Assembly (NCBI GenBank): GCA_042571645.1
Contig: JBHPFW010000006.1
Span: forward strand, 4,131 to 68,130
Source: Nanobdellota archaeon
Lineage (GTDB): Archaea > Nanobdellota > Nanobdellia > Woesearchaeales > JBHPFW01
Direction: 5' to 3'
DNA: 64,000 nucleotides
Shown here: positions 1 through 64,000 of the stretch, one piece after another
Numbering within the stretch: the stretch's first letter is position 1
Layout: each line of letters opens with the position of its first letter
Notes under the pieces: generated by a model
The model's input: only the letters and a program-made list of their open reading frames with translations
The model's database searches: none
Told to the model about the DNA's origin: nothing
Translations under genes and position numbers: made by a program

Positions 1-1
1 C

Positions 2-337
2 CATTCCAGGAGTAGTGAGGAACATCCTGATTCAGAGCATACTTCTGAGAAAGCTGAAACCAGCAAGAAAGCCAAAGAGCATCATGAGAAAGGACTAAAT
101 CCAAGAGCCAGAGACATAATGAAGACTCTGTCTGAAAGAGAGAATAAAGTTATAGAACATCTTTTAGCTAATAATAACAAGAGCACACAAGCTACATTAA
201 GGAACCATACAGGCATTCCAAAGACGTCTTTAGCCAGGATTTTCCAAAATTTGGAACAAAAGAACGTTTTAAAGGTAGAATCAGTAGGAAAACTTAAAAA
301 AGTGGAATTAACGGATTGGTTTATGGGAAAAGACTGA
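2..337 (+). CDS. 3' part of a CDS cut by the window edge; C-terminal winged-helix (MarR/TrmB-like) DNA-binding domain
   Basis: The frame of the 119..337 track ORF stays open back to nt 2 (HSRSSEEHPDSEHTSEKAETSKKAKEHHEKGLNPRARDIMKTL...), so the protein probably starts upstream of the window. The tail IPKTSLARIFQNLEQKNVLKVESVGKLKKVELT reads as an HTH recognition helix plus wing. Confidence 0.5.
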   Translation, partial: HSRSSEEHPDSEHTSEKAETSKKAKEHHEKGLNPRARDIMKTLSERENKVIEHLLANNNKSTQATLRNHTGIPKTSLARIFQNLEQKNVLKVESVGKLKKVELTDWFMGKD

Positions 338-455
338 TTGGTCTTATAATAAAGGTTTTTTCCTATTTTGGACCCTTATTTGGCCTTCTTATATGTTTAT
401 GGTCCACAAAAGATATTTAAATGGTACCTATCAGTTTATACTATGGCTATCTTAG

Positions 456-521
456 ATGTGCGAACCAAAGTTCCACATCAAAACCTATCCCTTTATTTTT
501 TCTTTTTTTTTTCAATCGAGA
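456..521 (+). terminator. Hairpin plus long T-tracts between convergent genes
   Basis: ATGTG-c-GAAC / GTTC-CACAT forms a 9-bp stem with a CAAA loop (456-478). It is followed by tttattttttcttttttttttc (about 494-521). Archaeal termination at oligo-T is established knowledge. Confidence 0.3.
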
Positions 522-537
522 AGTAGATGGGAGAATA

Positions 538-1251
538 TCATTTGATTATCTGAGCCAATAACTCATCCTTCTCAACATCCAATCCAGCCTTAGTAAAGAA
601 CCTTGCTATATTCTTGCAATCTCTTTCAAGTAATTCTTTGGCATTAGAACTGTCTAAAGGGGATGCCTGAGACATGTCAATGAAGACTGGCTTGTCATTG
701 AGATTAAGAATATTAAACTCTGACAGATCACCATGGACCATTTTGGCTTTATGGTATTTCTTCATATACTTAACAACTGATTCATAGAATTTCTTAATAT
801 CCGTCTTTTTGCTTGGAACAGAATCCTTAATCTTGGGAGCAGGTTGGTCATCTCCAATGAACTCCATGACTAGTATGTTGTGATAGCAGTTATAGACTGT
901 AGGGACCTTTATTCCCGCATCCCTTGCTTTTTGTAAATTCCTAAACTCACGCTGAGCCCAAGAAAAGATAACATCTCTGCGGCCTTTTTTCATGCCAATA
1001 TAACGCGTATCCATCTTAATGTAATCATACATCTTATTGAAATCACAGGTTTCAAGCCTGTAGATCTTGAGTATAACCCTTGAGCCGTCCTTTTTCAAGG
1101 CAGTAAATATATTGGCTTCCTTACCAATAGAAATTGGGCTTTCTAATTCCTCAAAGAATCCCTGGCTCTGGAGCTTGAATATATTCCTGAGTGTAAAATT
1201 GTCAAACACATTCTCCATGGTCTTGAATTTCTCGCGGGTTATACGTGCCAT
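538..1251 (-). CDS. rio1: RIO-type atypical serine protein kinase (Rio1-like; no N-terminal wHTH)
   Basis: 237 aa with RIO signatures: ISIGKEANIF (P-loop-like), MVHGDLSEFNIL (catalytic loop) and FIDMSQA (metal-binding loop). Confidence 0.85.
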   Translation of the reverse strand: MARITREKFKTMENVFDNFTLRNIFKLQSQGFFEELESPISIGKEANIFTALKKDGSRVILKIYRLETCDFNKMYDYIKMDTRYIGMKKGRRDVIFSWAQREFRNLQKARDAGIKVPTVYNCYHNILVMEFIGDDQPAPKIKDSVPSKKTDIKKFYESVVKYMKKYHKAKMVHGDLSEFNILNLNDKPVFIDMSQASPLDSSNAKELLERDCKNIARFFTKAGLDVEKDELLAQIIK

Positions 1252-1406
1252 ATAAGGCTCTAGATGAGCAGTTAGGTTTAAATAGTTATGCCAATCATTT
1301 ATTCACCACTTATAGATACTAAAATACCGAAAAGTTTATATACTAGTTATGCCTACTAAAGGGTAATAACATAAAAAAAGGTGGTTTATTTTTCAAAAAA
1401 AAGAGC

Positions 1407-1613
1407 TATTCAGAGCTAACTCATACTCATCTAAACACCCCTTTTAAAATCCTCCTCATGCCCCACAAGGGCATATCTGGAGGTATTTTACACTCCTACA
1501 CCCCCTAGAAAACCCCAAAAGAGGCCTTTATAATCACCTCTTTTTTCCCAGCGGCAGGCTCTCCTGAGCCTGCTGCCAGGGTTTTTTGATTTTAAATCGA
1601 TGAGTTCTGAATA
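1407..1613 (+). ncRNA. Candidate structured RNA (~205 nt) closed by a 5'/3' helix; identity unknown
   Basis: TATTCAGA...ACTCATC (1407-1431) pairs with GATGAGTTCTGAATA (1599-1613). Inside are a nested hairpin CCTCC..ATGCCC-CACAA-GGGCAT..GGAGG (1451-1483) and an 11-bp GC hairpin GCGGCAGGCTC-TCCT-GAGCCTGCTGC (1551-1576) followed by T6 (1582-1587). The segment is GC-rich relative to its surroundings. The strand is guessed from the T-tract. Confidence 0.3.
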
Positions 1614-1735
1614 ACTTGTAATTGGAAATAGCCATAAAATAATATTAAGAAAGCTTTAAAAAGGAGGAAAACACTCATAATCATAAGCATTTATGTCAAA
1701 ATTGACCCTCTAAGGGTTGAGTTTGTTCATAAATC

Positions 1736-1836
1736 CGCCCGCCACGAGAGTACTCAGGGGAGCTCACGATAAACTCAAGCTTTGAACCTGGGAGTTAGTG
1801 TTGCGGGCGACAAAACTCTCTAAAGAGAGATTTTGT
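1736..1836. ncRNA. Candidate small structured RNA: 74-nt GC-closed rod plus adjacent hairpin
   Basis: CGCCCGC (1736-1742) pairs with GCGGGCG (1803-1809). Inner helices are ACTC-AGG / CCT-gg-GAGT and GAGCT / AGCTT. A second hairpin follows, ACAAAACTCTCT-aaa-GAGAGaTTTTGT (1810-1836). A cloverleaf fold was tried and failed. Confidence 0.3.
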
Positions 1837-1862
1837 CAAACTAATAGTCAAAAAGTCACAGA

Positions 1863-2017
1863 AGAACTCAGAAAACAAGATAAATACTTTAAATTAAGAA
1901 TAAGACCTTAAAATCACGATCATTAATTAAATCATTTTAAGTGGGGTTTAATATTCATTTGAAATCACACTTAAATGATATTTAAAATAAAATTAAGAAA
2001 ATCTTGTTCTGAGTTCT
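1863..2017. repeat. Nested imperfect inverted repeat (~155 nt)
   Basis: The outer arms AGAACTCAGAAAACAAGAT (1863-1881) and ATCTTGTTCTGAGTTCT (2001-2017) form 17 bp with a 2-nt bulge. The inner arms are ATCATTTTAAGTG (1931-1943) and CACTTAAATGAT (1968-1979). Confidence 0.5.
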
Positions 2018-2267
2018 AAGAGAGAAAGAAGCAAAAAAGATTATTAACTTAATGTATATTCATTATTTAGCACTTAAATTTTAGTTGTGCAGATATTTAA
2101 TAGGCTTAAATAGTCTATTGGCATAAAGTAATACTTATGCTAAGAATATGCTCTTTCTCTATAGTGACTAGCTAGACTAATACTGAAGAAAATATAGTAG
2201 AAACAAAGGCAAAGAAAACCCACAGAAATCAAAGATTTCTGGGGTGTAAAAACAGGAGGTTTTTAAC

Positions 2268-3563
2268 ATGGCTAAAATAAGCCCAGTAACTTCAAAATAC
2301 ATTATTCATGCAACAATAGAAATTGAAGGCGTAGTTGATAAGCCTGATGTGATAGGCGCAATCTTCGGTCAAACAGAAGGTTTGCTCGGAGCTGATCTTG
2401 AATTAAGAGAGCTTCAGAGATCAGGAAGAATAGGAAGAATAGAAGTGAATGTTGATACTAGTTCTGGAAAAACAAAAGGCGAGATAGTGATACCTTCAAG
2501 CATGGATAAAGCAGAAACTGCTATTATCGGAGCAGCAATGGAGATAATCCAAAGAATTGGACCATGTAATGCAAAGATCAAGGTTGGAAATATAGAAGAT
2601 GTTAGAATTTCAAAGAGAAAGTTTGTTGTAGAAAGAGCTAAAGAACTACTTAAGAATATGATGGACGGAGTTATGCCAGATTCTCAAGAGATTGCAGATG
2701 AAGTTGCATACTCAGTAAGAGTAATGGAAATTCAGGAATACGGCAAAGACAGATGTCCAGCTGGTCCAGGTATAGACGAGAACGAAGAAGCAATTGTTGT
2801 AGAAGGTCGAGCAGATGTTATAACCATGCTGAAGCACGGCTTCAAAAACGTTATCGCAATTAATGGATCTAATGTTCCGCAAACAATAATTGATTTGAGC
2901 AAACAGAAAAGCATGATAGTTTTTGTTGATGGTGACCGAGGCGGAGATCTTAATGTTAAAGAACTATTGCAGGTTGCAGAGATTGACTTTGTAACAAAAG
3001 CTCCAGATGGAAAAGAAGTTGAGGAGCTAACTAAGAAAGAAATCCACAAAGCACTAAGAGCAAAAATAGCAGCTGAGCAGGTAAAATTGGATTTTGAAAC
3101 TAAATCAGGTAGTGATAATGAAAGCAGAAAAAGACCTTCTCAATACCAAGAAAGAAGACCTCCATTTCAGCAGAGAGACACTAGAGGCAGAGCACCACCA
3201 CCAGCTGGAAGAAGAGGACCTCCTTCAGCAGCAAGAGCTCCAGCACCAAGCAGAGCTCCATCTAAAGTAAGTCCTGAAAGTAAATCCAAATTCAAGTCAA
3301 TGCTTGAGGATCTTATAGGAACTAAAGGGGCGTTTCTTCTTGATGAAAAATTAAACTTGCTTGGAAAAGTTCCTGGAAGTGAGCTTACTTCTACTGTAAA
3401 AAGTTTAAGCACAGGCATACATGCAATAATTTTCGACGGTACAGTTGAAAAAGAACTCGTTGAAGTTGCAGAAAAAGCAAATGTAAAGATTGTAGTTGGT
3501 ATGGATTCAAAAGTAGATCCAAAATCAGCAAGAATTAATATTTTTACTGCCGAAACTTTATAG
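2268..3563 (+). CDS. dnaG: Archaeal DnaG primase-like protein (TOPRIM), with an Arg/Pro/Ala-rich disordered insert
   Basis: The N-terminus KYIIHATIEIEGVVDKPDVIGAIFGQTEGLLG...LQRSGRIGRIEV is typical of archaeal DnaG. The TOPRIM region is AIVVEGRADV...VDGDRGGD. An AGGAGGT Shine-Dalgarno-like motif lies about 8 nt upstream of the ATG. The insert RGRAPPPAGRRGPPSAARAPAPSRAPS maps to about 3120-3290. Confidence 0.93.
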   Translation: MAKISPVTSKYIIHATIEIEGVVDKPDVIGAIFGQTEGLLGADLELRELQRSGRIGRIEVNVDTSSGKTKGEIVIPSSMDKAETAIIGAAMEIIQRIGPCNAKIKVGNIEDVRISKRKFVVERAKELLKNMMDGVMPDSQEIADEVAYSVRVMEIQEYGKDRCPAGPGIDENEEAIVVEGRADVITMLKHGFKNVIAINGSNVPQTIIDLSKQKSMIVFVDGDRGGDLNVKELLQVAEIDFVTKAPDGKEVEELTKKEIHKALRAKIAAEQVKLDFETKSGSDNESRKRPSQYQERRPPFQQRDTRGRAPPPAGRRGPPSAARAPAPSRAPSKVSPESKSKFKSMLEDLIGTKGAFLLDEKLNLLGKVPGSELTSTVKSLSTGIHAIIFDGTVEKELVEVAEKANVKIVVGMDSKVDPKSARINIFTAETL

Positions 3564-3593
3564 ACAGTTAATAATTTTTGTTATTTAAAATTT

Positions 3594-5864
3594 TTATAAT
3601 TTTTTTATTTTATCCTTTTCTTTTTCTTTTTTTCTATCTTCTTTTTCTTTATCTCTTTTTTCTTTCTCCGCTTCTATAGTCTTTATATATCTGCATTTAG
3701 GATATTTACTGCAGCCTATGAATTTACCATATAAACTTTGTCTAAGGACTAATTCACTGCCGCACTTAGGGCAAGGATCTTTAAGATCTTCAGTAACTTC
3801 TTTTACTTCTTCTTTATCAGTGATTTTTTTGCTAGGACAATCAGGATTAATGCATACTTCTTGTGGTGAAGACCTAGGTCTTTTTATTGTGATGATTGGT
3901 GCTTTGCAGTCTGGGCATTCTTTTCTTGCAGACTTTACTACTCCAGCTTTTGGAAGGCTATAAGTTGTTTTACATTCAGGATATTTATCGCACGCTCCAA
4001 ACCTACCAAATTTGCCTCTGCGTAAATGTATTTCACCATCTTCACAGTTAGGGCATTTACCCAAATAACTTGCTTCATCTCTAGCTTCTTTAGTAGCGTC
4101 CATTAATTCCTTTCCTATATGCTTTTCATTTTTCTTGAAATCAGATAATATTTTTGTAAGAATAGTTTTTGCTGATTCTAGAACTTCTTCTGGTTTTTTC
4201 TTTTTTTCTCTTATTTTTTCCATTTCTTCTTCAAATTGTTTTGTTAATTCTTCATCAAGAATTCTAGGTGAGTATTTTTCTAATATCTCGCAAGTTCTTA
4301 TGCCTATTTCTGTTGCCTGTATGGATTTATCTAGAACATATCCCCTATTATATAATGCTTCAACAATTGAAGCTCTTGTTGCTTTAGTTCCAAGATTTCG
4401 TTTTTCTAGTTCTTTTATTATTGAAGCAGGTGTGTATCTTTTAGGAGGCTTAGTTTCTTTTTCTTGATGGTCTATTTTTTCAATTGGAACAATATCCTCT
4501 TTAACAACTGCAGGTAATTCTTCTTCTTCAAGCTTTACATGCCTTCCATAGAATTCAAACCATCCTTTTTCTACTGTTCTTGTGCCTTTTGCAATGAAAA
4601 TTTCTGTGTTGACATCAATATTTATCTTCACAGTTTCTCTGGTTGCAGGATCTCCAAATGTTGCCATAAATCTTCTTACAATAATATCATAAAGTTTTGT
4701 TTCTCTTTCGGGAATTGTGCTTGTTAATCCTGTAGGGTATATTGCTGGGTGGGCAGGATCTTTCTTCTTTCCATTATTTGGCAGGAGTTTGTCTTTTGGT
4801 TTAGTCAGGAGTTTTTCTGCTAGTTCTTTGTATGCTGTTTGTTTTTTGAGCTTGTCTAATATTGCAGCATAGCCTATTGTTTTCGGCAATTCTTGTGAAG
4901 ATGTTCTCGGATAAGAAATCATTCCCTTTATGTAAAGACTCTGAGCAAGTTCTAATGTTTGTCTTGGATCTATACCCATACTTCTGTATGCTTCTGTTTG
5001 GAGTGTTGTTAAATCAAATGGGTGGGGTGGAGCCTGATTGAATCTTCTTGCAGATACATCTGCAACTTTTCCTTCTTTAGCTCCATTAACTTTATTCATT
5101 ACTTCTTCTGATTCTTTTTTATCCCAGAATTTATCTTTTTCGTGCAACGCAGTTATATGTTTTTCTTTGGCTTTTCCAGTCAGTTCTATTTGCCAGTATG
5201 GTTCTGGTTTAAATGCGTCTATTTCTTTTTCTTTGTCTACAATTATTTTTAGTGCAGGACCTTGAACTCTTCCTGAACTAAGAAGTTTAAATCCGCCTGT
5301 AGTTTTTACAGCTGCTGTTAGTGCTCTAGAAAGATTTATGCCATAATACCAGTCAAGCTCGTGTCTTGTTACACCTGCATTTGCCTGGCCCCAGTCTAAA
5401 CTTGAAGAAGCGTGTTCATATGAATTAACAATCTCATCTTTTGTTAATGTTGAAAATTTCATTCTTTTAGCATCTTTTTGCTTGCAGGCATATTTTATTA
5501 CATTAAGTCCAATTACTTCTCCTTCTATATCATAATCTGTTGCTACAGTAAAGCTATCAGCATCTTTTGCAAGTTTTTTGATAGTAGAAAGATATTTTGA
5601 AGTAAATGCTGATCCTTTGCTAACTTTTGAAGAAGCTTCCCATTTAACATCAAAAACAGGATAAACCCATTTTCCTTTTTCTTTTTCAGCAACAGTATAT
5701 AGATGACCTACAGCTGAGGCAACAATTATATCCTTCTTATTATGAGTGATATCATAGTAAGGAACTCCCTTTTCATTTTTCTTTATTGCTTTGCCATCTG
5801 CTAAAGCATCAGCTATCTTTTTTGCTGCTGCAGGCTTTTCTGTTATTATTAATTCATATTTCAT
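3594..5864 (-). CDS. topA: Type IA DNA topoisomerase (TopA/Topo III-like) with C-terminal zinc ribbons and a Lys/Glu-rich tail
   Basis: 756 aa. The TOPRIM start is MKYELIITEKPAAAKKIA. The family IA core contains SYPRTSSQ with the catalytic Tyr context. There are three to four C4 zinc-ribbon motifs (CPNC...C..YPEC, CPDC, CPKCG...C.KYPKC). The tail is KEKRDKEKEDRKKEKEKDKIKKL. Confidence 0.93.
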   Translation of the reverse strand: MKYELIITEKPAAAKKIADALADGKAIKKNEKGVPYYDITHNKKDIIVASAVGHLYTVAEKEKGKWVYPVFDVKWEASSKVSKGSAFTSKYLSTIKKLAKDADSFTVATDYDIEGEVIGLNVIKYACKQKDAKRMKFSTLTKDEIVNSYEHASSSLDWGQANAGVTRHELDWYYGINLSRALTAAVKTTGGFKLLSSGRVQGPALKIIVDKEKEIDAFKPEPYWQIELTGKAKEKHITALHEKDKFWDKKESEEVMNKVNGAKEGKVADVSARRFNQAPPHPFDLTTLQTEAYRSMGIDPRQTLELAQSLYIKGMISYPRTSSQELPKTIGYAAILDKLKKQTAYKELAEKLLTKPKDKLLPNNGKKKDPAHPAIYPTGLTSTIPERETKLYDIIVRRFMATFGDPATRETVKINIDVNTEIFIAKGTRTVEKGWFEFYGRHVKLEEEELPAVVKEDIVPIEKIDHQEKETKPPKRYTPASIIKELEKRNLGTKATRASIVEALYNRGYVLDKSIQATEIGIRTCEILEKYSPRILDEELTKQFEEEMEKIREKKKKPEEVLESAKTILTKILSDFKKNEKHIGKELMDATKEARDEASYLGKCPNCEDGEIHLRRGKFGRFGACDKYPECKTTYSLPKAGVVKSARKECPDCKAPIITIKRPRSSPQEVCINPDCPSKKITDKEEVKEVTEDLKDPCPKCGSELVLRQSLYGKFIGCSKYPKCRYIKTIEAEKEKRDKEKEDRKKEKEKDKIKKL

Positions 5865-6114
5865 TTTGAAAATCTTTATTGAAAATCTTTACTTAAAACT
5901 TTAAGAATTTTGCATTTTATATAAAAAGCTTTGGGCAGAGAAAAAACACACCAAAAATAGCTCTACTTAGTGTTTTGCAGGGTCTTAGGTCTTAATAATG
6001 ATAAAAAGCTATTGTAAACAATATTATGAATGAGCTGCTTCTTTGTTTGTATTTGTTTGTACTACTTGTTATTCGCAAACAAAATATTTAAACACCGCGT
6101 TCCAAGACAATTTT

Positions 6115-6615
6115 ATGTTTGAAACCATATATCTAAATGAATATCTTGTTCAACTCGGGCAGTTGTTTATCGCAATAATATTAGGAGGCATTATTGGGTT
6201 AGAAAGGCAGGAAAGAGGTATTGCAGCAGGATTAAGGACTCATATGATAGTTAGTTTAGCTGGTTGTTTCATGATGATAATTGCCTCTGAGCTTTCTGGA
6301 ACAGATCCTAATGCAAGGATAATTGCTGGAATATTGACTGGAATTGGATTTTTAGGTGCCGGTACAATTATAAGCACAGCTGGGTCTGTTAAGGGTCTTA
6401 CTACTGCAGCAACAATATGGGCGACTGTAGGGATAGGTATTATTATTGGCTTAGAGAAATTCTTTTTAGGCATAGCAGCTGCTTTGTTGATATGGGGAAT
6501 ATTAAAGTTGAAGAGCTTTGAAGTTAGTTTGTTTTGTAAACCCCAATCCATTGAATCAGATGAATCTGAAGGTATCTATCATAAGACTGCTTCTAAGAAA
6601 AAGAAGAAAAGATAA
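6115..6615 (+). CDS. mgtC: MgtC/SapB family membrane protein
   Basis: LGGIIGLERQERGIAAGLRTHMIVSLAGCFMM and GIGFLGAGTII match MgtC family signatures. The track ORF opens at a TTG (6043). The ATG at 6115 sits about 25 nt after an AAATATTTAAA TATA-like box and is the more likely start. Confidence 0.8.
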   Translation: MFETIYLNEYLVQLGQLFIAIILGGIIGLERQERGIAAGLRTHMIVSLAGCFMMIIASELSGTDPNARIIAGILTGIGFLGAGTIISTAGSVKGLTTAATIWATVGIGIIIGLEKFFLGIAAALLIWGILKLKSFEVSLFCKPQSIESDESEGIYHKTASKKKKKR

Positions 6616-6676
6616 AGAAGTAGACTTTTAAATTAAACCAAAACAATTATTAATTTCTATTTTCTACCCTGTTTTC

Positions 6677-7789
6677 ATGGAAGAACTATTTAATAAACTG
6701 GCTGAAAGTCTTGTTTTTAGCACTCAGGCAGTAGAAGGCTCAAAAGTCTATTTTGCAAACAAGGAACTTTATGAAGCAATTGAATTAAACAATAATAATT
6801 TTCATCAAATAAATGCAGATATTGAGAAAAATATTGATCAAAATAAAAACAAAAAAATAGCGTTTATTGATGGTGGCAATGCAGAGATTCTCAGCACATC
6901 CAGTTTCACTTTGCATTTCTTGAGAATATATTGTGTTGTTTTTCAGAATAACAAGAAAACATCAGACATTAAATTTGAGGGTTTTGTTTTTGTTAATGAT
7001 GTTCCGAAAGAAAATAAAATTTCTCATAGCATTAGATTTTTCCCAGTGACAAAGAACTCATTTTATGAATATTTTAAAGAAATGTTTTCTAAGATAAAAT
7101 TTGAAGCAGATGGTTTAGGCATGAATATTGCTAAAGAAAGCCAGGAAGATTATAATGGAATTAACAGACTCATAATTATACCGTCATTGATAAGAAGATT
7201 TATGGAGCTTTCTTTGGCTGCTTTCGCAACCAGAAGTCTTGATAAGGATGATCTTATAGTTCTAGACGGTACACTGCAGGCATTCCACTCTGGAGAAGAC
7301 AAGTTTATGAATGAACTGTTCAATCAGGCAAGTCAGAAAGAAATAATTGTCTCAGCGTTATCAAAGACTTCAAGATTATTGACTGAACAAGGAAAACCCT
7401 TATTTTCTTCTTTGGATAAGATGACTGAACTCAATAATTGGTATTATAATCCTATTGTTAAAATCAGAAATCCAAAACACAATTCAGAGTTATTTGCTCT
7501 GAAATTGCATGATAAAGCAAAGTATGCATTTAGGTTTGAGTTATACAATGCTGTCAAAGATAAGATTGAACAAGTAACTTCTCTTTTGGCACTAAATTCT
7601 TCTGATCCGGTATTTTTGGGTTATCCTTATGGTTTGGTAGTTGCAGATAAGTTTGCCAGAGTCTCTAATCAAGAAGTTGATTATTTTAGAACATTAATAA
7701 AATCAAAATCAGGCAAAAACTGGCAGGACATTGAATCAGACCTAACTAGTCTAAATGCCCATAACATATTAGATAATATTGAGTTCTGA
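6677..7789 (+). CDS. NurA-like nuclease domain protein (no adjacent HerA)
   Basis: NurA-type motifs recognised from memory of the family: IAFIDGGNAEI, LIVLDGTLQA and the C-terminal GYPYGLVVADKFARVS. Not verified by search. Confidence 0.55.
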   Translation: MEELFNKLAESLVFSTQAVEGSKVYFANKELYEAIELNNNNFHQINADIEKNIDQNKNKKIAFIDGGNAEILSTSSFTLHFLRIYCVVFQNNKKTSDIKFEGFVFVNDVPKENKISHSIRFFPVTKNSFYEYFKEMFSKIKFEADGLGMNIAKESQEDYNGINRLIIIPSLIRRFMELSLAAFATRSLDKDDLIVLDGTLQAFHSGEDKFMNELFNQASQKEIIVSALSKTSRLLTEQGKPLFSSLDKMTELNNWYYNPIVKIRNPKHNSELFALKLHDKAKYAFRFELYNAVKDKIEQVTSLLALNSSDPVFLGYPYGLVVADKFARVSNQEVDYFRTLIKSKSGKNWQDIESDLTSLNAHNILDNIEF

Positions 7790-7793
7790 ATGC

Positions 7794-7957
7794 TAAGTTC
7801 GCCAGCGCCTAGAGTGCTAAGGATTTTCCTAATGATTTTGCGTCGATCAATCATGCTAAATTGAGCAAAGCTCAATTTGCATCCTAAAAATGTTGGCATT
7901 TTTATGATGATTGCGAGATATTACAATATTTGTTTGGCACTCGCCCTGGCGAACTTA
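7794..7957. ncRNA. 164-nt element closed by a GC-rich 12-bp terminal inverted repeat with three internal hairpins; candidate ncRNA (or MITE)
   Basis: TAAGTTCGCCAG (7794-7805) pairs with CTGGCGAACTTA (7946-7957), and AGTGC (7813-7817) with GCACT (7937-7941). Internal hairpins are ATGATT..AATCAT, AAATTGAGC-aaa-GCTCAATTT (9 bp perfect) and AAAAATG-ttgg-CATTTTT, plus AGGAT/ATCCT. The element starts 5 nt after the NurA-like stop codon. Confidence 0.3.
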
Positions 7958-8333
7958 AAATTATATGTTAAGTTCCTTTCCATTTTACAATTAATTCTTG
8001 GAATTATAGGTGAGGATTTTTTAGGCGGCATACTAATATCAATACAAAATAAGTATTTAATAACACAAATTAAGTATAATTGCCCTGAACATCATAACAT
8101 AAATTAATGAAATTTATATTCAAATTAAGTAAAAAACATATAAAATAATAAAAGATAGCAAAATTTATAAACATAGTAAGTATTTTCTATGAAATCAATA
8201 TGCTGATTATTGCATAATCTTCTGAAGTATATCATCTATTTTAGTAATAATTATATTCATTTTAAGTATTTTCTTATAAAAACAGCTATAAAATAGTAAT
8301 ATTTATAAATAAATTAAGTAGAAATCATCTTTA

Positions 8334-8885
8334 ATGAGTAATCTAGGCAAAAGTAGTCTTAAAAGTAGTGATTTTGTTAAAGAGGGAAGTAAAACAAAAG
8401 ACATTGAAGGTGTTTTTGATCTTCTTCTGAATCTTATGAAAGAAAAGGGCATGACTATGCAAGAACTTATTGCAAAGTATGAGGGTTCTCCAAAAGAAAT
8501 TTTTGTGCCATTATCAATATTCTCAACAAAACTAAGTCCTTCAGAATCTTTAAGTGTATATCTAAAAGAAGAACAAGATCTATCATACAGCGAAATTGGA
8601 GAACTGCTGAACAGAAATGAAAGAAGCATATGGACAAACTTCCACAATGCCAGAAAAAAAGCAAAAGAGAGATTACCTTTAGACAGCGAAATTTCTGCAC
8701 CATTAAGTATATTCAAAACAAGACAGCTAAGTATCTTTGAGAGCTTAATACTTTATCTGCGTGATACTTTGAAATTAAAGAACAGCAAAATAGCTCATGC
8801 TCTAAACAAACACACAAGTGTAACATATACTGTCTATAACAGAGCAAAACAAAAACTCGATTCAAAAAATAAAAAAATAAAATGA
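8334..8885 (+). CDS. Tandem-duplicated HTH protein (sigma-70 region 4 / LuxR-like), putative regulator at the head of the plus-strand surface operon
   Basis: There are two internal repeats. The first is VPLSIFSTKLSPSESLSVYLKEEQDLSYSEIGELLNRNERSIWTNFHNARKKAKE (nt 8505-8672). The second is APLSIFKTRQLSIFESLILYLRDTLKLKNSKIAHALNKHTSVTYTVYNRAKQKL (nt 8697-8858). The stop codon overlaps the next ATG (ATGA at 8882-8885). A TATA-like ATATTTATAAATAAA lies about 20 nt upstream. Confidence 0.6.
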   Translation: MSNLGKSSLKSSDFVKEGSKTKDIEGVFDLLLNLMKEKGMTMQELIAKYEGSPKEIFVPLSIFSTKLSPSESLSVYLKEEQDLSYSEIGELLNRNERSIWTNFHNARKKAKERLPLDSEISAPLSIFKTRQLSIFESLILYLRDTLKLKNSKIAHALNKHTSVTYTVYNRAKQKLDSKNKKIK

Positions 8886-11800
8886 AAGACAAGATAATGG
8901 TATTGATAGTGTTTGCAATCTTAATAGTTTTTGGTATGCTATTATCTAATTTAGGAAAACTTGCAATGACAGGTTATGTTGTATTTGAGCCAGATACTAT
9001 CGATGAACATACCGAAACTAATGTTGTTAATAATTATTCTGAAGAAATAATTGAAGATTTAGTAACTGAAGAGCTAGTAACTGATTTAGTAATTGAGGAC
9101 CCAGAAGAGCTAAATGAATCAATACCAAATAATCCCATACTAATTAATGAAACAATAAATCAAAGCAATAATCAGAGTGAAGAAACAGATGATGAAGAAA
9201 TAGGTGAAGAGATAGATGAAGTAATAGATGAACTTGATAATTATCTAGATGATTCAATAGATGAGCAAATCTTAAATGAATCATTAGATAAATCAGATTC
9301 TGATACAAACGAATCAGATTCTGGTACAAATGTGCCAGATTCAAACCAATCAACAATACCAAATCAATCAACAATAAATGAATCAAATCAGGATATTCCT
9401 GAGGATACAGTATATGTAAATTACACAGAAATTGATGACAGTAAAATTGATGTTATTATAACACTTAAACCAGAAAAAACAGAAGTTGAAAAAGAAGTAA
9501 TAGAAACTTTTGAATTTGAAGCAACAAAAGAAATAGCTCCAGAAACCCTTGAGCCAAAAAAAGTGAGAAAATGGTTAATATTATCTGAAGAATTACCACC
9601 TACAGAAGCAACATTTGAGCAAAAAGAAAAAATCCAGAAAGAAGTGCAGGAAAAAGTCCTTAAAGAGACACAAGAAAATATCAAAGAAGCTCAATCTGAC
9701 TTAGCAAACTCTCTGGACTCAGATATAAAAGAAAATTCAATAGAAATAGAACACAATTATACTTCTATCGGCTTGGTGCATGCTAAAGTTACACCTGAAG
9801 AACTTGAAAAATTAAATAATAATCCTGAGATAGAAAATATAGAAAAAAGCAAGACTTACAGTATTGTGCTTGATGCCAGCATACCTTATATTAATGCAGA
9901 TAGCGTATGGGGTACAAAAGTTAATGGAATTAATATTACCGGCGCAGGAGAAACAATCTGCATAATTGATACAGGAATTGATTACAGACATGATTCTTTG
10001 GGCAATTGCACACAAGCAGAATTTTTAGCTGGAGACTGCACAAAAGTTTTGAGTGGTTATGATTATGTAAATAATGATCCGAACCCAATGGATGATCATA
10101 GTCACGGCACTCATTGTGCTGGCATTGCTTCTTCCACACACACAACCTATAGGGGAGTTGCATTTGATGCTAATCTTGTTGCACTAAAGGCTTGTAATAG
10201 CGGCGGTGGCTGCGGTGACTCAGACATACTTGCAGGAATAGATTGGTGCATAACTAATGCATCAATCTTCAATATATCAGTTATCAGCATGAGTTTGGGT
10301 GATGATTCTTTCCATAATAGTTATTGCAGTGGAAGTATATTCAATACACCTGTAAGAACTGCAGTGGAAAATGGCATAACAGTTGCAATAGCAGCAGGAA
10401 ATGTTCCTGCAGGAGCAACAGGTGTTGCAGAACCTGCATGTGTAGAGAATGCCACAGTAGTTGGTGGCCTGAGAGATAGTGATAATGCAGTATTCTACAA
10501 GAGAGGTGCTTTAATGGATTTATTTGCACCAGGCATAGGCATTTATGCTCCTGTTTTGAATGAGGGTTTTGGAACAAAGTCAGGAACTTCTATGGCAACA
10601 CCTCATGTTGCAGGAGCTATTGCTGTAATGCAGCAATACAACAAACTTATTAATAATGCATCATTGGATCCTTATAATATTGAAGACTTGTTTGAGGAAA
10701 CTGGTGTAATGGTTTATGATTCTGGTTTAGGTTATTCAAAGCCAAGATTAGACTTGCAAGCAGCTATCGAAAGTGTTTTGGTAATAAACGAATCAGATAA
10801 TTCAACAGAAAACACTGATGCCAAGATTAAGTTCTCAAACACCACAGCATTTACAAATATAACAAAATGTGTTAATATCAAGAGAAATGCTGTTTCTGTA
10901 AATGCTAAAAAGTGCCCCGAATTAAATAAATCAGCCACTTTAACATTCAAATCCCAGATTTACAAAACAAATCCAGTAATTTTAATGGATGGCCAGATAT
11001 GCCCTGCTGAGATTTGCAGCTTTGTTTCCTATTCACAAAATAATGCCATATTTACAGTAGGTCACTTCACCAATTATTCTACAACTACAAATTCAAGATT
11101 AGAAATATGGGATGAGAATGATGTTTTGGGAGGAAATCAAAATAAAACAACTGGAGAAATAATAAGATTTTATGCAAACTACACAAATAAAACAAGCAAT
11201 AACCCAATTAATAATAATTCTGAGAATGGCAATTGTAATATAACAATTAACAGTACCCAATATGTAATGAGCTTTAATTCATCAGGACAACAATATTGGT
11301 CATATAGTAATATATTCAGTTCTTCTGCTAATTATTCTTGGAATGTGAGTTGTAATGCAACTGGTTATGAGCCATTAAATGTTTCTGATAATATCGAAGT
11401 AATAACCAACACACCTCCAAATCAGACTAAGCCAATATTAACCTCAACATTTGGCACAAACAGATCAAATGAAAATCTTACTGTGTATAATCAATCCACA
11501 AATGATGTTAATAATCAGGTTGTTAGCAATATAATTAATTGGTATGTTGATGGAGTAATTAATAATCAGCTTAAGAATCTGACAAGAATTGATTCAACAA
11601 ACATTTCAAGAGGGGAAGGCTGGCAAGCGTGTGTCACACCAAATGATGGTGTAGAGAATGGTACTACAAATTGTAGCAACAATATAACTGTTTTGAATTC
11701 TCCAGCAACCCAATCAACACCAATTCTTAACTCAAGCAATGGAACTAATACTCCAAATGAGAATCTGAGTGTTTATAATAAATCAACTTATGATGCTGAT

Positions 11801-12652
11801 GGAGATTCTGTAGATAATATAATTGATTGGTATGTAAATAATGCAGTAAGGCAGGAGTTCAAGAACTTCACCACTATTAACTCTAGTAATACTTCTTCAG
11901 GCCAGGATTGGAAAGCCTGCATAATTCCTTATGATGGCTATGAAAATGGCACAAGATTATGCAGCAACACAATTGCAATTCCATCAGAAAATAACAATGG
12001 TGGAAGTTCTGGCGGTGGAGGCGGTGGTGGCAGCAAAGAAACCTGTTTTGATGGAAAGAGAAATCAAGGTGAAACAGGAATAGACTGTGGTGGGATTTGT
12101 GCAGCATGCCCAAGTTGTTTTGACGGCAAACAAAATTGTCATGATAATAAATGCGAAGAAGGTGTTGATTGTGGGGGGCCGTGCGCTGCTAATTGTGCTC
12201 CTGCTCCAAGATGTGATGATGGCATAATGAATGGTTATGAAACAGGAATAGATTGCGGTGGGTATTGTGGGGCTTGTGAAGCTGAGATAAAAACAGAGCA
12301 AAGCATTGCAAAACCTCCTATTGTAAAAGAGACAAAAAAAGAACTTCCTCTTGGATTAACAGCCCAATCCGCAGAAGAGAAAGAAAAGAAGGGGTTATTG
12401 GAAGAATTAGAGGACATCAATATTGTTGGAAGAGCATTCCTTGCCAAGCAAGCTAATATGATAATGATGATTGTTATCATAGCTATGATACTGATACTGT
12501 CTTTGTTGTTTAGACCTATTTCCTATAGAAAACCTAGAGCAGCACCACTAGAGCAAAAAGAATTGCCCAAATCAAACAAATCAAAACTACAAAATATTAC
12601 TGAAACAGATAAAACAATCAAAGAATTAGACACTAGACTAAAGAAATTATAA
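8882..12652 (+). CDS. Membrane-anchored subtilisin-like (S8) serine protease fused to adhesin-type modules
   Basis: 1256 aa. From N to C: TM/signal, acidic low-complexity region, I9-like propeptide, S8 domain, Ig-like modules, two uninterrupted ~95-aa W-x-AC-x-TP-x-DG modules, poly-Gly, three Cys-rich repeats and a C-terminal TM (MIMMIVIIAMILILSLLF). Confidence 0.9.
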   Translation: MKDKIMVLIVFAILIVFGMLLSNLGKLAMTGYVVFEPDTIDEHTETNVVNNYSEEIIEDLVTEELVTDLVIEDPEELNESIPNNPILINETINQSNNQSEETDDEEIGEEIDEVIDELDNYLDDSIDEQILNESLDKSDSDTNESDSGTNVPDSNQSTIPNQSTINESNQDIPEDTVYVNYTEIDDSKIDVIITLKPEKTEVEKEVIETFEFEATKEIAPETLEPKKVRKWLILSEELPPTEATFEQKEKIQKEVQEKVLKETQENIKEAQSDLANSLDSDIKENSIEIEHNYTSIGLVHAKVTPEELEKLNNNPEIENIEKSKTYSIVLDASIPYINADSVWGTKVNGINITGAGETICIIDTGIDYRHDSLGNCTQAEFLAGDCTKVLSGYDYVNNDPNPMDDHSHGTHCAGIASSTHTTYRGVAFDANLVALKACNSGGGCGDSDILAGIDWCITNASIFNISVISMSLGDDSFHNSYCSGSIFNTPVRTAVENGITVAIAAGNVPAGATGVAEPACVENATVVGGLRDSDNAVFYKRGALMDLFAPGIGIYAPVLNEGFGTKSGTSMATPHVAGAIAVMQQYNKLINNASLDPYNIEDLFEETGVMVYDSGLGYSKPRLDLQAAIESVLVINESDNSTENTDAKIKFSNTTAFTNITKCVNIKRNAVSVNAKKCPELNKSATLTFKSQIYKTNPVILMDGQICPAEICSFVSYSQNNAIFTVGHFTNYSTTTNSRLEIWDENDVLGGNQNKTTGEIIRFYANYTNKTSNNPINNNSENGNCNITINSTQYVMSFNSSGQQYWSYSNIFSSSANYSWNVSCNATGYEPLNVSDNIEVITNTPPNQTKPILTSTFGTNRSNENLTVYNQSTNDVNNQVVSNIINWYVDGVINNQLKNLTRIDSTNISRGEGWQACVTPNDGVENGTTNCSNNITVLNSPATQSTPILNSSNGTNTPNENLSVYNKSTYDADGDSVDNIIDWYVNNAVRQEFKNFTTINSSNTSSGQDWKACIIPYDGYENGTRLCSNTIAIPSENNNGGSSGGGGGGGSKETCFDGKRNQGETGIDCGGICAACPSCFDGKQNCHDNKCEEGVDCGGPCAANCAPAPRCDDGIMNGYETGIDCGGYCGACEAEIKTEQSIAKPPIVKETKKELPLGLTAQSAEEKEKKGLLEELEDINIVGRAFLAKQANMIMMIVIIAMILILSLLFRPISYRKPRAAPLEQKELPKSNKSKLQNITETDKTIKELDTRLKKL
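9857..10780 (+). other. Peptidase S8 catalytic domain with an intact Asp/His/Ser triad
   Basis: Asp lies in ICIIDTGID (codon at 9968-9970), His in HSHGTHCAG (10103-10105) and Ser in SGTSMATPHVAG (10589-10591). All three codons are in frame with 8882. Confidence 0.85.
11413..11975 (+). repeat. Two uninterrupted copies of the ~95-aa module that is split by LamG elsewhere
   Basis: Copy 1 is PPNQTKPILTSTFGTNRSNENLTVYNQSTND..NIINWYVDGV..GEGWQACVTPNDGVENGTTNCSNNITV. Copy 2 is PATQSTPILNSSNGTNTPNENLSVYNKSTYD..NIIDWYVNN..GQDWKACIIPYDGYENGTRLCSNTIAI. Confidence 0.7.
12045..12277 (+). repeat. Cys-rich stalk: 3 x C-x-DG-x2-N-x2-E-x-G-x-DCGG-x-C-x2-C
   Basis: The sequence is CFDGKRNQGETGIDCGGICAAC / CFDGKQNCHDNKCEEGVDCGGPCAANC / CDDGIMNGYETGIDCGGYCGAC. 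It is preceded by GGSSGGGGGGGS and followed by a TM anchor. Confidence 0.7.
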
Positions 12653-12676
12653 TGAGGAAATAACAATAATAAATAG

Positions 12677-15600
12677 ATGAAAGCAATGGAAGCCTATAAA
12701 ATAAGAGGATTATTAGTGTTGGCGATTTCAGTACTTATGGGTATAGTGCTTGCTAATCTGGGCAATCTTTCTATTACAGGTTATTCTACAGTAGAATTAA
12801 ACAATACGATTTATGTTTATTCAGATACTATTATGGATGAGGATTTCTATAACTCTGATTACTCTTATTACCATGTTATTATTGAGAAGGATAATGTAAA
12901 ATTAGATTGTAATGATCTTCCTTTGATTGGAAATGAAACTGGAATAGGGATTTATTCAAATAAAAACAATATAACATTAGAGAATTGTTTTGTTGTTAAT
13001 TATGAGTATGGCATTGTACTTACTGGTAATGATTCTAATCTTATTAACACCAGAGCAGAGAATAATTTATTTGTGGATATAATGTATATGGAAGTTGAGG
13101 AATTTGAAATGGAAAATGCTGTGGCAGACAATGCTTCTAATGAAACACTAACTGAATCAGAAGCTAATTTAACACAAGATCCATTAGCAGAACCAAATAT
13201 TACAGATCCAGTGTCAGAGAGTGAACCTACTCAAGAAAATATTTCTACATCTGGAATACAAGAAGATCCTCAACCTCCACAAGATCCAATTACAATATTA
13301 TCAGGTAATGCACCAACACATTCACAGCCAATATTAAACTCAACAAATGGCTTATTCCATTCATCTGAGAATTTAACAGTCTATAACCAATCAACAAATG
13401 ATGGCGAAGGAGATAATGTTACTAATTCAATCTTATGGCTCAGGAATAAAAGAAGTTTCCCTGCAACACATGTAGATATAAATTATGATAATGTTATATT
13501 TAGGACTCCATTTGAGAATTATACTGTAAGTACAGATACTTATAAGGATTATTCTGTAAGTGACAGTACTATTACAGTATCAAATACTGTATGGAATGCA
13601 ACTGGAGGTCATGATGGTTATGGGGCTTATAAATTTACAGGTACTACTGGTTATTTGAAAACTACTGCAGATATAGGTGAAGGAGAAGCCAGTCTTACTG
13701 TTTTGGTTTGGGTAAAACCATCTCCTTCTCCTGCGCACATTGGTGATTTTGTAACAAAAAGAAATGTATACTATACTTTGCAGAACATAAGTAATAATGT
13801 ATGGGTTTATTTATCTGGTCTTAGCTCTGCTTGGACTCGATCTTCCTCAACTTTAAGCACAACCAATTGGAATCATGTTGCGTGGACTAAATCTGGATCA
13901 ACATTAAGACTATACATAAACGGTCAAGAAGATAGTGTATCTCCAGTTACTTTAACTTCAAGTAATCCATTAGCAAGCGGTATTCTTCATCCCTTAACTA
14001 TCGGAAATGTCGTCCTGAATACTGGCGCTATTGATGCTGACAGAGGATTTGACGGTCATATCGATGATGTGATGATATTAGATGTGGCTTTATCTGCTGA
14101 TCAAATTAAAGCAATGTATGATAGAACAAGCAATATTATTCGTTCTGATGAGACTGAAGTTAGCGATACTTGGCAGGCATGCATCACTCCTAACGACGGT
14201 ACAAGTGATGGTGCTACTAATTGCAGTGATACAAAAACAATTCTTTTGAGCAATCCGCCAACCCATTCTCAGCCAATATTAAGTTCAACTTCAGGAAATA
14301 ATCTTTACTCAGATAACTTGACTGTTTATAATCAATCAACCATTGATATTAACGGAGATTCTGTCAGCAATATTATTAATTGGTATAGGAACGATACGTC
14401 TATAGCAGTATTGAATATGCCGTTTGATTCTGCTGATTCTGCAGGTTCTGGAAAAACAAAAGATTACAGCGGTTCTGGTAATAATGGAACTCTTGCAGGA
14501 CATACTGTCTGGACAAGTGACGGTTATCTAGGCGGGGCTTATTATTTTGATGGTACAAATGATTATATTGATTTTGGTAATGATCCTGATCTAAGTTTTG
14601 AGAGAACAGATCCATTTTCTATTTCTGCGTGGGTTAAAATAGATGATGTTTCTTCAGTAAGACTGATATTTTCAAAATTAGCTGGCCCTACAGCTTATCC
14701 AGGTTATCAGTTTTTTGTACACACAAACGGACAGATTTATTTTGATTTATTCCGTGATTCTTCAACAACTAAATACATCAGGGTTTATGAAACTAGCAAT
14801 GAAGGTGTAGCTGATGGTGGTTGGCATCAGGTTACTGCAACTTATGATGGTTCAAGCACTGCTGCTGGTGTTAAAATATATTTAGATGGCGATGCAGTGT
14901 CAACCACTGTTGGTCAGGATACACTAGATGGTTCAATGCTTAACTCTGTCAGTGCGTATATTGGAACTAGAAGCGACGGCAGCTATGATTACAAAGGATA
15001 TGTTGACGAGGTTAATGTGTTTAATAGGGAATTATCTCCTGAGCAAATCAATGCTTTATACAATAACAGAACAGACTTAATTGTTTCACAAGAAACAGAA
15101 GTTAGCGATATCTGGAAAGCCTGCATAACACCAAATGATGGCTTTGTTGATGGTGTAACTAATTGCAGTACTAGTCTGACTATTGTTTCAAACATACCCC
15201 CAACACATAATCAGCCAATATTGAATTCTACTCTGGGAACAAATTTAACAACAGAAAACCTTACAGTTTATAATCAATCTACCAGTGATTTAGAAGGAGA
15301 TGGGGTAAATAATTCAATTAGATGGTTAAGAAACAGCAGAAGTTATCCTGCTACTCCAGAAAGTGTTTCTTATACAAATATGGTACTTAATATGCCCTTT
15401 GAGAATTATACAGGTTTATCAGACAATTCCGCTGATCATTCATTATATGGTAATAATGGTACGGTTTATGGAAATCCAGTCTGGAATTCAACAGGAGGCC
15501 ATGATGGTTATGCAGCTTATGATTTAGACGGAACAGGAGACTATATTGAGATAGCTGATGATGCTTCGTTAGAATCAACACAAATATCTCTTGGTGCTTG

Positions 15601-18600
15601 GGTAAAAAGAGAAGGTACAATGGGAACAGGAGTATGGCATAGAAGAATAATCAGTAAAAACTATCAAACTACATTTGTAGATCCATTTGATAGCTATGCG
15701 CTCTTAGTAGATAATTCAGTGAATTATTATATTGGTTTTAACATTGGTTGGGGAACAGGTGGAGGAAAGTATACTACTTATTGGACATCAACACCTCTTC
15801 CAGACGGAGAATGGACTCACTTATTCATGACAGTAAATCAAACGCAAGTTAAGTTATATATGAATGGAAATCTACTGACAACACAGACTGCAGGAGGAAA
15901 TCCAATATATAATAATGGTCCGTTGAGAATTGGTGCTATGGATCCGACACATGCAAGTGAAAGATTCTTTAATGGAAAAATTGATGATGTCAGAATATAT
16001 GATTTAAGTTTAACAGCAGATCAAATAAAAGAAATTTATCAAAACAAATCAGGAGTTATACAGTTTAATGAAACCTCTATAGATGATGTATGGCAGGCCT
16101 GTATTACTCCTTATGATGCTTATGGCGCAGGTAGTGAAAATTGCAGTAATAATCTGACTGTTTTAGCTCCTATTCCGAATTATGCTCCTGTTGTTTCAGA
16201 TATTGTTTTGAATGCAACTGATCATCCTAGCAATACCACCAATGCTAATCTTACTGTGTATTATAATTTGTCTGATTTAAATGATGACAACATTACTAAA
16301 GTAATTAATTGGTATAGGAATGATTCATCAATTACTGTTTTGAACATGCCATTTGATTCTAATAACTCTGCAGGTACTGGTAAGACTAAGGATTATTCTG
16401 GTTATGAAAATAATGGTACAGAAACTGGGGGAGTCGCTTGGACAAGTCAAGGTTATATCTCAGGGGCTTATGATTTTGCTGGTGATAATGATTACATCCA
16501 AATTGCAGACGATGATATTTTAAGTTTTGGTGATACATTAACAGATCAACCATTAACCATTTCTGCTTGGGTAAATATGGATGCTGCTACTTTATTCCCT
16601 ATTGTAGCTAAGGACGCTTCGACTTCAAATGTAGAGTATGTTTTCGGAACATCTTCAGCAGACTATCTTGTTTTAACGTTATATGATTTAAATTCAGCTA
16701 ATAGAATCCAAGCTTATACTGCTACAGGTGTAATGACTCCTTATGAGGGCATTTGGACTCAGTTAGTTGCAGTATATGATGGTTTTGGTAATGAGAGCGG
16801 TATAAATTTGTATATCGATGGAGTCCTTCAAACAGGTTTGACTAGAGGGGAAGTCGGAACTTATGAAGCAATGCATAATACTAATGCTGCTTTGTTTATC
16901 GGAAAAAGAGAAACTCCCAACCAGCGATATGCAAATAGCAGGATTGATGATGTAAGAGTGTTTAATAGAGAATTATCCACCGAACAAATCAAAGCTTTAT
17001 ACAATAACCGTACTAATTTAATTGTTTCACAAGAAACTAATGTAAATGATATCTGGAAAGCCTGCATAACACCAAATGATGGCCAAGTTGATGGCAGTAC
17101 TAATTGCAGTAATAATCTCACAGTTTTAGTTGGTAGTAATCAAGCTCCAACTCAAACCCAGCCAATATTAAACAGCAGTGATGCCACAAACAAATCAGCT
17201 TCAAACTTAACAGTTTATACTAGTATTTTTGATCCTAATGGAGATAATACAACTGCAATTATTAATTGGTATAAAGATAGTAGTAGTATTTCTGTATTGA
17301 ATATGCCGTTTGAAGGTGGCAGTACTTCTGGCAGCTCGACAGGACCAACAAACGGCACAACAAAAGATTATTCGGGCTATGGAAATAATGGAACTGCAAT
17401 TGCAAACTCATCAAACAATGGACCTCAATGGAGTTCGTCATCAGGATATATTGGTGGTGCTTATACATTTGATGGAGTGGATGATTATATTGAAGTAAAT
17501 CATTCCTCAAGTTTAAACATAGAGAATGAAATCACTTTGTCTGCTTGGGTAAAATCTAATGAAGAAGGTTATGTTGTTGTTAAGGATCCTTCTGCAGAAC
17601 AACAAACAGCATATTATATTAATAAGTCAGATTGTGATTATATACCAACTTGGGATGATGGCACTTGCGTTGGTCAAACTTTAACAGAGCCGCAATTTTT
17701 GACAATTGGACAAAACACTTTAACATGTAATTACACAGATACTCTATTAAACAATGTAGAAGTTACATCAGTCACACTTTACGGGGCGCATAATGTGGTT
17801 TGTACAAACGGTGTCCAATACTATTGGAATGGAACTTTATTAGGAACATCTGTTGATAGTTCTACTGCTTGTAATTTTTGTCTGCCTAGTCAAGATTTAA
17901 ATGCGCCTTATTACCATAATTTCACTCTTACAAATCCTAATTATTCTATTGGCGGCATTAACACATTCTCATTTACAAATTTAGCAGGAGGAAATGGTTA
18001 TGCGGGATTCATCGGCGGTCATCACACTCCAGCGTTAGGTTTAAGTGGATATGAGATGTTTAAAGTAACAGTAAACTATACTGTTTCTGGAAAATATACT
18101 CCCTTCTCATTAAGCACAATTAATGGAGGAGAGTTCTTAATTGGTAATGATAATTACAGAGCAATAAGTTCAGGTAGTATTAATGATGGTAATTGGCATC
18201 ACATTGCAGCAACATATAATGGTTCAGAAATGAGACTTTATGTAGATGGAAAACTAAATGCAACAAATACATCTTTTTCAGGTTCACTCCCAACAAATAC
18301 TGATCCTGTTTGGATCGGCAGGAATTATGATCCTGAAAACTCTACAGGTTATTTCAATGGAACAATAGATGAAGTTCAAATATACCCTGCAGCATTATCA
18401 GCACAACAGATAAAAGCTTTATACAACAACAGAACAGATTTAATAGTAAGTCAGGAGACATCTGGAGGAGAAAAATGGCAGGCTTGTGTAACACCAAATG
18501 ACGGTCAAGTTGATGGCAGCGAGAATTGCAGTAATAGTCTTACTGTAAGGGAAGTTGAATTAACTATTTGGGATGATAATGATTTAGCAGGAGGCAATCA

Positions 18601-21600
18601 GAACAAAACAAGAGGAGAATTAATTTCATTCTATGCCAATTATACTGAGAATGGCGGTATAGGACCAATAAATAACTCTATTGGCTGGTGCAATTTAACA
18701 ATTAATACAACTCCTGATGGACCATATGAAATGAGTTATAATTCTACATCTGGTTTGTGGTATCATAACAGGTCATTTAACAATGCAACAAATTATCAAT
18801 GGAATGTAACCTGTAATTCAACAGGTTATGAACAACTTACTAAAACAGATACAATTACAGTATATCCTGACTGTGTCACACCAGAGGATGAATACCAGTT
18901 TGAAAGTAACTCTCTTGTTAATTTCTGCAGCGGGTCTTATTCATTGGGTGCTACTGGTTCTTATTACCAGTTCGCTTATAGTTTCTATCTAGACAACACA
19001 CACAGTAATATCACTTTTATTTGTGATGATACTATACTTAATGGTCCGGGTGCAGGAAGCTTTAATTTCGCTTTCCTTATAATGGGTTCTCAAAACATTT
19101 CAATTATTGGATGTAATTTCTCTAATTTTGTAATAGCTACAGGATTATTAAATAATTTTGATACAATAAATCTTTCAAATAATTATTTCTCTAATGTATA
19201 TTCAAGCATATTTATTGCAAAAGGGAGAAATTTCCATATACTTAACAATACCTTGAATGGTGGAGCTGGAATTACATTGCGTGATGAATTTGGGGGGCCT
19301 GGAAATAATAGTGGAGGAAGGATAATTGGAAACACTATGATGAGTCCTTCTTCATCCATGGGTGGTTTAGCAGCTGGTGTTGTTTTTGATCTGGATCAAG
19401 AACAAACACTAACTGAAACAAGTGACATATACATAGCAAATAATACCATAATTAATTCAGGTGGTTTTGGAATTTCTTTAATGCAGGCAGATTCTAGGTC
19501 AACAATTAATAACATCACCATATCTAATAATAATATTTCAAATCCTAGTTCATATGGTATTTATATTGAAAACGCTTCAAATGTAATAGTAGATAACAAT
19601 CTAATTTCAGGAGCAACCTATGAAAGCATATATTCTGTTGCAGAAAATTCTGTTAAGATAAGAAACAATCAAATATATAATAACAATAATCGCCATGCAA
19701 TATATATGGGTTCTTCTGTTGAGGATAAATATGGTGTTTTAAATGGAGGCAGGGATTTTGTTATTTCAGGAAATACAATAAACAACAGCGGAGGTACTGG
19801 CACAAGAAATTCTTATTTTGCTTCATTATCACCTATAAGATTTAATGGCTATGACTTTAATGGTAATGGGGCAGGAATGATTGTGTTTGGTCTTGGGTCA
19901 GAAAGAAGAAGGAATGTTTTTGCTGATAATACTCCTTTTGAAAATATACTTTATGGGGTTCGGGGAGATAATTTCACTTTATCTTTGATTTATGACAATG
20001 TATTACAAAAGAACATAACCTTTTTCTATGAAGATGGTTTTAATGAAGATATCGAAAATTGCGCAGATCTTAGAAATGAGATAGGATCTGTAAATGTTTA
20101 TTATTGCCGTGAAAATACATTGATCTCTAATGGAGCTACAAGCGATTATACTTTTGATTCTTCTATTTTCAATTCAAGTTTTAATGTTACGCCAGGTTAT
20201 ACTAATCCTCCATATTTAAGATATGAATCCTGGTCTTATAATGCATCTGCAATTGAGATAGACAGTAACACAAATGTAACAATCAGTGATAATGTCTTGG
20301 ATAGAAATGATTATGGTATAACAATCTCCAATTCAACTACTGTTAACATAAGGAATATTACTGGAACCACAGTCACATCAGCATCTTATTATGGTTCTAA
20401 TAGTCCAAGAATATATGATGGCCAGAAATATCAAGATGTTCCATTACAAGATGGTGTAGGTAATGGTACAATATTATTTGTAGATACTACTGAATACAAG
20501 GTATATGGGGCTAATGATAAAGTTGAAATGCCTTTGGTTGACGGAACATTTAATTTCTCAGTGTGTCTTATTAATGCATTGGACACTTATTTCATAACAG
20601 GTTATTTTTATCCTCAATTAAATAAGACTGAATGCGAGGTGTTTGTGAATAATAGTTGTGGAGGCTGTAATCCAGTAGCAGAATATGTTGAATTCAATGT
20701 GTTTACAGCTCAAGGAGCAGGAAATAATTATGTTTGGGCTGGCAATTCAAGCACTACCGCTGTTTCAGGAACATATTATACAGATCCTCCATACATAAAT
20801 GTTGTTATTGCCAATAATGTGAAAAATTACATATCAATAGAAGCTCTTAATGGAGGAACTATCCAGAACATTAATCTTGATAATCCAGATAATGAAAATA
20901 TTGATGTGAAATCATCTTCTGATCTGATATTCAAAGACATAACAATAAATTCCGGAGGAAAAGGAATTATAATTGATCCTTCAAGCAATATAACAATAAG
21001 AGACAGCACAATTAATAGCACTTCAGGAGAAGGAATACTAATTTTCAATAATACAAATGCAATAATATACAATAACACAATAACATATAATTCAAGAAAC
21101 GGCATAAATATTTCCCTTAATGGTTCTGCCACAATTACAGAAAACACAATATGCTATAATAATTTGTTTGGAATTTACAGTCTTGATTCTGTGCTAAACC
21201 CAGATTATCCTTCTTTGATGAGCCAGAACAACTTTACTTGTGCAGGAGATAATCTGCAGGATGCAAAGCTCAAAAAAGAATGGTATGTGCAAGCCAGGAC
21301 AATCGACTCATACAGCCAGAATCTTTCATCTGCTTCTGTTAATCTTTATGAACCATCAACAAATTCAACTCCAAAATATACTGAAACAACAGATGTCAAT
21401 GGCTTGACACCATTATATGACCTGATAGCAACACAATATATTATTAATAACACTGACAGCCAATTGAATTCCACACCTCATAGAATCTATACAACAAAAT
21501 CAGGTTTCCAGAATGAATTAACATGGACAGTAACAGAATCAAATACCACTAGAGGAGATAATGAAATAATTCTTCTGTTAGGAAATGCTGCACTAAGAAT

Positions 21601-24600
21601 CTGGGATGATAAAGATCCAAGAGCTGGCAGCCAGAATAAAGGATCTACTGACAATATTTACTTCTATGCAAACTACACCAACTCAACAAGCAAAATACCA
21701 ATAGATGATAATACAGATGGCGGCTGGTGTAATATAACTATTAGTGATAATCCAGCAGATTCTTTTGCTATGAGTTATAATTCTTCAAATGGGTTATGGA
21801 ATCACAACAAAACCTTTGGAGCTGTGGGTTCTTATTCATGGAATGTAACCTGTAATGCAACAAATTATGAGAGCTTATATGCCATTGAGGCTATTTATGT
21901 TAATGCATTACCAACTCACAGCAGGCCATTGCTTATAGCATCTGATTATCCTGCTAACTCAACATATGCTAATTTGACTGTCTATAACCAATCAACTCAG
22001 GACAATGATGTTGGTTATGTGGCTAATATAATTAATTGGTTCAGAAATGGAAACTCATTAAATGTTTTGAACATGCCTTTTGAAGGAGGCTCAACTTCAG
22101 GTAATTCATCAGAAAATGGCACAGCAAGGGATTATTCAAATTACACAAATAATGGAATAGTAGTTAATGCTGCATGGAATAGAACTGCAGGCTATAATAA
22201 TTTTGGTGCTTATGAGTTTGATGGAGCAGGAGATTATATTGAACTGCCTCATTCATCTAGCCTGGATCTTACAGATGAAATAACAATATCTGTTTGGGTA
22301 AAATCAAATTCAGAAGGTTATGTTGTTGTTAAGGATCCTTATGAAACAGGACAGGCAATATATTATATAGAAAATGAAAGCTGTTCAGGTTGGGACGATG
22401 AAGGGTGCAACTCATATAATCCATATACTTATGAAGGCTTTTTAGGAAATAGTTCAGGTAGCACTCTTAAATGCAATTATACTGATACACTCCCAACAGA
22501 TGTAACAATAGATAGTATAGAAGTACAAGGTGCTATGGCGGCAAATTGTGCTCCAAATAATCCTATTAAATGGTGGTGGGGAAACACACTGATCGGACAA
22601 TTTGATGATACTGACGGCAGATGCGGCTGCAATCCTGATCCGCCTGCTATTATGAATTTCAGCCTCACTAATCCATCATATGATATCGGAGGTGAAAATT
22701 TTGTATACTTAAACAACTCTGGTAATTTTGCTAGTATTTTAGGAGGTTCTTATGCAGGATATAGTACAGGACAAATACTAAAAGTAACTGTGAACTATAC
22801 TGGCGGCAAGATAGTGCCGTTCTCTTTGAGCACAAGAAATGGCGGGGAGTTCTTCCTAAGAAACAATTCCTTCAAAGTTATTTCTACTAACAGCATAAAT
22901 GATGGTGATTGGCATCACTTGGCTGCTACTTATAATGGTTCAGAAATGAGATTGTATGTAGATGGGAAATTAAATGCAACTAGCACATCTTATTCTGGCA
23001 ATTTGCCAACAAATTCTGATCCAGTATGGATTGGCAGGCATTTTGATCCTAGAAACTTAACTGGATTTTTCAATGGCACTTTAGATGAAGTACAGATATA
23101 CCCTATAGCCTTATCTGCAGAACAAATTAAAGCCGTATATAATGATGGAACTTATGTAATAGTAAGCCAAGAAACATATGGTGGAGATACATGGAAAGCC
23201 TGCATAACAATAAATGATGGCTATACAGATGGTGCTACTAATTGCAGCAATGAAGTAACAATAGAAAACATAGCTCCTAATTTTACATTTACTAATATAA
23301 CTCCAAGTCCTGCTTACGCAAATGACACATTATTTGTAAATATAACGCCTCTAGATGAAGACAGCAGCACAATTACTGTTTGGATTAAATGGTTTGTCAA
23401 TGGCATTTTGAAATTCTGGGAGAGATTGACAGGAATATTTTCTGGACAGACTGTCCAGGCTAATCTTTCAAGCACTTATTTCAATAAGAGTGATAATGTA
23501 ACTGCAGAAGTTACTGTGGGTGACAATGTAGATAATGCTACAGCTCAAAATACTTCCGCTCTGACTATCGGAAATCTTGCTCCGTCTATTTCAGCTATTG
23601 GAATAAATTCAAGCAATAACTTAAATACATCAGCTGATACAATAACAGGATATTTTGTTTATAGTGATGCTGATTCAGATCTTCAGCAAAGCACAGAAAC
23701 AAAATGGTATATTGACGATTCATATGACTCTTCTTTTGATAATATTTTCGATATTGGGCCTGGAAACTTTACTAATACTCAACAAATTATATTCTCTGCA
23801 AGAGTTTCTGATGGAACTGCTTGGAGTAATTGGGCTAATTCATCAACTCTGGCAATAAGGAATAGTGCTCCATTCCAGGATAATCCATTACTGATATCTA
23901 TATTCGGAACAAATTTGACTACTGAGAATTTATCTGTGCAAAACATTTCAACACAAGATTATGATGGTGATAATGTTGAGAATATAATTAATTGGTATCT
24001 GAATGGCACTTCACTCACAACATTAAACCTGCCATTTGCTTCAAACCATTCTGCTGGAACAAATAAAACAAGGGATTATTCTGGCTATGGATTTAATGGC
24101 ACTGTTTATGGTGCTAATTGGAATCCCGGCAGATCAGGCTATTATGAATTTGATGGTGTAGATGATTATATTGAAACAAATGTTTCAGCTTTGAATAGTT
24201 CGATCTTTAGTATCGAATTATGGGCCAAATTTAATGATTATGAAGACAGAAGGCCTTTATTTGCTAAAGCAACCGCTTCAGACGATGTTTTAGCTATAGG
24301 TACAGACATTTTTGACGGAAGTACTAATATAGGACTTGGAATAAATAATGGTGGGTGGGATTATGTGGAATCCCAAACAAATCCAGTGCTGGGGCAATGG
24401 TATCATATAGTTGGAGTGCAGAACTCAACCTCGAAATTAATATATATTGATGGGGAATTGGAAAATACAGAATCAAATGTAATTCTTCCTGCAGGAAACA
24501 CAATTTTTATAGGCAAAAGGCGTTTCGGAGGAGCAATTCCAATAAACGGTTCTATTGCTGCTGTAAGAATATACAATAATTCTTTAACATCTGCTCAAAT

Positions 24601-27600
24601 CAAAGCATTATACAACAACAGAACAGATATGATTGTTTCTGAACAGACTTCTGATGGAGATATCTGGCAAGCATGCATGACTCCTAATGATGGTAGCATT
24701 GATGGAACTGAAAAATGCAGTAATAATATACTTGTATTGCCTCAAATTGGTGAGCAGCCTGTTGATACAGGATTTGGCGGAGGAAATACCACAAACTTTG
24801 ATACTGTTCCAAATTTATCAGATGTGGATACTGTGGTATTGCATAATGATAGTTATATGAAGCTTAATTGGACTAGTTCAGGATTAAATGTTTCTGGAGC
24901 AAACTTTTCTGAGACAGTTATATTTGGCGAAGGATGGGTTAATATTAATTTATCCACAATTAGTACTACTTTAAATTCCTCAGCTACAATTGAGTTGTAT
25001 AACCTGCCATTTGAAGAAACACCAATTGTTTATATTGATGGTGTGTTATGCACACAAGATTGTGATATTATTGGTTATTCTGGAACTACCTTGATTTTCA
25101 ATGTTAGCCACTTTACAAATTACAGCACAGGACCAAATTCTCAGCTAATGATTTGGGATGATACAGATCCAGAAGGAGGCAGCCAAAGCAAGATAATAAA
25201 TGACAGCATATTCTTTATTGCTAACTATACTAATGTAACCTCTGGCAAGTACATTGACAATGTGTCAAACAATGGCTGGTGTAATATTAGTTTCAGTTAT
25301 GATCCTATAGGTCCATTTGAGATGATATTTAATTACACAGGCAATAATACCTGGGCATATAACAGATCATTCAATGACAGTAATACTTATAATTGGAATG
25401 TCTCGTGTAATGCTACAAATTATGAATTATTTGAATTATCAGATCAAGTATATATCACTCCATTAGAAAACAGACCCCCAACTCATTCCAAGCCAATAAT
25501 AAGTTCAACTAATGGCTTTAATAGAACTACAGACAATATAACTGTTTATAATCAATCCACAAATGATCCTGATAGAAATAATTTAACTAATATTGTTGAC
25601 TGGAGAAAAGATGGAGGTACCTTTGCAATACTTAATGCTCCATTTGATACTAACAGTTCTAATGTTGTGAGAGATTATTCTAATAATGAGTCTAATTTAT
25701 CAGCATCTGCAGGAGTTCAATGGACACCAAATGGCTATATTGGAGGAGGTTATTATTTTGATGATATTGGTAATAATGATTATCTTAATTATTCCTTGAA
25801 TAAATATGATTTTGGATTTAGTGGATCTGATCAAATGACTGTCATGGCGTGGGTTTATGCTGACAGATTAGGAGGTGAGACTCATTATATTGTTGAAAAT
25901 GATGAAAATTGGATCTTTTATGTTAATGCTGATCGTAAAGTAGTTTTAACATTGATTTCATCTGGAGGAAGTTACTGGAATACTTACAGATGTGACTCAC
26001 CACTAGTACAAACAGGTAGGTGGTATCATATTACCGGAGTAGTTATAGATTCAACAAAAACAGGAACACAAAATGCAATGAAAATTTATTTTGATGGGCA
26101 AGAATGCATAACACCTTTTAAAAATCCTAACACTGGGTGGCAAAACTTAGGTAGTAAAGGATTAGCAATAGGTGCTAGATCTTTTATTGGTCTTTATGGA
26201 CAAAACTCTTGGAACGGAACAATCGATGAATTCAAGATATTCCCAACTGCTCTGACTGAAGAACAGATAAAAGCAATAGCTCAAAACAAAACAGACACAA
26301 TTGTCTCTCAAGAAACCTCTGTTGGAGATAAATGGCAGGCTTGTGTAACACCAAATGATGGAGAATATGATGGTTCAACCAAGTGCACTAATAATTTATC
26401 TGTTGTGTTAAGTCATGCTCCGACTCATTCTGAGCCAGTTCTTAATTCTACTTCAGGAAATGGCCTAAGTAGAGATAATCTTACTGTCTATAATGTTTCA
26501 ACCATTGACATTGAGCCAGACAATATTACAAATATCATTAACTGGAAAAAAGATGGCAGTAGTATTACTGTGTTGAATATGCCATTTGATTCTCCAGATA
26601 GTGCAGGTTCTGGAAAGACTAAGGATTATTCTGACAATGAAAATAATGGAACAAACTATGGCAGTATTGTTTGGTCTCCTGATGGATATTATGGCGGAGG
26701 ATATATTTTCGATGGAACAGATGATTATATTTATGTACCTAATACTAATAGCTTGACATCATTCCCTATTGGATTGACAGTTAGTGTTTGGGTTAAACAA
26801 ACTGGCAGTGATACAGGAGGAATTGTGTTATCAAGATGGGGTGTTAGTGGTGTTGAATCTGGTTATGGTCTTCACAGTAATGATAATTGGTATATGGGTG
26901 ATGGAACAAATTGGGGTTTTATTTCTGCAGGAAGGCTTAGAGACAGCAATTGGCATCATTATGTTCTTGTTTGGGATACTTCAACCATGACAAGTTACAG
27001 AGATGCAACTTATGTTGATTCAACCAATGCAGCTGGTGCTGTATTCAATAATCCTGGCAATAGCAGATTGGTAATTGGTGATGATAACAGGATAGCAAAT
27101 CCCGGTGCAAATATATTTAGTGGTCAGATAGATGAAGTAAGGATTTACAACAAAACATTATCAATAGAACAGATCAATGCTTTATACAATAACAGAACAG
27201 ATTTAATAGTAAGCCAGGAAACTTCTGTTGGAGATACTTGGCTGGCTTGTGTAACACCAAATGATGGTTTGGTAGATGGTGCAGAAAACTGCAGTAATAC
27301 AGTTAATATTATACTAAGCAATCCTCCAACACATTCAAAGCCAATAATAAATTCAACATCAGGATATAATAGAATAGAAGACAATCTAACTGTTATTAAT
27401 CAATCAACTGCAGATATTGATGGAGATGCAGTTAGAAATATTGTTAATTGGTATAGAAATGATTCTTCTATAATGGTTCTTAATATGCCGTTTGATTCAA
27501 ACAATAGTGCAGGAAGTGGCAAGACAAAGGATTATTCTGGTTATGGAAATAATGGCACTATTAATGGAGCAACTTGGACATCTAGTGGTTATACAGGTGG

Positions 27601-30600
27601 AGGTTATGATTTTGATGGAACTGAAGATTATATTGAAATACCAAATGATGCAAGCATAGATTTTTCAAACACAGATCCCTTCTCAATATCTGCATGGGTA
27701 AAAACCACTCAATATAGCGGAATGTTTGTAGCTAAAATAGATGGTTCGCCTTTTACAGGTTATGAATTTTTAGTATATGCTGACCAGCTGTCTGTTTGGT
27801 TGATAAATAATTATGGCGGTGGTAATTATTTATTTGTTCAGGAAACAGGGACAGGAGCAGTAAATGATGGAAATTGGCATCATGTTACAATGACTTATAA
27901 TGGTTCAAGCTCTGCTTCAGGTGTTAAGTTATATGTTGATGGAAGCAAAATAACAACGACTACTGAGGTGGATAGTTTATCTGCTTCAATCTCAAGTACA
28001 ACTCCCGTGAGAATAGGAGAAAGAGGAGATAATGAGCTTGATTATAATGGATTAATAGACGAAGTACTGATCTACAACCATACATTAACACCACAACAAA
28101 TTAAAGCAGTATACAACAACCGCACAGACTTAATTGTTTCTAATGAGACTTATCTGAATGATATCTGGAAAGCCTGCATTACTCCAACTGATGGTTTTGT
28201 TGATGGTGCTACCAATTGCAGTGACTCTGTGACAGTAGTTGATAATTTCCCGCCAACTCATTCACAGCCAATCCTAAACTCAACATTAGGAACAAACAAA
28301 ACAGATGAAGATTTAACTGTTTATAATAGATCTACATCTGATTTAGACAATGACCCTGTTACTAATATTATTGATTGGTATGTAAATAGCATAAACCAGC
28401 CAAGTCTCAAGAACCAATGGACAATAAATTCAGCAACTACCAGCAAAGGCCAGAGTTGGTATGCGTGCATAACACCAAATGATGGAACAATTAATGGATC
28501 AATAAATTGCAGTAACACATTAACAATAGAAAATACTGGCCCTGGATATACATTCACCAATATAACACCAGAAACAGCATACACTAATGACACATTGTCT
28601 GTTAATGTAACACCAACAGATATTGATAGTGATACTTTGACAGTTTGGATTAAATGGTTTGTCAATGGTATACTCAAATTCTGGGAGAAAATCACAGGAA
28701 TAATCTCTGGCTCTATAGTACAGCTAAATCTCTCAAGCAGCAACTTCACCAAAGGCGATAATGTAACTGCAGAAGTTACAATAGGTGATGCTGATGTAAA
28801 TCTTACTCCAACAAATACTTCAACAATAAGTATATTGAATTCTCTGCCTACGCATCAATTGCCATTCCTTAATTCAACAACACTATTGAACAGAACAGAT
28901 GAAAACTTGACTGTTTACAACAGATCAACTACAGATCCAGATGGAGACGAAATAAAAAACATCATTAATTGGAAACTCAACTCTAACAGTTTTGCAGAAT
29001 TGAATCTTCCATTTGAAGGAGGCAGTAATTCCACATATACAAAAGATTATGCACAAGACACAACAATATTAGTAAATAGTGCAACTTGGAATGCAGCAGG
29101 AGGTTATGATAATAATGGCGGTTATGAATTTGATGGTGCAGATGATTACATTGCTTTAGATATGAACTATAGTTCTGCTGGTGAAATCTCTGAACTTACG
29201 GTTTGTGCTTGGTATAAAACAGAGTATGCAGGCCTTGAGTGGAATGCCAATGGTGCTTTAGTTGATTTTGATAATACTGAATATTATGGCTTATTTGTAA
29301 ATGGTGTTAATGGAAATATTGTCTTCAGAACAACAAGCTCTACAGGTTATTCTAATTCCACAGTTGGTGCAACAAATACAAATGACGGCAGCTGGCATTT
29401 TGCCTGTGGAGTATTTGACAGTTCAGAAGAATATGATAAGAAAGTTTATTATGATGGTGCGCTTGGCAGCCAGCAAAATAATTATCCAACTGGTGTAAAT
29501 CTCGGAACCGGTACAACAAGATTTGGTTTTATTGGAGACACTTCAGAAGCAGTTTCATTTGACGGCATTAAAGGCAGCAAATATTTCAACGGCTCAATCG
29601 ATGAAGTAATGATTTATCACAAAGCTTTGTCTGCTGAGCAAATAAAAACTTTATACAACAGCAGAACTGATTTAATAGTATCTCAGGAAACTGCTGCTTA
29701 TGATGTATGGCAATCATGCATAACACCAAATGATGGCACAGCAGACAGCACAACATTATGCAGTAATGAAATAACTGTATGGGATATTCCTCCTGAAATC
29801 CATAATGTAACTATGAACTCAACTGACCATTTGAACAGAACAAATGCAACATTAAATGGATATTTTGATTATTATGAGCCATCAGGAGCATTGCAGCAGG
29901 AAAATGAAACTAAATGGTATAAGAATAATGCAGAGGTTTCTGCTTTAGCTAATAAAACAATCATCAGTCCAAGCAACACAACAAAAGGAGAAATATGGAA
30001 GTTCGGTGCAAGAGTTTATGATGGAACATCATGGAGTACATGGGATAATTCCTCGGAGTTGACAATTAATAATGCACTCCCGACTCAATCTTCACCATTG
30101 CTAAGTTCAAGCTCTGGAACAAACACTCCAACTGAGAACTTGACAGTTTATAATCAAAGCACTATTGATATTGATGGAGACACAGTAACAAATTATATTG
30201 ATTGGTATCTTGATGGAGTTTATAATTCAACCTTTGATGATAACAATACAATAAACTCTAACTATACAATACTTGGCCAAATTTGGAAAGCCTGCATAAC
30301 CCCGTATGATGGAACAATAAACGGAACAAAATTATGCAGTGCAAATTTAACAATAATTCCTCCTGCTCCTGCTCGTGTTGGTGGAGCTGCCGGTGGTGGT
30401 GGAGCTCCACCTATACCAGAATCTTGTTATGATGGTGTACAAAATAATGGAGAATCTGGAGTAGATTGTGGAGGAAAATGTCCAAGATGCCCATCATGTT
30501 CTGATGGAAAGATGAATTGTCATGACGACAAATGTGAAGAAGGCACAGACTGTGGAGGTCCGTGTGCTGTTGGTTGTGGACCAGCACCAAGATGTAATGA

Positions 30601-31567
30601 TGGAATAAAGAATGGTTTTGAAACAGGCATAGACTGTGGCGGGTATTGTAAATCTTGTATTCCAGTAATTAAGCCAGAGGAAATTAAGCCAGCAGATAAG
30701 GTTATTCCTCCTAAAGAACTTCCAGAGGAAAAAATCATAATAGAAGAAGTTTTCAGAAAAGTTAAAAAAGGAGTAACAGAAACAGTCCTTTTCCCCGGAA
30801 GAGTTTCAAGAAACTTGAAAACTTCGATAGAAAAATTCCTAAGTCGAAAATTCAATATAGGACTTCTTTCAATACTCACTTTAATCAGCATCCTGTTAAT
30901 CTTTGAAATGACAAGGGCAATCCGCATAGATGCTATAGAACAACTAATGGCCTCTAAGATAATCCAGAGATATGAAAAAGCTAAATATTATCTTGGAAAG
31001 ATCCTTGTGTTGGAGGAAGAAAGACATAATGCCAGAATTGCCTCGAGACTTAAGAGTTTCAATGAATCTTTGACTAAGTTTGAAGAAAGAAGAAAACTAA
31101 GAGATATAATAAGAGAAAAATTATCAGGCGGAAACAGTCAGAGAACAAAAGGATTATTAATGCTGATGATTCTGATAATTGCTGTTTTGATAATATCTAA
31201 TATTGGCGCTTTTTCAATAATAGGATATTCAACTACAGAAATTAATAGAGTTAATAGTGATCTTGCTGTTAATTCTGCTATTGATGCTGATAATGATGAA
31301 CAGGTTATTGCCGAGGCTGTAGAGGATGAAAATAATGATTCCCTAGGAATTGCATTAGCAATAGGAATGATTTTAATATCGTCATTTTTAGCATTACTAA
31401 TAGTGTTTAGACCGTCAGTATCTGCCTCAGCAAAGGTGATTGAAGATTCCAATAAAGATATCAATAAAGATTTAAATAACGATTCCAATAAAGATCAAAA
31501 GAAAGATCTGGAGATGAAAACCCCCCAGAGAATACATAAAGAAGACGAGGAAAAAAAGGATATTTAA
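12677..31567 (+). CDS. Giant (6296-aa) surface protein: 11 nested LamG modules, beta-helix region, Ig-like modules, Cys-rich stalk and a three-TM tail
   Basis: One uninterrupted 18.9-kb ORF in an AT-rich sequence. It has an N-terminal signal/TM and repeated LamG signatures (W..VAATY.GS...LYVDG....; IDEV.IYN..LS..QIKALYNNRTDLIV). PbH1-like repeats run from about 18870 to 21190. The stalk at 30425-30658 is homologous to that of the preceding gene. Confidence 0.9.
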   Translation: MKAMEAYKIRGLLVLAISVLMGIVLANLGNLSITGYSTVELNNTIYVYSDTIMDEDFYNSDYSYYHVIIEKDNVKLDCNDLPLIGNETGIGIYSNKNNITLENCFVVNYEYGIVLTGNDSNLINTRAENNLFVDIMYMEVEEFEMENAVADNASNETLTESEANLTQDPLAEPNITDPVSESEPTQENISTSGIQEDPQPPQDPITILSGNAPTHSQPILNSTNGLFHSSENLTVYNQSTNDGEGDNVTNSILWLRNKRSFPATHVDINYDNVIFRTPFENYTVSTDTYKDYSVSDSTITVSNTVWNATGGHDGYGAYKFTGTTGYLKTTADIGEGEASLTVLVWVKPSPSPAHIGDFVTKRNVYYTLQNISNNVWVYLSGLSSAWTRSSSTLSTTNWNHVAWTKSGSTLRLYINGQEDSVSPVTLTSSNPLASGILHPLTIGNVVLNTGAIDADRGFDGHIDDVMILDVALSADQIKAMYDRTSNIIRSDETEVSDTWQACITPNDGTSDGATNCSDTKTILLSNPPTHSQPILSSTSGNNLYSDNLTVYNQSTIDINGDSVSNIINWYRNDTSIAVLNMPFDSADSAGSGKTKDYSGSGNNGTLAGHTVWTSDGYLGGAYYFDGTNDYIDFGNDPDLSFERTDPFSISAWVKIDDVSSVRLIFSKLAGPTAYPGYQFFVHTNGQIYFDLFRDSSTTKYIRVYETSNEGVADGGWHQVTATYDGSSTAAGVKIYLDGDAVSTTVGQDTLDGSMLNSVSAYIGTRSDGSYDYKGYVDEVNVFNRELSPEQINALYNNRTDLIVSQETEVSDIWKACITPNDGFVDGVTNCSTSLTIVSNIPPTHNQPILNSTLGTNLTTENLTVYNQSTSDLEGDGVNNSIRWLRNSRSYPATPESVSYTNMVLNMPFENYTGLSDNSADHSLYGNNGTVYGNPVWNSTGGHDGYAAYDLDGTGDYIEIADDASLESTQISLGAWVKREGTMGTGVWHRRIISKNYQTTFVDPFDSYALLVDNSVNYYIGFNIGWGTGGGKYTTYWTSTPLPDGEWTHLFMTVNQTQVKLYMNGNLLTTQTAGGNPIYNNGPLRIGAMDPTHASERFFNGKIDDVRIYDLSLTADQIKEIYQNKSGVIQFNETSIDDVWQACITPYDAYGAGSENCSNNLTVLAPIPNYAPVVSDIVLNATDHPSNTTNANLTVYYNLSDLNDDNITKVINWYRNDSSITVLNMPFDSNNSAGTGKTKDYSGYENNGTETGGVAWTSQGYISGAYDFAGDNDYIQIADDDILSFGDTLTDQPLTISAWVNMDAATLFPIVAKDASTSNVEYVFGTSSADYLVLTLYDLNSANRIQAYTATGVMTPYEGIWTQLVAVYDGFGNESGINLYIDGVLQTGLTRGEVGTYEAMHNTNAALFIGKRETPNQRYANSRIDDVRVFNRELSTEQIKALYNNRTNLIVSQETNVNDIWKACITPNDGQVDGSTNCSNNLTVLVGSNQAPTQTQPILNSSDATNKSASNLTVYTSIFDPNGDNTTAIINWYKDSSSISVLNMPFEGGSTSGSSTGPTNGTTKDYSGYGNNGTAIANSSNNGPQWSSSSGYIGGAYTFDGVDDYIEVNHSSSLNIENEITLSAWVKSNEEGYVVVKDPSAEQQTAYYINKSDCDYIPTWDDGTCVGQTLTEPQFLTIGQNTLTCNYTDTLLNNVEVTSVTLYGAHNVVCTNGVQYYWNGTLLGTSVDSSTACNFCLPSQDLNAPYYHNFTLTNPNYSIGGINTFSFTNLAGGNGYAGFIGGHHTPALGLSGYEMFKVTVNYTVSGKYTPFSLSTINGGEFLIGNDNYRAISSGSINDGNWHHIAATYNGSEMRLYVDGKLNATNTSFSGSLPTNTDPVWIGRNYDPENSTGYFNGTIDEVQIYPAALSAQQIKALYNNRTDLIVSQETSGGEKWQACVTPNDGQVDGSENCSNSLTVREVELTIWDDNDLAGGNQNKTRGELISFYANYTENGGIGPINNSIGWCNLTINTTPDGPYEMSYNSTSGLWYHNRSFNNATNYQWNVTCNSTGYEQLTKTDTITVYPDCVTPEDEYQFESNSLVNFCSGSYSLGATGSYYQFAYSFYLDNTHSNITFICDDTILNGPGAGSFNFAFLIMGSQNISIIGCNFSNFVIATGLLNNFDTINLSNNYFSNVYSSIFIAKGRNFHILNNTLNGGAGITLRDEFGGPGNNSGGRIIGNTMMSPSSSMGGLAAGVVFDLDQEQTLTETSDIYIANNTIINSGGFGISLMQADSRSTINNITISNNNISNPSSYGIYIENASNVIVDNNLISGATYESIYSVAENSVKIRNNQIYNNNNRHAIYMGSSVEDKYGVLNGGRDFVISGNTINNSGGTGTRNSYFASLSPIRFNGYDFNGNGAGMIVFGLGSERRRNVFADNTPFENILYGVRGDNFTLSLIYDNVLQKNITFFYEDGFNEDIENCADLRNEIGSVNVYYCRENTLISNGATSDYTFDSSIFNSSFNVTPGYTNPPYLRYESWSYNASAIEIDSNTNVTISDNVLDRNDYGITISNSTTVNIRNITGTTVTSASYYGSNSPRIYDGQKYQDVPLQDGVGNGTILFVDTTEYKVYGANDKVEMPLVDGTFNFSVCLINALDTYFITGYFYPQLNKTECEVFVNNSCGGCNPVAEYVEFNVFTAQGAGNNYVWAGNSSTTAVSGTYYTDPPYINVVIANNVKNYISIEALNGGTIQNINLDNPDNENIDVKSSSDLIFKDITINSGGKGIIIDPSSNITIRDSTINSTSGEGILIFNNTNAIIYNNTITYNSRNGINISLNGSATITENTICYNNLFGIYSLDSVLNPDYPSLMSQNNFTCAGDNLQDAKLKKEWYVQARTIDSYSQNLSSASVNLYEPSTNSTPKYTETTDVNGLTPLYDLIATQYIINNTDSQLNSTPHRIYTTKSGFQNELTWTVTESNTTRGDNEIILLLGNAALRIWDDKDPRAGSQNKGSTDNIYFYANYTNSTSKIPIDDNTDGGWCNITISDNPADSFAMSYNSSNGLWNHNKTFGAVGSYSWNVTCNATNYESLYAIEAIYVNALPTHSRPLLIASDYPANSTYANLTVYNQSTQDNDVGYVANIINWFRNGNSLNVLNMPFEGGSTSGNSSENGTARDYSNYTNNGIVVNAAWNRTAGYNNFGAYEFDGAGDYIELPHSSSLDLTDEITISVWVKSNSEGYVVVKDPYETGQAIYYIENESCSGWDDEGCNSYNPYTYEGFLGNSSGSTLKCNYTDTLPTDVTIDSIEVQGAMAANCAPNNPIKWWWGNTLIGQFDDTDGRCGCNPDPPAIMNFSLTNPSYDIGGENFVYLNNSGNFASILGGSYAGYSTGQILKVTVNYTGGKIVPFSLSTRNGGEFFLRNNSFKVISTNSINDGDWHHLAATYNGSEMRLYVDGKLNATSTSYSGNLPTNSDPVWIGRHFDPRNLTGFFNGTLDEVQIYPIALSAEQIKAVYNDGTYVIVSQETYGGDTWKACITINDGYTDGATNCSNEVTIENIAPNFTFTNITPSPAYANDTLFVNITPLDEDSSTITVWIKWFVNGILKFWERLTGIFSGQTVQANLSSTYFNKSDNVTAEVTVGDNVDNATAQNTSALTIGNLAPSISAIGINSSNNLNTSADTITGYFVYSDADSDLQQSTETKWYIDDSYDSSFDNIFDIGPGNFTNTQQIIFSARVSDGTAWSNWANSSTLAIRNSAPFQDNPLLISIFGTNLTTENLSVQNISTQDYDGDNVENIINWYLNGTSLTTLNLPFASNHSAGTNKTRDYSGYGFNGTVYGANWNPGRSGYYEFDGVDDYIETNVSALNSSIFSIELWAKFNDYEDRRPLFAKATASDDVLAIGTDIFDGSTNIGLGINNGGWDYVESQTNPVLGQWYHIVGVQNSTSKLIYIDGELENTESNVILPAGNTIFIGKRRFGGAIPINGSIAAVRIYNNSLTSAQIKALYNNRTDMIVSEQTSDGDIWQACMTPNDGSIDGTEKCSNNILVLPQIGEQPVDTGFGGGNTTNFDTVPNLSDVDTVVLHNDSYMKLNWTSSGLNVSGANFSETVIFGEGWVNINLSTISTTLNSSATIELYNLPFEETPIVYIDGVLCTQDCDIIGYSGTTLIFNVSHFTNYSTGPNSQLMIWDDTDPEGGSQSKIINDSIFFIANYTNVTSGKYIDNVSNNGWCNISFSYDPIGPFEMIFNYTGNNTWAYNRSFNDSNTYNWNVSCNATNYELFELSDQVYITPLENRPPTHSKPIISSTNGFNRTTDNITVYNQSTNDPDRNNLTNIVDWRKDGGTFAILNAPFDTNSSNVVRDYSNNESNLSASAGVQWTPNGYIGGGYYFDDIGNNDYLNYSLNKYDFGFSGSDQMTVMAWVYADRLGGETHYIVENDENWIFYVNADRKVVLTLISSGGSYWNTYRCDSPLVQTGRWYHITGVVIDSTKTGTQNAMKIYFDGQECITPFKNPNTGWQNLGSKGLAIGARSFIGLYGQNSWNGTIDEFKIFPTALTEEQIKAIAQNKTDTIVSQETSVGDKWQACVTPNDGEYDGSTKCTNNLSVVLSHAPTHSEPVLNSTSGNGLSRDNLTVYNVSTIDIEPDNITNIINWKKDGSSITVLNMPFDSPDSAGSGKTKDYSDNENNGTNYGSIVWSPDGYYGGGYIFDGTDDYIYVPNTNSLTSFPIGLTVSVWVKQTGSDTGGIVLSRWGVSGVESGYGLHSNDNWYMGDGTNWGFISAGRLRDSNWHHYVLVWDTSTMTSYRDATYVDSTNAAGAVFNNPGNSRLVIGDDNRIANPGANIFSGQIDEVRIYNKTLSIEQINALYNNRTDLIVSQETSVGDTWLACVTPNDGLVDGAENCSNTVNIILSNPPTHSKPIINSTSGYNRIEDNLTVINQSTADIDGDAVRNIVNWYRNDSSIMVLNMPFDSNNSAGSGKTKDYSGYGNNGTINGATWTSSGYTGGGYDFDGTEDYIEIPNDASIDFSNTDPFSISAWVKTTQYSGMFVAKIDGSPFTGYEFLVYADQLSVWLINNYGGGNYLFVQETGTGAVNDGNWHHVTMTYNGSSSASGVKLYVDGSKITTTTEVDSLSASISSTTPVRIGERGDNELDYNGLIDEVLIYNHTLTPQQIKAVYNNRTDLIVSNETYLNDIWKACITPTDGFVDGATNCSDSVTVVDNFPPTHSQPILNSTLGTNKTDEDLTVYNRSTSDLDNDPVTNIIDWYVNSINQPSLKNQWTINSATTSKGQSWYACITPNDGTINGSINCSNTLTIENTGPGYTFTNITPETAYTNDTLSVNVTPTDIDSDTLTVWIKWFVNGILKFWEKITGIISGSIVQLNLSSSNFTKGDNVTAEVTIGDADVNLTPTNTSTISILNSLPTHQLPFLNSTTLLNRTDENLTVYNRSTTDPDGDEIKNIINWKLNSNSFAELNLPFEGGSNSTYTKDYAQDTTILVNSATWNAAGGYDNNGGYEFDGADDYIALDMNYSSAGEISELTVCAWYKTEYAGLEWNANGALVDFDNTEYYGLFVNGVNGNIVFRTTSSTGYSNSTVGATNTNDGSWHFACGVFDSSEEYDKKVYYDGALGSQQNNYPTGVNLGTGTTRFGFIGDTSEAVSFDGIKGSKYFNGSIDEVMIYHKALSAEQIKTLYNSRTDLIVSQETAAYDVWQSCITPNDGTADSTTLCSNEITVWDIPPEIHNVTMNSTDHLNRTNATLNGYFDYYEPSGALQQENETKWYKNNAEVSALANKTIISPSNTTKGEIWKFGARVYDGTSWSTWDNSSELTINNALPTQSSPLLSSSSGTNTPTENLTVYNQSTIDIDGDTVTNYIDWYLDGVYNSTFDDNNTINSNYTILGQIWKACITPYDGTINGTKLCSANLTIIPPAPARVGGAAGGGGAPPIPESCYDGVQNNGESGVDCGGKCPRCPSCSDGKMNCHDDKCEEGTDCGGPCAVGCGPAPRCNDGIKNGFETGIDCGGYCKSCIPVIKPEEIKPADKVIPPKELPEEKIIIEEVFRKVKKGVTETVLFPGRVSRNLKTSIEKFLSRKFNIGLLSILTLISILLIFEMTRAIRIDAIEQLMASKIIQRYEKAKYYLGKILVLEEERHNARIASRLKSFNESLTKFEERRKLRDIIREKLSGGNSQRTKGLLMLMILIIAVLIISNIGAFSIIGYSTTEINRVNSDLAVNSAIDADNDEQVIAEAVEDENNDSLGIALAIGMILISSFLALLIVFRPSVSASAKVIEDSNKDINKDLNNDSNKDQKKDLEMKTPQRIHKEDEEKKDI
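13306..18547 (+). repeat. Nested modules 1-5 (N-half of small domain + LamG + C-half)
   Basis: Each unit reads P-T-H-[SN]-Q-P-I-L-N-S..ENLTVYNQST.D..GD.V.N.I.W.RN, then a LamG of about 190-370 aa, then SQET...D.W.ACITPNDG..DG..NCS..LT. The LamG C-ends fall at about 14200, 15140, 16115, 17080 and 18500. Confidence 0.75.
18870..21190 (+). other. Right-handed parallel beta-helix (PbH1/NosD-like) region
   Basis: Periodic ~22-25-aa repeats rich in N/I/G, for example NISIIGCNFSNF, INLSNNYFSNV, HILNNTLNGG, ITISNNNISNPSSYGIYIENASNVIVDNNLISG, NITIRDSTINSTSGEGILIFNNTNAIIYNNTITYNSRNGINI. Confidence 0.6.
21904..30358 (+). repeat. Modules 6-13: six LamG-split copies, two uninterrupted copies and related small domains
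   Basis: The LamG C-ends fall at about 23220, 24690, 26360, 27265, 28195 and 29735. The uninterrupted copies are at about 28255-28530 and 30080-30358. Confidence 0.7.
30425..30658 (+). repeat. Cys-rich stalk, second copy (3 repeats)
   Basis: The sequence is CYDGVQNNGESGVDCGGKCPRC / CSDGKMNCHDDKCEEGTDCGGPCAVGC / CNDGIKNGFETGIDCGGYCKSC. It is preceded by VGGAAGGGGAPP. It aligns with 12045-12277 at both the protein and DNA level. Confidence 0.7.
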
Positions 31568-31581
31568 ATGAGGTGTAGGAT

Positions 31582-32568
31582 ATGTTTGATGTTATTACAA
31601 TTGGCAGTGCAACAGTTGATGTGTTTGCAAAAACCCATTCAGAACTTGTTAAGATAAAAACACCAAAAACAGAGGAAACTTTGATATGTTATCCTTCTGG
31701 AGCAAAGATTCTTATTAAGGATTTGCAGTTCATGACTGGCGGTGGAGGTACTAATACTGCAGTTGCTTTTTCTCGGCTAGGCCTAAAAACAGGTTATCTC
31801 GGTCATCTCGGAAAAGGCGAGAATGGCGACAAGATAATTTCCATGTTTAAAAAAGAGAAAATAAAATTTCTAGGCACAAGAGGAAATGAAATGACTAATT
31901 ATTCTATGGTGCTTGACAGCATAGAACATGACAGAACAATCCTTGCATATAAAGAAGCATCACAAAAGCTTAGTTATGAAAAAATAAACAAATCAACTCT
32001 TAAAACAAAATGGTTCTATATCTCTTCAACACTTGGCCAGACATTCAAGACAACTGAAAAGCTTGTTAGTTTTGCAGTTAAGAATGGGATAAAAATTGCT
32101 TTTAACCCAAGCAATTATCAGGCTGAGAAAGGAGCAAAATACCTGAAAAAAATACTGGATAACACTAATCTTTTGGTTTTAAACAAAGAAGAAGCTGAGC
32201 TTTTGCTTGGAAGAAGATATGGCACAGATTTAAATGAACTTCTTGAAGGATCGCATGAATTAGGCCCAAAAATTGTTGTGATAACTGACGGCAAAGAAGG
32301 TGCTTATTGTTCTGATGGAAAGAAAAAACTCAAAGTTATTCCAAGAAAAATCAATATTTTAGAGACTACTGGTGCAGGAGATGCCTTTGCATCAAGTTTT
32401 TTGTCTGGCTTGATTAAGAAGAAGGACATAAAATTTGCATTGCAGATGGCTGTTGTTAATGCACAATCTGTTATTCAGAATTATGGAGCAAAGAACATTT
32501 TGCTTAACTGGAAACAGGCAATAAAAGAAATGAAATTAAGGCCCAGAAAAATTATTGGGTTTAAGTAA
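31582..32568 (+). CDS. PfkB-family carbohydrate/nucleoside kinase (ribokinase-like)
   Basis: The N-terminus has the PfkB GG motif (FMTGGGGTNTAVAF). The C-terminal signature is ILETTGAGDAFASSFLSG. A GAGGTG Shine-Dalgarno-like motif lies 6 nt upstream, and the gene starts only 14 nt after the giant ORF stop. Confidence 0.85.
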   Translation: MFDVITIGSATVDVFAKTHSELVKIKTPKTEETLICYPSGAKILIKDLQFMTGGGGTNTAVAFSRLGLKTGYLGHLGKGENGDKIISMFKKEKIKFLGTRGNEMTNYSMVLDSIEHDRTILAYKEASQKLSYEKINKSTLKTKWFYISSTLGQTFKTTEKLVSFAVKNGIKIAFNPSNYQAEKGAKYLKKILDNTNLLVLNKEEAELLLGRRYGTDLNELLEGSHELGPKIVVITDGKEGAYCSDGKKKLKVIPRKINILETTGAGDAFASSFLSGLIKKKDIKFALQMAVVNAQSVIQNYGAKNILLNWKQAIKEMKLRPRKIIGFK

Positions 32569-32599
32569 TAACTTTATATAACTATGTTGAATACATCTG

Positions 32600-32746
32600 T
32601 TATTTTATATCTCTGCCTAGAATTTCTTTCCATGATCCTTCTTTTATAACTATATTATTCTTTTTAGGATCGACTATTGCGAACCTGTTTTCTCTGAGCT
32701 TTATTATATGATATTCCCCAGCAATCACTGCAATGATTTTTACCAT
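32600..32746 (-). CDS. Possible 48-aa small protein (below ORF-track cutoff)
   Basis: Hand translation gives MVKIIAVIAGEYHIIKLRENRFAIVDPKKNNIVIKEGSWKEILGRDIK. The sequence is not low complexity and no homology was recognised. It could be a chance ORF. Confidence 0.25.
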   Translation of the reverse strand: MVKIIAVIAGEYHIIKLRENRFAIVDPKKNNIVIKEGSWKEILGRDIK

Positions 32747-32791
32747 AAGGTTATTATTTGTCAGAACTGGTTAAATAACCTTACTGAGAAT

Positions 32792-32916
32792 TTGGGATAA
32801 CATCGTAATTGGGATAATATCTTAATAGCCTTTTATATCCCATCTTATCTTCAAAAAATTCCGAATTTCGTAGTTTTTTGGGTTTTGGGATAACTTTTTC
32901 GAATAAGGTTTATATA
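32792..32916 (+). promoter_or_regulatory. Promoter region of the 3367-aa gene: three TTGGGATAAY boxes plus a TATA box
   Basis: TTGGGATAAC is at 32792-32801, TTGGGATAAT at 32809-32818 and TTGGGATAAC at 32885-32894. The TATA-like TTTATATA is at 32909-32916. A GGGGGGTG Shine-Dalgarno-like motif is at 32938-32945. Confidence 0.4.
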
Positions 32917-32959
32917 TTCTGACGACTATATGCTATTTGGGGGGTGTCAAGTGGTATTT

Positions 32960-35900
32960 ATGGCATATAGGGGAAAGTCTCTAAAAATATATCTTGCACT
33001 ATTAACTGTATTATTTCTTTCTTGTGTATTTACATCCTCTGCTTCAACCGATGTAAAGATAATTACAGACAATGAGATATATACTCACCCTAATCAACAG
33101 GAAGTGATTATTAATTTAACTGCAGATAAAGATGTAGAGAATATAATTGCTTTTGTGGAATTGACAAAAGATGCAGATGCCAGAATAAAGGAAATTGTCG
33201 AAATTATTGAACCAGATGAAATCAATGAGACCAACATCACAGAAATTGCACTTGATAAACAAAACAAAGTCTACTTTAATAATGAAACTACATCAGATTC
33301 AGAATATGATGTTAGCGAAACATCTTTAATGGAAATTACTGATAACTTTAATGATGATGAGAATGATGATGGGAATTATGATTCAGCAAAAAGAGAACTA
33401 GAATTAAAAGCAGCAATACCTATTGATAATCTGCAAAAAGGTGATATAAAACAACTTAAGGTTGTGTTGGAGCATAAAGAGAATTATCACGGAAATATAG
33501 AATTAAGTGCAGAAGATGAAAATGGTAATCCTGTAGCAGAAACAAAAGAATTATCAATCAGGCCACAGAAATTATTTGCATTAAAACCTTCAGTGGATAC
33601 TTATGTTGATAAGGATTATCCAACCAAGTCTTTTTCTGATAAAAAATATTTGAAGTCTGATGACGACAAGATCTCCCTAATAAAATTCGATTTGAGAAAC
33701 TATACAATAGATCATATCAGATCCTCCTCATTATATTTGTATCCAAAAGAAGTAAGTTTTGAGGAAATTGAGGTGTATTATTTAGATGGTGATTGGGATG
33801 AAAATGTCAGCTATGAAACATTGCCAGAGATAGGAGCTTTTCTTAACTCCACTTTAAACAATGAAACAGGATATTTCCAAGTACATATTACTGAGATTGT
33901 AAATGAAACATATTATTCTGGAGATAGAGTTCTTTCATTAGCTGTTAGAACAGAAAATCCAGTAAGTTTCATGAGTTCTGAGAATAAAACTCACAGCCCA
34001 ATATTATATATTGACGATCCAATCGATTGTGTTAATTATACTACTGAAGATTCTGATAATGTTTATTTAACAGGAAATGTAACATGTAATTTCTTAACCA
34101 GCACAAAAAATATTGTGATTTATGATGCAGAGATACATGGTGAAGGAGAAGATGCTACAGCTCTAACTCCTTCTGATCCTGGTCAACCAGGTCAAATAAG
34201 TTTTATTTCAATAGGAAATATCACTGTAACTAACTCTACTTTGTATGGCTTTGGAGGAAGAGGCTTGCGTATTGCAACAGGTTGCAGAGATGATTGTGCA
34301 GAAGGAGGGCCAGGAAGTATTTATTTTAATGCTTTTGATACTTTATTGATAGAGAATTCTTCTACTATAGGGTATGGAGGTCCAGGTCAAAGATCTTCAT
34401 GTCAAGAATTTGGAGAGGGTGGCAAATCTCAAGGTTATTTTCTTGGTTCTGACGTAATAATAAATAATACCAGAATCAATAATATAGGTGGTGGTGGAAT
34501 GAACAATTCATGCTCCAAAGGTTACGGTGGCAGAGGAGGAGAAGGTTTTGTAAATTTAACAGCAATTGATAATTTGTTGATCTTTAATTCTGTTATAGGT
34601 GCTCAAGGAGGCAGAGGCGGTAATGGATTATATAGTGGTTATGGCGGCCATGGAAATATAAAAATAGGGACAAATAATAAAGCTGTAATTGATAATTCTT
34701 TCTTCTATTCTAATGGGGGCTTTAGTGGTAATGGTGGTGACGCTTGTTACAGAGCTGGAAGCGGCCGATTCAATGTTTATGGAAATAAAATAGTAATAGA
34801 TGATTCTTTAGTATATTCATATGGTGCTTCAACTTGTTCAGCAGATGTTTTTATAGGGGAAGCGGGTTTAGGCAGAATTTCTTTTAATACATTATATTCC
34901 ACTATCAACAATGTTAAGTTTTATGGTTATGGAGGTAGTGGAGGTTCTTCAACAAGGTCTGCAGGCGGTTCTCCTGGAAGTGGTTGGTTTAATTATCAAG
35001 GACTAAATTTATCAATTAGAGACACTTTTATCGATGTGCATGGTGGCAGAGGAGGTAAGAGTGAAGATCCTCAAGGTCCTGCAGGAGAGGATGCAAATTT
35101 TTCTATCAACTGTTCAGAAGCAATAAATGTATTTAACTTGACTTTAAATGCCAGAGGAGGTCTTGGAGGAGACAGTCATTATAGCAAAGGAGGTTCTGGA
35201 GGGGACAGTTTATGCAAAATTTTTGGTGACAGAGTTTTCTTTAATGAATCATCTCTTGATTGTATTGGGGGAGCTGCAAATGATGTTGGTTGTAAAAACT
35301 GTAGAGGAAACCCAGGAGGTCATGGAAATTTTATAGTAAACACAACTAATTCTTTTGATTTTTTTGGCAAATCTTATGTAAATGCCCAAGGAGGTATCGG
35401 AGGAGAGGGTTGGCGCGGCATAACTGGTAGGGGTGGAGACGGAAGAATAGAAATAAACTCTCCTATTGTGAGATTTGGGGATATAAGAGACCCTCTGCTT
35501 ATTTCTTCTGGAGGACTTTCACCTGCTAGTAGACCAGAAAGAGAGGGAAGAAAGGGAGATTCAAATTTTATCATAAATGCAGGACATGAAGTTACGTTCT
35601 ATAGAATAGTGCAAATTGACTCTGAACTATATCCTGGAACTAATTCAATAAATTTGATTAATTTTTCTTCTCAGAGACCAAAGCTTGGTTTGTTTAACAC
35701 TTCAATGCCAGACTTATTCTTGGTGGGGTCGCCTGCTAAGATTGCAGTGGGAAGATATGATAGATATGACCAAAATATTAATTTTTCACAGCTTGATTAT
35801 TATGAAGTTTCCAAAGAGGTTTATGAATATATTGTTGAGTCAATAGTTAATATAACCCCAACCGGTAGTTTGGTAGAATGTAATGATATTGAGATTATTG

Positions 35901-38900
35901 TCCAAGTCACAGATACCTCTTTTATTAAAAGAAACTTCTCTCTGTTTAATGATATTAATTTTAATGGAGAAATAGATGCGAATGATACCTTGGTGGGGAT
36001 AAATGAGATACAGCTTGAACCTAATATTATAAAGAATGCAACATTTACCTGGAGCGATAATACAGGAACATGCGGAATCATAGAGGGAAATTTAATAGCA
36101 AGAGACGAATTAATAAATTTCACAAAAACTAAATTTGTCAGCTTGAATAAAACTCAAGAGTTGAGCCAAGAAGATTTTGATGTGTTGATAGATGTCCAAA
36201 CCACAGGAATTACAAAAAATTTTACAATAATCAACAATGGAATGCAAACTCTTGATAATGTAACAAAGACTTTCAATTCAACAAAAATAAATAATTCTTG
36301 GGTTGGTTTTATTCCAGAAACAAATAATGATATTATTGATGCTGAAGATTTTGATATAACTGTGAATTTACCTAATAGCGCATCTCCGGATATTTATGAA
36401 GGAGTTATTAGTGTTTCTGGGCAGGATGAAAAGGGATATGATTATTTATCAAGCTCTTCAAATTTCAGTTTTACCCTCGATAATAGCTTTACTGGGGCAT
36501 TTCTTATAGGTAATGATGTCACTGACTTTGGCAGTGTTGTTGAAGGAGCCACCTCAACCAAGCTCGTTACATTATTTAATAATTATAATGAGAATATTAT
36601 CTCAATATCAGCAGATTATGGTGATTGTGTTGATGGTGAAAATATATCAACTGCAGCATTGTCAGAAGTTGTTAACACACCAATTTATTATGGTAATCAG
36701 GAGGATGGTAATTTCACAGTAAACTTGCCATTAGGAGAATCATTAGGAAATTATATGTGCATTGCTAATATCACAGCAATATTCGGGAACGGCTTAGAAT
36801 TAACCAATACTATTGCTTTTACTTTTTCAGTGGAAAAAGCAAGTGATTATGTTAGTATTACAGAATATCATGATTTGGGTGAGATTCCCCAAGGAGATTT
36901 AAGAGAATTTGATTCTGAAATAATAAATAATTATATATCTGATATTCAGTCGTTAGAGGTTATTCAAGAATCATGTTATGATTCTCCTTCTTTTTTACCT
37001 GATCTTTCACATGGCTTTAACCTGCCATTGCAAGCTTCTACTACGGTATCTGATTCACTTGTAATGCCTGTGTCAATTGATGCTGAACAAGGCATGTATA
37101 ATTGTTCTGCATTAGTAAAAATGAATTTTGAGAATGGTGCAGAGGTGAATAAATCATTTATCTTTGTCTTTGAGGTACTAGAAGCACAAGAATATGTAAA
37201 TATGACTGAGGAATATGATTTTGGGATTGGTGTTCAAGGAGAAAATAAACAAGCTAGTTCAGAAATAAATAATGCCTATATATCTGATTTGGTTTCTTTA
37301 GATATTGTTTCTGAATCATGCCAGGATCCTATGTTGAATTTTGTTCCTGATTTAACTAATGATTTTACTTTGCCTGTTATTTCCTCTAACTCAGAGAATG
37401 GAAATTTAATCTTTGATATATCTTTGGATGCAACTCCAGGATCATATAATTGTTCAGCAGAAGCAGAATTAGTATTCCAGAACAGTCTGGAAATGATAAA
37501 GAATATCTCATTTATTTTCACTGTTGATAATGCAGAGAATTACATTAATATAACAGAGTATTATGATTTCAGTTCAATAGTACAAGGCGATAACAAGGAA
37601 TTATTCTCTGAAATAACAAATAATTATATTTCTGATATTAACTCTTTGGATATTCTTTCAGGATTGTGTGAGGGTTCTTCTGTGGATTTCACTCCTGATT
37701 TAGCTTATGGTTTCAGCCTGCCGATAAGTTCTTCAAGCACTATTGGAAGTTATTTGTCATTGAATATACCAATTGACATAATGCCTGATGATTATGATTG
37801 TTCTGCTGAATTGGAATTAGGCTTTGAAAATGGTTTGAATCTTGTAAAGAATGTCTCTTTTATTGTAGCTGTAGATGATGCTGAAGATTATTTTAATATT
37901 ACTGATTATTATACCTTTGGTGTTTTAACACAAGGGTCTATTGAAGATGATGATGTTGAAATAATTAATGATTATATCTCAGATATCAGTTCTCTGAGTT
38001 TTATCTTAGGAACTTGTGATAATGCATTGTCTTTTTCACCTGCTCTAAGTCATGATTTTACTTTACCAATAAATTCTCCTGTTGAAAATGGCGTTTTATC
38101 AATTGAACTTCCTTTTGATGCTGTTTCTGGAGATTATGTTTGTTCTGTAGATGTGGATATTGAATTTGAAAATGGGGTGCAGATTACAAAGAATGCAGAT
38201 TTGGAATTTTCTGTAGAAAATGCAGAGAATTATTTTAATATTACTGATTATTATGATTTTGGGTTAGTAGTCCAGGGAGATTCAAAGCAGAGTACTTCTG
38301 TAATAGTCAATGATTATGTTGCCAGCATACAATCTTTAGCTATAATAGCTAAGTCTTGTGAAGGTTCTCCAGATATTCTGCCTGGATTATCTCTTCTCGG
38401 TTTTGGATTGCCTATTGGAGATTCTAGCATTGATGATGGTTCTTTGTTGGTTAGTGTGGATGCTGGCATGGTGCCAGGAGAATATAATTGTTCAGCAGAT
38501 ATCAGTTTTGCATTCAGCAATGGTTTGAATGCAGATAAGAGCATCAACTTTAACTTAGAGGTTGAGGAAGGGGAGTTTTATGTTGATATTGTTGATATTT
38601 ATTATTTTGGTTTAGTGGTTCATGATTCATCTTATCAGGTTTATTCCAATATAACAAATAATTATATTGCCAATATCACTTATTTGGATTTTGTTTTTGA
38701 TTCATGCGATAGTTCTCCAGGATTTGATCCTGTTCTGAATCATAATTTCAATCTGCCTATTAATTCTTTAGACTCAGAAGTCAGTTCGTTATCAATGGAC
38801 ATTCCTCTGATTGCAGATCCGGAGCATTATTCTTGTTCGGGTTTTGCTAATTTGAGTTTTGATAATGGATTTCAGTTTAATAAGCCAATTAGTTTTTCGT

Positions 38901-41900
38901 TTGATATAGACGATCCTGAAAATTATGTGGATGTTACAGATATTTATGATTTTGGATTAGCGGTCCATGATTCAACTAATCAAGTTTCTTCGAGCATAAC
39001 TAACAATTATTTATATGATCTTACTTATTTGGATTTTGTTTTTGATTCTTGTGACAATTCTCCAGGTTTTGATCCTGTCTTAAATAATAATTTTATATTG
39101 CCTATCAGTTCAATGGTTTCTTTAGATAGAAACTTATCTGTTGACATACCCTTATTTGCCACTCCAGGAAGTTATGTGTGCAGTGCGATTGTTAATTTTG
39201 GTTTTGAGAACACATTAAATTTTAATGAAACAGTCTCATTCACATTCCAGGTAGAATCTCCCTCAAACTATGTTGAAGTTACTGACACTTATGATTTTGG
39301 CAGTATTGTGCAGGGTTCATACGGAGAAGTTTCCTCTAATATTACAAATAATTACATCTCTGATATTGTCTTTTTGGAGTTTGATTTTGATTCATGCCAA
39401 CAACAGCCTTCTTTCACACCGATTTTGGAGCATAGTTTCCCGTCTTCAATACAGTCATTTGATATAGCAAGCAGTTCTTTAGTAATGAATGTGCCTCCTG
39501 ATACTGCTAATGGAAGTTATGTCTGCTATAATAATATAGAAATTGAATTCGCAAATACCCTCGAGGTTAATAAAACTGTTAATTTCTTGTTTGATATAGA
39601 GAATACAGAGGATTATGTTGATATTACTCCATATCATAATTTTGGTTCAATAAGAAAAGGATCTTTTAAGCAAAGCAATTCTATTATTACAAATAACTAT
39701 GTCTCTGCTATTGATTTCTTAAATATTAGTGATAGCTTATGCGAGGCAGATAATAATTCTTTTGTTCCTGACCTGACATATGATATTGTTTTGCCTGTTA
39801 ATTCCTCTACCAATAGCTCTGATATTCTAGAACTCAGTATTAGCACAGCAGTTCCAGAAGGAACATTTGAATGTTATGCTGATTTTGATTTTGGGTTTGA
39901 GAATACTGCACAAGCCTATAAGCAGGTGTTGTTTGATGTCACTGTTTATAAGAAAGCATCTACAGGCGGCAATGGTGGAGGAGGCAATGAACCGCCAGTA
40001 ATACCGCCTATTATACCTCCGGAAGTAAATAATACAAACACAACAGTAAACATAACTGCAAATGTAACAGTTAATATATCTGTTAATATCTCAGTAAACA
40101 TAACTGAAAACATGTCAACTTGCAGAATTTTAGAATGCCATGAAGAAGAGATTTTCGCAGCAGATGATTGTGAGAAATGCGGCCAAGTAGACACTTGCAG
40201 AAGGTGCCTAGCTTCATTCTTCCAGCCAGATTGTGAGAAATGCGGTTATGAATGCAGAGAATGTTTACATGAAGAAGTTCAATATACTGAGGAGAGAGTT
40301 ACTGATGGTGAGAGATGTGGTCAGGAAGAAGTTTGTACAGAATGCCATCACAGAAAGTGTATTCAGTTGCCTTTTGGAATAAATATCAAAAACTGCCAGG
40401 ACTGCGGCATAGGAACTTTCTGCAATTCATGTCTGCATAATGAGACTTTTTATAGAAAAAGGGAAGACGCAAATTGTGATACAGTAAATAGTTCTAGATA
40501 TATAAATTGTATTTTCAAAAAACCATTTGATTATTTAGAAGACTGCTCAATGTGCGGCAGAGAGGTTTATGATGATGTTTTTGTAGAGTGTGAGGAATGC
40601 GTTTATGGCATTGATTTTACTGCAGAAGTTATTATTCCAAATTGTGAATCTTGCGGCAGTTATACTGATTGTAATGCCTGCAACAAGTTCTGCTGGAACA
40701 GAACTGCTGTGAGCTGCGCTTATTGTCCTAAGAATATTACTCAAAATACCTGTACTGTCAGAACTCCAACAAAAGTGAATGTTACTTCTGCTAGCTGCGA
40801 TGCTTGCGGTCGTGATGGTGTCTGCAATAGCTGCAGTTATGATCGGATGGTATGCGAATATAAGGAAGTTGAGCAGGAAGTTTGCGAAATAAAGAAAGAA
40901 ATGGATGTTGCTATAAGAGGCAGTATAGTGGGGAAAAATATTACTGTCGAGGTTACAGAGGGTAATATTAGTGTTGCTGATGCTTTTGTAGCAGTCCAAA
41001 AGAAAGACTTCGAGATTATGGTTCAGGGAACAACAGATGAAGAAGGAGTTTACACTTTTGTTTTGAGTGAAGCTGGAGAGTATGAGTTTGTGATTAATAA
41101 GGCAGGTTACATGCCAACAATAAAAGAAAAAGATGTTAAGTTAATGGGAGAAACAATTGCTACAGGAGATTATGAAGTGATAATAAGCAGAGATCCCTAT
41201 GAACCCTCATGGGTTGATGAAGATGACAAGGACAGAGAGTGCAGAAGTTTATTTGGATCTAACTGTTATTTTGATGATGAAGCACAAGAATGCCATTGTG
41301 CAGAGATTATATGCATAGAGAATTATTCAGTCTCGCATGAATGTGAAAAAGAAGTTGGATGTAATGAAAATTGTGATGCATGCAAAATAGTACAAAATTG
41401 TCAATCAGACAATAAAAAAGACGAAGACTGTTATATTGATGATGGTTGCGAAACTTGTACAGTAACAAAATTCGAAACTAAAACAGATTGCGAAATTTTG
41501 GAAGATAATTGTGATGAAAAAAAGGTTTTAGAATGCGGAACTAATACAGAATATGTAAATGAATGCCATGATGAATACTCTCAAGTGTGTGAATATGTTC
41601 CATTCTGTAATGATCATTGTGAGTGGTGGCAAGTCTGGTGCATAGTTGGATGTTGGCTAAAAGAAAAATGTAATTGGGTTGCAGAGACTATTTGTGAATT
41701 AAAAAGTGTTGAAGTAGAAGACTGCCAGGAAGTAATCGAAAAGGATTGTCTAGATAGTAACGACTGTTCAGGAAAGGAAATTGAAGTGCCTTATGAAGAA
41801 AGCATCACAGATTGCGATATTTGCGATGTTAAAACTAAGAAAGTGAATTGTGCTTCTGAAGAAATTTGTAAGAATATAGATGGATTCAAAAAAGAATGCG

Positions 41901-43033
41901 AGAAATGCAAAGATTGTGAGCCACGAATAGTTAAATATCCTTGTGAACAACATGTAGAAATTACCTATCCCTGTAATACAGAAGTTAGCGGCTCACATCA
42001 TGTAGTTGATTTTGCAGTGGAATCAATCGAGTTTTCCCCGACAAATATCGCTGTCGGAGACAATGTGGAAGTGACAGTGACAGTAGAAAATCTCATAGAT
42101 AGTGAAGCTGAAAATGTTGTTGTACACATTCTCATAAATGATGAACTGACAGAAAGGCAAGTCGAATTTGCAGGTAATGAAAAAAAATCTTTCACATTAG
42201 TTGTAAGTGATATTGGAGAAGGAATCACTTCAATAAAAGTCGAGATTGATCCTGAAGAACAATTTACAGATCTAGCAAAATATAATAATAAAAAAGAGGA
42301 AGGTATGGCAGCAGGATCTTGTATAGCAGTACTAAACAACGAAAATCCCTCTAGAAATCTCGATATTGTTGTAGTTGGAACTGGATTTGACAACATAGCT
42401 GAGCTACAACACACTACACAAGATCTCTTTAATGGAGAAGAAGGCTTTTTTGATGAGATTTATCCTTTTACTGAATATCAAGATAACATAAACATATGGT
42501 TGGTAACAGAAATTGGAACTTTTACTCACGAAAATTACAAAGACCAAACAGCAATTTTTTCACTATATTGCAATAATCCGGATAAAGTCGTATTACTTTC
42601 TCAAGATATTAACTTCAGATCAAACGCAAATATAGAGGGGGATTATGCATATAATTATATAGGTCTAGACTATTTAAACAACAACAGGCCTGTTACTTGC
42701 ATAGGAGGATTCAGAATAGCTAACAATAAAATAGATATTAGAAGGATGATTGTTCACGAATTCTCTCACTCAATTGGGGGCTTAAGAGATGAATACATTG
42801 CTGAAGAACAAACAAACGAAAGAATATCAAACTTTCCCAATTGTGATGATAGTGCTACTTGCACAAAATGGCAAAGTTTAAATAATATTGAATGTAAAAA
42901 GGAATGTTATACACCAAACTGGTATAGGCCATATGATGAAAGCCTAATGAGAAGCCACATGGACTCTTCCTATGTGGGTGAAGTACATATAAGTCAACTC
43001 AGAACTAAATTAAACGAATTAACAAGGAGATAA
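32960..43033 (+). CDS. Giant (~3357-aa) secreted protein: DNRLRE-like domain, Gly-rich solenoid, 9-11 tandem 115-aa repeats, CxxCG clusters, CARDB-like domain and a C-terminal M64-like metalloprotease
   Basis: The ORF is open from 32930. The ATG at 32960 follows the TATA box and Shine-Dalgarno-like motif and yields a signal peptide (MAYRGKSLKIYLALLTVLFLSCVFTSSAS). Domain evidence is given in the sub-features. Confidence 0.9.
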   Translation: MAYRGKSLKIYLALLTVLFLSCVFTSSASTDVKIITDNEIYTHPNQQEVIINLTADKDVENIIAFVELTKDADARIKEIVEIIEPDEINETNITEIALDKQNKVYFNNETTSDSEYDVSETSLMEITDNFNDDENDDGNYDSAKRELELKAAIPIDNLQKGDIKQLKVVLEHKENYHGNIELSAEDENGNPVAETKELSIRPQKLFALKPSVDTYVDKDYPTKSFSDKKYLKSDDDKISLIKFDLRNYTIDHIRSSSLYLYPKEVSFEEIEVYYLDGDWDENVSYETLPEIGAFLNSTLNNETGYFQVHITEIVNETYYSGDRVLSLAVRTENPVSFMSSENKTHSPILYIDDPIDCVNYTTEDSDNVYLTGNVTCNFLTSTKNIVIYDAEIHGEGEDATALTPSDPGQPGQISFISIGNITVTNSTLYGFGGRGLRIATGCRDDCAEGGPGSIYFNAFDTLLIENSSTIGYGGPGQRSSCQEFGEGGKSQGYFLGSDVIINNTRINNIGGGGMNNSCSKGYGGRGGEGFVNLTAIDNLLIFNSVIGAQGGRGGNGLYSGYGGHGNIKIGTNNKAVIDNSFFYSNGGFSGNGGDACYRAGSGRFNVYGNKIVIDDSLVYSYGASTCSADVFIGEAGLGRISFNTLYSTINNVKFYGYGGSGGSSTRSAGGSPGSGWFNYQGLNLSIRDTFIDVHGGRGGKSEDPQGPAGEDANFSINCSEAINVFNLTLNARGGLGGDSHYSKGGSGGDSLCKIFGDRVFFNESSLDCIGGAANDVGCKNCRGNPGGHGNFIVNTTNSFDFFGKSYVNAQGGIGGEGWRGITGRGGDGRIEINSPIVRFGDIRDPLLISSGGLSPASRPEREGRKGDSNFIINAGHEVTFYRIVQIDSELYPGTNSINLINFSSQRPKLGLFNTSMPDLFLVGSPAKIAVGRYDRYDQNINFSQLDYYEVSKEVYEYIVESIVNITPTGSLVECNDIEIIVQVTDTSFIKRNFSLFNDINFNGEIDANDTLVGINEIQLEPNIIKNATFTWSDNTGTCGIIEGNLIARDELINFTKTKFVSLNKTQELSQEDFDVLIDVQTTGITKNFTIINNGMQTLDNVTKTFNSTKINNSWVGFIPETNNDIIDAEDFDITVNLPNSASPDIYEGVISVSGQDEKGYDYLSSSSNFSFTLDNSFTGAFLIGNDVTDFGSVVEGATSTKLVTLFNNYNENIISISADYGDCVDGENISTAALSEVVNTPIYYGNQEDGNFTVNLPLGESLGNYMCIANITAIFGNGLELTNTIAFTFSVEKASDYVSITEYHDLGEIPQGDLREFDSEIINNYISDIQSLEVIQESCYDSPSFLPDLSHGFNLPLQASTTVSDSLVMPVSIDAEQGMYNCSALVKMNFENGAEVNKSFIFVFEVLEAQEYVNMTEEYDFGIGVQGENKQASSEINNAYISDLVSLDIVSESCQDPMLNFVPDLTNDFTLPVISSNSENGNLIFDISLDATPGSYNCSAEAELVFQNSLEMIKNISFIFTVDNAENYINITEYYDFSSIVQGDNKELFSEITNNYISDINSLDILSGLCEGSSVDFTPDLAYGFSLPISSSSTIGSYLSLNIPIDIMPDDYDCSAELELGFENGLNLVKNVSFIVAVDDAEDYFNITDYYTFGVLTQGSIEDDDVEIINDYISDISSLSFILGTCDNALSFSPALSHDFTLPINSPVENGVLSIELPFDAVSGDYVCSVDVDIEFENGVQITKNADLEFSVENAENYFNITDYYDFGLVVQGDSKQSTSVIVNDYVASIQSLAIIAKSCEGSPDILPGLSLLGFGLPIGDSSIDDGSLLVSVDAGMVPGEYNCSADISFAFSNGLNADKSINFNLEVEEGEFYVDIVDIYYFGLVVHDSSYQVYSNITNNYIANITYLDFVFDSCDSSPGFDPVLNHNFNLPINSLDSEVSSLSMDIPLIADPEHYSCSGFANLSFDNGFQFNKPISFSFDIDDPENYVDVTDIYDFGLAVHDSTNQVSSSITNNYLYDLTYLDFVFDSCDNSPGFDPVLNNNFILPISSMVSLDRNLSVDIPLFATPGSYVCSAIVNFGFENTLNFNETVSFTFQVESPSNYVEVTDTYDFGSIVQGSYGEVSSNITNNYISDIVFLEFDFDSCQQQPSFTPILEHSFPSSIQSFDIASSSLVMNVPPDTANGSYVCYNNIEIEFANTLEVNKTVNFLFDIENTEDYVDITPYHNFGSIRKGSFKQSNSIITNNYVSAIDFLNISDSLCEADNNSFVPDLTYDIVLPVNSSTNSSDILELSISTAVPEGTFECYADFDFGFENTAQAYKQVLFDVTVYKKASTGGNGGGGNEPPVIPPIIPPEVNNTNTTVNITANVTVNISVNISVNITENMSTCRILECHEEEIFAADDCEKCGQVDTCRRCLASFFQPDCEKCGYECRECLHEEVQYTEERVTDGERCGQEEVCTECHHRKCIQLPFGINIKNCQDCGIGTFCNSCLHNETFYRKREDANCDTVNSSRYINCIFKKPFDYLEDCSMCGREVYDDVFVECEECVYGIDFTAEVIIPNCESCGSYTDCNACNKFCWNRTAVSCAYCPKNITQNTCTVRTPTKVNVTSASCDACGRDGVCNSCSYDRMVCEYKEVEQEVCEIKKEMDVAIRGSIVGKNITVEVTEGNISVADAFVAVQKKDFEIMVQGTTDEEGVYTFVLSEAGEYEFVINKAGYMPTIKEKDVKLMGETIATGDYEVIISRDPYEPSWVDEDDKDRECRSLFGSNCYFDDEAQECHCAEIICIENYSVSHECEKEVGCNENCDACKIVQNCQSDNKKDEDCYIDDGCETCTVTKFETKTDCEILEDNCDEKKVLECGTNTEYVNECHDEYSQVCEYVPFCNDHCEWWQVWCIVGCWLKEKCNWVAETICELKSVEVEDCQEVIEKDCLDSNDCSGKEIEVPYEESITDCDICDVKTKKVNCASEEICKNIDGFKKECEKCKDCEPRIVKYPCEQHVEITYPCNTEVSGSHHVVDFAVESIEFSPTNIAVGDNVEVTVTVENLIDSEAENVVVHILINDELTERQVEFAGNEKKSFTLVVSDIGEGITSIKVEIDPEEQFTDLAKYNNKKEEGMAAGSCIAVLNNENPSRNLDIVVVGTGFDNIAELQHTTQDLFNGEEGFFDEIYPFTEYQDNINIWLVTEIGTFTHENYKDQTAIFSLYCNNPDKVVLLSQDINFRSNANIEGDYAYNYIGLDYLNNNRPVTCIGGFRIANNKIDIRRMIVHEFSHSIGGLRDEYIAEEQTNERISNFPNCDDSATCTKWQSLNNIECKKECYTPNWYRPYDESLMRSHMDSSYVGEVHISQLRTKLNELTRR
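33581..33835 (+). other. DNRLRE-like domain
   Basis: LKPSVDTYVDKDYPTKSF...ISLIKFDLRNYTIDHIRSSSLYLYP...IEVYYLDGDWDENVSYETLP follows the remembered pattern (D.y.......l.FDL....i.sA.L.ly...v..v...W.E..vty...P). Confidence 0.4.
34240..35470 (+). repeat. Gly-rich periodic region (putative beta-solenoid)
   Basis: Hydrophobic strands (LLIENSSTIGYGG, LLIFNSVIGAQGG, VIDNSFFYSNGG, VIDDSLVYSYG) alternate with G-rich turns (GGRGGEG, GGRGGNG, GGSGGSS, GGRGGKS, GGLGGDS, GGIGGEG). Confidence 0.5.
36839..39950 (+). repeat. Nine in-frame tandem repeats of 342-348 nt (~115 aa; Ig/ASH-like, two conserved Cys), preceded by about two degenerate copies
   Basis: The units start at 36839, 37184, 37532, 37880, 38222, 38570, 38915, 39260 and 39605. 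The consensus is AE.Y.NIT.YYDFG.VVQGD....S.I.NNYISDI.SL......C......F.P.L...F.LPI.S...........I......G.Y.CSA.....F.NG......SF.F.V. Confidence 0.85.
40167..40835 (+). repeat. Cluster of about seven C-x2-C-G-x(4-11)-C-x2-C knuckle motifs
   Basis: The motifs are CEKCGQVDTCRRC, CEKCGYECREC, (R)CGQEEVCTEC, CQDCGIGTFCNSC, CSMCGREVYDDVFVECEEC, CESCGSYTDCNAC and CDACGRDGVCNSC. Confidence 0.7.
42303..43030 (+). other. Peptidase M64 (IgA-peptidase)-like zinc metalloprotease domain
   Basis: The HExxH motif lies in MIVHEFSHSIGGLRDEY (HEFSH at 42755-42769), which resembles the remembered M64 signature HEFGHSFGGLADEY. The preceding LDIVVVGTGF is typical of the family N-terminal strand. Confidence 0.6.
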
Positions 43034-43035
43034 TA

Positions 43036-44073
43036 ATGAAAAAAATAATACTCATAACTATATCAATTCTTTTGCTAATTTGTTTCCACACAAATGCCTA
43101 TGAAGACCCTTATAAATCAGACTTAAACCTTAGTTATGTTTTTTCAGCAACATATTATAGAAATGGAACACTCAAATTAGAATCAATTAACATAATAAAC
43201 CATAAACCATCTGATCGAATCGGACTTAATAATGGGGACTTCAAGACAGAAATAATTGATAAAAAAGGCAAGGTACTTGAAACTTTTCATTTAAAATACC
43301 CATTAAATGAAGGCACAGTTCCTGCAGCAGAATGGTTTGACGAAGAAGGAAACTTCATAGGGCCATTAATGGAATTTCCAAACCACACAAAAAGAACATA
43401 TTATTTACCTTATTATAGAAATGCTTCAAAATTGATAGTCTATGATGCAGAAGATAAAGTGTTATTAAATGTAGACCTTTCTGAGATTAGCAGCTGTAAC
43501 TTTAATAATGTCTGCGATGCTTCAGCAAAAGAAAGCTATTTAGTATGTCCAGAAGACTGTGAACCTTGGGCAAATGACGGTTACTGTAATGCAAAACCAG
43601 ATAAGCATTGCGATCTTGATTGTGAAGAAGAATATAATGAAGAGCCTCATTGGTCAAATCATGATAGGAATTGTGATCCCGCGATACTAAGGATTACTGT
43701 TTTGGATGAAGAAGGATTGCCTATTCAAAATTCTACTGTAATTGTCACAGACTCAACAGATAAATTAAGAGAATTAACAAATGCTACAGGAAATGTAATT
43801 CTGGAGTTGTTAGATTTAGAAAATTTCCAAAGAGATGTCCAAATTGTGTCGTACAAAAATAGTTTCAGCAAAAGAGTTGTCAATAAAACTGTAATGAATG
43901 GCGGTGATTTGATTCAATTAATCAAATTAGAAAAGGAACCAGGCAAAATATGGGAGCAATTGCCCCCTTCAGATGTTGAACCAATTAACACTACTCTTAT
44001 TGTTACTGCCATTATCATATTATTTATTGGAGCAATTTCATATGTAGTGACTCGGTGGATTAAGAGAAAATGA
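43036..44073 (+). CDS. Secreted, C-terminally TM-anchored Cys-rich protein with a carboxypeptidase-regulatory-like beta-sandwich
   Basis: Signal peptide MKKIILITISILLLICFHTNA. The Cys cluster is CNFNNVCD..CPEDCEPWANDGYCNAKPDKHCDLDCEEE. ILRITVLDEEGLPIQNSTVIVTDS...TGNVILE is CarboxypepD_reg-like. The C-terminal TM is LIVTAIIILFIGAISYVV followed by RWIKRK. Confidence 0.6.
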   Translation: MKKIILITISILLLICFHTNAYEDPYKSDLNLSYVFSATYYRNGTLKLESINIINHKPSDRIGLNNGDFKTEIIDKKGKVLETFHLKYPLNEGTVPAAEWFDEEGNFIGPLMEFPNHTKRTYYLPYYRNASKLIVYDAEDKVLLNVDLSEISSCNFNNVCDASAKESYLVCPEDCEPWANDGYCNAKPDKHCDLDCEEEYNEEPHWSNHDRNCDPAILRITVLDEEGLPIQNSTVIVTDSTDKLRELTNATGNVILELLDLENFQRDVQIVSYKNSFSKRVVNKTVMNGGDLIQLIKLEKEPGKIWEQLPPSDVEPINTTLIVTAIIILFIGAISYVVTRWIKRK

Positions 44074-45389
44074 TATGTAATGAAAAAAATAAATTTATTA
44101 AGAGTTTATTATTACTTTTTTTTATTATATCTATATTTATGATTAGTGGTTGTTCTGTGACAAATTTAATAAGTGGTTTGTTGACTGATAAATTCATAAA
44201 AGAGGTTTCTTTGAGCAAAACAGATTTATCGCCTCTTGATGATTCAGTTAATATTTCATTCAAAATTCATAATCCCACTAATGTTAATATAACTAGAGAT
44301 AAATTTGGAATAGGAATTGGTGCTAAGAAAAATGATGCTGATGAAGATTATTCTATTGTAGATCTTCCAATAGATTTACCTCCAGGCTCTTTTTATGAAG
44401 GATCTTTTAAGTGGAACTTAAAGAAGGGTGAACTAACCCCTGGTGAATATGTTGTTGTAGTTGTCTTAGCTGAAAAGTATTCTGAAAGGTTAGCTAATCA
44501 GGGCGGTTCAGATGTCTTCGATATATCTAGTGTAGACTTCAATTTTAATGATATCGATAAGGAAGATATGTCAGATACTTTATCGGAAGACGTAATTGAG
44601 GCAAGTAAATTAAATTTAGACCTAGAATTTCAAGATAGATTCTATGAAAAACCTGACGTGTTAGATATAACTTACACTATAGAAAACCCAACTAATGTTG
44701 ATTTTGTTGACTCTGAATTTGAGGCATACATATTATATAGGCTTGATGACTCAGATAGAGACGTGCTTATTCATGAGATTGGAGCAATTAACTTACCTGC
44801 AGGAAAAAAGATAGAAAAAGTGTTTATTTGGGACGGCCCTTGCAGTAAGAGTTGTGATGTGATATTATTAACAGCATTAAATGAATTGCTTGCAAAAGAG
44901 AAATTTGAAATTTTAGGAGAGGACGCCTATTCTAAAGTTTTAAAGAATGTAACTAAGAAACTTACAGTGAAACCTAAAGAACCAATAAAAGATGGCTTAA
45001 TTAAACTCAATTTTTTAGTAAAACCAGAAGAGGATTTTAAAGAAAAAATTGAAACTTATGAATTACCTTATGGCAGCAAGTTTAAAGTGCTGCTTAATTT
45101 GACTAGTGGTTTTAAAAGACCTTTCCCTGCTGATAAGTATTTTTATTTCCTTTATGTTGTGGGGGATAAAGAGGATGCTAAGATTATTGACAAAGGAGCA
45201 CTTTATTTGTCTCCTGGGAAGATAATGACACAAAAGTATGATCTTTGGATTACAAAACAGTTTGGTTTTAAGGAAGGGGCAATTCCTTATCAAGTGGCGG
45301 TGATGTTTACTGAAGAGGATATTGAGACTTCACAAAATGCAAAAATTCTAAATGCCTTGTCTATTCTCATAAATGTAACTGAATCCTAA
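44070..45389 (+). CDS. Putative lipoprotein with three beta-sandwich (LEA_2/Ig-like) repeats
   Basis: The ATGA start overlaps the previous stop. The signal carries a lipobox-like ISGC. Three repeats share the pattern ..I.F.I.NPTNV.......... (SVNISFKIHNPTNVNI, VLDITYTIENPTNVDF, and a third that is degenerate). Confidence 0.5.
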   Translation: MICNEKNKFIKSLLLLFFIISIFMISGCSVTNLISGLLTDKFIKEVSLSKTDLSPLDDSVNISFKIHNPTNVNITRDKFGIGIGAKKNDADEDYSIVDLPIDLPPGSFYEGSFKWNLKKGELTPGEYVVVVVLAEKYSERLANQGGSDVFDISSVDFNFNDIDKEDMSDTLSEDVIEASKLNLDLEFQDRFYEKPDVLDITYTIENPTNVDFVDSEFEAYILYRLDDSDRDVLIHEIGAINLPAGKKIEKVFIWDGPCSKSCDVILLTALNELLAKEKFEILGEDAYSKVLKNVTKKLTVKPKEPIKDGLIKLNFLVKPEEDFKEKIETYELPYGSKFKVLLNLTSGFKRPFPADKYFYFLYVVGDKEDAKIIDKGALYLSPGKIMTQKYDLWITKQFGFKEGAIPYQVAVMFTEEDIETSQNAKILNALSILINVTES

Positions 45390-45457
45390 TTTCCAAAACA
45401 TTTAAAAATACCCCCTGGAAATTCTGTTCAGGTGATATATTGAAAGCATATAACAGA

Positions 45458-45571
45458 ATGCCTGCCAGAGACACATTGGAAGAGCAACCTAAAAAGCCTC
45501 ATAAGGATGACTTGCTTAGGGGGATAGTGTTTACTCTTATTATTCTTGCTGGTTTATTGGCTATTTTGTAA
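45458..45571 (+). CDS. Possible 37-aa tail-anchored micro-protein
   Basis: Hand translation gives MPARDTLEEQPKKPHKDDLLRGIVFTLIILAGLLAIL, a charged N-terminus followed by one TM. It overlaps the convergent THUMP gene 3' end by 11 nt. It could be a chance ORF. Confidence 0.25.
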   Translation: MPARDTLEEQPKKPHKDDLLRGIVFTLIILAGLLAIL

Positions 45572-46514
45572 GAAGTAATATCCTTTTGGATAGACTTTTG
45601 TGTATATATTGCTCAAATTCCTGGTTTTTCTTCCATTTTGTGTTTTTTAGAATTTTTTTATAGTTTAGATTACTTGGTATGATTATGGTTATTTTCTTTT
45701 TTATTTTATTATAGGCATTATTTAAGAAATCAGTGACTAATTCCTCAACATTTATCTTTTTTGAAGTGTTTCTTGCATAAGGTACGTCTGTAACAACATA
45801 ATCATATTTTTTCTTTATATCTAAAGCATTGTTTTTTATCAGATTAATTCTCACACCCATTTTCTCTGCATTTGATTTAGCTTTCTTTATTATTGTTTCA
45901 TCAAGATCATACCCTTCTGCTTTCAAGCCCATTAATTTTGCTTCTATTAGTGTTGTTCCAAACCCCGCAAATGGATCCAAAATAACTTCATTTCCAGAAA
46001 TACCAGTCAGATTAATGCACGCTCTTGTCAGTTTTGGAGAAGTTATGATTGGTCTGGATTCAGGCAATAGCCTCCCAAATCTCTGCAGATAGCTCTTATC
46101 TGTTTCACATATGAACCTGCCGCATAACCATCTTTCACCAAATTTAAAGAAAAATATCTTAGTAGAAGCATTCTTGAGATTGACTTCTGGATTTTTAAGT
46201 TTTTTCCAGATTATTTTTGAAAATTCCTTTTCTTTTGATAATGAGCTTTTTGGTGTATAGACTTTTACAGAAAAATCTTTTCTATACGCTCTTTGCCAAT
46301 CAAAAGTTTCAATCTTTTTCTCAAGATTTTTTGTCATAAACAGAAACTCAAAGATATTATGAGTATAAGCTAGTTTAGCTAATTTTTTTAAATCTTTATT
46401 TGTTTCCAATACAACATATTTATCAAATCTTTTAATGGTGCTTTTTGTAGTTGCTTTGATTTCTTCAACACCTAACAAAGGATTGTCAAGGCTTAATTCA
46501 AGAATTAGTTTCAT
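45561..46514 (-). CDS. THUMP-domain SAM-dependent RNA methyltransferase (Trm11/Trm-G10-like tRNA guanine-N2 methyltransferase)
   Basis: An N-terminal THUMP-like region is followed by class I MTase motif I (VILDPFAGFGTTLIEA) and motif IV (VVTDVPYA). The gene begins 2 nt after the 1043-aa gene stop. Confidence 0.65.
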   Translation of the reverse strand: MKLILELSLDNPLLGVEEIKATTKSTIKRFDKYVVLETNKDLKKLAKLAYTHNIFEFLFMTKNLEKKIETFDWQRAYRKDFSVKVYTPKSSLSKEKEFSKIIWKKLKNPEVNLKNASTKIFFFKFGERWLCGRFICETDKSYLQRFGRLLPESRPIITSPKLTRACINLTGISGNEVILDPFAGFGTTLIEAKLMGLKAEGYDLDETIIKKAKSNAEKMGVRINLIKNNALDIKKKYDYVVTDVPYARNTSKKINVEELVTDFLNNAYNKIKKKITIIIPSNLNYKKILKNTKWKKNQEFEQYIHKSLSKRILLLTK

Positions 46515-46516
46515 TC

Positions 46517-49500
46517 TTACAGCCTCTTTATTTGCTGTTCAAGCCTTCTTATTTCTCTGTCTGCTCGGGATAATGACATTGCTCTTTTTATTTTTAGAAA
46601 GAAGTTGTTTGTTTTCTTTGGTTTTTCTGTTGTTTCTAAGTCTTCACATGATTGTTCTTTTTTTCTTTTCTGAATGGTTTTTTGTTTTTTAATCATAATT
46701 TTTTTTGAGTCTTTTCTGATTGGCTTGTCTTTCTCATTCAGGACTTTTGAAGGTTTTTCTGGTAAACGAGTTATTTCTGGTTCTGTTTTCTCTCTGATTA
46801 ACATAAGTTCATGATCTGCTTCTACAGGTATGTAGCTTTCTGCAGCAATTTCAGGCATTATTGATATTTCTTGGTCTATCTTATTTGTCATTGCTTCTGT
46901 TAAAGCTGGTTCTGCTTCATATAATGATTCTCTGTGGTGCTCAAATTTGCCAAAGTAAATCAGTATAAAGCCCAAAATAGGAACTATGAGGAATGGCAGG
47001 ATCATATTAAACCAGTTTATAGGACTTAACAAGTCCTCTCCGAGATATTCTGCTATTGGCAAAGTTTTTATCTGTTTCAGACAGTCTTCATCAATCTTTC
47101 CCTCTACTTCATATTGAAGATCTATTTTGTCTGTTAGTTCTGCATAATGCCACACCACTATAGGGTCATCTTTTACTACTTCGAATTTTTGATTGTTGAA
47201 TTTGATGTCTTTAATGTGTTTTGCCAAACATTTGGGTATTTCAAGATAGACTCTTACATCCTTCATTGCTTTTTTAGGCCTGATTTGTGTTTCGATCTTG
47301 GTTTTTTCATCCTCGTAAATGCTTTTGATTCTTACTGATGTGGCGTTTTGTGTTGCAAGTGTTTTTTCTGTTAGTTCTTGAAGTTCTTTTTCAGATATTT
47401 GAGAATCAATATCCCACTTTATTTGCTTAAGCATGTCTTCTGTCATTTCTTTGTTTATTTTGTATGAAAACATTACAGACTTTCCTGCTGGTATTTTTGG
47501 TATGTAGAATCTTATTACAGGATCTGAGTTTATCACTTCAAAATTTCCTTCTATTTCATCTGTGGATTGAGCTATTGATTTTGGGATTATTACAGTTACT
47601 GATACATTGTATAGGCTGATTAGTTTTTCATTGCCTAATCTGTATCTTATCTCGGATTTTCCATTGCTGACATAAAGTTCTGTTGTTACTTTTAATCCAA
47701 GCTGTTCTAATATTTCATCAACAGTAGCCATGTATTGGGTGCTTAGATCTGTTGGGAATGGAAGTCTTTCTGATTTTGGGATTTCCTCTTTTGGTTTTTC
47801 TTCTTTTTCATAATCACAATAAGCTTCACAACTACCTTGTTCCTTGCATTCATCATTTGTTTCTTCTTTGTCATCATCACAGTCAGAGTCTGACTTGCAT
47901 TGCGGCTCACAATGCTCATATTCACAGCAATTGTTTGTGCAGGACCTGCTTATGGTGTATGCATTTTGTTCCTTAACACACTCTAATTCCGTTACACATG
48001 GTTCTGTGCAGAATTGACATAATGATCCTAATGTTCTCGGGTTTAGGCAGCTATCTGTTGTTAAAGGATTCTCATCATCACAGCTTGTGTCTGCTATACA
48101 ATTAACAATAGTGAATTTAACACTATCTGTATCAGTCATATCTAAGATATCTGTCACTGTTAATGATACTTCTTCCTCACCAATATCCTCATAAGCTTTG
48201 GTTGTTTCTATGCCATATTCCCCAAAACTCCAGTAGTAATCTGTTATTCCTTTTTCTGAACTACTTGCCTGAGTAAAAGGTATGTTAAACCCAACTGTAA
48301 AGAAGTCTCCCTCTTCTGGATTAGTTATCTTTGCAGTCGGTCCTGTGTATAGGGTTGAGGATCCACTCCCGCCGGAAGATCTTTCTTGTGTTTTCAGATT
48401 TCCTATGTAATTATAACAGACACTTGTGTTAATAGCTCCATTCATACACGGAAAAGTACCATAAGTTGAACAAATATGTGTATTAGGACAACAAGATTGA
48501 CTTGTAAACTCATCCACAACAGTATCTCCATCATTATCTACTCCATCACATGTTTCTGTTGAAGAGTTTTGAACATATAAGGTTATATAATCAGAGTCTG
48601 TAACATTTACTGGATCAGTAATATTGAAAGTTATATTCTTTACGCCCAGATAATTAATATCGGGAGTTATATTTGTTTCATAGGGAGTAGTTTGGTTTAT
48701 CATAATATTCATATTTGCTGCAGGAGTATAATTATACATTATTTGTGATTTATCCTGATCCCACAACACACAAGTATCCATATCAAATATTAAACTGCTG
48801 TTAACTAGTATCGAGGATTCTTTTAAATCACATAAAGTATTAGAAAAATCAAGATCAGGACCACCATATATAGAGAAATTAACCTCTCCCTCGGTGATGT
48901 AGAAGTTTGGAGTATTAGCATAAATAGTAAAGCCATCTTCTTTAAGGTATTTTTCAGTATTTGTAGAAATAATCATATCTGTATTTGACTCATTTAATAC
49001 AAATAAAGAAAAATTATATATTGCAACAGTCATATTGCTAACATTTGGTAATGTTAAATACAGATCTTCGTCATTTCCTCCTGTGAAGTTTATTATACCT
49101 TGACGATCCGACATTAAAAGGACACTAATATTATAAGCACTTCCATTACCAGTATTATTCAATGTTAAATTAAATGTAAAATTCATCCCAACAATTAATT
49201 CAGCATTATTTGGCTGTATAGTAATTGTAATATTAGGATCAGCTACTTGAGAGGTGATATTAACAGTTACATTATTTGTAGTATTAGCTGTTCCATTATT
49301 GAGAGTAATATTGAGTTGATAAACTCCAGTTACATTGTATGTTAAATACCAGTCATAGATAGTCATTCCTCCATTTAATCCTTGTGGATTCAAAGCTGAA
49401 ACAGCAGTTTTTATTGAAAAATTATAAGGGAAAGTCACTGTTGCACTCCCATCTTTATAAGCACCCCAACAATTACTTCCAATAAAACAGACTGGAGTGG

Positions 49501-49648
49501 TATCTGATAATTCTAGGTGTATATCTGTACCAAAAGATACTTGAGTCGGAGTACCAATATAAGTTAAACTAGCAGGCCAATCTGCACCATAAGCATAACT
49601 AAGAAGAACTATTAATCCAATAATCCAAATTAATATCTTATTTTTCAT
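46517..49648 (-). CDS. 1043-aa surface protein: signal, CWG-motif N-domain, CARDB-like and PKD-like domains, Cys-rich regions, TM and a Lys-rich cytoplasmic tail
   Basis: The signal is MKNKILIWIIGLIVLLSYAYG. Other elements are NCWGAYKDGSATVTF, FNLTLNNTGNGSAYNISV (CARDB-like), CDGVDNDGDTVVDE (metal-binding-like Cys motif), YYWSFGEYG (PKD-like) and the TM MILPFLIVPILGFILIYF. Confidence 0.8.
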   Translation of the reverse strand: MKNKILIWIIGLIVLLSYAYGADWPASLTYIGTPTQVSFGTDIHLELSDTTPVCFIGSNCWGAYKDGSATVTFPYNFSIKTAVSALNPQGLNGGMTIYDWYLTYNVTGVYQLNITLNNGTANTTNNVTVNITSQVADPNITITIQPNNAELIVGMNFTFNLTLNNTGNGSAYNISVLLMSDRQGIINFTGGNDEDLYLTLPNVSNMTVAIYNFSLFVLNESNTDMIISTNTEKYLKEDGFTIYANTPNFYITEGEVNFSIYGGPDLDFSNTLCDLKESSILVNSSLIFDMDTCVLWDQDKSQIMYNYTPAANMNIMINQTTPYETNITPDINYLGVKNITFNITDPVNVTDSDYITLYVQNSSTETCDGVDNDGDTVVDEFTSQSCCPNTHICSTYGTFPCMNGAINTSVCYNYIGNLKTQERSSGGSGSSTLYTGPTAKITNPEEGDFFTVGFNIPFTQASSSEKGITDYYWSFGEYGIETTKAYEDIGEEEVSLTVTDILDMTDTDSVKFTIVNCIADTSCDDENPLTTDSCLNPRTLGSLCQFCTEPCVTELECVKEQNAYTISRSCTNNCCEYEHCEPQCKSDSDCDDDKEETNDECKEQGSCEAYCDYEKEEKPKEEIPKSERLPFPTDLSTQYMATVDEILEQLGLKVTTELYVSNGKSEIRYRLGNEKLISLYNVSVTVIIPKSIAQSTDEIEGNFEVINSDPVIRFYIPKIPAGKSVMFSYKINKEMTEDMLKQIKWDIDSQISEKELQELTEKTLATQNATSVRIKSIYEDEKTKIETQIRPKKAMKDVRVYLEIPKCLAKHIKDIKFNNQKFEVVKDDPIVVWHYAELTDKIDLQYEVEGKIDEDCLKQIKTLPIAEYLGEDLLSPINWFNMILPFLIVPILGFILIYFGKFEHHRESLYEAEPALTEAMTNKIDQEISIMPEIAAESYIPVEADHELMLIREKTEPEITRLPEKPSKVLNEKDKPIRKDSKKIMIKKQKTIQKRKKEQSCEDLETTEKPKKTNNFFLKIKRAMSLSRADREIRRLEQQIKRL

Positions 49649-49790
49649 TCTTACCTTTTTTGATATAGTATTCCAATAGGTTTGATAGCTTCATCATTCT
49701 TTCATCTGCTTCTTTCTGTAATTTTGCCAGTAGTTTCTTATCTATAGAAATTGAGACTTTAGACTTAGTAATTTGGCCTTTTTTGGTCAT
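49638..49790 (-). CDS. 50-aa ribbon-helix-helix (CopG/Arc/MetJ-like) DNA-binding protein; not in the ORF track
   Basis: Hand translation gives MTKKGQITKSKVSISIDKKLLAKLQKEADERMMKLSNLLEYYIKKGKNEK. This reads as a beta-strand (KVSISID) followed by two helices. The 3' end overlaps the 1043-aa gene start (49648) by 11 nt. Confidence 0.6.
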   Translation of the reverse strand: MTKKGQITKSKVSISIDKKLLAKLQKEADERMMKLSNLLEYYIKKGKNEK

Positions 49791-49815
49791 TTCCTACTTT
49801 TATTACTTTTCCTAC

Positions 49816-49878
49816 TTTATAAATGTTTTGCTTAGAATCAGCTAATATGGGCTTTATAGATTAGTTTCTATAGAAATT
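49816..49878 (-). promoter_or_regulatory. TATA box and palindromic box upstream of the RHH gene
   Basis: TTTATAAA is at 49816-49823, about 26-33 nt upstream of the ATG at 49790. The perfect palindrome TTTCTATAGAAA is at 49865-49876. A 12-mer TCTATAGAAATT is repeated at 49741-49752 (inside the RHH gene) and 49867-49878. Confidence 0.35.
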
Positions 49879-49901
49879 AAAAACATAAGAAATAAAAAAA
49901 T

Positions 49902-50939
49902 TTAATCCTGAGTAATAAAAATAGCCACTAATAAAGCCACAATAATTGCTATTAAAATAACTATTACTGCAATCAAACCAAAACTAACATCCCATTCCCA
50001 GTCTATTAAAGGAGGCTGATCTGTTGTGTTTGTTTCATTGTCTGTTGTAGTAGGAGGTGGTGTAGTAACTGGTGGTGGAGTTGGTGGTTTAGGTGGCTCG
50101 GTAGTTGTTTCATTTTCTTCAGGATCTGGTATATTAGGTCCAGGTACAGGTGGCAATGGCCCACCTTGAGAATTCTCAAGAACATCATATGTTAAAACAT
50201 TTGATGTTACATCATAATTATCCTTGTTTCTCAGAATTATTGTTCCATCATCTAGTTCATAACTATTTACAATAACAGTTATCTCTGTGTTTTGACCCAT
50301 TTTTAGAGGCGTTATTGTATAGCCAAACTTTTTTCTTTCTCCAGGTCCTAATTCATCAACATCTCCTTCATTATTTGGAGAGAAATCAGTATCTAAACCA
50401 TAACTAACAAATGCATCAATATTCTTAGCAGTTCTTTCTCCTGTGTTTTTTATAATAAAACCCAGGTCATATTCTTTCTCTAAAAACAATTCGTCACCTA
50501 TGTCCTTTAATGTGATTTCAAGTTTTGGATAAGATGTTGTTGTAGGGGGTTCTGACATATTAATTTCTGAACTACTCTCACACTGGCTTTCAGCATTGGA
50601 TAAATCTATTGTAACTTCATAATTAGCTTCTTCTGTACATTCAAGTTCCCAATAATATTGATTTTTTGTATTTGACAAAGTAACAGTTTCAGAATTAGCT
50701 GTAGTTAATCCATCTGGAAGAACTATTGTTGCATTTCCATCTGCATACTGCCCCCAGCAGGTTTTTGCAGGGAAAGCACATGTTAAGGGTTGATATTCTA
50801 AGAAATACATAATCAATTCGTCACAAGTAGCATCTGGAGTAGTTGTATAAAAATCAACATTCTCACATGCTTCTGCCAAAACAATATTAATACTAATTAT
50901 AAACAAAACTAAGAATAAAACATATTTTTCTATTTTCAT
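49902..50939 (-). CDS. 345-aa surface protein: signal, CWG-motif N-domain, CARDB-like domain, Pro/Thr stalk and C-terminal TM
   Basis: Key elements are KTCWGQYADGNATIVLP (paralogous to the 1043-aa N-domain) and FIIKNTGERTAKNIDAFV. The stalk is PPKPPTPPPVTTPPPTTT. The TM is FGLIAVIVILIAIIVALLVAIFI. Confidence 0.75.
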   Translation of the reverse strand: MKIEKYVLFLVLFIISINIVLAEACENVDFYTTTPDATCDELIMYFLEYQPLTCAFPAKTCWGQYADGNATIVLPDGLTTANSETVTLSNTKNQYYWELECTEEANYEVTIDLSNAESQCESSSEINMSEPPTTTSYPKLEITLKDIGDELFLEKEYDLGFIIKNTGERTAKNIDAFVSYGLDTDFSPNNEGDVDELGPGERKKFGYTITPLKMGQNTEITVIVNSYELDDGTIILRNKDNYDVTSNVLTYDVLENSQGGPLPPVPGPNIPDPEENETTTEPPKPPTPPPVTTPPPTTTDNETNTTDQPPLIDWEWDVSFGLIAVIVILIAIIVALLVAIFITQD

Positions 50940-50949
50940 TTTCCAACCC

Positions 50950-53900
50950 TCATGATATTGTTACTGTTCTTTGTACTGTTAATTGATCACCAGGATGAGC
51001 TCCTGCTGTGACGGTGATATTATATTTTCCAGGTGTATCTATCTGATTTTCCCATGATTGAAGATTTGTACTTGTAGCTAGTGCATTATAAAAGCATTCT
51101 GAGTTTGTGCCGCAATCTTCTCCATTATTGTTCCAGGTACTGATAATATTATAAGTACCATTTATACTTATGGTTATTGGCATTCTGTATAAAAATGCAG
51201 TTGTAGGATTATTGATCTGTGGAATAACATAAAATGATGTGCTTACTGGTTCGTTTGCATTAGGATAATCAACAGGATCATACCATGTGAAAATAATACT
51301 ATCAACAATACTTCTTATCCAGATATTAGTATCACTACCTGTATTACTCGCATTCATGTCTCCAGGTGAATCATCATAGGCAGAGCTTGAATACATTCCA
51401 ACTAATGGATATATTGTAACAGTAGGGGTATAATTCATATAAACAGTTTTTGTTTCTCCAATTGAAAGATTAATATATTTGATATGTTTAGTATCGCCAT
51501 TTTCCCTAATTCTTACATCCAAATCTGTCTCATTAACATTTCCATAATTTGTAACATTGCCCCATACCAATACAGTATCATACTTGTATATTGTGTGGCT
51601 ATCATTGCCTTCCCATTCATAGTGGAAGGAATCTACACCAACATCATAGAAGCCTGTTTCTGCACCTGGTGAATTAGAGATTGGACTAGTATTTCCCCAG
51701 TTGTCTGTTGCATTGATAGCAGCATACCACAGAACTTCAGAAGCACCTAATCCTGTAATTGTGCAGGTTTCATTTGAGCCGCCCCAATCTGGATTAAGAT
51801 TGCTGCATAATGACCATTGTGCATTATCCCAGTCAGTTTGTGTTAATATAGGTGTTTGTGCATATCTTATTTCATAAGCAGTTGCTTTACCTACTTGGTC
51901 ATTATCTCCAGGAGCTGTCCAGAACAAATCAATACTTCCTTGACTACGTCCTGTTTTAACAACTAAGTTAGTTACCTGACCAGGACCTTCATTGTCAATT
52001 TCTATAGTTCCTTCAGCCACTTCTGTTTCTCTTCCTGCATCATCAAAACCAACAGCAAAAAAGGTTGTGCCATAAAAAGTATTATTTATTTTTGGCGAAT
52101 TCCAAGTATAAGAAAAGTAATTGCCGGGTGTATTATTTTGTCCTATGAATTCATAGTAAACATCAGTTTCATTTCCATTTAAGAACCAAAACTCCATATA
52201 TACAACATCATCACTAGTTGTAGAGGCATTCAAAACATATATTCCTTTGATTTCAGTGCCGAAAGTTGGATTAACCAAACTAACTTGAGGATTTAAAGTA
52301 TCAACCTTAAATGGATAAACATAATCAATAACTCCATCACAGTCAACTGTTAAATTATAATCATCATCCAAACCTGAGACATTTATTGATTTGTACCATT
52401 CCAAATTATCAACAGTATCTAAAGTACCATTTAGTGCTGTTCCAATAAGGTCATATGAGCAACTGGCTGCAGTATCATTGGTTGTTGCATTTATCCATAC
52501 AGAATCATTCAAGTAGAAAGTATCTGCTATTGGTGAAGTAATCTCTAAGCTGAGTGAGGAATTAGACGTTTCTTGAGGTATATGATGTTGTTCTGTACTC
52601 CAGTTACTAGGTTTGAGTTGTGCATCAATTGTTTGTATTGACCAGTAATATTCTTGGTCTGGGATATTTAATGAAAAATTCTTTAATTGCCTTACATTTC
52701 CAAATGCTTCTTCACCGGAAAGTTTTCCTGAAAAAATATCCTGTGAATCTGGACTTGTTCCAATTCTAAGATTGTATGTCAATAAGGTAGTAAGTGTTTC
52801 ATTATCAAAACCATCATTCCAACTTAAGGTTAACTTTCCATCGGAATATGTTGAATTAAATGATATTGGCGGAATAGGCATCGTATTTTGTATTGTAAAA
52901 TGATTTTCAAACATCTTGAATTCTTGTCTTACTGATTGTTTGTATTGAGAAACAAGAATGTCTTGATCATAATCTCCATCAAAATCATGGATTGAAACTG
53001 CTGAGGTAGAAAAAGTGTTTGGCAGCACTTGCAGGAAATTAAAATTTCCTAAGCCGTCGTTCAGATAGACATAATCATTTCCACTTTCAGATCCTGTGAC
53101 TATGTCTAAATAACCGTCGCTATTGAGATCTGATGTTTCTATATCCCTGGATATTCCATTATCAATAGATAAAGTTGAAGATAAAGTAAATATTCCTGTT
53201 CCGTCATTTTCAAATATCTTAACTGCACCTATAGTATCATAAATAATTGCCACATCTATGAATCCATCATTATTAAAGTCTCCTGATGCTACTCCCTCAG
53301 ACGTATCTCCTGAGTCAGTAAAATTATAAAATACTGTGAAGTGACCAGTTCCATCATTTTTCAAAAGATTTCTAGATTTAATGGTTTCATAATTGCTGAC
53401 GACAACATCTAAATCCCCATCATTATCCGCATCAAACGCATTAACAAATATAACATTTAAGGGTAACTCTTCATGGAATTCAAAATAACCTGATCCATTA
53501 TTTTTGTAAACAACTCCTTTATGATAATTTGCGCCTCCCGCAATAATATCTAAATCCCCATCATTGTCAAGATCTCTTAATGCAGGTTCATATAATGTCT
53601 TTCCAGCCCCAAAATTTTGGTAAACTGAGAAACCCCCCCCATCATTTTTGTATATGAAATGAGGATTTCCATTTCCATTTGCGTTAAAAAGATCCAGATC
53701 CCCATCATTATCAACATCACCAAATTTAACAGCGTTGGTGGTGTTTGGATCAGCATTATTAAGGCTTTGTTTCAGGGTAAAATAACCTGTTCCGTCATTT
53801 TCATATATCGCTGATCCTGTAGTTCCCCAATCGTATCCTCCGACTACAAAATCGTAGTCGTTATCTCCATCAACATCACCAATGTCCATTGAATTGGAAA

Positions 53901-56900
53901 AGGGACCATTTAGGCCTATGAATGATTTTGTTTGAGCTACTGTGAATTCAGGGAATTCAACTTGTGTTGTCGTAGTATTTTGATTATTCACTCCATCAAT
54001 TATCCAATATTTGATTTCATATGTTCCTGGAACATCATAAGTTATAGTTATTGTTTCAGTAGTGCCGGGGAAAACATAATCCTGATCATTATCAGTTATG
54101 CTATCATTATCGGAGTCAAAAGATGTATCTTTATCTATTATTATAGTTAGGAATTCACGGTCATATCCAGAATAGTTTATTTCTATCTCTCTGATAGTGC
54201 CATTAACTGTATTATCTGTTGCAGATATGTTTATTAATATTGTCTCATTCTCCGTGATTGTAACATTTTTAGGCACTATTAAGACAGGTGTTGCTGTATC
54301 ATTCACTATAAAGAAATTACCGATCTTATGAATTTTTCCCCATTGTTGGTTGTAGATATGGATGTCATATTTGCCTTCAGGGTATTCACAGGGTACACTA
54401 AATTCAAAATTCTTAAAATATTTGGTATGGTCATTTGGTATTACTAATGTTTCAGACGGATCTGAATCATTTCCGCTGTAAATTATGTTTCCTTGATTTC
54501 CTTGTGTATGATTCTCAACTACAAAAGTTATGTTGACTGTTGAGGCACCAGAATTTTTCCCAAAAGCTGTAAAATAAACTATGTCTCCGCAGGAATATTT
54601 ATTGTTGTTTTCGTGCTTGCCAGAATATATTATGTGCCCTTCCGAATTGAATGTTCCCATATATGTTCCGTCTTCATCTATAAATGCATCATGGCCTGTT
54701 TCAGATACTTTTATTGGATTTATGTTAAAGTCTTTTTCATCAGAATGCTGATAGATTAGGTGGTATGAACCATCATCAACGAACACAATATAATTTCCGT
54801 TTACATCTGTAACTGCATCCGGAACTTCTTTAGGTAGAAGGTTAGCATAATCTCCTGAATCAGATACGGGATCATAGACTGAAGAAGGATATACTGAAAT
54901 ATTTACATTCATTATAGGATTTCCAGTGTCTGTATCATAAACAGTTCCAGTTATGGAAGTTGTATAAGTCTTTGTTTCATTAATTACATCAGAATCATTT
55001 ACATTATTATCGATATCTTTCGTATGTACATTAATTGTGTATGTAGTATTAGGCAATAATCCAACTGCATGGTAGAATTCTTCTGTTGTGTTAATTATAT
55101 TCACTCCATCAAGATATATAATATGTTCTGAAAAATCAGTATCGTTTGGTTTAGTCCAAGACCAATTTATTGAAGAATTTGTTTTAGAAATCACATTAAG
55201 ATCAGTAATCTGAGCAGGAGGGTCATCTGAAACTATTGTTGTGTTATCTACTAATATTAATATTTCATTTGAACATAATTCAGCTCCATCTTCTTTGCCG
55301 TCATTTGGAATTAAACAAGCTTTCCATCTGTCTCCAACAGAAGTTTCCTGTTCGAGAATAACATCAGGAGGGTTTTTATTATACAAATAATTAATCTCGT
55401 CAGCTGATAAAGCTCTGTTAAAGATCATTGGATCGTCAATTGTGCCATTAGAAAAACAACTAAGAGTTGCAAAAGAACCAATATAAAGATCATTAATAAC
55501 ACCATCTCCGAGCATACCTGTCCAGTCAGCTATTTGTGAAATTGCAAGAACTCCATCAACATATATTTTCATTTCTCCATTAACATAAGTTGCAGCAACA
55601 TGGTGGAAGCCATTATTGTTTAAATCTACAACTGCTCTTAGGTCAAAATAATCCTTTGATGCATTCCAGACCCTGAACAATAGTGCATTATTGAGGGGGT
55701 TATACGCAAAAAGATAAGAGACTTTATTGCTAAATATTCTATGAGACGCTTCATTCCAAACACTTCCTGTTTTTCCTCCGAAATCCACCCAAGCAGATAA
55801 AGTTAATTCATCAACATTGGTCAGTTCACTGCTTCCAGGAACAATTATGCTATCATCCAGTCCATCAAATACATAAGCTCCGAAACCATCATGACCTGCA
55901 TCACTAACCCAATTTGCACCAAGAACTATTCCTTCATGATTATAGTCTGAATAATCTGAAGTAATTGAATCTGTGCTTCCACCTTCAAAAGGCATATTAA
56001 GCAACAATATTGGAGTGTCATTTATATACCAGTTGATTATGTTTTTAACAGGATCTCCTTCATCATCATATGTTGATTGATTATAAACCTGTAAACTTTC
56101 TGTTGTTTGATTTTTTCCAAGAGCTGATTCCAGAAGAGGTGCACTATGTTGAGGCGGAGTATTTGGTATTGGAATACTCTCAAGTATTGTAATTGTATTT
56201 GAGCATTTTTCCTGACCATCATCTTTACCATCATTTGGAGTTACACAAGCCACCCACTGATCATTTGTGTCTGTTTCAGCTGAAGAGAGTTTATCAAGAT
56301 TTGATTGATATAACAAATTAATTTGGTCTTGACTCAAAGCTCTGCTATAAATCATTACCTCATCAATAGTTCCGTTCAAAAAACCATTAACACCATAATA
56401 AGATCCCAAATAAACATCACGAACCTGATTATCTCCAACCGGCCCTGACCAATCTATTCTTTGAGATTTAACACGTAACCCATCAACATAAATATTCATC
56501 ATACCATTAGAATAAGTAGCTGCAATATGATGAAAACCATCATCAATTAAATTTACTTTGTATCTTGTATCGAATAATTTACTTTCATTCAAAATCCTAA
56601 ACCCGATAACCTGTGCTCCTGAATTATACCAAAGCAGATAAGAGCCAGTATTACTTATAATTTGCTGATTCAATTCCTGCCAAGTAGATCCTGTCTTGTC
56701 ACCAAATGAAACCCACGCAGATAATGTCAACTCATCAAAACCACTCAACTCACTATTACCAGGAATAATAATTGAATCATCCACACCATCAAAAGCATAA
56801 GCACCTTTTCCATCATAACCATAACTTTCATTCCAAACAGCACCCACAGCAAGGTTGATAGAATTATTATAGCTTGAATAATCCCGAGTTGAAACACCAC

Positions 56901-58143
56901 TCCCACCTTCAAAAGGCATATTCAAAACAGCAATAGAACTTCCATTGACATACCAATCAATTATGTTTTTTACAGGATCACTATCATTATCATTAGTGTT
57001 CTGAGCTGAAACAGTCAGCTCATCATCTGTTTTATTCTGGCCTGAAGAGGAACTTAATATTGGTTCATCATGAGTAGGAACATTATTTGCAGGAGAACTA
57101 CTGCTTAATATTGTAATTTCACTCGAGCATTTCTCTAAACCCTCTTCTATGCTATCAGTTGGTATTATACATGACTTCCAAACATCATTCTCCATAGTTT
57201 CCTGACTAACAAGTACATCTTCTTTATTATTGTACAAACTCGAGATCTGAGCAGAACTCAAAGCACGATTATAAATCTTAAGATCGCTGATACTTCCATT
57301 CAAATAAGACTTAGAGCCAGCATTTGCACCTATCAATAAAGGTTTCATATTATCTCTACCAATTACGCCCTGCCAACCAGTATACCTACTTTTCATATTC
57401 TGTCCATTAACATACAAATTCATCCAGCCATCCTTGTATGTAGCTGCAATATGGACATAACCAATATTTGAAATATTTGATCTAAGCCTTAAATCAAAAT
57501 GTTCACTCTCATTATTAATCCTAAACAAAATATTACCATATTGTTCATAAGTCAGAATAAAATAACCACCAATGCTTACAACCTGCTGATTCAATTCCTG
57601 CCAGGTTGTTCCATTTTTGCTCCTAAAACTAACCCAACTAGAAATAGTAATCTCATCCAAATTATTAAACTCATTCCCTGCATTAACCTCAATAAAATCA
57701 TCAACACCATCAAAAGTATAAGATCCAAAACCATCATGGCCAGAACTCTCATTCCAAACGGCACCATTCACAATTCCATTATTATTATGGCTTGAATAAT
57801 CTTTAGTATTTATTACTTCAGTGCCATTGTTAGCTTCAAAAGGCATATTAAGAAGTGTAATTGAGTTAGTGTCCTTATACCAATTAATTATGTTCTTGAC
57901 TGGATCTCCTTCAGGATCATTAGTAGTTTGGTTAGTTACTATTATATTCTCATCTGTAGTATTTGTGTCTAATTCAGAATCTAATATTGGATCATCATGA
58001 GTTGGCGGTTGATTTGGGCTATCAGCATATACTGAACTGGTTGCCAATATAAGTATAAGAATTAAGAAGATTGTTTTTTTGAGCTGCAACTTTTGCAGTG
58101 CAGAGCATAATTTAGTATTTAAGATATTATCCACCATTTTCAT
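50950..58143 (-). CDS. Giant (~2397-aa) surface protein: 3 nested LamG modules, Fn3, CarboxypepD_reg-like, FG-GAP beta-propeller, Fn3-like and CARDB-like domains
   Basis: The track ORF starts at a TTG (58152); ATGs occur at 58143 and 58137. The signal is TIFLILILILATSSVYA. The modules are identical in plan to those of the 6296-aa protein (PTHDDPILDS..ENIIVTNQTTNDPEGDPVKNIINWYKD...LamG...SQETMENDVWKSCIIPTDS). Confidence 0.9.
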   Translation of the reverse strand: MKMVDNILNTKLCSALQKLQLKKTIFLILILILATSSVYADSPNQPPTHDDPILDSELDTNTTDENIIVTNQTTNDPEGDPVKNIINWYKDTNSITLLNMPFEANNGTEVINTKDYSSHNNNGIVNGAVWNESSGHDGFGSYTFDGVDDFIEVNAGNEFNNLDEITISSWVSFRSKNGTTWQELNQQVVSIGGYFILTYEQYGNILFRINNESEHFDLRLRSNISNIGYVHIAATYKDGWMNLYVNGQNMKSRYTGWQGVIGRDNMKPLLIGANAGSKSYLNGSISDLKIYNRALSSAQISSLYNNKEDVLVSQETMENDVWKSCIIPTDSIEEGLEKCSSEITILSSSSPANNVPTHDEPILSSSSGQNKTDDELTVSAQNTNDNDSDPVKNIIDWYVNGSSIAVLNMPFEGGSGVSTRDYSSYNNSINLAVGAVWNESYGYDGKGAYAFDGVDDSIIIPGNSELSGFDELTLSAWVSFGDKTGSTWQELNQQIISNTGSYLLWYNSGAQVIGFRILNESKLFDTRYKVNLIDDGFHHIAATYSNGMMNIYVDGLRVKSQRIDWSGPVGDNQVRDVYLGSYYGVNGFLNGTIDEVMIYSRALSQDQINLLYQSNLDKLSSAETDTNDQWVACVTPNDGKDDGQEKCSNTITILESIPIPNTPPQHSAPLLESALGKNQTTESLQVYNQSTYDDEGDPVKNIINWYINDTPILLLNMPFEGGSTDSITSDYSDYNHEGIVLGANWVSDAGHDGFGAYVFDGLDDSIIVPGSSELTNVDELTLSAWVDFGGKTGSVWNEASHRIFSNKVSYLFAYNPLNNALLFRVWNASKDYFDLRAVVDLNNNGFHHVAATYVNGEMKIYVDGVLAISQIADWTGMLGDGVINDLYIGSFATLSCFSNGTIDDPMIFNRALSADEINYLYNKNPPDVILEQETSVGDRWKACLIPNDGKEDGAELCSNEILILVDNTTIVSDDPPAQITDLNVISKTNSSINWSWTKPNDTDFSEHIIYLDGVNIINTTEEFYHAVGLLPNTTYTINVHTKDIDNNVNDSDVINETKTYTTSITGTVYDTDTGNPIMNVNISVYPSSVYDPVSDSGDYANLLPKEVPDAVTDVNGNYIVFVDDGSYHLIYQHSDEKDFNINPIKVSETGHDAFIDEDGTYMGTFNSEGHIIYSGKHENNNKYSCGDIVYFTAFGKNSGASTVNITFVVENHTQGNQGNIIYSGNDSDPSETLVIPNDHTKYFKNFEFSVPCEYPEGKYDIHIYNQQWGKIHKIGNFFIVNDTATPVLIVPKNVTITENETILINISATDNTVNGTIREIEINYSGYDREFLTIIIDKDTSFDSDNDSITDNDQDYVFPGTTETITITYDVPGTYEIKYWIIDGVNNQNTTTTQVEFPEFTVAQTKSFIGLNGPFSNSMDIGDVDGDNDYDFVVGGYDWGTTGSAIYENDGTGYFTLKQSLNNADPNTTNAVKFGDVDNDGDLDLFNANGNGNPHFIYKNDGGGFSVYQNFGAGKTLYEPALRDLDNDGDLDIIAGGANYHKGVVYKNNGSGYFEFHEELPLNVIFVNAFDADNDGDLDVVVSNYETIKSRNLLKNDGTGHFTVFYNFTDSGDTSEGVASGDFNNDGFIDVAIIYDTIGAVKIFENDGTGIFTLSSTLSIDNGISRDIETSDLNSDGYLDIVTGSESGNDYVYLNDGLGNFNFLQVLPNTFSTSAVSIHDFDGDYDQDILVSQYKQSVRQEFKMFENHFTIQNTMPIPPISFNSTYSDGKLTLSWNDGFDNETLTTLLTYNLRIGTSPDSQDIFSGKLSGEEAFGNVRQLKNFSLNIPDQEYYWSIQTIDAQLKPSNWSTEQHHIPQETSNSSLSLEITSPIADTFYLNDSVWINATTNDTAASCSYDLIGTALNGTLDTVDNLEWYKSINVSGLDDDYNLTVDCDGVIDYVYPFKVDTLNPQVSLVNPTFGTEIKGIYVLNASTTSDDVVYMEFWFLNGNETDVYYEFIGQNNTPGNYFSYTWNSPKINNTFYGTTFFAVGFDDAGRETEVAEGTIEIDNEGPGQVTNLVVKTGRSQGSIDLFWTAPGDNDQVGKATAYEIRYAQTPILTQTDWDNAQWSLCSNLNPDWGGSNETCTITGLGASEVLWYAAINATDNWGNTSPISNSPGAETGFYDVGVDSFHYEWEGNDSHTIYKYDTVLVWGNVTNYGNVNETDLDVRIRENGDTKHIKYINLSIGETKTVYMNYTPTVTIYPLVGMYSSSAYDDSPGDMNASNTGSDTNIWIRSIVDSIIFTWYDPVDYPNANEPVSTSFYVIPQINNPTTAFLYRMPITISINGTYNIISTWNNNGEDCGTNSECFYNALATSTNLQSWENQIDTPGKYNITVTAGAHPGDQLTVQRTVTIS
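52900..53935 (-). other. Seven FG-GAP/VCBS repeats (integrin-alpha-like beta-propeller)
   Basis: The repeats are GDVDGDNDYDFVVGG, FGDVDNDGDLDLF, RDLDNDGDLDIIAGG, FDADNDGDLDVVVSN, GDFNNDGFIDVAI, SDLNSDGYLDIVTG and HDFDGDYDQDILVS. Each is followed by Y.N.G.G.F. Confidence 0.75.
55262..58020 (-). repeat. Three LamG-split modules in the 2400-aa protein
   Basis: The C-halves are SQETMENDVWKSCIIPTDS, SAETDTNDQWVACVTPNDG and EQETSVGDRWKACLIPNDG. The LamG cores contain FHHIAATY..G.M.IYVDG. Confidence 0.75.
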
Positions 58144-58188
58144 TTTTCCCAACCACAGACACCCCCACTAAATCACTGTAGATAGGAT

Positions 58189-58217
58189 CCCCTATTAGGG
58201 GTTTATATTTATAAAAG
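58189..58217 (-). promoter_or_regulatory. TATA-like box followed immediately by a 13-nt palindrome upstream of the 2400-aa gene
   Basis: The minus strand reads cTTTTATAAATATAAA-CCCCTAATAGGGG. The palindrome occupies 58189-58201 and the TATA 58202-58217. They lie about 45-75 nt upstream of the ATG at 58143, with a GTGGGGGTG Shine-Dalgarno-like motif in between. Confidence 0.4.
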
Positions 58218-58362
58218 AAGTATCTTCTAATATAAAAACTTTGCGAAGGGTATTTATAAAGGGTTTATAAAAGTCCATTTTTGGCCTTTTTTAAGAGCAT
58301 ATTGCACAATATTTAAAAAAGACACCTCTACCTAAAATATTCAATTAATAGGGGGTGCTAAA

Positions 58363-59115
58363 ATGTTAGGTTTTTCAATCAGTTTGATTATTTTCTTGGT
58401 GATAGTTCTATTATCAAGCCTTAAAGTTGTTAATGAATATGAACGTGGTGTAAAATTCACACTTGGTAAGTATTCTGGGGTAATGGAACCTGGTTTGAAG
58501 ATTGTTATTCCAATATTGCAATCATGGCGAAGAGTGGATATGAGAGTTAAAGCTGTAGATGTTCCAAGTCAAGAATGCATCAGTAAAGATAATATTTCTA
58601 TCAAGGTTAATGCTGTTTTGTATTATAAGATTGAGGTTGCTAACAAAGCAATTATTGAAGTTGAACATTTCAATTATGCTGTTTCTCAGTTAGCTCAGAC
58701 AACAATGAGAAATATTGTTGGGGAATTTGAATTAGATGAAATTTTGCAGCAAAGAGATCAGATTTCAAATAAAATTCAAGAGATTGTTGATAAAGAGACT
58801 GATCCGTGGGGAATTGATGTTAGTAAGATTGAGATAAAAGATATTGAATTACCTCAAGACATGAAAAGGGTTATTGGTAAAGAAGCTGAAGCTGAGCGTG
58901 AGAAAAGAGCAGTTATTGTCAAAGCAAAAGGAGAAGTTATTGCAGCTGACAATATGGCTAAAGCAGCTCATACTTTAGCATCTGCAGATGGTGCTTTGCA
59001 TCTTAGAACTTTGCAGTCACTGAATGACTTAAGCTCTGATCAATCTAATACAGTAATCTTTGCAATTCCATTAGAAGTGCTTAGAGCAGTTGAAGGTTTG
59101 GGGAAGAAGAAATAG
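58363..59115 (+). CDS. SPFH/Band 7 (stomatin/prohibitin-like) membrane protein
   Basis: An N-terminal TM is followed by VNEYERGVKFTLGKY...PGLKIVIP...VDMRV...QECISKDN..I.VNAVLYYKI, the canonical SPFH pattern. A GGGGGTG Shine-Dalgarno-like motif lies upstream. Confidence 0.85.
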   Translation: MLGFSISLIIFLVIVLLSSLKVVNEYERGVKFTLGKYSGVMEPGLKIVIPILQSWRRVDMRVKAVDVPSQECISKDNISIKVNAVLYYKIEVANKAIIEVEHFNYAVSQLAQTTMRNIVGEFELDEILQQRDQISNKIQEIVDKETDPWGIDVSKIEIKDIELPQDMKRVIGKEAEAEREKRAVIVKAKGEVIAADNMAKAAHTLASADGALHLRTLQSLNDLSSDQSNTVIFAIPLEVLRAVEGLGKKK

Positions 59116-59217
59116 TTTTATAAACCCTTTTTTTATTATTTTAATTGCTGAGACACCCTAAATGGGTAGTTTTTACAGATAATAAAGAAGAAAACGTGGT
59201 CTCGGGGAGAAAAGAAA

Positions 59218-59880
59218 ATGGCTGAATACAAAATAGTTCTAAATGACCCTAAAACAGGGAAATCTTATCAAAAAGAGCTTAAAGAGCAGGCTGCAGATCA
59301 ATTAAAAGGTAAAAAGATCGGCGATGCAGTAAAAGGAGACCTACTTGGGCTTTCAGGTTATGAATTTAAGATAACTGGCGGCTCAGATTCTGCTGGTTTT
59401 CCTATGAGGGCAGATAATCCTGGAATAAACCGTAAGAGAGTCTTGATTATGAAAGGTTCTGTTGGGCTAAGAAAAGCTCCAAAAGGAATAAAGAAAAGAA
59501 GAACTGTCTGTGGCAATATTATTACTGAAACTATGGCTCAGGTTAATATGAAGATTACAAAGCATGGCTCAGGTCCTATAGCAGAAGAAGCACCTAAAGA
59601 GGAAGCTGCTAAGGAAGGTGAAGCTCCTAAAGAAGAGAAAGCTGAAGCTCCTAAGGAAGAGAAGTCTGAACCTCCAAAAGAGGAGAAGAAGGAAGCTCCT
59701 AAGGAAGAACCTTCAAAAGAAGAGAAGAAAGAAGAAGCTCCTAAAGAAGAGAAGAAGGAAAAAGTAAAGGAAGAAAAACCAGAAGAGCCTAAGGAAGAGA
59801 AAAAAGAAGAAGCTCCTAAGGAAGAAGCCCCTTCTGAAGAGAAGAAGGAAGAAGCTCCTAAAGAAGAAAAAGCGAATTAA
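59218..59880 (+). CDS. rps6e: Ribosomal protein S6e with a ~90-aa Lys/Glu/Pro/Ala repeat extension
   Basis: The S6e core is ITGGSDSAGFPMRADNPGINRKRVLI..GSVGLRK..KGIKKRRTVCGN. The C-terminal tail is EAPKEEKK-type repeats. Confidence 0.9.
   Translation: MAEYKIVLNDPKTGKSYQKELKEQAADQLKGKKIGDAVKGDLLGLSGYEFKITGGSDSAGFPMRADNPGINRKRVLIMKGSVGLRKAPKGIKKRRTVCGNIITETMAQVNMKITKHGSGPIAEEAPKEEAAKEGEAPKEEKAEAPKEEKSEPPKEEKKEAPKEEPSKEEKKEEAPKEEKKEKVKEEKPEEPKEEKKEEAPKEEAPSEEKKEEAPKEEKAN
59587..59874 (+). repeat. In-frame degenerate tandem repeat GAAGCTCCTAARGAAGA(GAAG) encoding (E)APKEEK
   Basis: At least seven copies of GAAGC(T/A)CCTAA(A/G)GA(A/G)GA are visible between 59587 and 59874. Confidence 0.8.
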
Positions 59881-59922
59881 TTTTTTTCTTATTCTATTGA
59901 ATTTTTTATTATTTAGAGTTAA

Positions 59923-60088
59923 AGCTATGTAGAAAATCTTTGCTTCGCAAGTTACTGCCGGCTTCACCTGTAGCATGCAGTTATTGTATTAGCGGGCATC
60001 CCCGTAAGGGACATCCCCCTACCCTCATACAACACTATTTTAACAGTAGGTTCAGAAATTGGCAGTAACTTCGATTTTCTACATAGCT
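59923..60088. ncRNA. 166-nt element closed by 16-bp + 11-bp terminal helices around a GC-enriched core; candidate ncRNA (or MITE)
   Basis: AGCTATGTAGAAAATC (59923-59938) pairs with GATTTTCTACATAGCT (60073-60088). AAGTTACTGCC pairs with GGCAGTAACTT. The core contains CCC-GTAA-GGG (a GNRA-type loop) and C-rich runs. No ORF is present. Confidence 0.35.
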
Positions 60089-60133
60089 TATATTTAAGAA
60101 AACTATATAAAACAAAACTTATAGTGAGTTATT

Positions 60134-60430
60134 ATGCCAGCACAACCTACTCAAACTAAAGCACCTGGATTTAATATTGATTTTAAGAAGATTATGAAGC
60201 AGATTCAGGATTTTATCAATAATCTTCCAGTTATCTTTGGCAATCTTGTTGAAGCATATCAGAATTTCTTCAAAGATGTACCAAGAATTTCAAGAAACAT
60301 AGGGCCGATATTGCAGGCATTTCCTGATATGCTGAAAAAAGCTCCAAGAAATTTACAAATAGGCTGGGGTGTATTGTTTAGCAGCATGCTTCTTTTTATA
60401 ATCTCAATAGTTCTTATTATAATATTTTGA
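60134..60430 (+). CDS. Small hypothetical protein with a C-terminal TM
   Basis: 98 aa. The C-terminus is GWGVLFSSMLLFIISIVLIIIF. No family was recognised. The gene abuts the next gene. Confidence 0.4.
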   Translation: MPAQPTQTKAPGFNIDFKKIMKQIQDFINNLPVIFGNLVEAYQNFFKDVPRISRNIGPILQAFPDMLKKAPRNLQIGWGVLFSSMLLFIISIVLIIIF

Positions 60431-61015
60431 GTGAGTGATATTATGGATGTAAACTCTGAGTTGGTCAATCAAACTTCGCAATTTGTTGGATGGGTTTACA
60501 ATGAAGTATATTTTAAGATAATTGTTGCTTTGATAATTCTTCTTATCGGTTTTATTGTTGGAAAATTAGTTAGCAGAACATTAGCTAGGTTGCTTAATGA
60601 GTTTGATATTGATAAGATATTAAAAAGTTCAGCAGGAATAGAATTATCAATTGAAAAATTGTTTTCCTCTTTTGTAGCTTATTGTATTTATTTTATAGCT
60701 ATTATAATGGCATTAAATCAATTTAATATAACTACCACAATACTTCAAATGTTATTGGGTGCAGTATTAATAATCCTAATTGTTTCTGCTGTTCTTGCTA
60801 TGAAAGATTTCCTGCCAAATGTTTTTGCAGGGTTATCTTTGTATAAAAGCCGCGATATTAAAGAAGGGGATGTTATAAAATATAAGGATATTAAAGGCAA
60901 GATAACTGAGATGAAACTTACAGAGACCAGATTAACAACTAAATCTGGAGACACAATTTATATTCCTAATTCTGTTCTTAAGAAAAACGAGATCATAAAG
61001 GTTAAGAAGAAATAA
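60431..61015 (+). CDS. Short MscS-like mechanosensitive channel family protein
   Basis: TM helices are followed by the beta-domain pattern GDVIKYKDIKGKITEMKLTETRLTTKSGDTIYIPNSVLKKNEI (MscS: GD.I....G.V..i....T........v.iPN). The GTG at 60431 or the ATG at 60443 could be the start. Confidence 0.6.
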   Translation: MSDIMDVNSELVNQTSQFVGWVYNEVYFKIIVALIILLIGFIVGKLVSRTLARLLNEFDIDKILKSSAGIELSIEKLFSSFVAYCIYFIAIIMALNQFNITTTILQMLLGAVLIILIVSAVLAMKDFLPNVFAGLSLYKSRDIKEGDVIKYKDIKGKITEMKLTETRLTTKSGDTIYIPNSVLKKNEIIKVKKK

Positions 61016-61018
61016 TAA

Positions 61019-61276
61019 TCAGTAAGGAATTGCCTCTAACATACTTGCTATATTCCATAGCTGGGTTCTTGTGTATGACTGGACATTTACATCATCAGAG
61101 ATTTCATCTAGTTCATTTAATGCTTTGTTAAGTTTTAAAGAAAGTTCTTCTTGTTGTTGTAATATTTCTTTTATATTACCGAGTTTAGTCTTAACATTTT
61201 TGGGTATAGTGTTGTCTTCTTGAAGCTCCTCAAGAGCTTGGACAATGTTTTGAAGTGCTTCTTCACTGCTTGCCAT
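61019..61276 (-). CDS. UPF0147-family small archaeal protein
   Basis: The helical 85-aa protein ...NTIPKNVKTKLGNIKEIL...LNELDEISDDVNVQSYTRTQLWNIASMLE matches the remembered UPF0147 pattern (P.NvR.....i..L.......a...LdeisdDpN.p...Rt.iw.i...LE). The ATG at 61276 is preferred over 61300. Confidence 0.6.
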   Translation of the reverse strand: MASSEEALQNIVQALEELQEDNTIPKNVKTKLGNIKEILQQQEELSLKLNKALNELDEISDDVNVQSYTRTQLWNIASMLEAIPY

Positions 61277-61305
61277 TATTTTCACCTCATTATGAAACAA
61301 ATAAA

Positions 61306-61650
61306 TTATTTATCCTTTTTCTTCATCTCATCAAGAACTTCTTGTTGAGTTTTCTTGGCTCTCTCTTTTAATTTTTCTTCCTGCTTTTCAATAGCTTTCA
61401 GCCTTAAATCTATTTTTTCTTTTGAGTCATTTAGATCCTTTTTCAGGGATTCTTTTTCTGAAGCAACCATTATGTTGCCTATGATCTTATATGCTTTATC
61501 TGTTTTTTCCAATTCGCTCAGTGCTGATTCTATTTCCATTAGCTGAGCTTGAAAATTCTGTTTTTGCATAAGAGTATTCTGCATACTTTGCTCCATTAAT
61601 TGAAGTTGATTTATTTTTTCCTGAGAATTTATTGTTTCTTTTTCAGACAT
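61306..61650 (-). CDS. pfdB: Prefoldin beta subunit
   Basis: 114 aa with two coiled-coil arms flanking the beta-hairpin region (YKIIGNIMV). Archaeal gene context (rpl37ae-rpoP-pcc1-pfdB) supports the call. Confidence 0.85.
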   Translation of the reverse strand: MSEKETINSQEKINQLQLMEQSMQNTLMQKQNFQAQLMEIESALSELEKTDKAYKIIGNIMVASEKESLKKDLNDSKEKIDLRLKAIEKQEEKLKERAKKTQQEVLDEMKKKDK

Positions 61651-61682
61651 TTTTAATCCCCTTTTTTTGCTTTTAATTTTGT

Positions 61683-61916
61683 TTATTCAACCTTAGCAGT
61701 CTTTTCGTAGACTGTTAGAAGCTGGGTGAGTCCATTAAGTGTTGCCCTTAATGCAACAGAATCAGTTGCGGTAATTTTAAGCAGCACACCTTTTTTTGTT
61801 TTTTTTATGATTATTGTTGAACGTTTTCTTTTTGTAATTTGAGGGAGCAGGAGATCATAAAGTTTTTTTGATTGGCCTTCAACCAAAATTTCAGCAGCAT
61901 ATTTGATTTGACTCAT
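61683..61916 (-). CDS. pcc1: KEOPS complex subunit Pcc1
   Basis: The 77-aa protein AEILVEG.SKKLYDLLLPQ....RSTIIIKKTKKGVLLKITATDSVALRATLNGLTQLLTVYEK fits the Pcc1/CTAG pattern (..i.A.D..alRaslns.lrll.v). Confidence 0.75.
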   Translation of the reverse strand: MSQIKYAAEILVEGQSKKLYDLLLPQITKRKRSTIIIKKTKKGVLLKITATDSVALRATLNGLTQLLTVYEKTAKVE

Positions 61917-62050
61917 CTTGCCTTTATTTTTGTTGTTACAGTTCTTGGCTTAAACAACATTTTACTTCCGCAGTATGGACATCTCACTCTTTTTCTTAGG
62001 TATTCTTCGCCTACTTTTTTTAGACAATCAAAGCATTTGTACTCAACCAT
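61913..62050 (-). CDS. rpoP: DNA-directed RNA polymerase subunit P (Rpo12/RpoP); below the ORF-track cutoff
   Basis: Hand translation gives MVEYKCFDCLKKVGEEYLRKRVRCPYCGSKMLFKPRTVTTKIKAR. This is a C-x2-C...C-x2-C zinc ribbon with the RpoP pattern (YKC..C.......vRCPYCG.k.lfK.R). The TGA overlaps the pcc1 ATG (ATGA at 61913-61916). Confidence 0.85.
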   Translation of the reverse strand: MVEYKCFDCLKKVGEEYLRKRVRCPYCGSKMLFKPRTVTTKIKAR

Positions 62051-62061
62051 TTTAATACCTC

Positions 62062-62454
62062 TTAAGTTTGAATTTCTTGATTAGGATTTTCTTCTGGCTC
62101 TTCTTTTTTCTCAGGTATTTTTTGATATTCTACTTCTTCTTCCTCTTCACCAGCAGAAAGAATATTTTCCTCATCTTCGATCTCTTCTTCTGGAATTTCT
62201 TCTGCAATGCCTTCTTCAACTACTTTAGTTCTTTTTTTAGCTACAGAATATGCTTTTGAAGTAAATTTAGCCAAGCATTTTTTGCAGTGCCAAATGCCTG
62301 ATGAGATCCTTTTAACCTGTATATAATTGCAATAAGGGCAGCTTTGTTTTTTGTGATAATAAGAAGATTCTGCTGCGCCAAGTTTTTCTTTGACTGTTCG
62401 TCCATATCTTGCGCCAAAGCGTTTTATTGAAGGATAAGTAGTCTTTGTAACCAT
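62062..62454 (-). CDS. rpl37ae: Ribosomal protein L37ae (eL43) with a ~45-aa acidic C-terminal extension
   Basis: The core is KRFGARYGRTVKEK...CPYCNYIQVKRISSGIWHCKKCLAKFTSKAYS. The tail is EEGIAEEIPEEEIEDEENILSAGEEEEEVEYQKIPEKKEEPEE. Confidence 0.9.
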   Translation of the reverse strand: MVTKTTYPSIKRFGARYGRTVKEKLGAAESSYYHKKQSCPYCNYIQVKRISSGIWHCKKCLAKFTSKAYSVAKKRTKVVEEGIAEEIPEEEIEDEENILSAGEEEEEVEYQKIPEKKEEPEENPNQEIQT

Positions 62455-62619
62455 TTTAGATCATTATTTGTTCTTTATTTTGATTTTTAAGCTTTATTTG
62501 TTGTTTTTAAGCCCTTTTAAGCTTTATTTATTCTTTTTTACCCCTTTTTAGCTGTTTTCTAAGAAAAATAAGCGGTTTATAAAAGTTTTGCAGTATTTCT
62601 CCCTATTTTGATCATAAAA

Positions 62620-62797
62620 TGGGGCTACCCAGATTCGAACTGGGGTCTTCTGGCTTTTTTGTATAAGCTCAGTTGAGCCTAACACCCAAACCAGAGAGGA
62701 TAGATTGCCTCCCGTAATTCCAGCAATTCACTAGAATTGTGCAGGACCAGGCTACCCCATAGCTTAATGCTGAATAACCTTTAGGTTATAAAGTCCC
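62620..62797 (-). tRNA. tRNA-Pro(UGG) candidate interrupted by a canonical 37/38 intron and two putative non-canonical introns (3/4 and D-loop)
   Basis: The minus strand carries a T-arm CCCAG-TTCGAAT-CTGGG and a 3' acceptor TAGCCCC followed by A and then a T-run. The anticodon arm is TCTGG-TTTGGG[30-nt insert]G-CCAGA. The D-arm is T-G-GGGT-AGCCTGGTCC[42-nt insert]A-TCCT. The 5' acceptor GCTA is preceded by a 31-nt hairpin-containing insert and then GGG (62795-62797). The exons sum to 75 nt. No CCA is encoded. Confidence 0.65.
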
Positions 62798-62898
62798 ATC
62801 GTATGGAATAGCATTATATGCGGGTTAATCTCTGCTTTTTAAATGTATCGCTGATTCAAGTATTATAATAGAATAAGAAAAAATAAGTTAAAAAGATT

Positions 62899-64000
62899 TT
62901 AATTTACTGGCCAAGTTTGGTAGGTTCCTCCTTTGCAAGCACCATCTTCACATCCCATTGGGCATCTTACTATTTTGGTCTTGTAGGTGCCTCCACAGTA
63001 AAACTCTATTAATCTGTCGGTACCGTCAGAATCAGCTCCCCAGCAATGGTCATAAACTCTGTCATAGTTTGAGTTAGTATCTAATCCTGCAGATGTTATC
63101 CTCTTGTTAAGAACTTTGATGTATCCCTTCTTAAAGAAGTTTGTTTGAGGGTGCTGACCATCTACATCGCTTTTGAAATAGCAAGCTCCTGGTTCATAAC
63201 CTGAGCCAGTATCTCTTCCGCACACTCCTAATCCACAAATAGTTGGTTTTGGGCAGTCATATACTTCTCTTTGCAACATGCCTGTGTTTTTATTACAGAC
63301 TAATTTATTGACTTGAAGTATATTTTCGCAGTTATCATACTCAGTGACCCATTTCCATCCAGCCCATACTCTAACAGATCTTAGATTACTTTTTTTATCA
63401 TTACTGTCTGGAATTTTAGTCAAGTAATTTTTTGTGTCCATATCAATCGGATTACACTGTCCTTCTTTGTATTCAGAAGCTACACTGTCACTAGTGTCTA
63501 CTTGTGTTGTGAAGCTTACTTGGGATGATGCCAACTCACCTATTTTGTATTCAGAAAAATAGGTTTTTGAATTAATATTGTAGAATCCGATTTGGCCTTG
63601 TGTTCTTTTTAATGGCATTGTTCCAATCTTCACAGCATTTACTCTAATTTCTGCTTCATTAGGACTAATCACTTTGATGTGTATTGTGGCTTCTTCTGCG
63701 TTTTTGGTATTCACTCCTTTGCCAGCTAATGATATTGTTTTCACATAATTTTCGTTTCTATCAGCACAAGAACCTCCCCATCCATATTGCAAGAATCCAA
63801 GGTCGAATTTTATATTTACATAATGATAACCTGCAAGAGGTCTGACGCCTGAGAGTGTTAAAGGTTGATTGCAATCAGGCCATTGCATTCCAAATGTAAT
63901 TCCTCCACTACGATCTCTGCCTACTTTTTGAGGTCTTATTCTAACCAGAATCTCTTTCCCTAACGCATCAAAATAAGGTTGAGATTTGGTTGCATCATAT
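62899..64000 (-). CDS. 3' part of a Cys-rich secreted-type protein whose 5' end lies beyond the window
   Basis: The frame of the 62899..63888 track ORF remains open to nt 63999 (...YDATKSQPYFDALGKEILVRIRPQKVGRDRSGGITFGMQWPDCNQ...). The C-terminal half has many Cys (CPKPTICGLGVCG, CPMGCEDGACKGG). No family was recognised. Confidence 0.55.
   Translation of the reverse strand, partial: YDATKSQPYFDALGKEILVRIRPQKVGRDRSGGITFGMQWPDCNQPLTLSGVRPLAGYHYVNIKFDLGFLQYGWGGSCADRNENYVKTISLAGKGVNTKNAEEATIHIKVISPNEAEIRVNAVKIGTMPLKRTQGQIGFYNINSKTYFSEYKIGELASSQVSFTTQVDTSDSVASEYKEGQCNPIDMDTKNYLTKIPDSNDKKSNLRSVRVWAGWKWVTEYDNCENILQVNKLVCNKNTGMLQREVYDCPKPTICGLGVCGRDTGSGYEPGACYFKSDVDGQHPQTNFFKKGYIKVLNKRITSAGLDTNSNYDRVYDHCWGADSDGTDRLIEFYCGGTYKTKIVRCPMGCEDGACKGGTYQTWPVN

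Follow-up and report, generated by a model that had tools for sequence, protein, structure and literature searches.

Introduction

Cultivated nanohaloarchaea possess operons for LamG/PKD surface proteins, which extend over 55-64 kb, occupy 5.9-6.2% of the genome and have been read as host-attachment systems (PMC10266531, PMC7443923). A role in host contact is indeed a general proposal for such proteins in DPANN episymbionts (PMC10266531, PMC7443923, PMC8204110). For these published nanohaloarchaeal examples, too, attachment is a proposed role. Host attachment has also been proposed for SPEARE of Ca. Nanohaloarchaeum antarcticus, a membrane-anchored protein of >5000 aa (Hamm et al., 2019, as summarized in PMC10266531); in this summary, SPEARE carries a cytoplasmic VirB4/TraG-like ATPase domain, a gene for an AAA+ ATPase lies next to it, and the original description is said to have claimed a serine-protease part. 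In Woesearchaeota and Pacearchaeota, large extracellular proteins of the lytic-transglycosylase type have been read as tools attaching to or degrading the partner envelope (Castelle et al., 2021, PMC8204110). A bacterial analogy, and one of analogy only, is provided by Giant1-5 of Apilactobacillus kunkeei, whose consecutive genes encode extracellular proteins of 3000-8000 aa and take up about 6% of a small symbiont genome, the domains being unrelated to those considered here (PMC12863079).

Here, we describe a surface-protein cluster of about 50 kb within the window, that is, the whole stretch of 64,000 nt that was analysed. It comes from a DPANN archaeon, in agreement with the NCBI label of the metagenome-assembled genome (MAG; 'Nanoarchaeota archaeon') and with the nearest relatives, which are found in Woesearchaeota MAGs. 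The first-pass annotation knew of no described system of this composition, which was an overstatement in view of the nanohaloarchaeal operons (PMC10266531, PMC7443923). As judged from its predicted proteins, the cluster is of a kind already known: clustered, lineage-specific genes for secreted or anchored multi-LamG/PKD proteins in a DPANN genome. [quoted passage not shown] The lineages differ at the phylum level, that of the window being Woesearchaeota-type, low-GC and non-halophile. The window cluster is without trimeric-autotransporter, MSCRAMM and pyocin-knob domains, whereas it adds two peptidases, one of S8 and one of M64-like type, as well as an FG-GAP propeller and small genes for DNA-binding proteins that head units. 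Its protease is a separate and clearly S8 gene, unlike the part claimed for SPEARE (PMC10266531). SPEARE-type membership of the window giants was rejected on the grounds of no ATPase domain and no AAA+ ATPase neighbour, profile searches having found no ATPase family in any cluster protein or neighbour. The transglycosylase proteins come from the same lineage group (PMC8204110), but the window enzymes are peptidases, and no SLT or murein-transglycosylase domain was found in the cluster proteins by profile searches.

Organization of the cluster

The large open reading frames (1256, 6296, 3367, 345, 439, 1043, 345 and 2400 aa) were found where the first-pass annotation had put them, and recomputation reproduced all of their sizes, overlaps and gaps: packed genes are separated by 24, 14, 2, 2 and 10 nt, and 4-nt ATGA overlaps are present at 8882 and 44070. 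Domain searches confirmed that exported giant proteins and two tethered proteases are concentrated within about 50 kb. The housekeeping flanks were also borne out, with RIO, DnaG, TopoI, MgtC and NurA on one side and SPFH, S6e, MscS, prefoldin and L37ae on the other. That nearly every gene in between encodes a surface protein is true of the eight large proteins but not of two embedded housekeeping genes. One is a PfkB-family sugar kinase (31582..32568, plus strand), which lies 14 nt after the 6296-aa gene and is a member of a conserved scaffold (see below) rather than of the surface set; the other is a UPF0020/RMKL-type methyltransferase (45561..46514, minus strand), 2 nt after the 1043-aa gene.

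Instead of the two regulator-headed blocks proposed earlier, four units fit the arrangement better, two of them headed by DNA-binding proteins. To judge from the spacing, these are probably four transcription units; against co-transcription, 22% of adjacent genes in these genomes overlap in any case, and housekeeping genes belong to the same units as surface-protein genes. Two of the four end in housekeeping genes. At the head of the minus-strand block stands the 2400-aa gene rather than a regulator; the ribbon-helix-helix (RHH)-like gene heads an internal unit only. A divergent promoter region with duplicated TATA-containing boxes (58153..58362, minus strand) separates the 2400-aa gene from the SPFH gene.

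Signal-like and transmembrane (TM) assignments were made by Kyte-Doolittle hydropathy alone. By this measure, the claim of signal-bearing, C-terminally anchored proteins stood for the signal, with an N-terminal hydrophobic segment in all eight large proteins, and in part for the anchor: a C-terminal TM segment is present in five (1256, 6296, 345a, 1043 and 345b) and absent from three (3367, 439 and 2400 aa). The 1256- and 6296-aa proteins carry 41-43 N-X-S/T sequons per 1000 aa, and the six tabulated proteins without a signal-like segment carry 0-9.5. The giants are probably exported and N-glycosylated.

Proteases and giant proteins

The 1256-aa protein (8882..12652, plus strand) is a membrane-anchored subtilase consisting of a signal-anchor, an I9 propeptide, the S8 domain, a stalk, a C-terminal TM segment and a 46-aa cytoplasmic tail. 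The S8 assignment was upheld both by Pfam (PF00082, 133.6 bits, cut-off 21.8; Inhibitor_I9, 22.9 bits, cut-off 21.2) and by the catalytic triad and oxyanion Asn, which are intact and in order (IIDTGID, HGTHCAG, AAGN, GTSMATPH). The C-terminal half of the protein is 45% identical to the stalk of the 6296-aa protein over 362 aa. Its best relatives are at most 37% identical, and the closest of them adjoin unrelated housekeeping genes. Archaeal surface stalks displaying a subtilase have a precedent: in the S-layer of Staphylothermus marinus, the subtilisin STABLE is reportedly bound non-covalently to the coiled-coil stalk of tetrabrachion. By analogy, an S8-family protease would be displayed off the membrane on a surface stalk glycoprotein in both cases, but the subtilase of the window comes with a stalk and a TM anchor of its own, and it has modules in common with the neighbouring giant.

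This giant, of 6296 aa (12677..31567, plus strand), contains 11 LamG modules, two of which carry insertions, a central beta-helix, a stalk, TM segments and a tail. With the three modules of the secreted 2400-aa protein (50950..58152, minus strand), which also has fn3, an FG-GAP propeller and no C-terminal anchor, the 14 LamG modules counted earlier were recovered by both Pfam and our own HMM. Most of the binding-domain list proposed at first holds above Pfam cut-offs: LamG (PF13385; profile scores of 409, 450 and 211 bits), FG-GAP_3 (123.8 bits; six stretches in the 2400-aa protein, at about aa 1625-1860), fn3, Beta_helix (71 bits) and two matches to CARDB. PKD does not, scoring below the cut-off as do CarboxypepD_reg and RHH_1. 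The 2400-aa protein is 33-34% identical to the 6296-aa protein over about 1000 aa, and by its sequence it is a mosaic paralogue of the latter.

Are these giants real genes? Chimeras or collapsed repeats could mimic them, as the genes are highly repetitive at the protein level and the source is a MAG. Towards the end of the 6296-aa frame, TM1 is followed by 80 cytoplasmic residues, then by the protein's signal-anchor motif for a second time, by TM3 and by a tail; this end looks like the start of a further gene joined in frame, which could be counted in favour of such an artefact. Assembly collapse is nevertheless unlikely because the internal DNA repeats, not longer than 300 nt, are 60-82% identical, too divergent to be mis-assembled; moreover, reading frames stay open across 7-19 kb, and similar giant ORFs with the same modules are found in many independent assemblies. 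We regard an artefactual origin as scarcely credible.

The second unit is preceded by a promoter region (32785..32929, plus strand) with three TTGGGATAA boxes (32792, 32809 and 32885) and a TATA-like TTTATATA at 32909-32916. The three copies of TTGGGATAA in the long gap 32569-32929 are the only ones in the window; with the ATG at 32960 as the true start of the 3367-aa gene, this gap would extend to 32959. TATA-like boxes together with repeat or palindromic boxes were found, as had been noted, in both long gaps (32569-32959 and 49791-49901).

The 3367-aa protein (32930..43033, plus strand; likely true start 32960) is secreted, has no C-terminal anchor and contains 118 Cys, a DNRLRE domain, nine tandem 115-aa repeats, and CarboxypepD_reg-like and CARDB domains. 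At its C-terminus, an M64-like zinc-peptidase motif, HEFSHSIGGLRDEY (aa 3276), reads as HExxH followed by GLxDEY and aligns with HEFGHSFGGLADEY of the M64-like peptidases in PDB (4df9, 3p1v). The zinc signature of the second protease is there, but the Pfam score falls short (M64 PF09471, 18.4 bits with a cut-off of 26, over positions 3-167 of the 302 in the profile). A single-sequence AF2 model of this region was unusable (pLDDT 36), and a metagenome scan found no relatives of the C-terminal 677 aa. There follow 345a (43036..44073, plus strand), with a signal, a C-terminal TM segment and a weak CarboxypepD_reg-like match, and the 439-aa protein (44070..45389, plus strand), with a lipobox-like signal (ISGC), no C-terminal anchor and no family match in profile searches.

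On the minus strand, the 1043-aa protein (46517..49648) has a signal, an N-domain, a weak PKD match, Cys-rich linkers, two membrane-proximal domains, a TM segment and a 140-aa cytoplasmic tail; its best relatives are 32-34% identical. The N-domain is common to its 345-aa paralogue, and 345b (49902..50939, minus strand) has a signal, a CARDB domain, a Pro/Thr-rich stalk and a C-terminal TM segment.

Conserved scaffold and origin

The order HTH/S8/LamG was kept in none of 58 related loci, so that the cluster cannot be called a conserved dedicated apparatus, S8 relatives also lying in unrelated contexts. What is kept is the neighbourhood of the head gene for a tandem helix-turn-helix protein (HTH183). 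TopoI adjoins the HTH gene in nine loci, and PfkB, NurA, TopoI and HTH stand together in four, where HTH is followed by small membrane proteins, not giants. PfkB orthologues (52-57% identity) adjoin NurA, TopoI or HTH in L004 and L011-L015. By sequence comparison, TopoI-NurA-PfkB-HTH forms a conserved scaffold with the giants as insertions, and the surface proteins diverge faster than the housekeeping proteins (37% identity for S8 and 32-34% for the 1043-aa protein against 55-59% for TopoI and 52-57% for PfkB).

A mobile island acquired horizontally between housekeeping genes was considered as an alternative, and the 50 kb of lineage-specific genes without close relatives in public data would suit it. 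But GC is uniform (0.29-0.37), the same in the cluster as in the flanks, and no tRNA, integrase, transposase or flanking direct repeat was found in the window. The mobile island was rejected because of this uniform GC and the absence of mobility genes, tRNA and direct-repeat borders; that related genomes preserve the neighbourhood of which HTH and the embedded PfkB are part, and that paralogy inside the cluster suggests local expansion, also make it highly improbable. The genes would rather be lineage-specific mosaic paralogues that expanded in place inside the TopoI, NurA, HTH and PfkB scaffold, and the cluster would be neither a transferable island nor a conserved machine.

A possible function in contact

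We consider it reasonably probable that this is a chromosomal cluster of four units, two of them regulator-headed, in a Woesearchaeota-type DPANN archaeon, and that its lectin giants and proteases serve contact with a partner or substrate. A large part of the surface proteome that the cell exposes, probably N-glycosylated, would be encoded here. The giants, with their 14 LamG modules, FG-GAP propeller, beta-helix and Ig-like spacers, would be held by N-terminal signal-anchors, C-terminal TM helices or both, and the S8 subtilase and M64-like zinc peptidase would be displayed on the same kind of stalk; the surface proteins may bind glycans and proteins of a second cell or of a substrate and carry out proteolysis at that site. 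The first-pass annotation saw a dedicated apparatus for host contact and surface remodelling. Exported lectin-type giants and two envelope-tethered proteases agree with this, but the cluster is not a conserved dedicated apparatus. Host contact, like adhesion, host specificity and protease targets, is predicted from domain content. The domain families behind these predictions also occur in non-symbiotic contexts.

The same proteins could be general equipment for envelope and feeding: an S-layer-like or glycocalyx coat, with the S8 and M64-like enzymes digesting environmental protein so that an auxotrophic small-genome cell scavenges amino acids. Membrane-anchored S8 proteases of 1100-1300 aa are in fact very common, with 444 matches in Woesearchaeota, Pacearchaeota, Altiarchaeota and Aenigmarchaeota, scattered among housekeeping genes; LamG/ConA-like and beta-helix folds are also found in glycan-degrading enzymes, five of the eight proteins resemble archaeal envelope glycoproteins in their C-terminal anchor, and a sugar kinase shares a unit with cluster genes. 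Yet profile searches recognised neither a family of S-layer lattice proteins nor a catalytic family of glycoside hydrolases or lyases, and extreme divergence with mosaicism is a mark of interaction or antigenic surfaces more than of structural coats. This role is, on balance, unlikely, with a fair amount still speaking for it. It and partner contact are not mutually exclusive.

DNA-binding proteins coupled to surface-protein genes

Within the contact cluster favoured here, the first unit would comprise HTH, S8, the 6296-aa protein and PfkB, with the HTH183 gene (8334..8885, plus strand) translationally coupled to the S8 gene through a 4-nt overlap. HTH183, of 183 aa, carries the NCBI annotation 'RNA polymerase sigma factor'. 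It consists of an internally duplicated sigma-70-region-4-like module (Pfam Sigma70_r4_2, 34.7 bits), and each half of its AF2 model (pLDDT 86.6) superposes on ECF sigma region 4 (e.g., 3vep, rmsd 0.8 A). A bacterial-type sigma factor was rejected: matches are region-4-like only, region 2 is missing, and the organism is an archaeon. Bacterial RNA polymerase is not known from archaea. No NCBIfam sigma model comes near its cut-off on HTH183 (TIGR02937, 23.4 against 42.9), and over its full length the protein superposes poorly on sigma/anti-sigma complexes (TM 0.25-0.3).

How is this protein connected with its neighbours? The family comprises about 2,200 clusters. Of 54 stand-alone HTH copies among relatives, 44 run into the start of the following gene, whereas overlap was found for 82 of 366 control pairs (22%, the background for neighbouring genes in these genomes). 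Of the 44 partners, 41 show a TM-like segment early in the protein; LamG and FG-GAP giants are among the partners. The module is fused to a giant surface protein in 6 of the 58 loci, and in about 13 of the 150 best library matches, located C-terminally in the cytoplasmic tail of that protein after the TM segment. An N-terminal cytoplasmic module, typical of HTH partners elsewhere, is absent from the S8 partner in the window. Bacterial ECF sigma/anti-sigma pairs likewise couple a region-4-fold gene translationally to a gene for a single-pass membrane protein, and the partner has a large extracytoplasmic part in both families, whereas HTH183 is without sigma region 2 and has its module duplicated in tandem. 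The fused relatives recall ToxR/CadC-type one-component regulators, in which the DNA-binding module is also membrane-tethered.

Upstream of HTH183 lies a promoter/operator-like region (8040..8333, plus strand) with duplicated 48-nt promoter-like units, a TATA-like box (8301-8308) and four A[AT]TAAGTA boxes (8048, 8069, 8124 and 8313), which are all four of the intergenic copies in the window; the three copies of the 10-mer AAATTAAGTA in the window also lie upstream of HTH183. In other genomes, the regions upstream of HTH homologues are enriched in TACATAyATAATAAGTA, which matches this box: 12 of 31 such regions contain TACATAAT, where 0.25 would be expected, a contrast inflated by kinship among some loci (L011-L013). 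HTH183 most likely autoregulates via these repeated candidate operator boxes.

The predicted RHH protein (50 aa; 49638..49790, minus strand) may play the same head role for the 1043-aa gene, which it overlaps by 11 nt. Its Pfam matches are weak (RHH_1, 16.4 bits against 20.5; DUF6364, 19.7 against 27.3), and the sequence pattern is compatible with beta-alpha-alpha. The promoter (49791..49901, minus strand) has a TATA-like box (49817-49824), two AAAGTAGGAA boxes (49791 and 49809) and a 12-nt palindrome, TTAGTTTCTATAGAAATTAA. Synteny revealed this coupling once more, in L066, where a 58-aa RHH-patterned gene overlaps P0183, a homologue of the 1043-aa gene, by 14 nt. The proposed coupling of small DNA-binding genes to surface-protein genes is thus family-wide for HTH, with one further case for RHH. 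The new point is that the head gene of the window belongs to a large DNA-binding family coupled or fused to surface-protein genes, and the genomic evidence goes part of the way to showing that this family is dedicated to such genes across Woesearchaeota.

Gene layout and transcription units

The open reading frames (ORFs) found in the window agree exactly with the map that the first-pass annotation had drawn for the cluster, the run of about 50 kb of surface-protein genes at 8334-58143. On the plus strand, genes for proteins of 183 aa (the head regulator, HTH183; 8334-8885), 1256 aa (8882-12652), 6296 aa (12677-31567), 328 aa (a PfkB kinase; 31582-32568), 3367 aa (32930-43033), 345 aa (the first of two; 43036-44073) and 439 aa (44070-45389) follow one another at intergenic spacings of -4, 24, 14, 361, 2 and -4 nt. 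The minus-strand run comprises genes for proteins of 2400 aa (58152-50950), 345 aa (the second; 50939-49902), 50 aa (RHH50, ribbon-helix-helix-like; 49790-49638), 1043 aa (49648-46517) and 317 aa (a UPF0020 methyltransferase; 46514-45561) at spacings of 10, 111, -11 and 2 nt, and the two runs converge on a gap of 171 nt. Both flanks are housekeeping, with RIO kinase, archaeal DnaG, topoisomerase I (TopoI), MgtC and NurA on the left and SPFH, S6e, MscS, prefoldin beta and L37ae on the right; RpoP-like and Pcc1-like small ORFs were read by eye between prefoldin and L37ae.

The PfkB gene lies inside the cluster, starting 14 nt past the 6296-aa gene, and the methyltransferase gene likewise starts 2 nt past the 1043-aa gene. 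Tight spacing is therefore a trait of a compact genome and does not demonstrate a dedicated operon. TATA-like boxes at a proper distance are found only 5′ of the HTH183, 3367-aa, RHH50 and, farther off, 2400-aa genes, and the layout, previously taken as two regulator-headed blocks, is best read as four units. Unit 1 would consist of the HTH183, S8 (1256-aa), 6296-aa and PfkB genes, unit 2 of the 3367-, 345- and 439-aa genes, unit 3 of the 2400- and 345-aa genes, and unit 4 of the RHH50, 1043-aa and methyltransferase genes.

Small ORFs lie in two of the gaps, one of 48 aa (32603-32749, minus strand) in the long gap, divergent from the 3367-aa gene, and one of 43 aa (45440-45571, plus strand) that ends in a hydrophobic segment; no family match was obtained for either, and both may be annotated in the NCBI record, to judge from accession numbering. 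Outside the cluster, a 72-aa winged-HTH-like ORF (MKTLSERENKVIEHLL...) lies at the left edge (119-337, plus strand). Between the RIO kinase and DnaG genes, 1 kb (1252-2267) is devoid of ORFs of at least 40 aa, unusual in a compact genome, and has sub-threshold Rfam matches only, among them an sR21-like C/D box at 1397-1463 (23 bits vs 45). Directly 3′ of the NurA stop codon is a 175-nt element (7788-7962) with 15-nt terminal inverted repeats (TAAGTTCGCCAGCGC / GCCCTGGCGAACTTA), which folds far better than shuffled sequences on both strands (z = -7.1 and -6.8) and matches neither Rfam families nor tRNAs; a structured RNA, a terminator/insulator and a MITE-like relic are all conceivable. On the right, a 329-aa Cys-rich protein (62899-63888, minus strand; 14 Cys) has neither a Pfam match nor a signal-like segment, its CWG..DG motif recalls the N-domains of the 1043- and 345-aa proteins, and a AAAGTAGGCA box lies upstream of its gene at 63918-63927.

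How could such a cluster have arisen? Repeat collapse in assembly is unlikely because the internal DNA repeats are merely 60-82% identical. A mobile island is ruled against by a GC content (0.29-0.37 across the window) that is alike in the flanks and by the absence of any tRNA, integrase or transposase from the window, which also has no Rfam match; tRNA and Rfam scans of the whole window, and of 7700-8340 and 1200-2300 separately, gave nothing above threshold. A diversity-generating retroelement was likewise rejected, there being no reverse transcriptase in the window. The cluster genes are mosaic paralogues of one another. Over 362 aa, the stalks of the S8 and 6296-aa proteins are 45% identical; the 6296-aa protein also matches the 2400-aa protein at 33-34% along about 1000 aa, and the 1043-aa and second 345-aa proteins have an N-domain in common.

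Domains and topology of the surface proteins

Pfam finds Sigma70_r4_2 in HTH183, Inhibitor_I9 and Peptidase_S8 (134 bits) in the 1256-aa protein, whose S8 catalytic motifs are intact, Laminin_G_3 (409 and 450 bits for its two halves) and Beta_helix in the 6296-aa protein, Laminin_G_3, six stretches of FG-GAP_3 and fn3 in the 2400-aa protein, and CARDB in the 3367-aa and second 345-aa proteins, while matches to CarboxypepD_reg, PKD_4, RHH_1 and Peptidase_M64 all fall below the Pfam threshold. A DNRLRE domain is found near the N-terminus of the 3367-aa protein by NCBIfam. An HMM made from the window's own LamG (Laminin_G_3) modules recovers the 14 previously counted: the 6296-aa protein has 11, of which two carry insertions, and the 2400-aa protein has 3. 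The M64-like peptidase assigned to the C-terminus of the 3367-aa protein stands in part: HEFSHSIGGLRDEY aligns to HEFGHSFGGLADEY of the M64-like PDB entries 4df9 and 3p1v, so that "M64-like" is reasonable as a predicted label, whereas the Peptidase_M64 score of 18.4 lies under the Pfam cut-off of 26. A single-sequence AF2 model of this domain has a pLDDT of 36. Neither the entire 3367-aa protein nor the central 1267 aa of the 6296-aa protein, used as queries, gave a match in PDB sequence searches.

By hydropathy, an N-terminal hydrophobic segment is present in all eight large proteins and a C-terminal TM-like segment in five. The other three, of 3367, 439 and 2400 aa, lack a C-terminal anchor, and the one of 439 aa contains a lipobox-like ISGC. 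The 1256- and 6296-aa proteins have 41-43 sequons per 1000 aa, compared with 0-9.5 per 1000 aa in the six tabulated proteins without a signal-like segment.

The end of the 6296-aa ORF (30860-31567, aa 6061-6296) is composed of a first C-terminal TM segment, an 80-aa charged stretch, a copy of the signal-anchor motif and a third TM segment. The copy and the protein's own N-terminal motif (RTKGLLMLMILIIAVLIISNIGAFSIIGYSTTEIN vs KIRGLLVLAISVLMGIVLANLGNLSITGYSTVELN) align with a score of 86, compared with 28 +/- 5 for shuffles. Such an arrangement would fit either the in-frame fusion of what was once the start of a downstream gene or a frameshift that was missed. Homology of this C-terminal part to the N-terminal coiled-coil/TM module of HTH partners in other genomes (see below) was also considered and received no support from a profile search; the repeat of the protein's own signal-anchor motif is the sole likeness to hold.

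Lineage-specific giants in a conserved scaffold

Proteins identical to those of the window are present in NCBI (MFC1691005.1, MFC1691006.1 and MFC1691015.1, "Nanoarchaeota archaeon"). The closest non-self identities are 37% for the S8 protein, 53% for the HTH protein and 32-34% for the 1043-aa protein, and the C-terminal 677 aa of the 3367-aa protein have no relative in the metagenomes scanned. The housekeeping neighbours are closer, TopoI being 55-59% and PfkB 52-57% identical to proteins of Woesearchaeota MAGs. An HTH homologue is adjacent to TopoI in nine loci, and PfkB, NurA, TopoI and HTH genes occur together in four loci, plus L004 and L005; there the HTH gene is followed by genes for small membrane proteins of 187-226 aa. 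This conservation of the scaffold with small membrane proteins after the HTH gene, together with the distance of the surface relatives, argues that the giants are lineage-specific insertions or expansions within it. The idea of a conserved dedicated apparatus thus finds no support: the nearest S8 relatives are located among unrelated housekeeping genes, and what is conserved is the TopoI/NurA/PfkB/HTH scaffold without giants.

Nor is the kind of cluster new, although the first-pass annotation knew of no described system of exactly the same composition. Cultivated nanohaloarchaea have strain-specific LamG/PKD surface proteins, partly encoded in operons, whose genes total 55-64 kb (5.85-6.15% of the genome) and have been read as host-recognition systems (PMC10266531); LamG/ConA "organism-specific lectin-like proteins" have been called a common nanohaloarchaeal feature (PMC7443923). 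Large extracellular enzymes have been noted in Woesearchaeota and Pacearchaeota (PMC8204110). Set beside the published clusters, the window adds a further example of a kind already known, with a composition of its own: S8, the M64-like peptidase, the FG-GAP propeller and the regulators. It is not of the SPEARE type because it contains no ATPase. The observation of the cluster as a whole, with its ORFs, LamG count and S8 protease, is borne out, and a cell-contact or surface function, as we infer it, is plausible.

The head regulator and its coupling to surface-protein genes

HTH183 is an internal duplication of a single HTH unit. Its AF2 model is confident (pLDDT 86.6), and each half superposes on ECF sigma region 4 (3vep, rmsd 0.8 Å over 47 residues; 6jhe, TM 0.79), while the whole-protein match to sigma/anti-sigma complexes is poor and NCBIfam sigma models score far below cut-off. 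The NCBI name "RNA polymerase sigma factor" for this archaeal protein is wrong because both of its HTH units resemble region 4 and a region 2 is lacking, and the error has probably spread across the family, which comprises 2,248 representative clusters in a profile search (2,065 at E <= 1e-10).

Among 58 Woesearchaeota genome loci, 44 of 54 stand-alone HTH copies run 4-17 nt into the gene that follows, across its start codon; as a control, 82 of 366 pairs of same-strand neighbours in these loci overlap (22%). The overlapped partners range from 64 to >3,330 aa, and 41 of the 44 have a TM-like segment within the first 200 aa; partners include LamG (L041, L060, L025) and FG-GAP (L056, L065) proteins, and none in these loci contains an S8 catalytic domain. 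Single-HTH "half" versions of 60-90 aa also occur directly upstream of giant genes (L050, L053-L058, L060-L065), as in L056, where a 91-aa single-HTH gene precedes a 3131-aa gene; in L050 they form arrays of three. The partners in L002, L004 and L006 have in common a module made of a cytoplasmic coiled coil, a TM segment, P-x-ITG-[FY]-AV and a beta-rich domain (NLxxNESGxYxWxxxxxGxIQSIKASGxxxGNGTVKIYIE), and several of this type end in a cytoplasmic tail with SHOCT-like "ISxESYxK" motifs; the module is absent from the window's proteins.

Does the same arrangement extend to RHH50 and the 1043-aa protein? Only three non-self homologues of the latter were found. The gene for one (P0183) is preceded by a 58-aa RHH-patterned gene overlapping it by 14 nt, and that for another (P0184) by a 187-aa gene, also overlapping by 14 nt, whose product has no Pfam match; in L065, an HTH-coupled 1479-aa protein has its membrane-proximal part in common with the 1043-aa protein. 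When the alignment of the 1043-aa family was used for a scan, all matches were to the Cys-rich linker, and none of the loci concerned has an HTH family member. The RHH-like overlap at P0183 and the HTH coupling in L065 suggest that the rule of a small DNA-binding gene overlapping a surface-protein gene holds, the type of DNA-binding protein apparently being interchangeable.

HTH modules fused to giant surface proteins

Six loci have an uninterrupted giant ORF, up to >3,592 codons long, that ends in the HTH module at its C-terminus, and about 13 of the best 150 profile-search matches are HTH/giant fusions of 1307-5919 aa. From the N-terminus, a fusion consists of a cytoplasmic coiled-coil region, a TM segment and a huge extracellular part (e.g., LamG or beta-helix/NosD); the motif G[AS]W[TI]I[RK]I comes next, within a short hydrophobic stretch, and is followed by polybasic residues and one or two tandem-HTH modules. 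Such fusions are Rosetta-stone evidence that the HTH works together with surface proteins. Among the papers searched, none describes a sigma-4-like HTH coupled or fused to DPANN surface proteins.

Examples are found in L028, L031, L037, L043, L044 and L045 (proteins P0187, P0195, P0200, P0205, P0209 and others). The G[AS]W[TI]I[RK]I-hydrophobic-RRKRKKK segment is like a C-terminal sorting signal, yet it is followed by DNA-binding modules of 150-350 aa.

Candidate operators

The 8-mers of a motif close to TACATAyATAATAAGTA are strongly enriched 5′ of stand-alone HTH genes. TACATAAT occurs in 12 of 31 upstream regions against 0.25 expected, a count inflated by kinship among some loci. The motif sits 3′ of the TATA box and 5′ of the ATG, often with additional copies farther upstream. 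In the window, AAATTAAGTA occurs three times, always 5′ of the HTH183 gene (3 of 100 shuffles reach three), and A[AT]TAAGTA has four intergenic copies, every one of them within 8048-8320. The simplest reading is that unit 1 is autoregulated via these boxes as a candidate operator. Across the whole window, neither TTGGGATAA nor AAAGTAGGAA is significantly frequent by itself (8 and 38 of 100 shuffles, respectively), clustering in promoters being their sole notable feature. AAGTAG[GA]AA occurs four times in the window, and its three intergenic copies (8316, 49791 and 49809) each lie 3′ of the TATA box and 5′ of the ATG of HTH183 or RHH50; it may be an initiator or leader element, or an operator, common to both genes.

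With the overlap of 44 of 54 HTH copies against the 22% control, the fusions and the cis motif, the idea of regulators at the heads of gene blocks is upheld and extended beyond the window.

A possible signalling function and its meaning

It is improbable, on our own estimate, that Woesearchaeota-type DPANN archaea have a surface-contact signalling device of their own whose cytoplasmic output is the tandem sigma-4-like HTH. Such a device would operate as follows. In some genomes, the HTH is tethered covalently to the cytoplasmic tail of LamG or beta-helix giants; the short TM segment in front of it starts with G[AS]W[TI]I[RK]I and passes through a hydrophobic run to RRKRKKK. In others, including that of the window, it is a separate protein that would be made at a fixed ratio to the adjacent surface protein. 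Extracellular engagement or proteolytic processing would release or activate the HTH, which would then act on the putative TACATA..TAAGTA operators; in the window, the S8 protease and the 6296-aa adhesin would be linked to their own expression. If true, archaea would have a functional counterpart to regulated release of the ECF sigma/anti-sigma or Notch type.

It is still an open question by what means DPANN archaea recognise partner cells and keep hold of them, and no member of the Woesearchaeota is available in culture as a model. The cluster is one more case of a small genome devoting about 50 kb to giant lectin-like surface proteins. More useful than the cluster itself is the comparative HTH result. 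It corrects a systematic misannotation of archaeal proteins ("RNA polymerase sigma factor") in databases, and a family of about 2,200 clusters, translationally coupled or fused to surface genes and accompanied by an operator-like motif, provides a testable handle on the regulation of surface repertoires.

Follow-up and report, generated by a model that had tools for sequence, protein, structure and literature searches.

A predicted membrane-anchored pro-subtilase on an adhesin-type pedestal, encoded next to a giant LamG surface protein of a DPANN archaeon

Introduction

Large subtilases such as pyrolysin and lactocepin PrtP carry a long C-terminal spacer that shows the catalytic head outside the envelope, in the service of peptide nutrition. 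In Staphylothermus marinus, the subtilisin-family protease STABLE is held non-covalently on the coiled-coil stalk of tetrabrachion, and both the processing of a precursor and the supply of peptides have been proposed as its roles (PMC5744192). The SPEARE proteins of Nanohaloarchaeota join a serine protease, LamG and other adhesion domains, a C-terminal transmembrane (TM) segment and a cytoplasmic type III restriction-enzyme domain in one polypeptide, and are candidates for DPANN host interaction (PMC6642349). How DPANN archaea attach to their hosts and feed on them is largely unknown, and giant surface proteins are prime candidates for this task.

Here, we analysed a locus of a Nanobdellota archaeon of the order Woesearchaeales, situated in a stretch of 64,000 nucleotides (the window), in which a subtilase gene directly adjoins the gene of a giant LamG protein. 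A first-pass annotation had proposed that the protease is co-localised with the giant, and possibly processes it or its bound target.

Results

The protease is encoded by ORF P0001 (8882..12652, 1256 aa), which, like all features described below, lies on the forward (+) strand. It stands in a same-strand run: a tandem HTH gene (8334..8885, 183 aa, sigma-70 region-4-like; Pfam Sigma70_r4_2, E 1.4e-8), whose stop overlaps the protease start by 4 nt (ATGA), is followed by the protease gene, a spacer of 24 nt (12653..12676) containing GAGGAA, the gene of the LamG/beta-helix giant surface protein P0002 (12677..31567, 6296 aa) and, 14 nt past the giant's stop, a PfkB-family sugar kinase gene (31582..32568) preceded by GAGGTG, with no T-run in the spacers. 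Judged by their spacing alone, the four genes of this run, for HTH protein, protease, giant adhesin and PfkB kinase, probably share one transcript, and such tight packing on one strand makes co-expression and co-localisation on the cell surface plausible. An A/T-rich, TATA-like stretch (AAATTATAA, 12644..12652) lies ~25-33 nt upstream of the giant's ATG and may hold an internal promoter; the DNA here has ~33% GC, a composition at which archaeal promoter and terminator calls are unreliable.

The genome has paralogues of the HTH gene immediately 5' of two further giant genes, and no match to the HTH gene was found upstream of S8 homologues elsewhere (loci L021-L044). The HTH gene is lineage-specific and tied to giants rather than to S8 genes. 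A search for a common operator 5' of the three HTH genes returned only AT-rich k-mers and some GTAAGTA-type repeats, which are not convincing.

The head of the protease has the organisation of a pro-subtilisin. An N-terminal signal/anchor h-region (8882..8977, residues 1-32, ending NLGKLAMTGY) is followed by an acidic, sequon-rich low-complexity leash (8987..9436, residues 36-185; 26% D+E, 2% K+R), which is missing in most homologues, where I9 comes straight after the signal. The I9-type propeptide (9440..9886, approximately residues 187-335) has an internal insertion and a Pfam core at residues 264-327 (Inhibitor_I9, PF05922; E 1.4e-4, 22.9 bits against a cut-off of 21.2). The subtilisin (S8) catalytic domain (9902..10801, approximately residues 341-640) was found by Pfam (Peptidase_S8, PF00082, at 354-605; E 1.2e-38, 133.6 bits against a cut-off of 21.8), by phmmer against solved structures in the PDB (E 5e-28), and by AlphaFold and Foldseek. 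The AlphaFold model of residues 261-840 (pLDDT 89.1, pTM 0.83) matches pro-subtilisins, with a Foldseek probability of 1.00 and a target-normalised TM of 0.80-0.89 to subtilisins; it superposes on unautoprocessed pro-subtilisin E (3whi) and also matches the archaeal ProN-Tk-SP (3afg).

The catalytic residues Asp363 (9968..9970, GAT; IIDTG motif), His408 (10103..10105, CAC; HGTH motif) and Ser570 (10589..10591, TCT; GTSMATPH motif) align with the catalytic D, H and S of solved subtilases, and the oxyanion-hole Asn507 (10400..10402) lies in an AAGN that aligns with the AAGN of these enzymes. An alignment of 42 family members shows no exception at any of these four positions, and four Cys of the catalytic domain are conserved across the family alignment. 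The order D-H-S with its motifs, the oxyanion Asn, the profile, the subtilisin fold and the I9 propeptide are those of the S8 family, and from its sequence the protease looks catalytically competent. The first-pass annotation had read a 1256-aa ORF with an I9-like propeptide and an intact triad (D at 9968, H at 10103, S at 10589), all of which we recovered; a dead catalytic site, which it had named in advance as grounds for abandoning the functional link, did not emerge, as triad and oxyanion Asn are intact on alignment. No other S8 gene was detected in the genome, which is ~82% complete, so that this count is a lower bound.

Behind the catalytic domain, an all-beta sandwich modelled with high pLDDT (10802..11086, residues 641-735) and an Ig-like module (11087..11377, residues 736-832, RLEIWDEND...NVSCNATGYEPL) form a two-domain cassette. 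Two uninterrupted bracket modules follow (11399..11980, residues 840-938 and 936-1033); in the giants this module holds a LamG domain in a loop, whereas the brackets of the protease are LamG-less. A poly-Gly linker (residues 1044-1050) then leads into a stalk of three Cys repeats (residues 1051-1134; linker and stalk at 12011..12283), with the repeat pattern C-x-DG-x2-N-x2-E-x-G-x-DCGG-x-C and 14 Cys in the stalk, which matched no Pfam family even at E<=1, Heavy_Cys_CGP included. This last family, new in Pfam, was found adjoining one homologue. A charged, Pro-containing spacer (12284..12457, residues 1135-1192) connects the stalk to a single C-terminal TM helix (12458..12517, residues 1193-1210), which ends in LLFRP; basic residues come next, in keeping with the positive-inside rule, within a short cytoplasmic tail (12518..12649, ~44 aa, 19% K+R). 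The ectodomain holds 5.76 N-glycosylation sequons per 100 aa, compared with 2.37±0.48 in shuffles and a genome median of 0.42. A type-I membrane topology is predicted for the protease, and its signal peptide, long beta extension, C-terminal TM segment and short tail are the layout of a membrane-anchored DPANN surface subtilase, which recurs in most of its 119 best homologues.

How much of this architecture is common to the protease and its neighbour? The giant contains three copies of the Ig-like module (1959-2054, 2970-3067 and 4154-4252), which are 48-54% identical to that of the protease, and a Cys stalk (5913-5996) with 72.5% identity to residues 1051-1134. Protease residues 841-1193 are colinear with giant residues 5701-6061 (29777..30859) over a 363-aa alignment (45% identity, E 1.5e-75), and the neighbouring giant is the only paralogue that is colinear over bracket, linker and stalk. 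With regard to a recent gene conversion between the two genes, no near-identical DNA tracts were found, the best match being 68.6% over a core of 579 nt. These alignments show that the 3' blocks of the protease gene and of the adjoining giant are, as judged from sequence, of common ancestry. The 5' signal region likewise resembles that of the giant at sequence level: the two N-termini align with a local score of z=12.3 against shuffles, and the N-terminal signal motif is confined to few proteins of the genome, the neighbour being one of two that share it with the protease. The N-terminus of the protease also resembles a stretch inside the tail of the giant (z=8.4 against shuffles). The C-terminal tails themselves reach z=3.3, a score attained by 9 of 1000 shuffles, and FRP follows the third of three hydrophobic segments of the giant.

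The modules are, however, not private to these two genes. In the own genome, the Ig-like module was counted in 6 proteins, the brackets in ~12 and the stalk in 5, and paralogues of the beta-sandwich occur in 5 giants. The closest Ig-like paralogue lies on another contig (C37, 59%), as do the closest stalk paralogues (C7 and C2, ~76%), and at least 12 giants built from this toolkit, compared with one protease, are encoded on other contigs. Within the order, the cassette of beta-sandwich and Ig-like module is present in 34 of 61 genomes. The Cys stalk is matched by 4074 protein cluster representatives at E<=1e-3. These data show that the pedestal is made of the same interchangeable surface-protein modules that the lineage uses for its giant LamG adhesins. 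A HerA/ResIII-like P-loop domain stands at the C-terminus of another giant of the genome (3899 aa, contig C29).

Several statements of the first-pass annotation on this point agree with our results, namely the three further Ig-like copies in the giant, the two bracket modules, the three-repeat stalk common to both proteins and the 24 nt between the genes. Its 'same TM-FRP anchor' holds insofar as a hydrophobic segment followed by [LV]FRP is present in both, while the resemblance of the anchors is weak. The shared modules are indeed present in both proteins, but since they recur in many others, sharing them is not evidence of a pairing between protease and giant, and we do not uphold the specific functional pairing drawn from them.

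Is the adjacency of an S8 gene and a LamG giant a common arrangement? Among the 119 best homologues of the protease, the nearest of which are 42-49% identical in a collection of 5.8 billion proteins, a C-terminal TM-like segment is frequent (88/119), the Ig-like module directly behind the S8 domain is found in 12, the DCGG Cys stalk in 18 and the bracket module in 4; several carry database names as S8 peptidases of Woesearchaeota or Nanoarchaeota. Archaeal surface proteases of this kind form a large, uncharacterised family, to which the protease belongs as an ordinary member. Among the matches listed, S8 homologues occur in 44 of 61 genomes of the order and LamG in at least 54. A Pfam six-frame search, again among the matches listed, gave no LamG within 30 kb of the 20 best S8 loci of the order, and neither did a narrow HMM, trained on the LamG copies of the giant itself, in 20-kb windows at the same loci, nor a Pfam search of the six largest neighbours of S8 homologues. 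Likewise, 7 metagenomic contexts, taken around the best homologues or those closest in architecture, showed no LamG giant, and altogether none of 27 homologue contexts had one beside the S8 gene, two bracket-bearing homologues ending at contig ends. Conserved adjacency, the lack of which the first-pass annotation had named as refuting the functional link, was absent from the 20 loci and the 7 contexts; as the databases hold no relative closer than ~42-49% identity, this is a weak test, which reads synteny at the level of the order only.

Discussion

We consider it likely that the protease is an active cell-surface pro-enzyme, tethered on an adhesin-type pedestal, which serves general proteolysis and is probably co-transcribed with the adhesin. 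Following the order of its domains, it would be exported via the N-terminal signal/anchor, the I9 propeptide would help it to fold and would then be removed autocatalytically, and the enzyme, glycosylated and of type-I topology, would stay anchored in the membrane. Its catalytic head would sit above the TM helix on a short pedestal of beta-sandwich, Ig-like module, two brackets, Gly linker and disulfide-rich stalk. By analogy, its most likely job would be broad proteolysis at the cell surface or the surface of host contact, which could supply an auxotrophic DPANN cell with scavenged peptides and/or loosen a host envelope held by the adhesins.

Could the subtilase instead specifically cut the neighbouring giant, or all stalk-bearing proteins, near the membrane and so mature or release them? 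The two genes adjoin and are tightly packed, their common colinear block of bracket, linker and stalk would set the S8 head at the foot of the giant, and the sorting-like N-terminal motif of both is found in few proteins of the genome. There are also precedents, as STABLE has been proposed to be the processing enzyme of the tetrabrachion precursor (PMC5744192) and SPEARE chains unite a protease with LamG adhesion domains (PMC6642349). Nevertheless, we regard such a dedicated maturase or sheddase as improbable, given that a LamG giant was adjacent in 0 of 27 homologue contexts, that the pedestal modules occur in many proteins, that for one protease there are 12 or more toolkit giants encoded on other contigs, and that neither a recognisable cleavage motif nor a docking domain came to light; by analogy, cleavage dedicated to the neighbour is unlikely in comparison with broad surface proteolysis. 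Opposite in sense, and rather unlikely in our estimation, is that the two genes are neighbours by descent only, with adjacency and shared ends left by local duplication and recombination in a surface-gene island, and with independent expression and action. The 4-nt overlap and the T-run-free spacers of 24 nt and 14 nt on one strand, which favour one transcription unit, speak against it, as does the HTH gene in front, which is of the type heading other giant genes. On its side are the surroundings, with three giants and several further surface genes within the window, 45 ORFs of at least 1000 aa in a genome of 1.49 Mb, and toolkit giants that adjoin each other elsewhere (contig C2, 56 nt apart), together with the age of the shared block (68.6% at the nucleotide and 45% at the amino acid level), an adjacency that is not conserved elsewhere and the TATA-like stretch ahead of the giant's start. 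Finally, the S8 domain could be a non-catalytic binding module, i.e. a pseudo-protease serving as an extra adhesive head; with the triad, the oxyanion Asn, the SLG substrate-binding strand and the I9 propeptide all intact, and with catalytic residues that are invariant across the family, we find this hardly credible.

A more far-reaching reading, which we hold to be quite doubtful, would see in the run of HTH, S8 and giant genes a 'grip and cut' cassette under regulation, the DPANN equivalent, divided among separate genes, of SPEARE and of STABLE with tetrabrachion. Here, the tandem-HTH protein would switch on the giant LamG adhesin together with a protease on a matching pedestal, and the tethered enzyme at the foot of the adhesin would shed or mature it, or digest the envelope of the captured host. 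A further and equally doubtful twist is that the propeptide would act as a local inhibitor, kept at the membrane by the 150-aa acidic leash and an N-terminal anchor that is not cleaved off.

Since the protease is an ordinary family member, the value of the locus lies mainly in annotation and in a candidate for expression studies. It offers a clean, testable example in which the single subtilase of a genome sits on an adhesin pedestal and is probably co-expressed with one adhesin, and it illustrates the free shuffling of a few surface modules (beta-sandwich with Ig, bracket, Cys stalk) between enzymes and adhesins.

Compared with the described systems, the locus resembles STABLE and tetrabrachion in that an archaeal subtilisin-family protease, here predicted to be surface-held, occurs beside a very long surface protein; STABLE is bound to the stalk, whereas this protease has its own TM anchor, and to our knowledge the two share no sequence kinship beyond the S8 fold. 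In SPEARE one chain carries all parts, while here protease and LamG adhesin are separate genes, neither with a restriction-enzyme domain: in Pfam searches the protease had no LamG or cytoplasmic enzyme domain and the giant no protease or ResIII domain. Pyrolysin and lactocepin PrtP have other spacer domains and are anchored by LPXTG or S-layer association, in contrast to the TM helix found here. The best structural matches of the model (Foldseek E 3e-26), Tk-SP of Thermococcus kodakarensis (3afg, target-normalised TM 0.58) and pro-subtilisin E (3whi, 0.80), share 20-27% identity with it and have the same propeptide, subtilisin fold and C-terminal beta domain, but lack a stalk and a TM segment, being soluble and secreted enzymes 400-660 aa long. 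Closest are the 'S8 family serine peptidase' entries of DPANN archaea (Woesearchaeota, Nanoarchaeota and others), proteins of 700-2100 aa that likewise combine a head of I9 and S8 with a beta-sandwich or Ig-like C-terminal extension and are 38-49% identical to the protease over residues 261-760. From these entries it differs by the extra 150-aa acidic leash before I9, by its two LamG-less bracket modules and by its position behind an HTH gene, directly upstream of a LamG giant.

The protease and its family

The protease gene (8882-12652, forward strand) translates, free of stops, into the 1256 aa claimed for it by the first-pass annotation. Pfam places Peptidase_S8 at residues 354-605 (E 1.2e-38) and Inhibitor_I9 at residues 264-327 (E 1.4e-4, barely over the curated cut-off). 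The triad proposed at 9968, 10103 and 10589 falls on the codons of D363 (IIDTG), H408 (HGTH) and S570 (GTSMATPH), and in phmmer alignments to solved subtilases, which put the oxyanion Asn at N507 (AAGN), these residues pair with the catalytic ones and do not indicate a dead site. All four, together with four cysteines of the catalytic domain, are unchanged throughout an alignment with 41 homologues. Residues 261-840 were modelled confidently by AlphaFold2 (mean pLDDT 89.1, pTM 0.83), with two all-beta domains C-terminal to S8 (~634-735 and ~738-839); the top PDB matches of the model were archaeal ProN-Tk-SP (3afg) and unautoprocessed pro-subtilisin E (3whi), followed by mature subtilisins at a target-normalised TM of 0.85-0.89. 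The catalytic apparatus is complete and conserved and the fold is pro-subtilisin-like; catalysis itself is predicted from sequence.

The protein's N-terminus is of the export type, one TM lies near the C-terminus (residues 1193-1210, ending in LLFRP), the composition is of an extracellular type, and the modular pedestal is shared with the adhesins. Its ectodomain (341-1035) carries 5.76 N-x-S/T sequons per 100 aa, compared with 2.37±0.48 in composition-matched shuffles and a genome median of 0.42; the density reaches 8-10 per 100 aa in the Ig-like and bracket modules and is zero in the Cys stalk, which holds 14 Cys. An acidic leash (residues 36-185, 26% D+E) is missing from most homologues, in which I9 comes directly after the signal. 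The I9 propeptide would assist folding and then be lost by autoprocessing, and the catalytic head would be shown some five small domains above the membrane.

When family members were sought with residues 261-760, 1624 of the 8000 candidates scored were significant; the best homologues share 38-49% identity, measure 700-2100 aa and come mostly from DPANN archaea. Among the best 119, 88 have a C-terminal TM-like segment, 18 a Cys stalk near the C-terminus, 12 an Ig-like module immediately after S8 and four a bracket, and none was matched by an HMM made from the LamG copies of the giant. Because of these counts, we regard the succession of S8 head, Ig-like domains, Cys stalk and TM as a recurrent DPANN design and not a peculiarity of this locus: the protease belongs to an already known kind, the membrane-anchored surface subtilases of DPANN archaea. 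Most alike in architecture is a homologue with bracket and Cys stalk (P0049, L045:4057-9594), directly upstream of which lies a 264-aa protein matching the new Pfam family Heavy_Cys_CGP (PF27854). S8 domains are also embedded in giants of two relatives: a 3336-aa protein with polysaccharide deacetylase, ThuA-like domain and I9+S8 (L021:1269-11279, forward strand), and one of over 5500 aa with four S8 domains besides FG-GAP, CARDB, PKD, PA and pectinesterase-like parts (L035:3-16586, forward strand).

In its own genome this is the only S8 gene found, in an assembly of 1.49 Mb and 55 contigs that is ~82% complete. Genes nearby encode a RIO1 kinase, a NurA-like protein, a Toprim primase-like protein, a topoisomerase and ribosomal protein S6e, and the best protein matches are named Woesearchaeota or Nanoarchaeota; the organism is thus a DPANN archaeon. 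The window, positions 4131-68130 of contig C6, holds three giant ORFs (6296, 3367 and 2400 aa).

Modules common to protease and giant

When the protease was compared by BLASTP with the proteins of the window, 28 HSPs fell on the neighbouring LamG giant (12677-31567, forward strand), the longest covering 841-1193 versus 5701-6061 (45% identity, E 1.5e-75) and another of the longest 651-910 versus 4077-4332 (41%). Regex and HMM mapping bore out the shared modules reported earlier: one Ig-like copy in the protease (736-832) and three in the giant, and two bracket modules (840-938 and 936-1033), both uninterrupted, whereas the giant's are mostly split around LamG domains. The stalk, a poly-Gly linker with three Cys repeats, recurs at 1051-1134 and 5913-5996 with 72.5% identity, and the genes are indeed 24 nt apart. 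Of the supposedly identical TM-FRP anchor, a hydrophobic segment with FRP is present in both tails, but their similarity is weak (z=3.3 versus shuffles), the giant having three hydrophobic segments with VFRP after the third; this is the weakest of the shared items. The N-terminal signal regions, by comparison, are clearly related (z=12.3). The giant's tail contains an internal signal-like segment similar to the protease N-terminus (z=8.4); at 31112-31321 this copy of the motif (h-region-NIGAFSIIGY) is followed by an acidic stretch and TM-VFRP, as if an empty frame of signal, leash and anchor had been fused to the giant. The protease gene's longest paralogous DNA stretch is also with its neighbour (579 nt, 68.6%, over bracket 2, linker and stalk); near-identical tracts with paralogues were absent, so the duplication is old.

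Is this sharing particular to the pair? Within the genome, six proteins carry the Ig-like module, about 12 carry the bracket and five the Cys stalk, namely protease, giant, C2_77141 (3641 aa), C7_59623 (1415 aa) and C9_56 (2854 aa). The Ig module closest to the protease's belongs to a truncated giant on contig C37 (59% versus 48-54% for the neighbour), colinear with the protease across beta-sandwich, Ig, bracket and bracket; the closest stalks are those on C7 and C2 (76-77% versus 72.5%). The sharing is not very specific. The beta-sandwich and Ig domains (10802-11377) travel as a two-domain cassette, which five giants of the genome contain and which several homologues have right behind S8; within the order, the cassette is present in 34 of 61 genomes, mostly within ORFs of 3000-5000 aa. 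The Cys repeat (12032-12283; consensus C-x-DG-x2-N-x2-E-x-G-x-DCGG-x-C) has no Pfam match even at E<=1. The cluster representatives it hits number 4074 at E<=1e-3 and 1289 at E<=1e-10; bacterial proteins bearing sorting domains for type IX secretion (T9SS Por_Secre_tail) are among them, and some hits have 20 or more copies.

Gene neighbourhoods in relatives

Of the 61 same-order genomes, 44 have S8 homologues and 54 have LamG domains. For 20 of the best S8 loci, the surrounding sequence (up to 20 kb) yielded no LamG with the giant-derived HMM. Of the Pfam LamG matches listed, the one nearest to an S8 locus is 35 kb off (G038:C10), so that none comes within 30 kb. The six largest neighbours, also free of Pfam LamG, are other surface proteins (beta-helix, YadA-head-like, LRR-hemopexin, DUF11 repeats), and ORFs of at least 1000 aa occur at about one per 46 kb in the 20 loci, not above the own-genome background (45 in 1.49 Mb). 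Seven metagenomic contexts (four best homologues and three with bracket and/or stalk modules) have housekeeping neighbours throughout and no LamG giant beside S8. Two of these contexts, those of bracket-bearing homologues from different samples (L046:10001-15006 and L048:10001-16178), keep the same neighbourhood, with L21e-Rpb4-DUF655 upstream and an M50 site-2-protease (CBS) gene adjoining S8. Conserved adjacency, the lack of which was to count against a functional link, is therefore absent from the 20 loci and seven contexts, where no LamG giant stands beside S8, with the reservation that the relatives are distant and two bracket-bearing homologues lie at contig ends.

The local gene run

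A tandem-HTH gene (8334-8885, 183 aa) overlaps the protease start with its stop (ATGA), and 14 nt beyond the giant, behind a Shine-Dalgarno-like GAGGTG, begins a PfkB-family sugar kinase gene (31582-32568). A gene for a cytoplasmic enzyme is the last of this surface-protein run. Gaps of 544 nt upstream and 361 nt downstream bound this 24-kb run, in which protease and giant would be co-transcribed. Two further giants of this genome have an HTH paralogue as their immediate upstream neighbour (phmmer E 2e-24 and 6e-19), on C29 (L050:17249-17794) and C37 (L051:6524-6982), both on the reverse strand; the C37 giant carries LamG. The pattern points to a layout particular to this lineage, in which surface-protein genes come after an HTH regulator, and it supports co-regulation of protease and giant. 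A 70-aa single-repeat paralogue is encoded on C7, with two copies of the palindrome TACTTACATTGTAAGTA upstream (~5617-5700). Five TTAAGTA/GTAAGTA-type repeats lie 5' of the HTH gene (8000-8333); these and the palindrome may be a candidate operator, or AT-rich chance.

Comparison with known systems

The first-pass annotation's observation is confirmed, and its reading of the pair, a protease sited with the giant and possibly processing it or its bound target, is partly supported: the enzyme is intact, modules are shared and the spacing is tight, but adjacency is not conserved and the sharing is not very specific. One idea is that the protease is a dedicated maturase of the neighbouring giant. 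STABLE and tetrabrachion (PMC5744192) offer a genuine precedent for it and the SPEARE proteins (PMC6642349) a fused-protein analogue, yet the comparative evidence here gives it no support. The more likely role of the protease is a broadly proteolytic one, at the cell surface or where the cell meets a host. A likeness to SPEARE of Nanohaloarchaeota is seen in the layout of the 3899-aa C29 giant (L050:5548-17247, reverse strand), with a signal, an acidic Pro-rich leash and, at its C-terminus, a HerA/FtsK/ResIII-like P-loop domain (~3304-3464).

Follow-up and report, generated by a model that had tools for sequence, protein, structure and literature searches.

A LamG domain predicted to interrupt a small Ig-like module in giant surface proteins of a nanoarchaeal genome

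What accompanies the many LamG domains of a giant archaeal protein is the question raised by a 64,000-nucleotide stretch of DNA (hereafter the window) from a Nanoarchaeota archaeon. Its plus strand encodes a 6296-aa surface protein (12677..31567; NCBI MFC1691007.1) that is annotated as 'LamG-like jellyroll fold domain-containing protein [Nanoarchaeota archaeon]', and public annotation of such proteins sees LamG only. At its N-terminus there is a hydrophobic signal or anchor, and at its C-terminus there are TM segments; it also contains two beta-helix regions and a Cys-rich triple repeat. Two further ORFs of the window are relevant here: a 1256-aa subtilase (8882-12652, plus strand) and a 2400-aa protein (50950-58152, minus strand), for which no C-terminal anchor is predicted. 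The subtilase gene, a neighbor of the gene for the 6296-aa protein, carries the same anchor cassette; an exact look-up of contigs encoding this subtilase found no record.

The earlier note on this DNA had proposed that LamG is inserted into a small module, and had counted 14 split copies in two genes on opposite strands. Regular-expression and alignment counts agree with that number: 11 composites lie in the 6296-aa protein and three in the 2400-aa protein, beside four uninterrupted modules of ~96 aa. The expression W.[AS]C..[PI].D, which represents the W-x-AC-x-TPNDG motif of the C-half, finds 13 C-halves in the 6296-aa ORF, 3 in the 2400-aa ORF, and 2 in the subtilase ORF, and N-halves and C-halves are equal in number in each protein (regular expression and HMM). 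In alignments of the 11 + 3 units, the insert between the halves is Laminin_G_3, of ~220 aa; two of the 14 composites have a longer insert, of ~380 aa.

All the composites of the 6296-aa protein lie on the plus strand, each as an N-half, LamG, and a C-half. By alignment and HMM, B1 spans aa 210-527 (13304..14257), B2 aa 524-840 (14246..15196), B4, which has the most divergent N-half, aa 1165-1488 (16169..17140), B8 aa 4264-4581 (25466..26419), and B9 aa 4579-4882 (26411..27322); B3 (aa 838-1167; 15188..16177) is defined by Pfam as well. Within B5 (aa 1486-1962; 17132..18562) and B6 (aa 3076-3534; 21902..23278), LamG is itself split by 6-Cys inserts of 171 aa (17588-18100) and 160 aa (22337-22816), respectively. 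B7 (aa 3729-4024; 23861..24748) is isolated, with no composite adjoining it on either side. B10 (aa 4880-5191; 27314..28249), the unit modelled with AlphaFold2, is divided into an N-half (27314-27466), LamG (about 27467-28114), and a C-half (28115-28249). The last composite, B11 (aa 5388-5707; 28838..29797), is followed on its C-terminal side by a divergent, Cys-less relative of the uninterrupted module (aa 5706-5799; 29792..30073; E 6.9e-7, HMM 5-98), at least one such relative being present in this protein; a module-like stretch on the N-terminal side of B11 was noticed by eye only. The protein has two uninterrupted modules, B_u1 (aa 5189-5290; 28241..28546; alignment and HMM) and B_u2 (aa 5799-5899; 30071..30373), the latter directly before the Cys-rich/TM anchor cassette. 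Two more stand in tandem in the subtilase (aa 842-938 and 938-1036; 11405..11989, plus strand), and these positions (11405-11989, 28241-28546, and 30071-30373) match the coordinates given earlier for uninterrupted copies. On the minus strand, the 2400-aa protein has J1 (aa 46-354; 57091..58017) directly after the signal peptide, J2 (aa 356-662; 56167..57087), and J3 (aa 672-972; 55237..56139), which is followed by an fn3 domain. DNA identity among the repeats is only 65-82%, so that they are old, selected duplicates rather than an assembly artefact. Recent cassette shuffling by recombination or gene conversion was also considered and is unsupported, there being no near-identical bracket DNA, none above 82% identity.

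An HMM built from only the four uninterrupted copies matches 14/14 composites as two pieces, with the break at HMM position ~57 of 99. The N pieces span HMM 2 to ~50/57, a few extending into the start of LamG; the C pieces span HMM 57-63 to 97-98, with one exception that begins at HMM 48. Independent E-values of the half matches (1e-4 to 1e-19) are far beyond chance, and an HMM made from the two subtilase copies alone finds 27 stretches in the 6296-aa protein and 6 in the 2400-aa protein. The insertion point is thus common to all 14 copies, as had been claimed. Its placement directly after the NW[YR]xN strand needs correction: the site is near this strand, but it follows the short C' strand, 2-3 residues further on. 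Similarly, the spacer between the two W residues of the uninterrupted copies is about 26 aa, where about 25 had been given.

The module itself falls outside existing classifications. Its signature combines DxDGD (BC loop), W (strand C), and [TP]xDG (FG loop) with an alternative disulfide between F and G. Neither Pfam nor NCBIfam has a model that reaches threshold with the window modules, even at E <= 10; fn3 (PF00041) gives no match at E <= 10 for seven module sequences, and PKD_4 (PF18911; gathering score 27 bits) gives none for the window modules. More generic relatives of the module have full-length but sub-threshold matches to PKD_4 (13-17 bits) and Ig_2. PDB sequence-profile searches return chance-level or weak Ig-like matches only. 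The FN3, PKD, and Ig_2 families share with the module a seven-strand Ig-like sandwich and, in many members, a B-F disulfide; however, the window module lies below every threshold and has its own signature motifs.

Structure prediction indicates what the module is. The AlphaFold2 model of an uninterrupted module (the first subtilase copy; pLDDT 96.6, pTM 0.86) is an Ig-like sandwich with, by DSSP, the FN3-type strand order A, B, C, C', E, F, G. Almost all of its top 50 PDB matches in Foldseek are FN3 domains (TM 0.5-0.7, probability ~1.0), the best being those of titin, myomesin, and cytokine receptors (TM 0.6-0.7), with E-values that are weak for this small module (at least 6e-3). The module, of ~96 aa, is a beta-sandwich of Ig-like type that is autonomous and lies outside any curated family. 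The model of composite B10 has pLDDT 83-98 over residues 1-310 and 92-98 in the flanks; its pTM is 0.75 for the 411-aa chain, of which the last 100 aa are poorly modelled. The DSSP assignment of the flanks equals that of the uninterrupted module over 52 + 35 positions, bar one single-residue E, and in the model LamG stands in place of the 7-residue C'-E loop. These values, together with the covariation described below for 542 composites, suggest that the N-half and C-half pack into one sandwich and that the uninterrupted copies share this fold, both as the earlier note had expected. Its term 'rigid clasp' should be read more cautiously, the rigidity of the LamG-bracket junction being suggested by model confidence only.

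It might instead be supposed, as the earlier note did when it listed what would refute the nested reading, that the flanks are no separate domain but strands by which a larger LamG family is extended at its two ends. Flanks nearly always accompany LamG in DPANN loci, where there are 89 composites vs 3 intact copies, and public annotation sees LamG alone, as this idea would have it. However, the intact module is predicted to fold by itself as an Ig-like sandwich, the Laminin_G_3 match (profile positions 1-151) maps wholly between the flanks, and a generic form of the module occurs in long LamG-free arrays, including one in a bacterial protein. In addition to the four intact copies of the window, the intact-module HMM gives 184 full-length matches without LamG in related proteins, of which 162 remain after removal of N-half-plus-LamG false positives. 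Because intact copies exist, the extension reading is refuted, and hardly any credence is left to it.

A different objection concerns which halves belong together. In tandem runs the C-half of one unit directly adjoins the N-half of the next, so that these two might form a circularly permuted small domain, with LamG and small domains alternating as beads. The coupling between halves was examined by direct-coupling analysis (DCA) on 494-521 composite brackets from a set of 542 composite units of other proteins and genomes. The first-ranked pair is the F-G Cys pair, present in 377/542 units. The second, which is the strongest between halves, links column 27, in strand B of the N-half, to column 64, in strand F of the C-half. 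These columns are V-A in 271 of the 542 units, A-V in 61, and C-C in 31; a Cys stands at column 27 of 33 units and at column 64 of 34, with 31 units having both. Among intact generic modules, the same B-F Cys pair is seen more often than any other state (59/162). In the full set the 27-64 coupling is 7.30 for true pairs, above all five controls in which the N-half was paired with the C-half of another unit of the same protein (4.5-4.75); since these mispairs still score so high, part of the coupling is a lineage signal. For tandem neighbors in which N(i) was matched with C(i-1), the coupling is still 2.44 vs 2.98 for true pairs, a point that favors the permuted domain, in a control of only 157 pairs that is under-powered. 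Other observations speak against permutation. Intact copies run from N-half through the middle to C-half and fold at pLDDT 96.6; the lone modelled composite, which has no preceding C-half, has an N-half with pLDDT 92-97 and the DSSP of the intact module; the two kinds of half are equal in number in each protein; and isolated B7 and B11, as well as J1 after its signal peptide, have no neighboring half to borrow. The isolated composites B7 and B11 show that an N-half and the C-half of the same unit belong together, and a permuted domain is very improbable.

Given a split Ig-like module, the nature of the inserted head can be considered. Laminin_G_3 (PF13385, of the ConA-like lectin/glucanase clan; gathering score 27.6 bits) matches the 6296-aa protein with E 3.2e-124 and 2.8e-136 (5 + 6 stretches) and the 2400-aa protein with E 1.2e-62 (3 stretches). 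(Structural and enzymatic roles are likewise possible for LamG_3 domains.) Foldseek matches of the composite model are to its LamG part only, with E 1e-12 to the lectin-like jelly rolls of clostridial neurotoxins (the BoNT/TeNT Hc N-terminal domains). Identity is 49-50% in the bracket and 33% in the heads, so the bracket is the more conserved part. For the third-level 6-Cys insert, Pfam gives no match, and an HMM made from it detects no further copy among the remaining 149 representative proteins.

The pairing of bracket and head is not peculiar to the window. Although a word-indexed homologue search with the two tandem intact modules found 2 fragments only, an exhaustive profile search with the module found 4811 protein clusters (50% identity). 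LamG is present in 456/461 long N-to-C gaps among 150 related proteins, and 420 gaps have a length of 200-249 aa. A genome-locus scan seeded with eight close C-halves found the composite in 43/45 loci, labelled Woesearchaeota, Nanoarchaeota, or Micrarchaeota and nearly all from DPANN archaea; the label is 'uncultured Methanosarcinales' for about 15 loci, which leaves it uncertain that the composite is restricted to DPANN. The suggestion that the composite is the evolving unit is supported by these gap and locus counts.

Taken together, these results lead to a model in which a LamG jelly roll takes the place of the C'-E loop, and strands A-B-C-C' and E-F-G would close round its termini to rebuild the sandwich. 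From FN3 topology, the chain would enter and leave the sandwich at opposite poles; consequently, tandem units would form a continuous stalk. Two tethers at the N-terminal pole would hold each LamG to the side, close to the acidic BC (DxDGD) and FG (NDGxxDG) loops, which are conserved. The 6296-aa protein has 258 N-glycosylation sequons vs 129 +/- 10 expected, twice the prediction from composition, and may be a membrane-anchored, glycosylated fibre displaying up to 11 divergent lectin-type heads. In a DPANN (Nanoarchaeota) episymbiont, such a comb would recognize and hold glycans of the host-cell surface, and host attachment by a multivalent lectin comb is likely. The whole explanation, a split Ig-like bracket with a projected LamG head in a membrane-anchored host-glycan adhesin, is given a probability of about 0.72.

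The same architecture might have another role, as a glycoprotein coat, protective or structural, or as a scaffold for carbohydrate processing. Glycoside hydrolases and sialidase lectin domains are among the ConA-like folds, and there are weak Pfam side-matches to the Sialidase N-terminal domain, Pentaxin, and the trans-sialidase C-terminal lectin domain; the two beta-helix regions and the subtilase with its shared cassette would also suit such a role. No catalytic family in Pfam passes threshold, however, and the faster divergence of the heads relative to the scaffold is the pattern usually seen when binding heads are under diversifying pressure. In characterized adhesins, split-domain geometry serves ligand presentation (PMC12077191), and DPANN LamG proteins have repeatedly been tied to host contact (PMC10266531). 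A role other than host attachment is considered unlikely, if a good deal less so than a permuted domain.

Several known proteins show comparable nesting. In integrin beta, the betaI domain lies inside the Ig-like hybrid domain, which lies inside the PSI domain; in the pneumococcal pilus adhesin RrgA, a vWFA head is nested in CnaB/Ig-like stalk domains. Like the archaeal composite, these have a doubly tethered head in a loop of a beta-sandwich stalk, with multi-level nesting, but their heads are vWFA domains, there is a single unit per chain, and there is no known homology. The L4 domain of laminin short arms is inserted into a laminin-type EGF-like (LE) module, again a globular domain that splits a small rod-forming repeat and leaves the rod unbroken, although the host module is disulfide-knotted and EGF-like and the protein is eukaryotic. 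The same principle is seen in bacterial RTX adhesins, in which, as Graham et al. (2024, Proteins 92:933) reportedly described, ligand-binding domains are projected by Ig-like 'split domains'.

In the RTX adhesins MpIBP, Vibrio cholerae FrhA, and Aeromonas hydrophila AhLap, such domains hold ligand-binding domains off the adhesin axis (PMC12077191, PMC10865825, PMC10523503). There, too, the surface protein is giant and repetitive, and a small Ig-like domain of its stalk is broken by a globular domain that binds ligand and has its termini side by side. This inserted domain, in many cases a beta-sandwich lectin or CBM, is displaced from the axis of the fibre, and further nesting occurs (an insert within vWFA within a beta-roll). 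The archaeal bracket is a split domain in the same sense, an Ig-like domain that is discontinuous and is completed after the inserted globular domain. In contrast, RTX adhesins belong to Gram-negative bacteria, with type I secretion, RTX repeats, and 1-3 split units near the C-terminus; the 6296-aa and 2400-aa proteins, from a Nanoarchaeota archaeon, have no Pfam match to RTX/HemolysinCabind, and no sequence relationship of the composite to RTX split domains was detected. In the FrhA split domain (12 aa + 106 aa; PMC10865825) and the second of AhLap (PMC12077191), the break follows the first strand, whereas the archaeal module is split after the fourth (the C'-E loop, about 53 + 37 aa), its head is always Laminin_G_3, and it occurs in up to 11 units per protein and is kept as a composite across hundreds of proteins.

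Among the domains of archaeal huge proteins, the most frequent is Laminin_G_3, with a function 'not understood' (PMC11573180), and DPANN LamG surface proteins have been proposed to mediate host attachment (PMC10266531). The giant LamG/ConA-like proteins of DPANN, including nanohaloarchaeal ones, are of the same class and have the same head domain; earlier descriptions list the LamG copies only and mention neither bracket nor nesting (PMC10266531, PMC11573180). The earlier note knew of no description of the composite, and none of the archaeal FN3-like/LamG form was found in the literature searched; the split-domain principle, by contrast, was already known from the bacterial RTX adhesins, so the composite is an undescribed variant rather than a new category. 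More tentatively, and at somewhat less than even odds, the composite may be an independent archaeal invention of the split domain, a DPANN-wide cassette whose heads set the host range of episymbionts.

If so, 'lectin combs' with as many as 11 divergent heads would exist, with a third level of nesting in two units, and the constant bracket would provide a sequence handle by which to find and compare ligand-binding heads in DPANN giant proteins. The LamG copies are to be seen as heads that bud from a so far unannotated stalk module with an Ig-like fold, rather than as beads on a string. This view would offer a physical model for archaeal huge proteins, with a rigid stalk and lateral, doubly tethered, fast-diverging heads, and it gives correct domain boundaries for expression and structure work. 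The module is a new large family, of the 4811 clusters found, that deserves a curated model. The rule that a split domain marks a ligand-binding domain is extended from bacterial RTX adhesins to archaea, and candidate host-recognition modules of uncultivated DPANN symbionts become selectable by sequence alone.

The giant surface protein B6296 (6296 aa; 12677-31567, +) is built from repeated composites, in each of which a LamG head is inserted into a ~96-aa Ig-like module, the bracket, separating its N-half (strands A-C') from its C-half (strands E-G). This ORF is identical to MFC1691007.1 (NCBI; 76-kb contig), which is annotated as 'LamG-like jellyroll fold domain-containing protein [Nanoarchaeota archaeon]'. 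Upstream of it lies the gene for a subtilase, A1256 (1256 aa; 8882-12652, +; Peptidase_S8 match, E 1e-38), and on the opposite strand J2400 (2400 aa; 50950-58152) contains LamG, fn3 and FG-GAP repeats. The window is AT-rich (GC 0.29-0.37), and five very large ORFs are interspersed with its housekeeping genes of archaeal type (topoisomerase I, NurA and a Toprim protein). A 183-aa ORF with a Sigma70_r4_2-type HTH (8334-8885, +) runs into the beginning of the subtilase gene, and the layout suggests a gene string of regulator, protease, giant adhesin and PfkB kinase.

A regular expression for the C-half, W.[AS]C..[PI].D (W-x-AC-x-TPNDG), matches 13 times in B6296, three times in J2400 and twice in the subtilase. 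Among the 18 aligned units, 14 have an insert of ~220 aa (~380 aa in two of them), preceded by '...NIINWYxNxx' and followed by '...LIVSQETxxxDxWxAC...'; the remaining four are uninterrupted and lie where the earlier note had placed them, at 11405-11989 (two in tandem), 28241-28546 and 30071-30373. A module HMM made from these four copies alone, as that note had proposed, was run on the composites and matched every one in two pieces (independent E 1e-4 to 1e-19). N pieces span HMM positions 2 to ~50-57, a few of them continuing into the first part of LamG; C pieces span 57-63 to 97-98, with one exception that begins at 48. An HMM of the two subtilase copies only, which belong to a different gene, finds 27 stretches in B6296 and 6 in J2400. 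Because intact-copy HMMs split every composite alike, the 14/14 units have a single common insertion point, and the pattern is far above chance. The units share just 65-82% DNA identity; they are therefore old duplicates under selection and not an assembly artefact. The pattern first noticed by eye is thus confirmed, and its interpretation as a nested architecture is supported.

The inserted domain is Laminin_G_3 (PF13385), with 11 stretches in B6296 (E 3e-124 and 3e-136) and three in J2400 (E 1e-62). The bracket has zero matches in Pfam and NCBIfam, even at E <= 10, and only chance-level or weak Ig-like matches among PDB sequences (a phage decoration protein, E 0.018; antibodies). The AlphaFold2 model of an intact module (subtilase aa 842-938, 49-sequence alignment) has a pLDDT of 96.6 and a pTM of 0.86, and its Foldseek neighbours are FN3 domains of titin, myomesin and cytokine receptors (TM 0.6-0.7, with weak E values of at least 6e-3). 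The module is thus predicted to be an Ig-like sandwich of FN3-type topology, with strands A (residues 11-14), B (25-28), C (41-48), C' (51-53), E (61-62), F (72-80) and G (~89-95). Residues D34 and D81 are invariant among 49 diverse modules, which suggests a possible Ca2+ site at the conserved acidic loops.

To model a composite, AlphaFold2 was given B10 (27314-28249 in B6296) together with the next intact module (411 aa, 18-sequence alignment). Over residues 1-310 the mean pLDDT per block lies at 79-98 (N-half 92-97, C-half 93-98), and the pTM of 0.75, reached despite poor coverage of the final 100 residues, fits a predicted rigid body of ~310 residues rather than ~220. With the exception of one single-residue E, the DSSP assignment of the flanks is that of the intact module ('-----EE---EEEE...EEEE---EE-------EEEEEEEE--EE' in the N part and 'EE-HHH-----EEEEEEEEE----E---EE---EE' in the C part); all that LamG residues 53-272 replace is the C'-E loop, residues 54-60 (NQLKNLT) of the intact model. 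Covariation, which is independent of AlphaFold, was analyzed in 542 composite units (150 related proteins plus 45 genome loci) by mean-field direct-coupling analysis of the concatenated halves. The top coupling is the F-G Cys pair (alignment columns 65/79), present in 377/542 units; the second, and the strongest between the halves, pairs column 27, in strand B of the N-half, with column 64, in strand F of the C-half. The latter pair is V-A in 271 units, A-V in 61 and C-C in 31. Column 27 is Cys in 33 units and column 64 in 34; the two coincide in 31, all of which lack the F-G Cys pair. A B-F Cys pair is the classical pin of the Ig fold and occurs in intact generic modules more often than any other state (59/162); in the composites it would span the 220-aa insert. 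The 27-64 coupling is partly a lineage signal, because N-halves joined to the C-half of another unit of the same protein still score 4.5-4.75, compared with 7.30 for true pairs. A control that used tandem neighbours had low statistical power. The pLDDT and pTM of the B10 model, the DSSP match of the flanks and the 27-64 covariation all support reassembly of the halves as one sandwich, and the architecture is nested, with LamG within a split bracket.

Two other parses of the repeats were considered. A permuted domain, formed from the C-half of one unit and the N-half of the next, is excluded by the isolated composites B7 and B11 of B6296 and J1 of J2400 (J1 sits directly behind the signal peptide) and by the N-mid-C order of the intact copies; furthermore, the N-half is modeled confidently without any preceding C-half. 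The earlier note had also raised the alternative that the flanks are strands of LamG itself. This is ruled out by the autonomous fold of the intact module and by the presence in related proteins of 162 intact modules without LamG (184 raw HMM matches before filtering); in addition, the Laminin_G_3 profile maps entirely between the flanks.

Beyond the window, a search with the bracket profile found 4811 clusters, each counted by its 50% identity representative, at E <= 1e-3; 610 of them reach E <= 1e-30. Proteins of 0.9-7.8 kaa make up the top 150 of the 4811, and 89 of these 150 contain composites. Within this set, 495 N-halves have a following C-half, the gap between them is 200-249 aa in 420/495 pairs, and LamG lies inside 456/461 of the long gaps. 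A generic intact form, mostly with the B-F Cys pair ('D.DGD...Y.W..NG....L....KGD.v.C.VTP.DG'), builds long arrays without LamG, as in a Rhodobacterales MAG protein, and its matches to PKD_4 and Ig_2 are all below threshold. In species-representative genomes, 43 of the 45 loci matched by the C-half pattern carry composites (89 composites versus 3 intact modules). The composite loci are labeled Woesearchaeota, Nanoarchaeota, Micrarchaeota or 'uncultured Methanosarcinales'. (The last, borne by ~15 archaeal loci, may be a pipeline label rather than true taxonomy.) The two loci that lack composites are the sole bacterial ones, in a Bacteroidales MAG and a Peribacteria MAG, with three and four C-half-like motifs, respectively. 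Public names of the related proteins are 'LamG-like jellyroll', 'DUF2341' and 'hypothetical'.

The large proteins contain further modules. In units B5 and B6 of B6296 there is a third level of nesting: LamG is itself interrupted after 'GYVVVKD' by an insert of 171 or 160 aa with 6 Cys (17588-18100 and 22337-22816), and resumes at 'PFSLST.NGGEF', so that the Laminin_G_3 match consists of two stretches either side. This insert matches nothing in Pfam and has no copy among the other 149 related proteins. A different module of ~100 aa, '(L)xIWDDxDxxGGxQxK...WNVxCNxTxYE', is present in four copies across the subtilase and B6296 (~11099-11401, ~18569-18871, and B6296 aa ~2975-3075 and ~4160-4260); the one copy scanned against Pfam had no match. 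Between blocks of composite units, B6296 has two right-handed beta-helix regions (aa ~2065-2970, ~18870-21590; Pfam Beta_helix, E 1.6e-19). Another giant protein, D3367 (3367 aa; 32930-43033, +), has ~10 tandem repeats of ~115 aa (self-similarity at 36780-39396), a long Cys-rich region with 118 Cys, and a C-terminal 'HEFSHSIGGLRDEY' motif (HExxH, metalloprotease-like).

The subtilase (11708-12268) and B6296 (30083-30649) have in common a C-terminal cassette of 68.6% DNA identity, consisting of an intact module, three Cys-rich 'C.DG..N..E.G.DCGG.C' repeats, for which a Pfam scan gave no match, and a TM anchor. Given this shared cassette, protease and adhesin may be co-anchored, and the subtilase might process the adhesin. 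A segment within the C-terminal tail of B6296 (~31139-31246, aa 6155-6190) closely resembles the protein's own N-terminal signal at 12698-12790 ('GLLMLMILIIAVLIISNIGAFSIIGYSTTE' versus 'GLLVLAISVLMGIVLANLGNLSITGYSTVE'), and the subtilase N-terminus (8882-8990) likewise has 'LSNLGKLAMTGY'. The tail segment may be a motif for sorting or processing that is still uncharacterised, or the start of a fused downstream ORF.

B6296 has a hydrophobic segment at its N-terminus and TM segments at its C-terminus. It contains 258 N-x-S/T sequons, compared with 129 +/- 10 expected after composition shuffling, and sequons are at ~2x expectation in all five large proteins (B6296, A1256, J2400, D3367 and H1043), an excess that fits extracellular proteins with heavy N-glycosylation. 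Mean pairwise identity is 49-50% in the scaffold versus 33% in the LamG heads. In FN3 topology the C'-E loop shares its pole with the N-terminus, the BC loop and the FG loop. With this geometry, tandem brackets would form a continuous stalk from which each LamG would point sideways, close to the junction with the preceding module and beside the conserved acidic loops. LamG surface proteins of DPANN archaea have been proposed to mediate host attachment (PMC10266531); from this literature, recognition of the host surface by a membrane-anchored, glycosylated multivalent lectin comb would be the best-supported mechanism, and a structural coat or a carbohydrate-processing role in its place seems unlikely.

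The split domains of RTX adhesins bring the N- and C-termini of a head side by side and place its binding site away from the fibre (PMC12077191, PMC10865825). The archaeal composite shares this logic of a head projected from a split stalk domain, but it lacks RTX or type I secretion features, its head is always Laminin_G_3, and it is a conserved cassette repeated up to 11 times per protein. In addition, the split falls after the fourth strand, whereas in the FrhA split domain and the second split domain of AhLap it falls after the first. Further analogues are integrin beta (betaI in hybrid in PSI), RrgA and laminin L4-in-LE, and Graham et al. 2024 reportedly describe the split-domain principle as well. 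No description of the archaeal bracket-LamG composite was found in the literature searched; in a survey of huge proteins, Laminin_G_3 is the most frequent domain of the archaeal ones, with unknown function, and the bracket goes unmentioned (PMC11573180). The split-domain principle is already known, and this is no new category of system; what is supported as new is that a previously unannotated Ig-like family serves giant DPANN proteins as the split domain that carries their LamG heads. The finding serves annotation and the choice of constructs, and the archaeal composite cleanly illustrates convergence in the design of adhesins.
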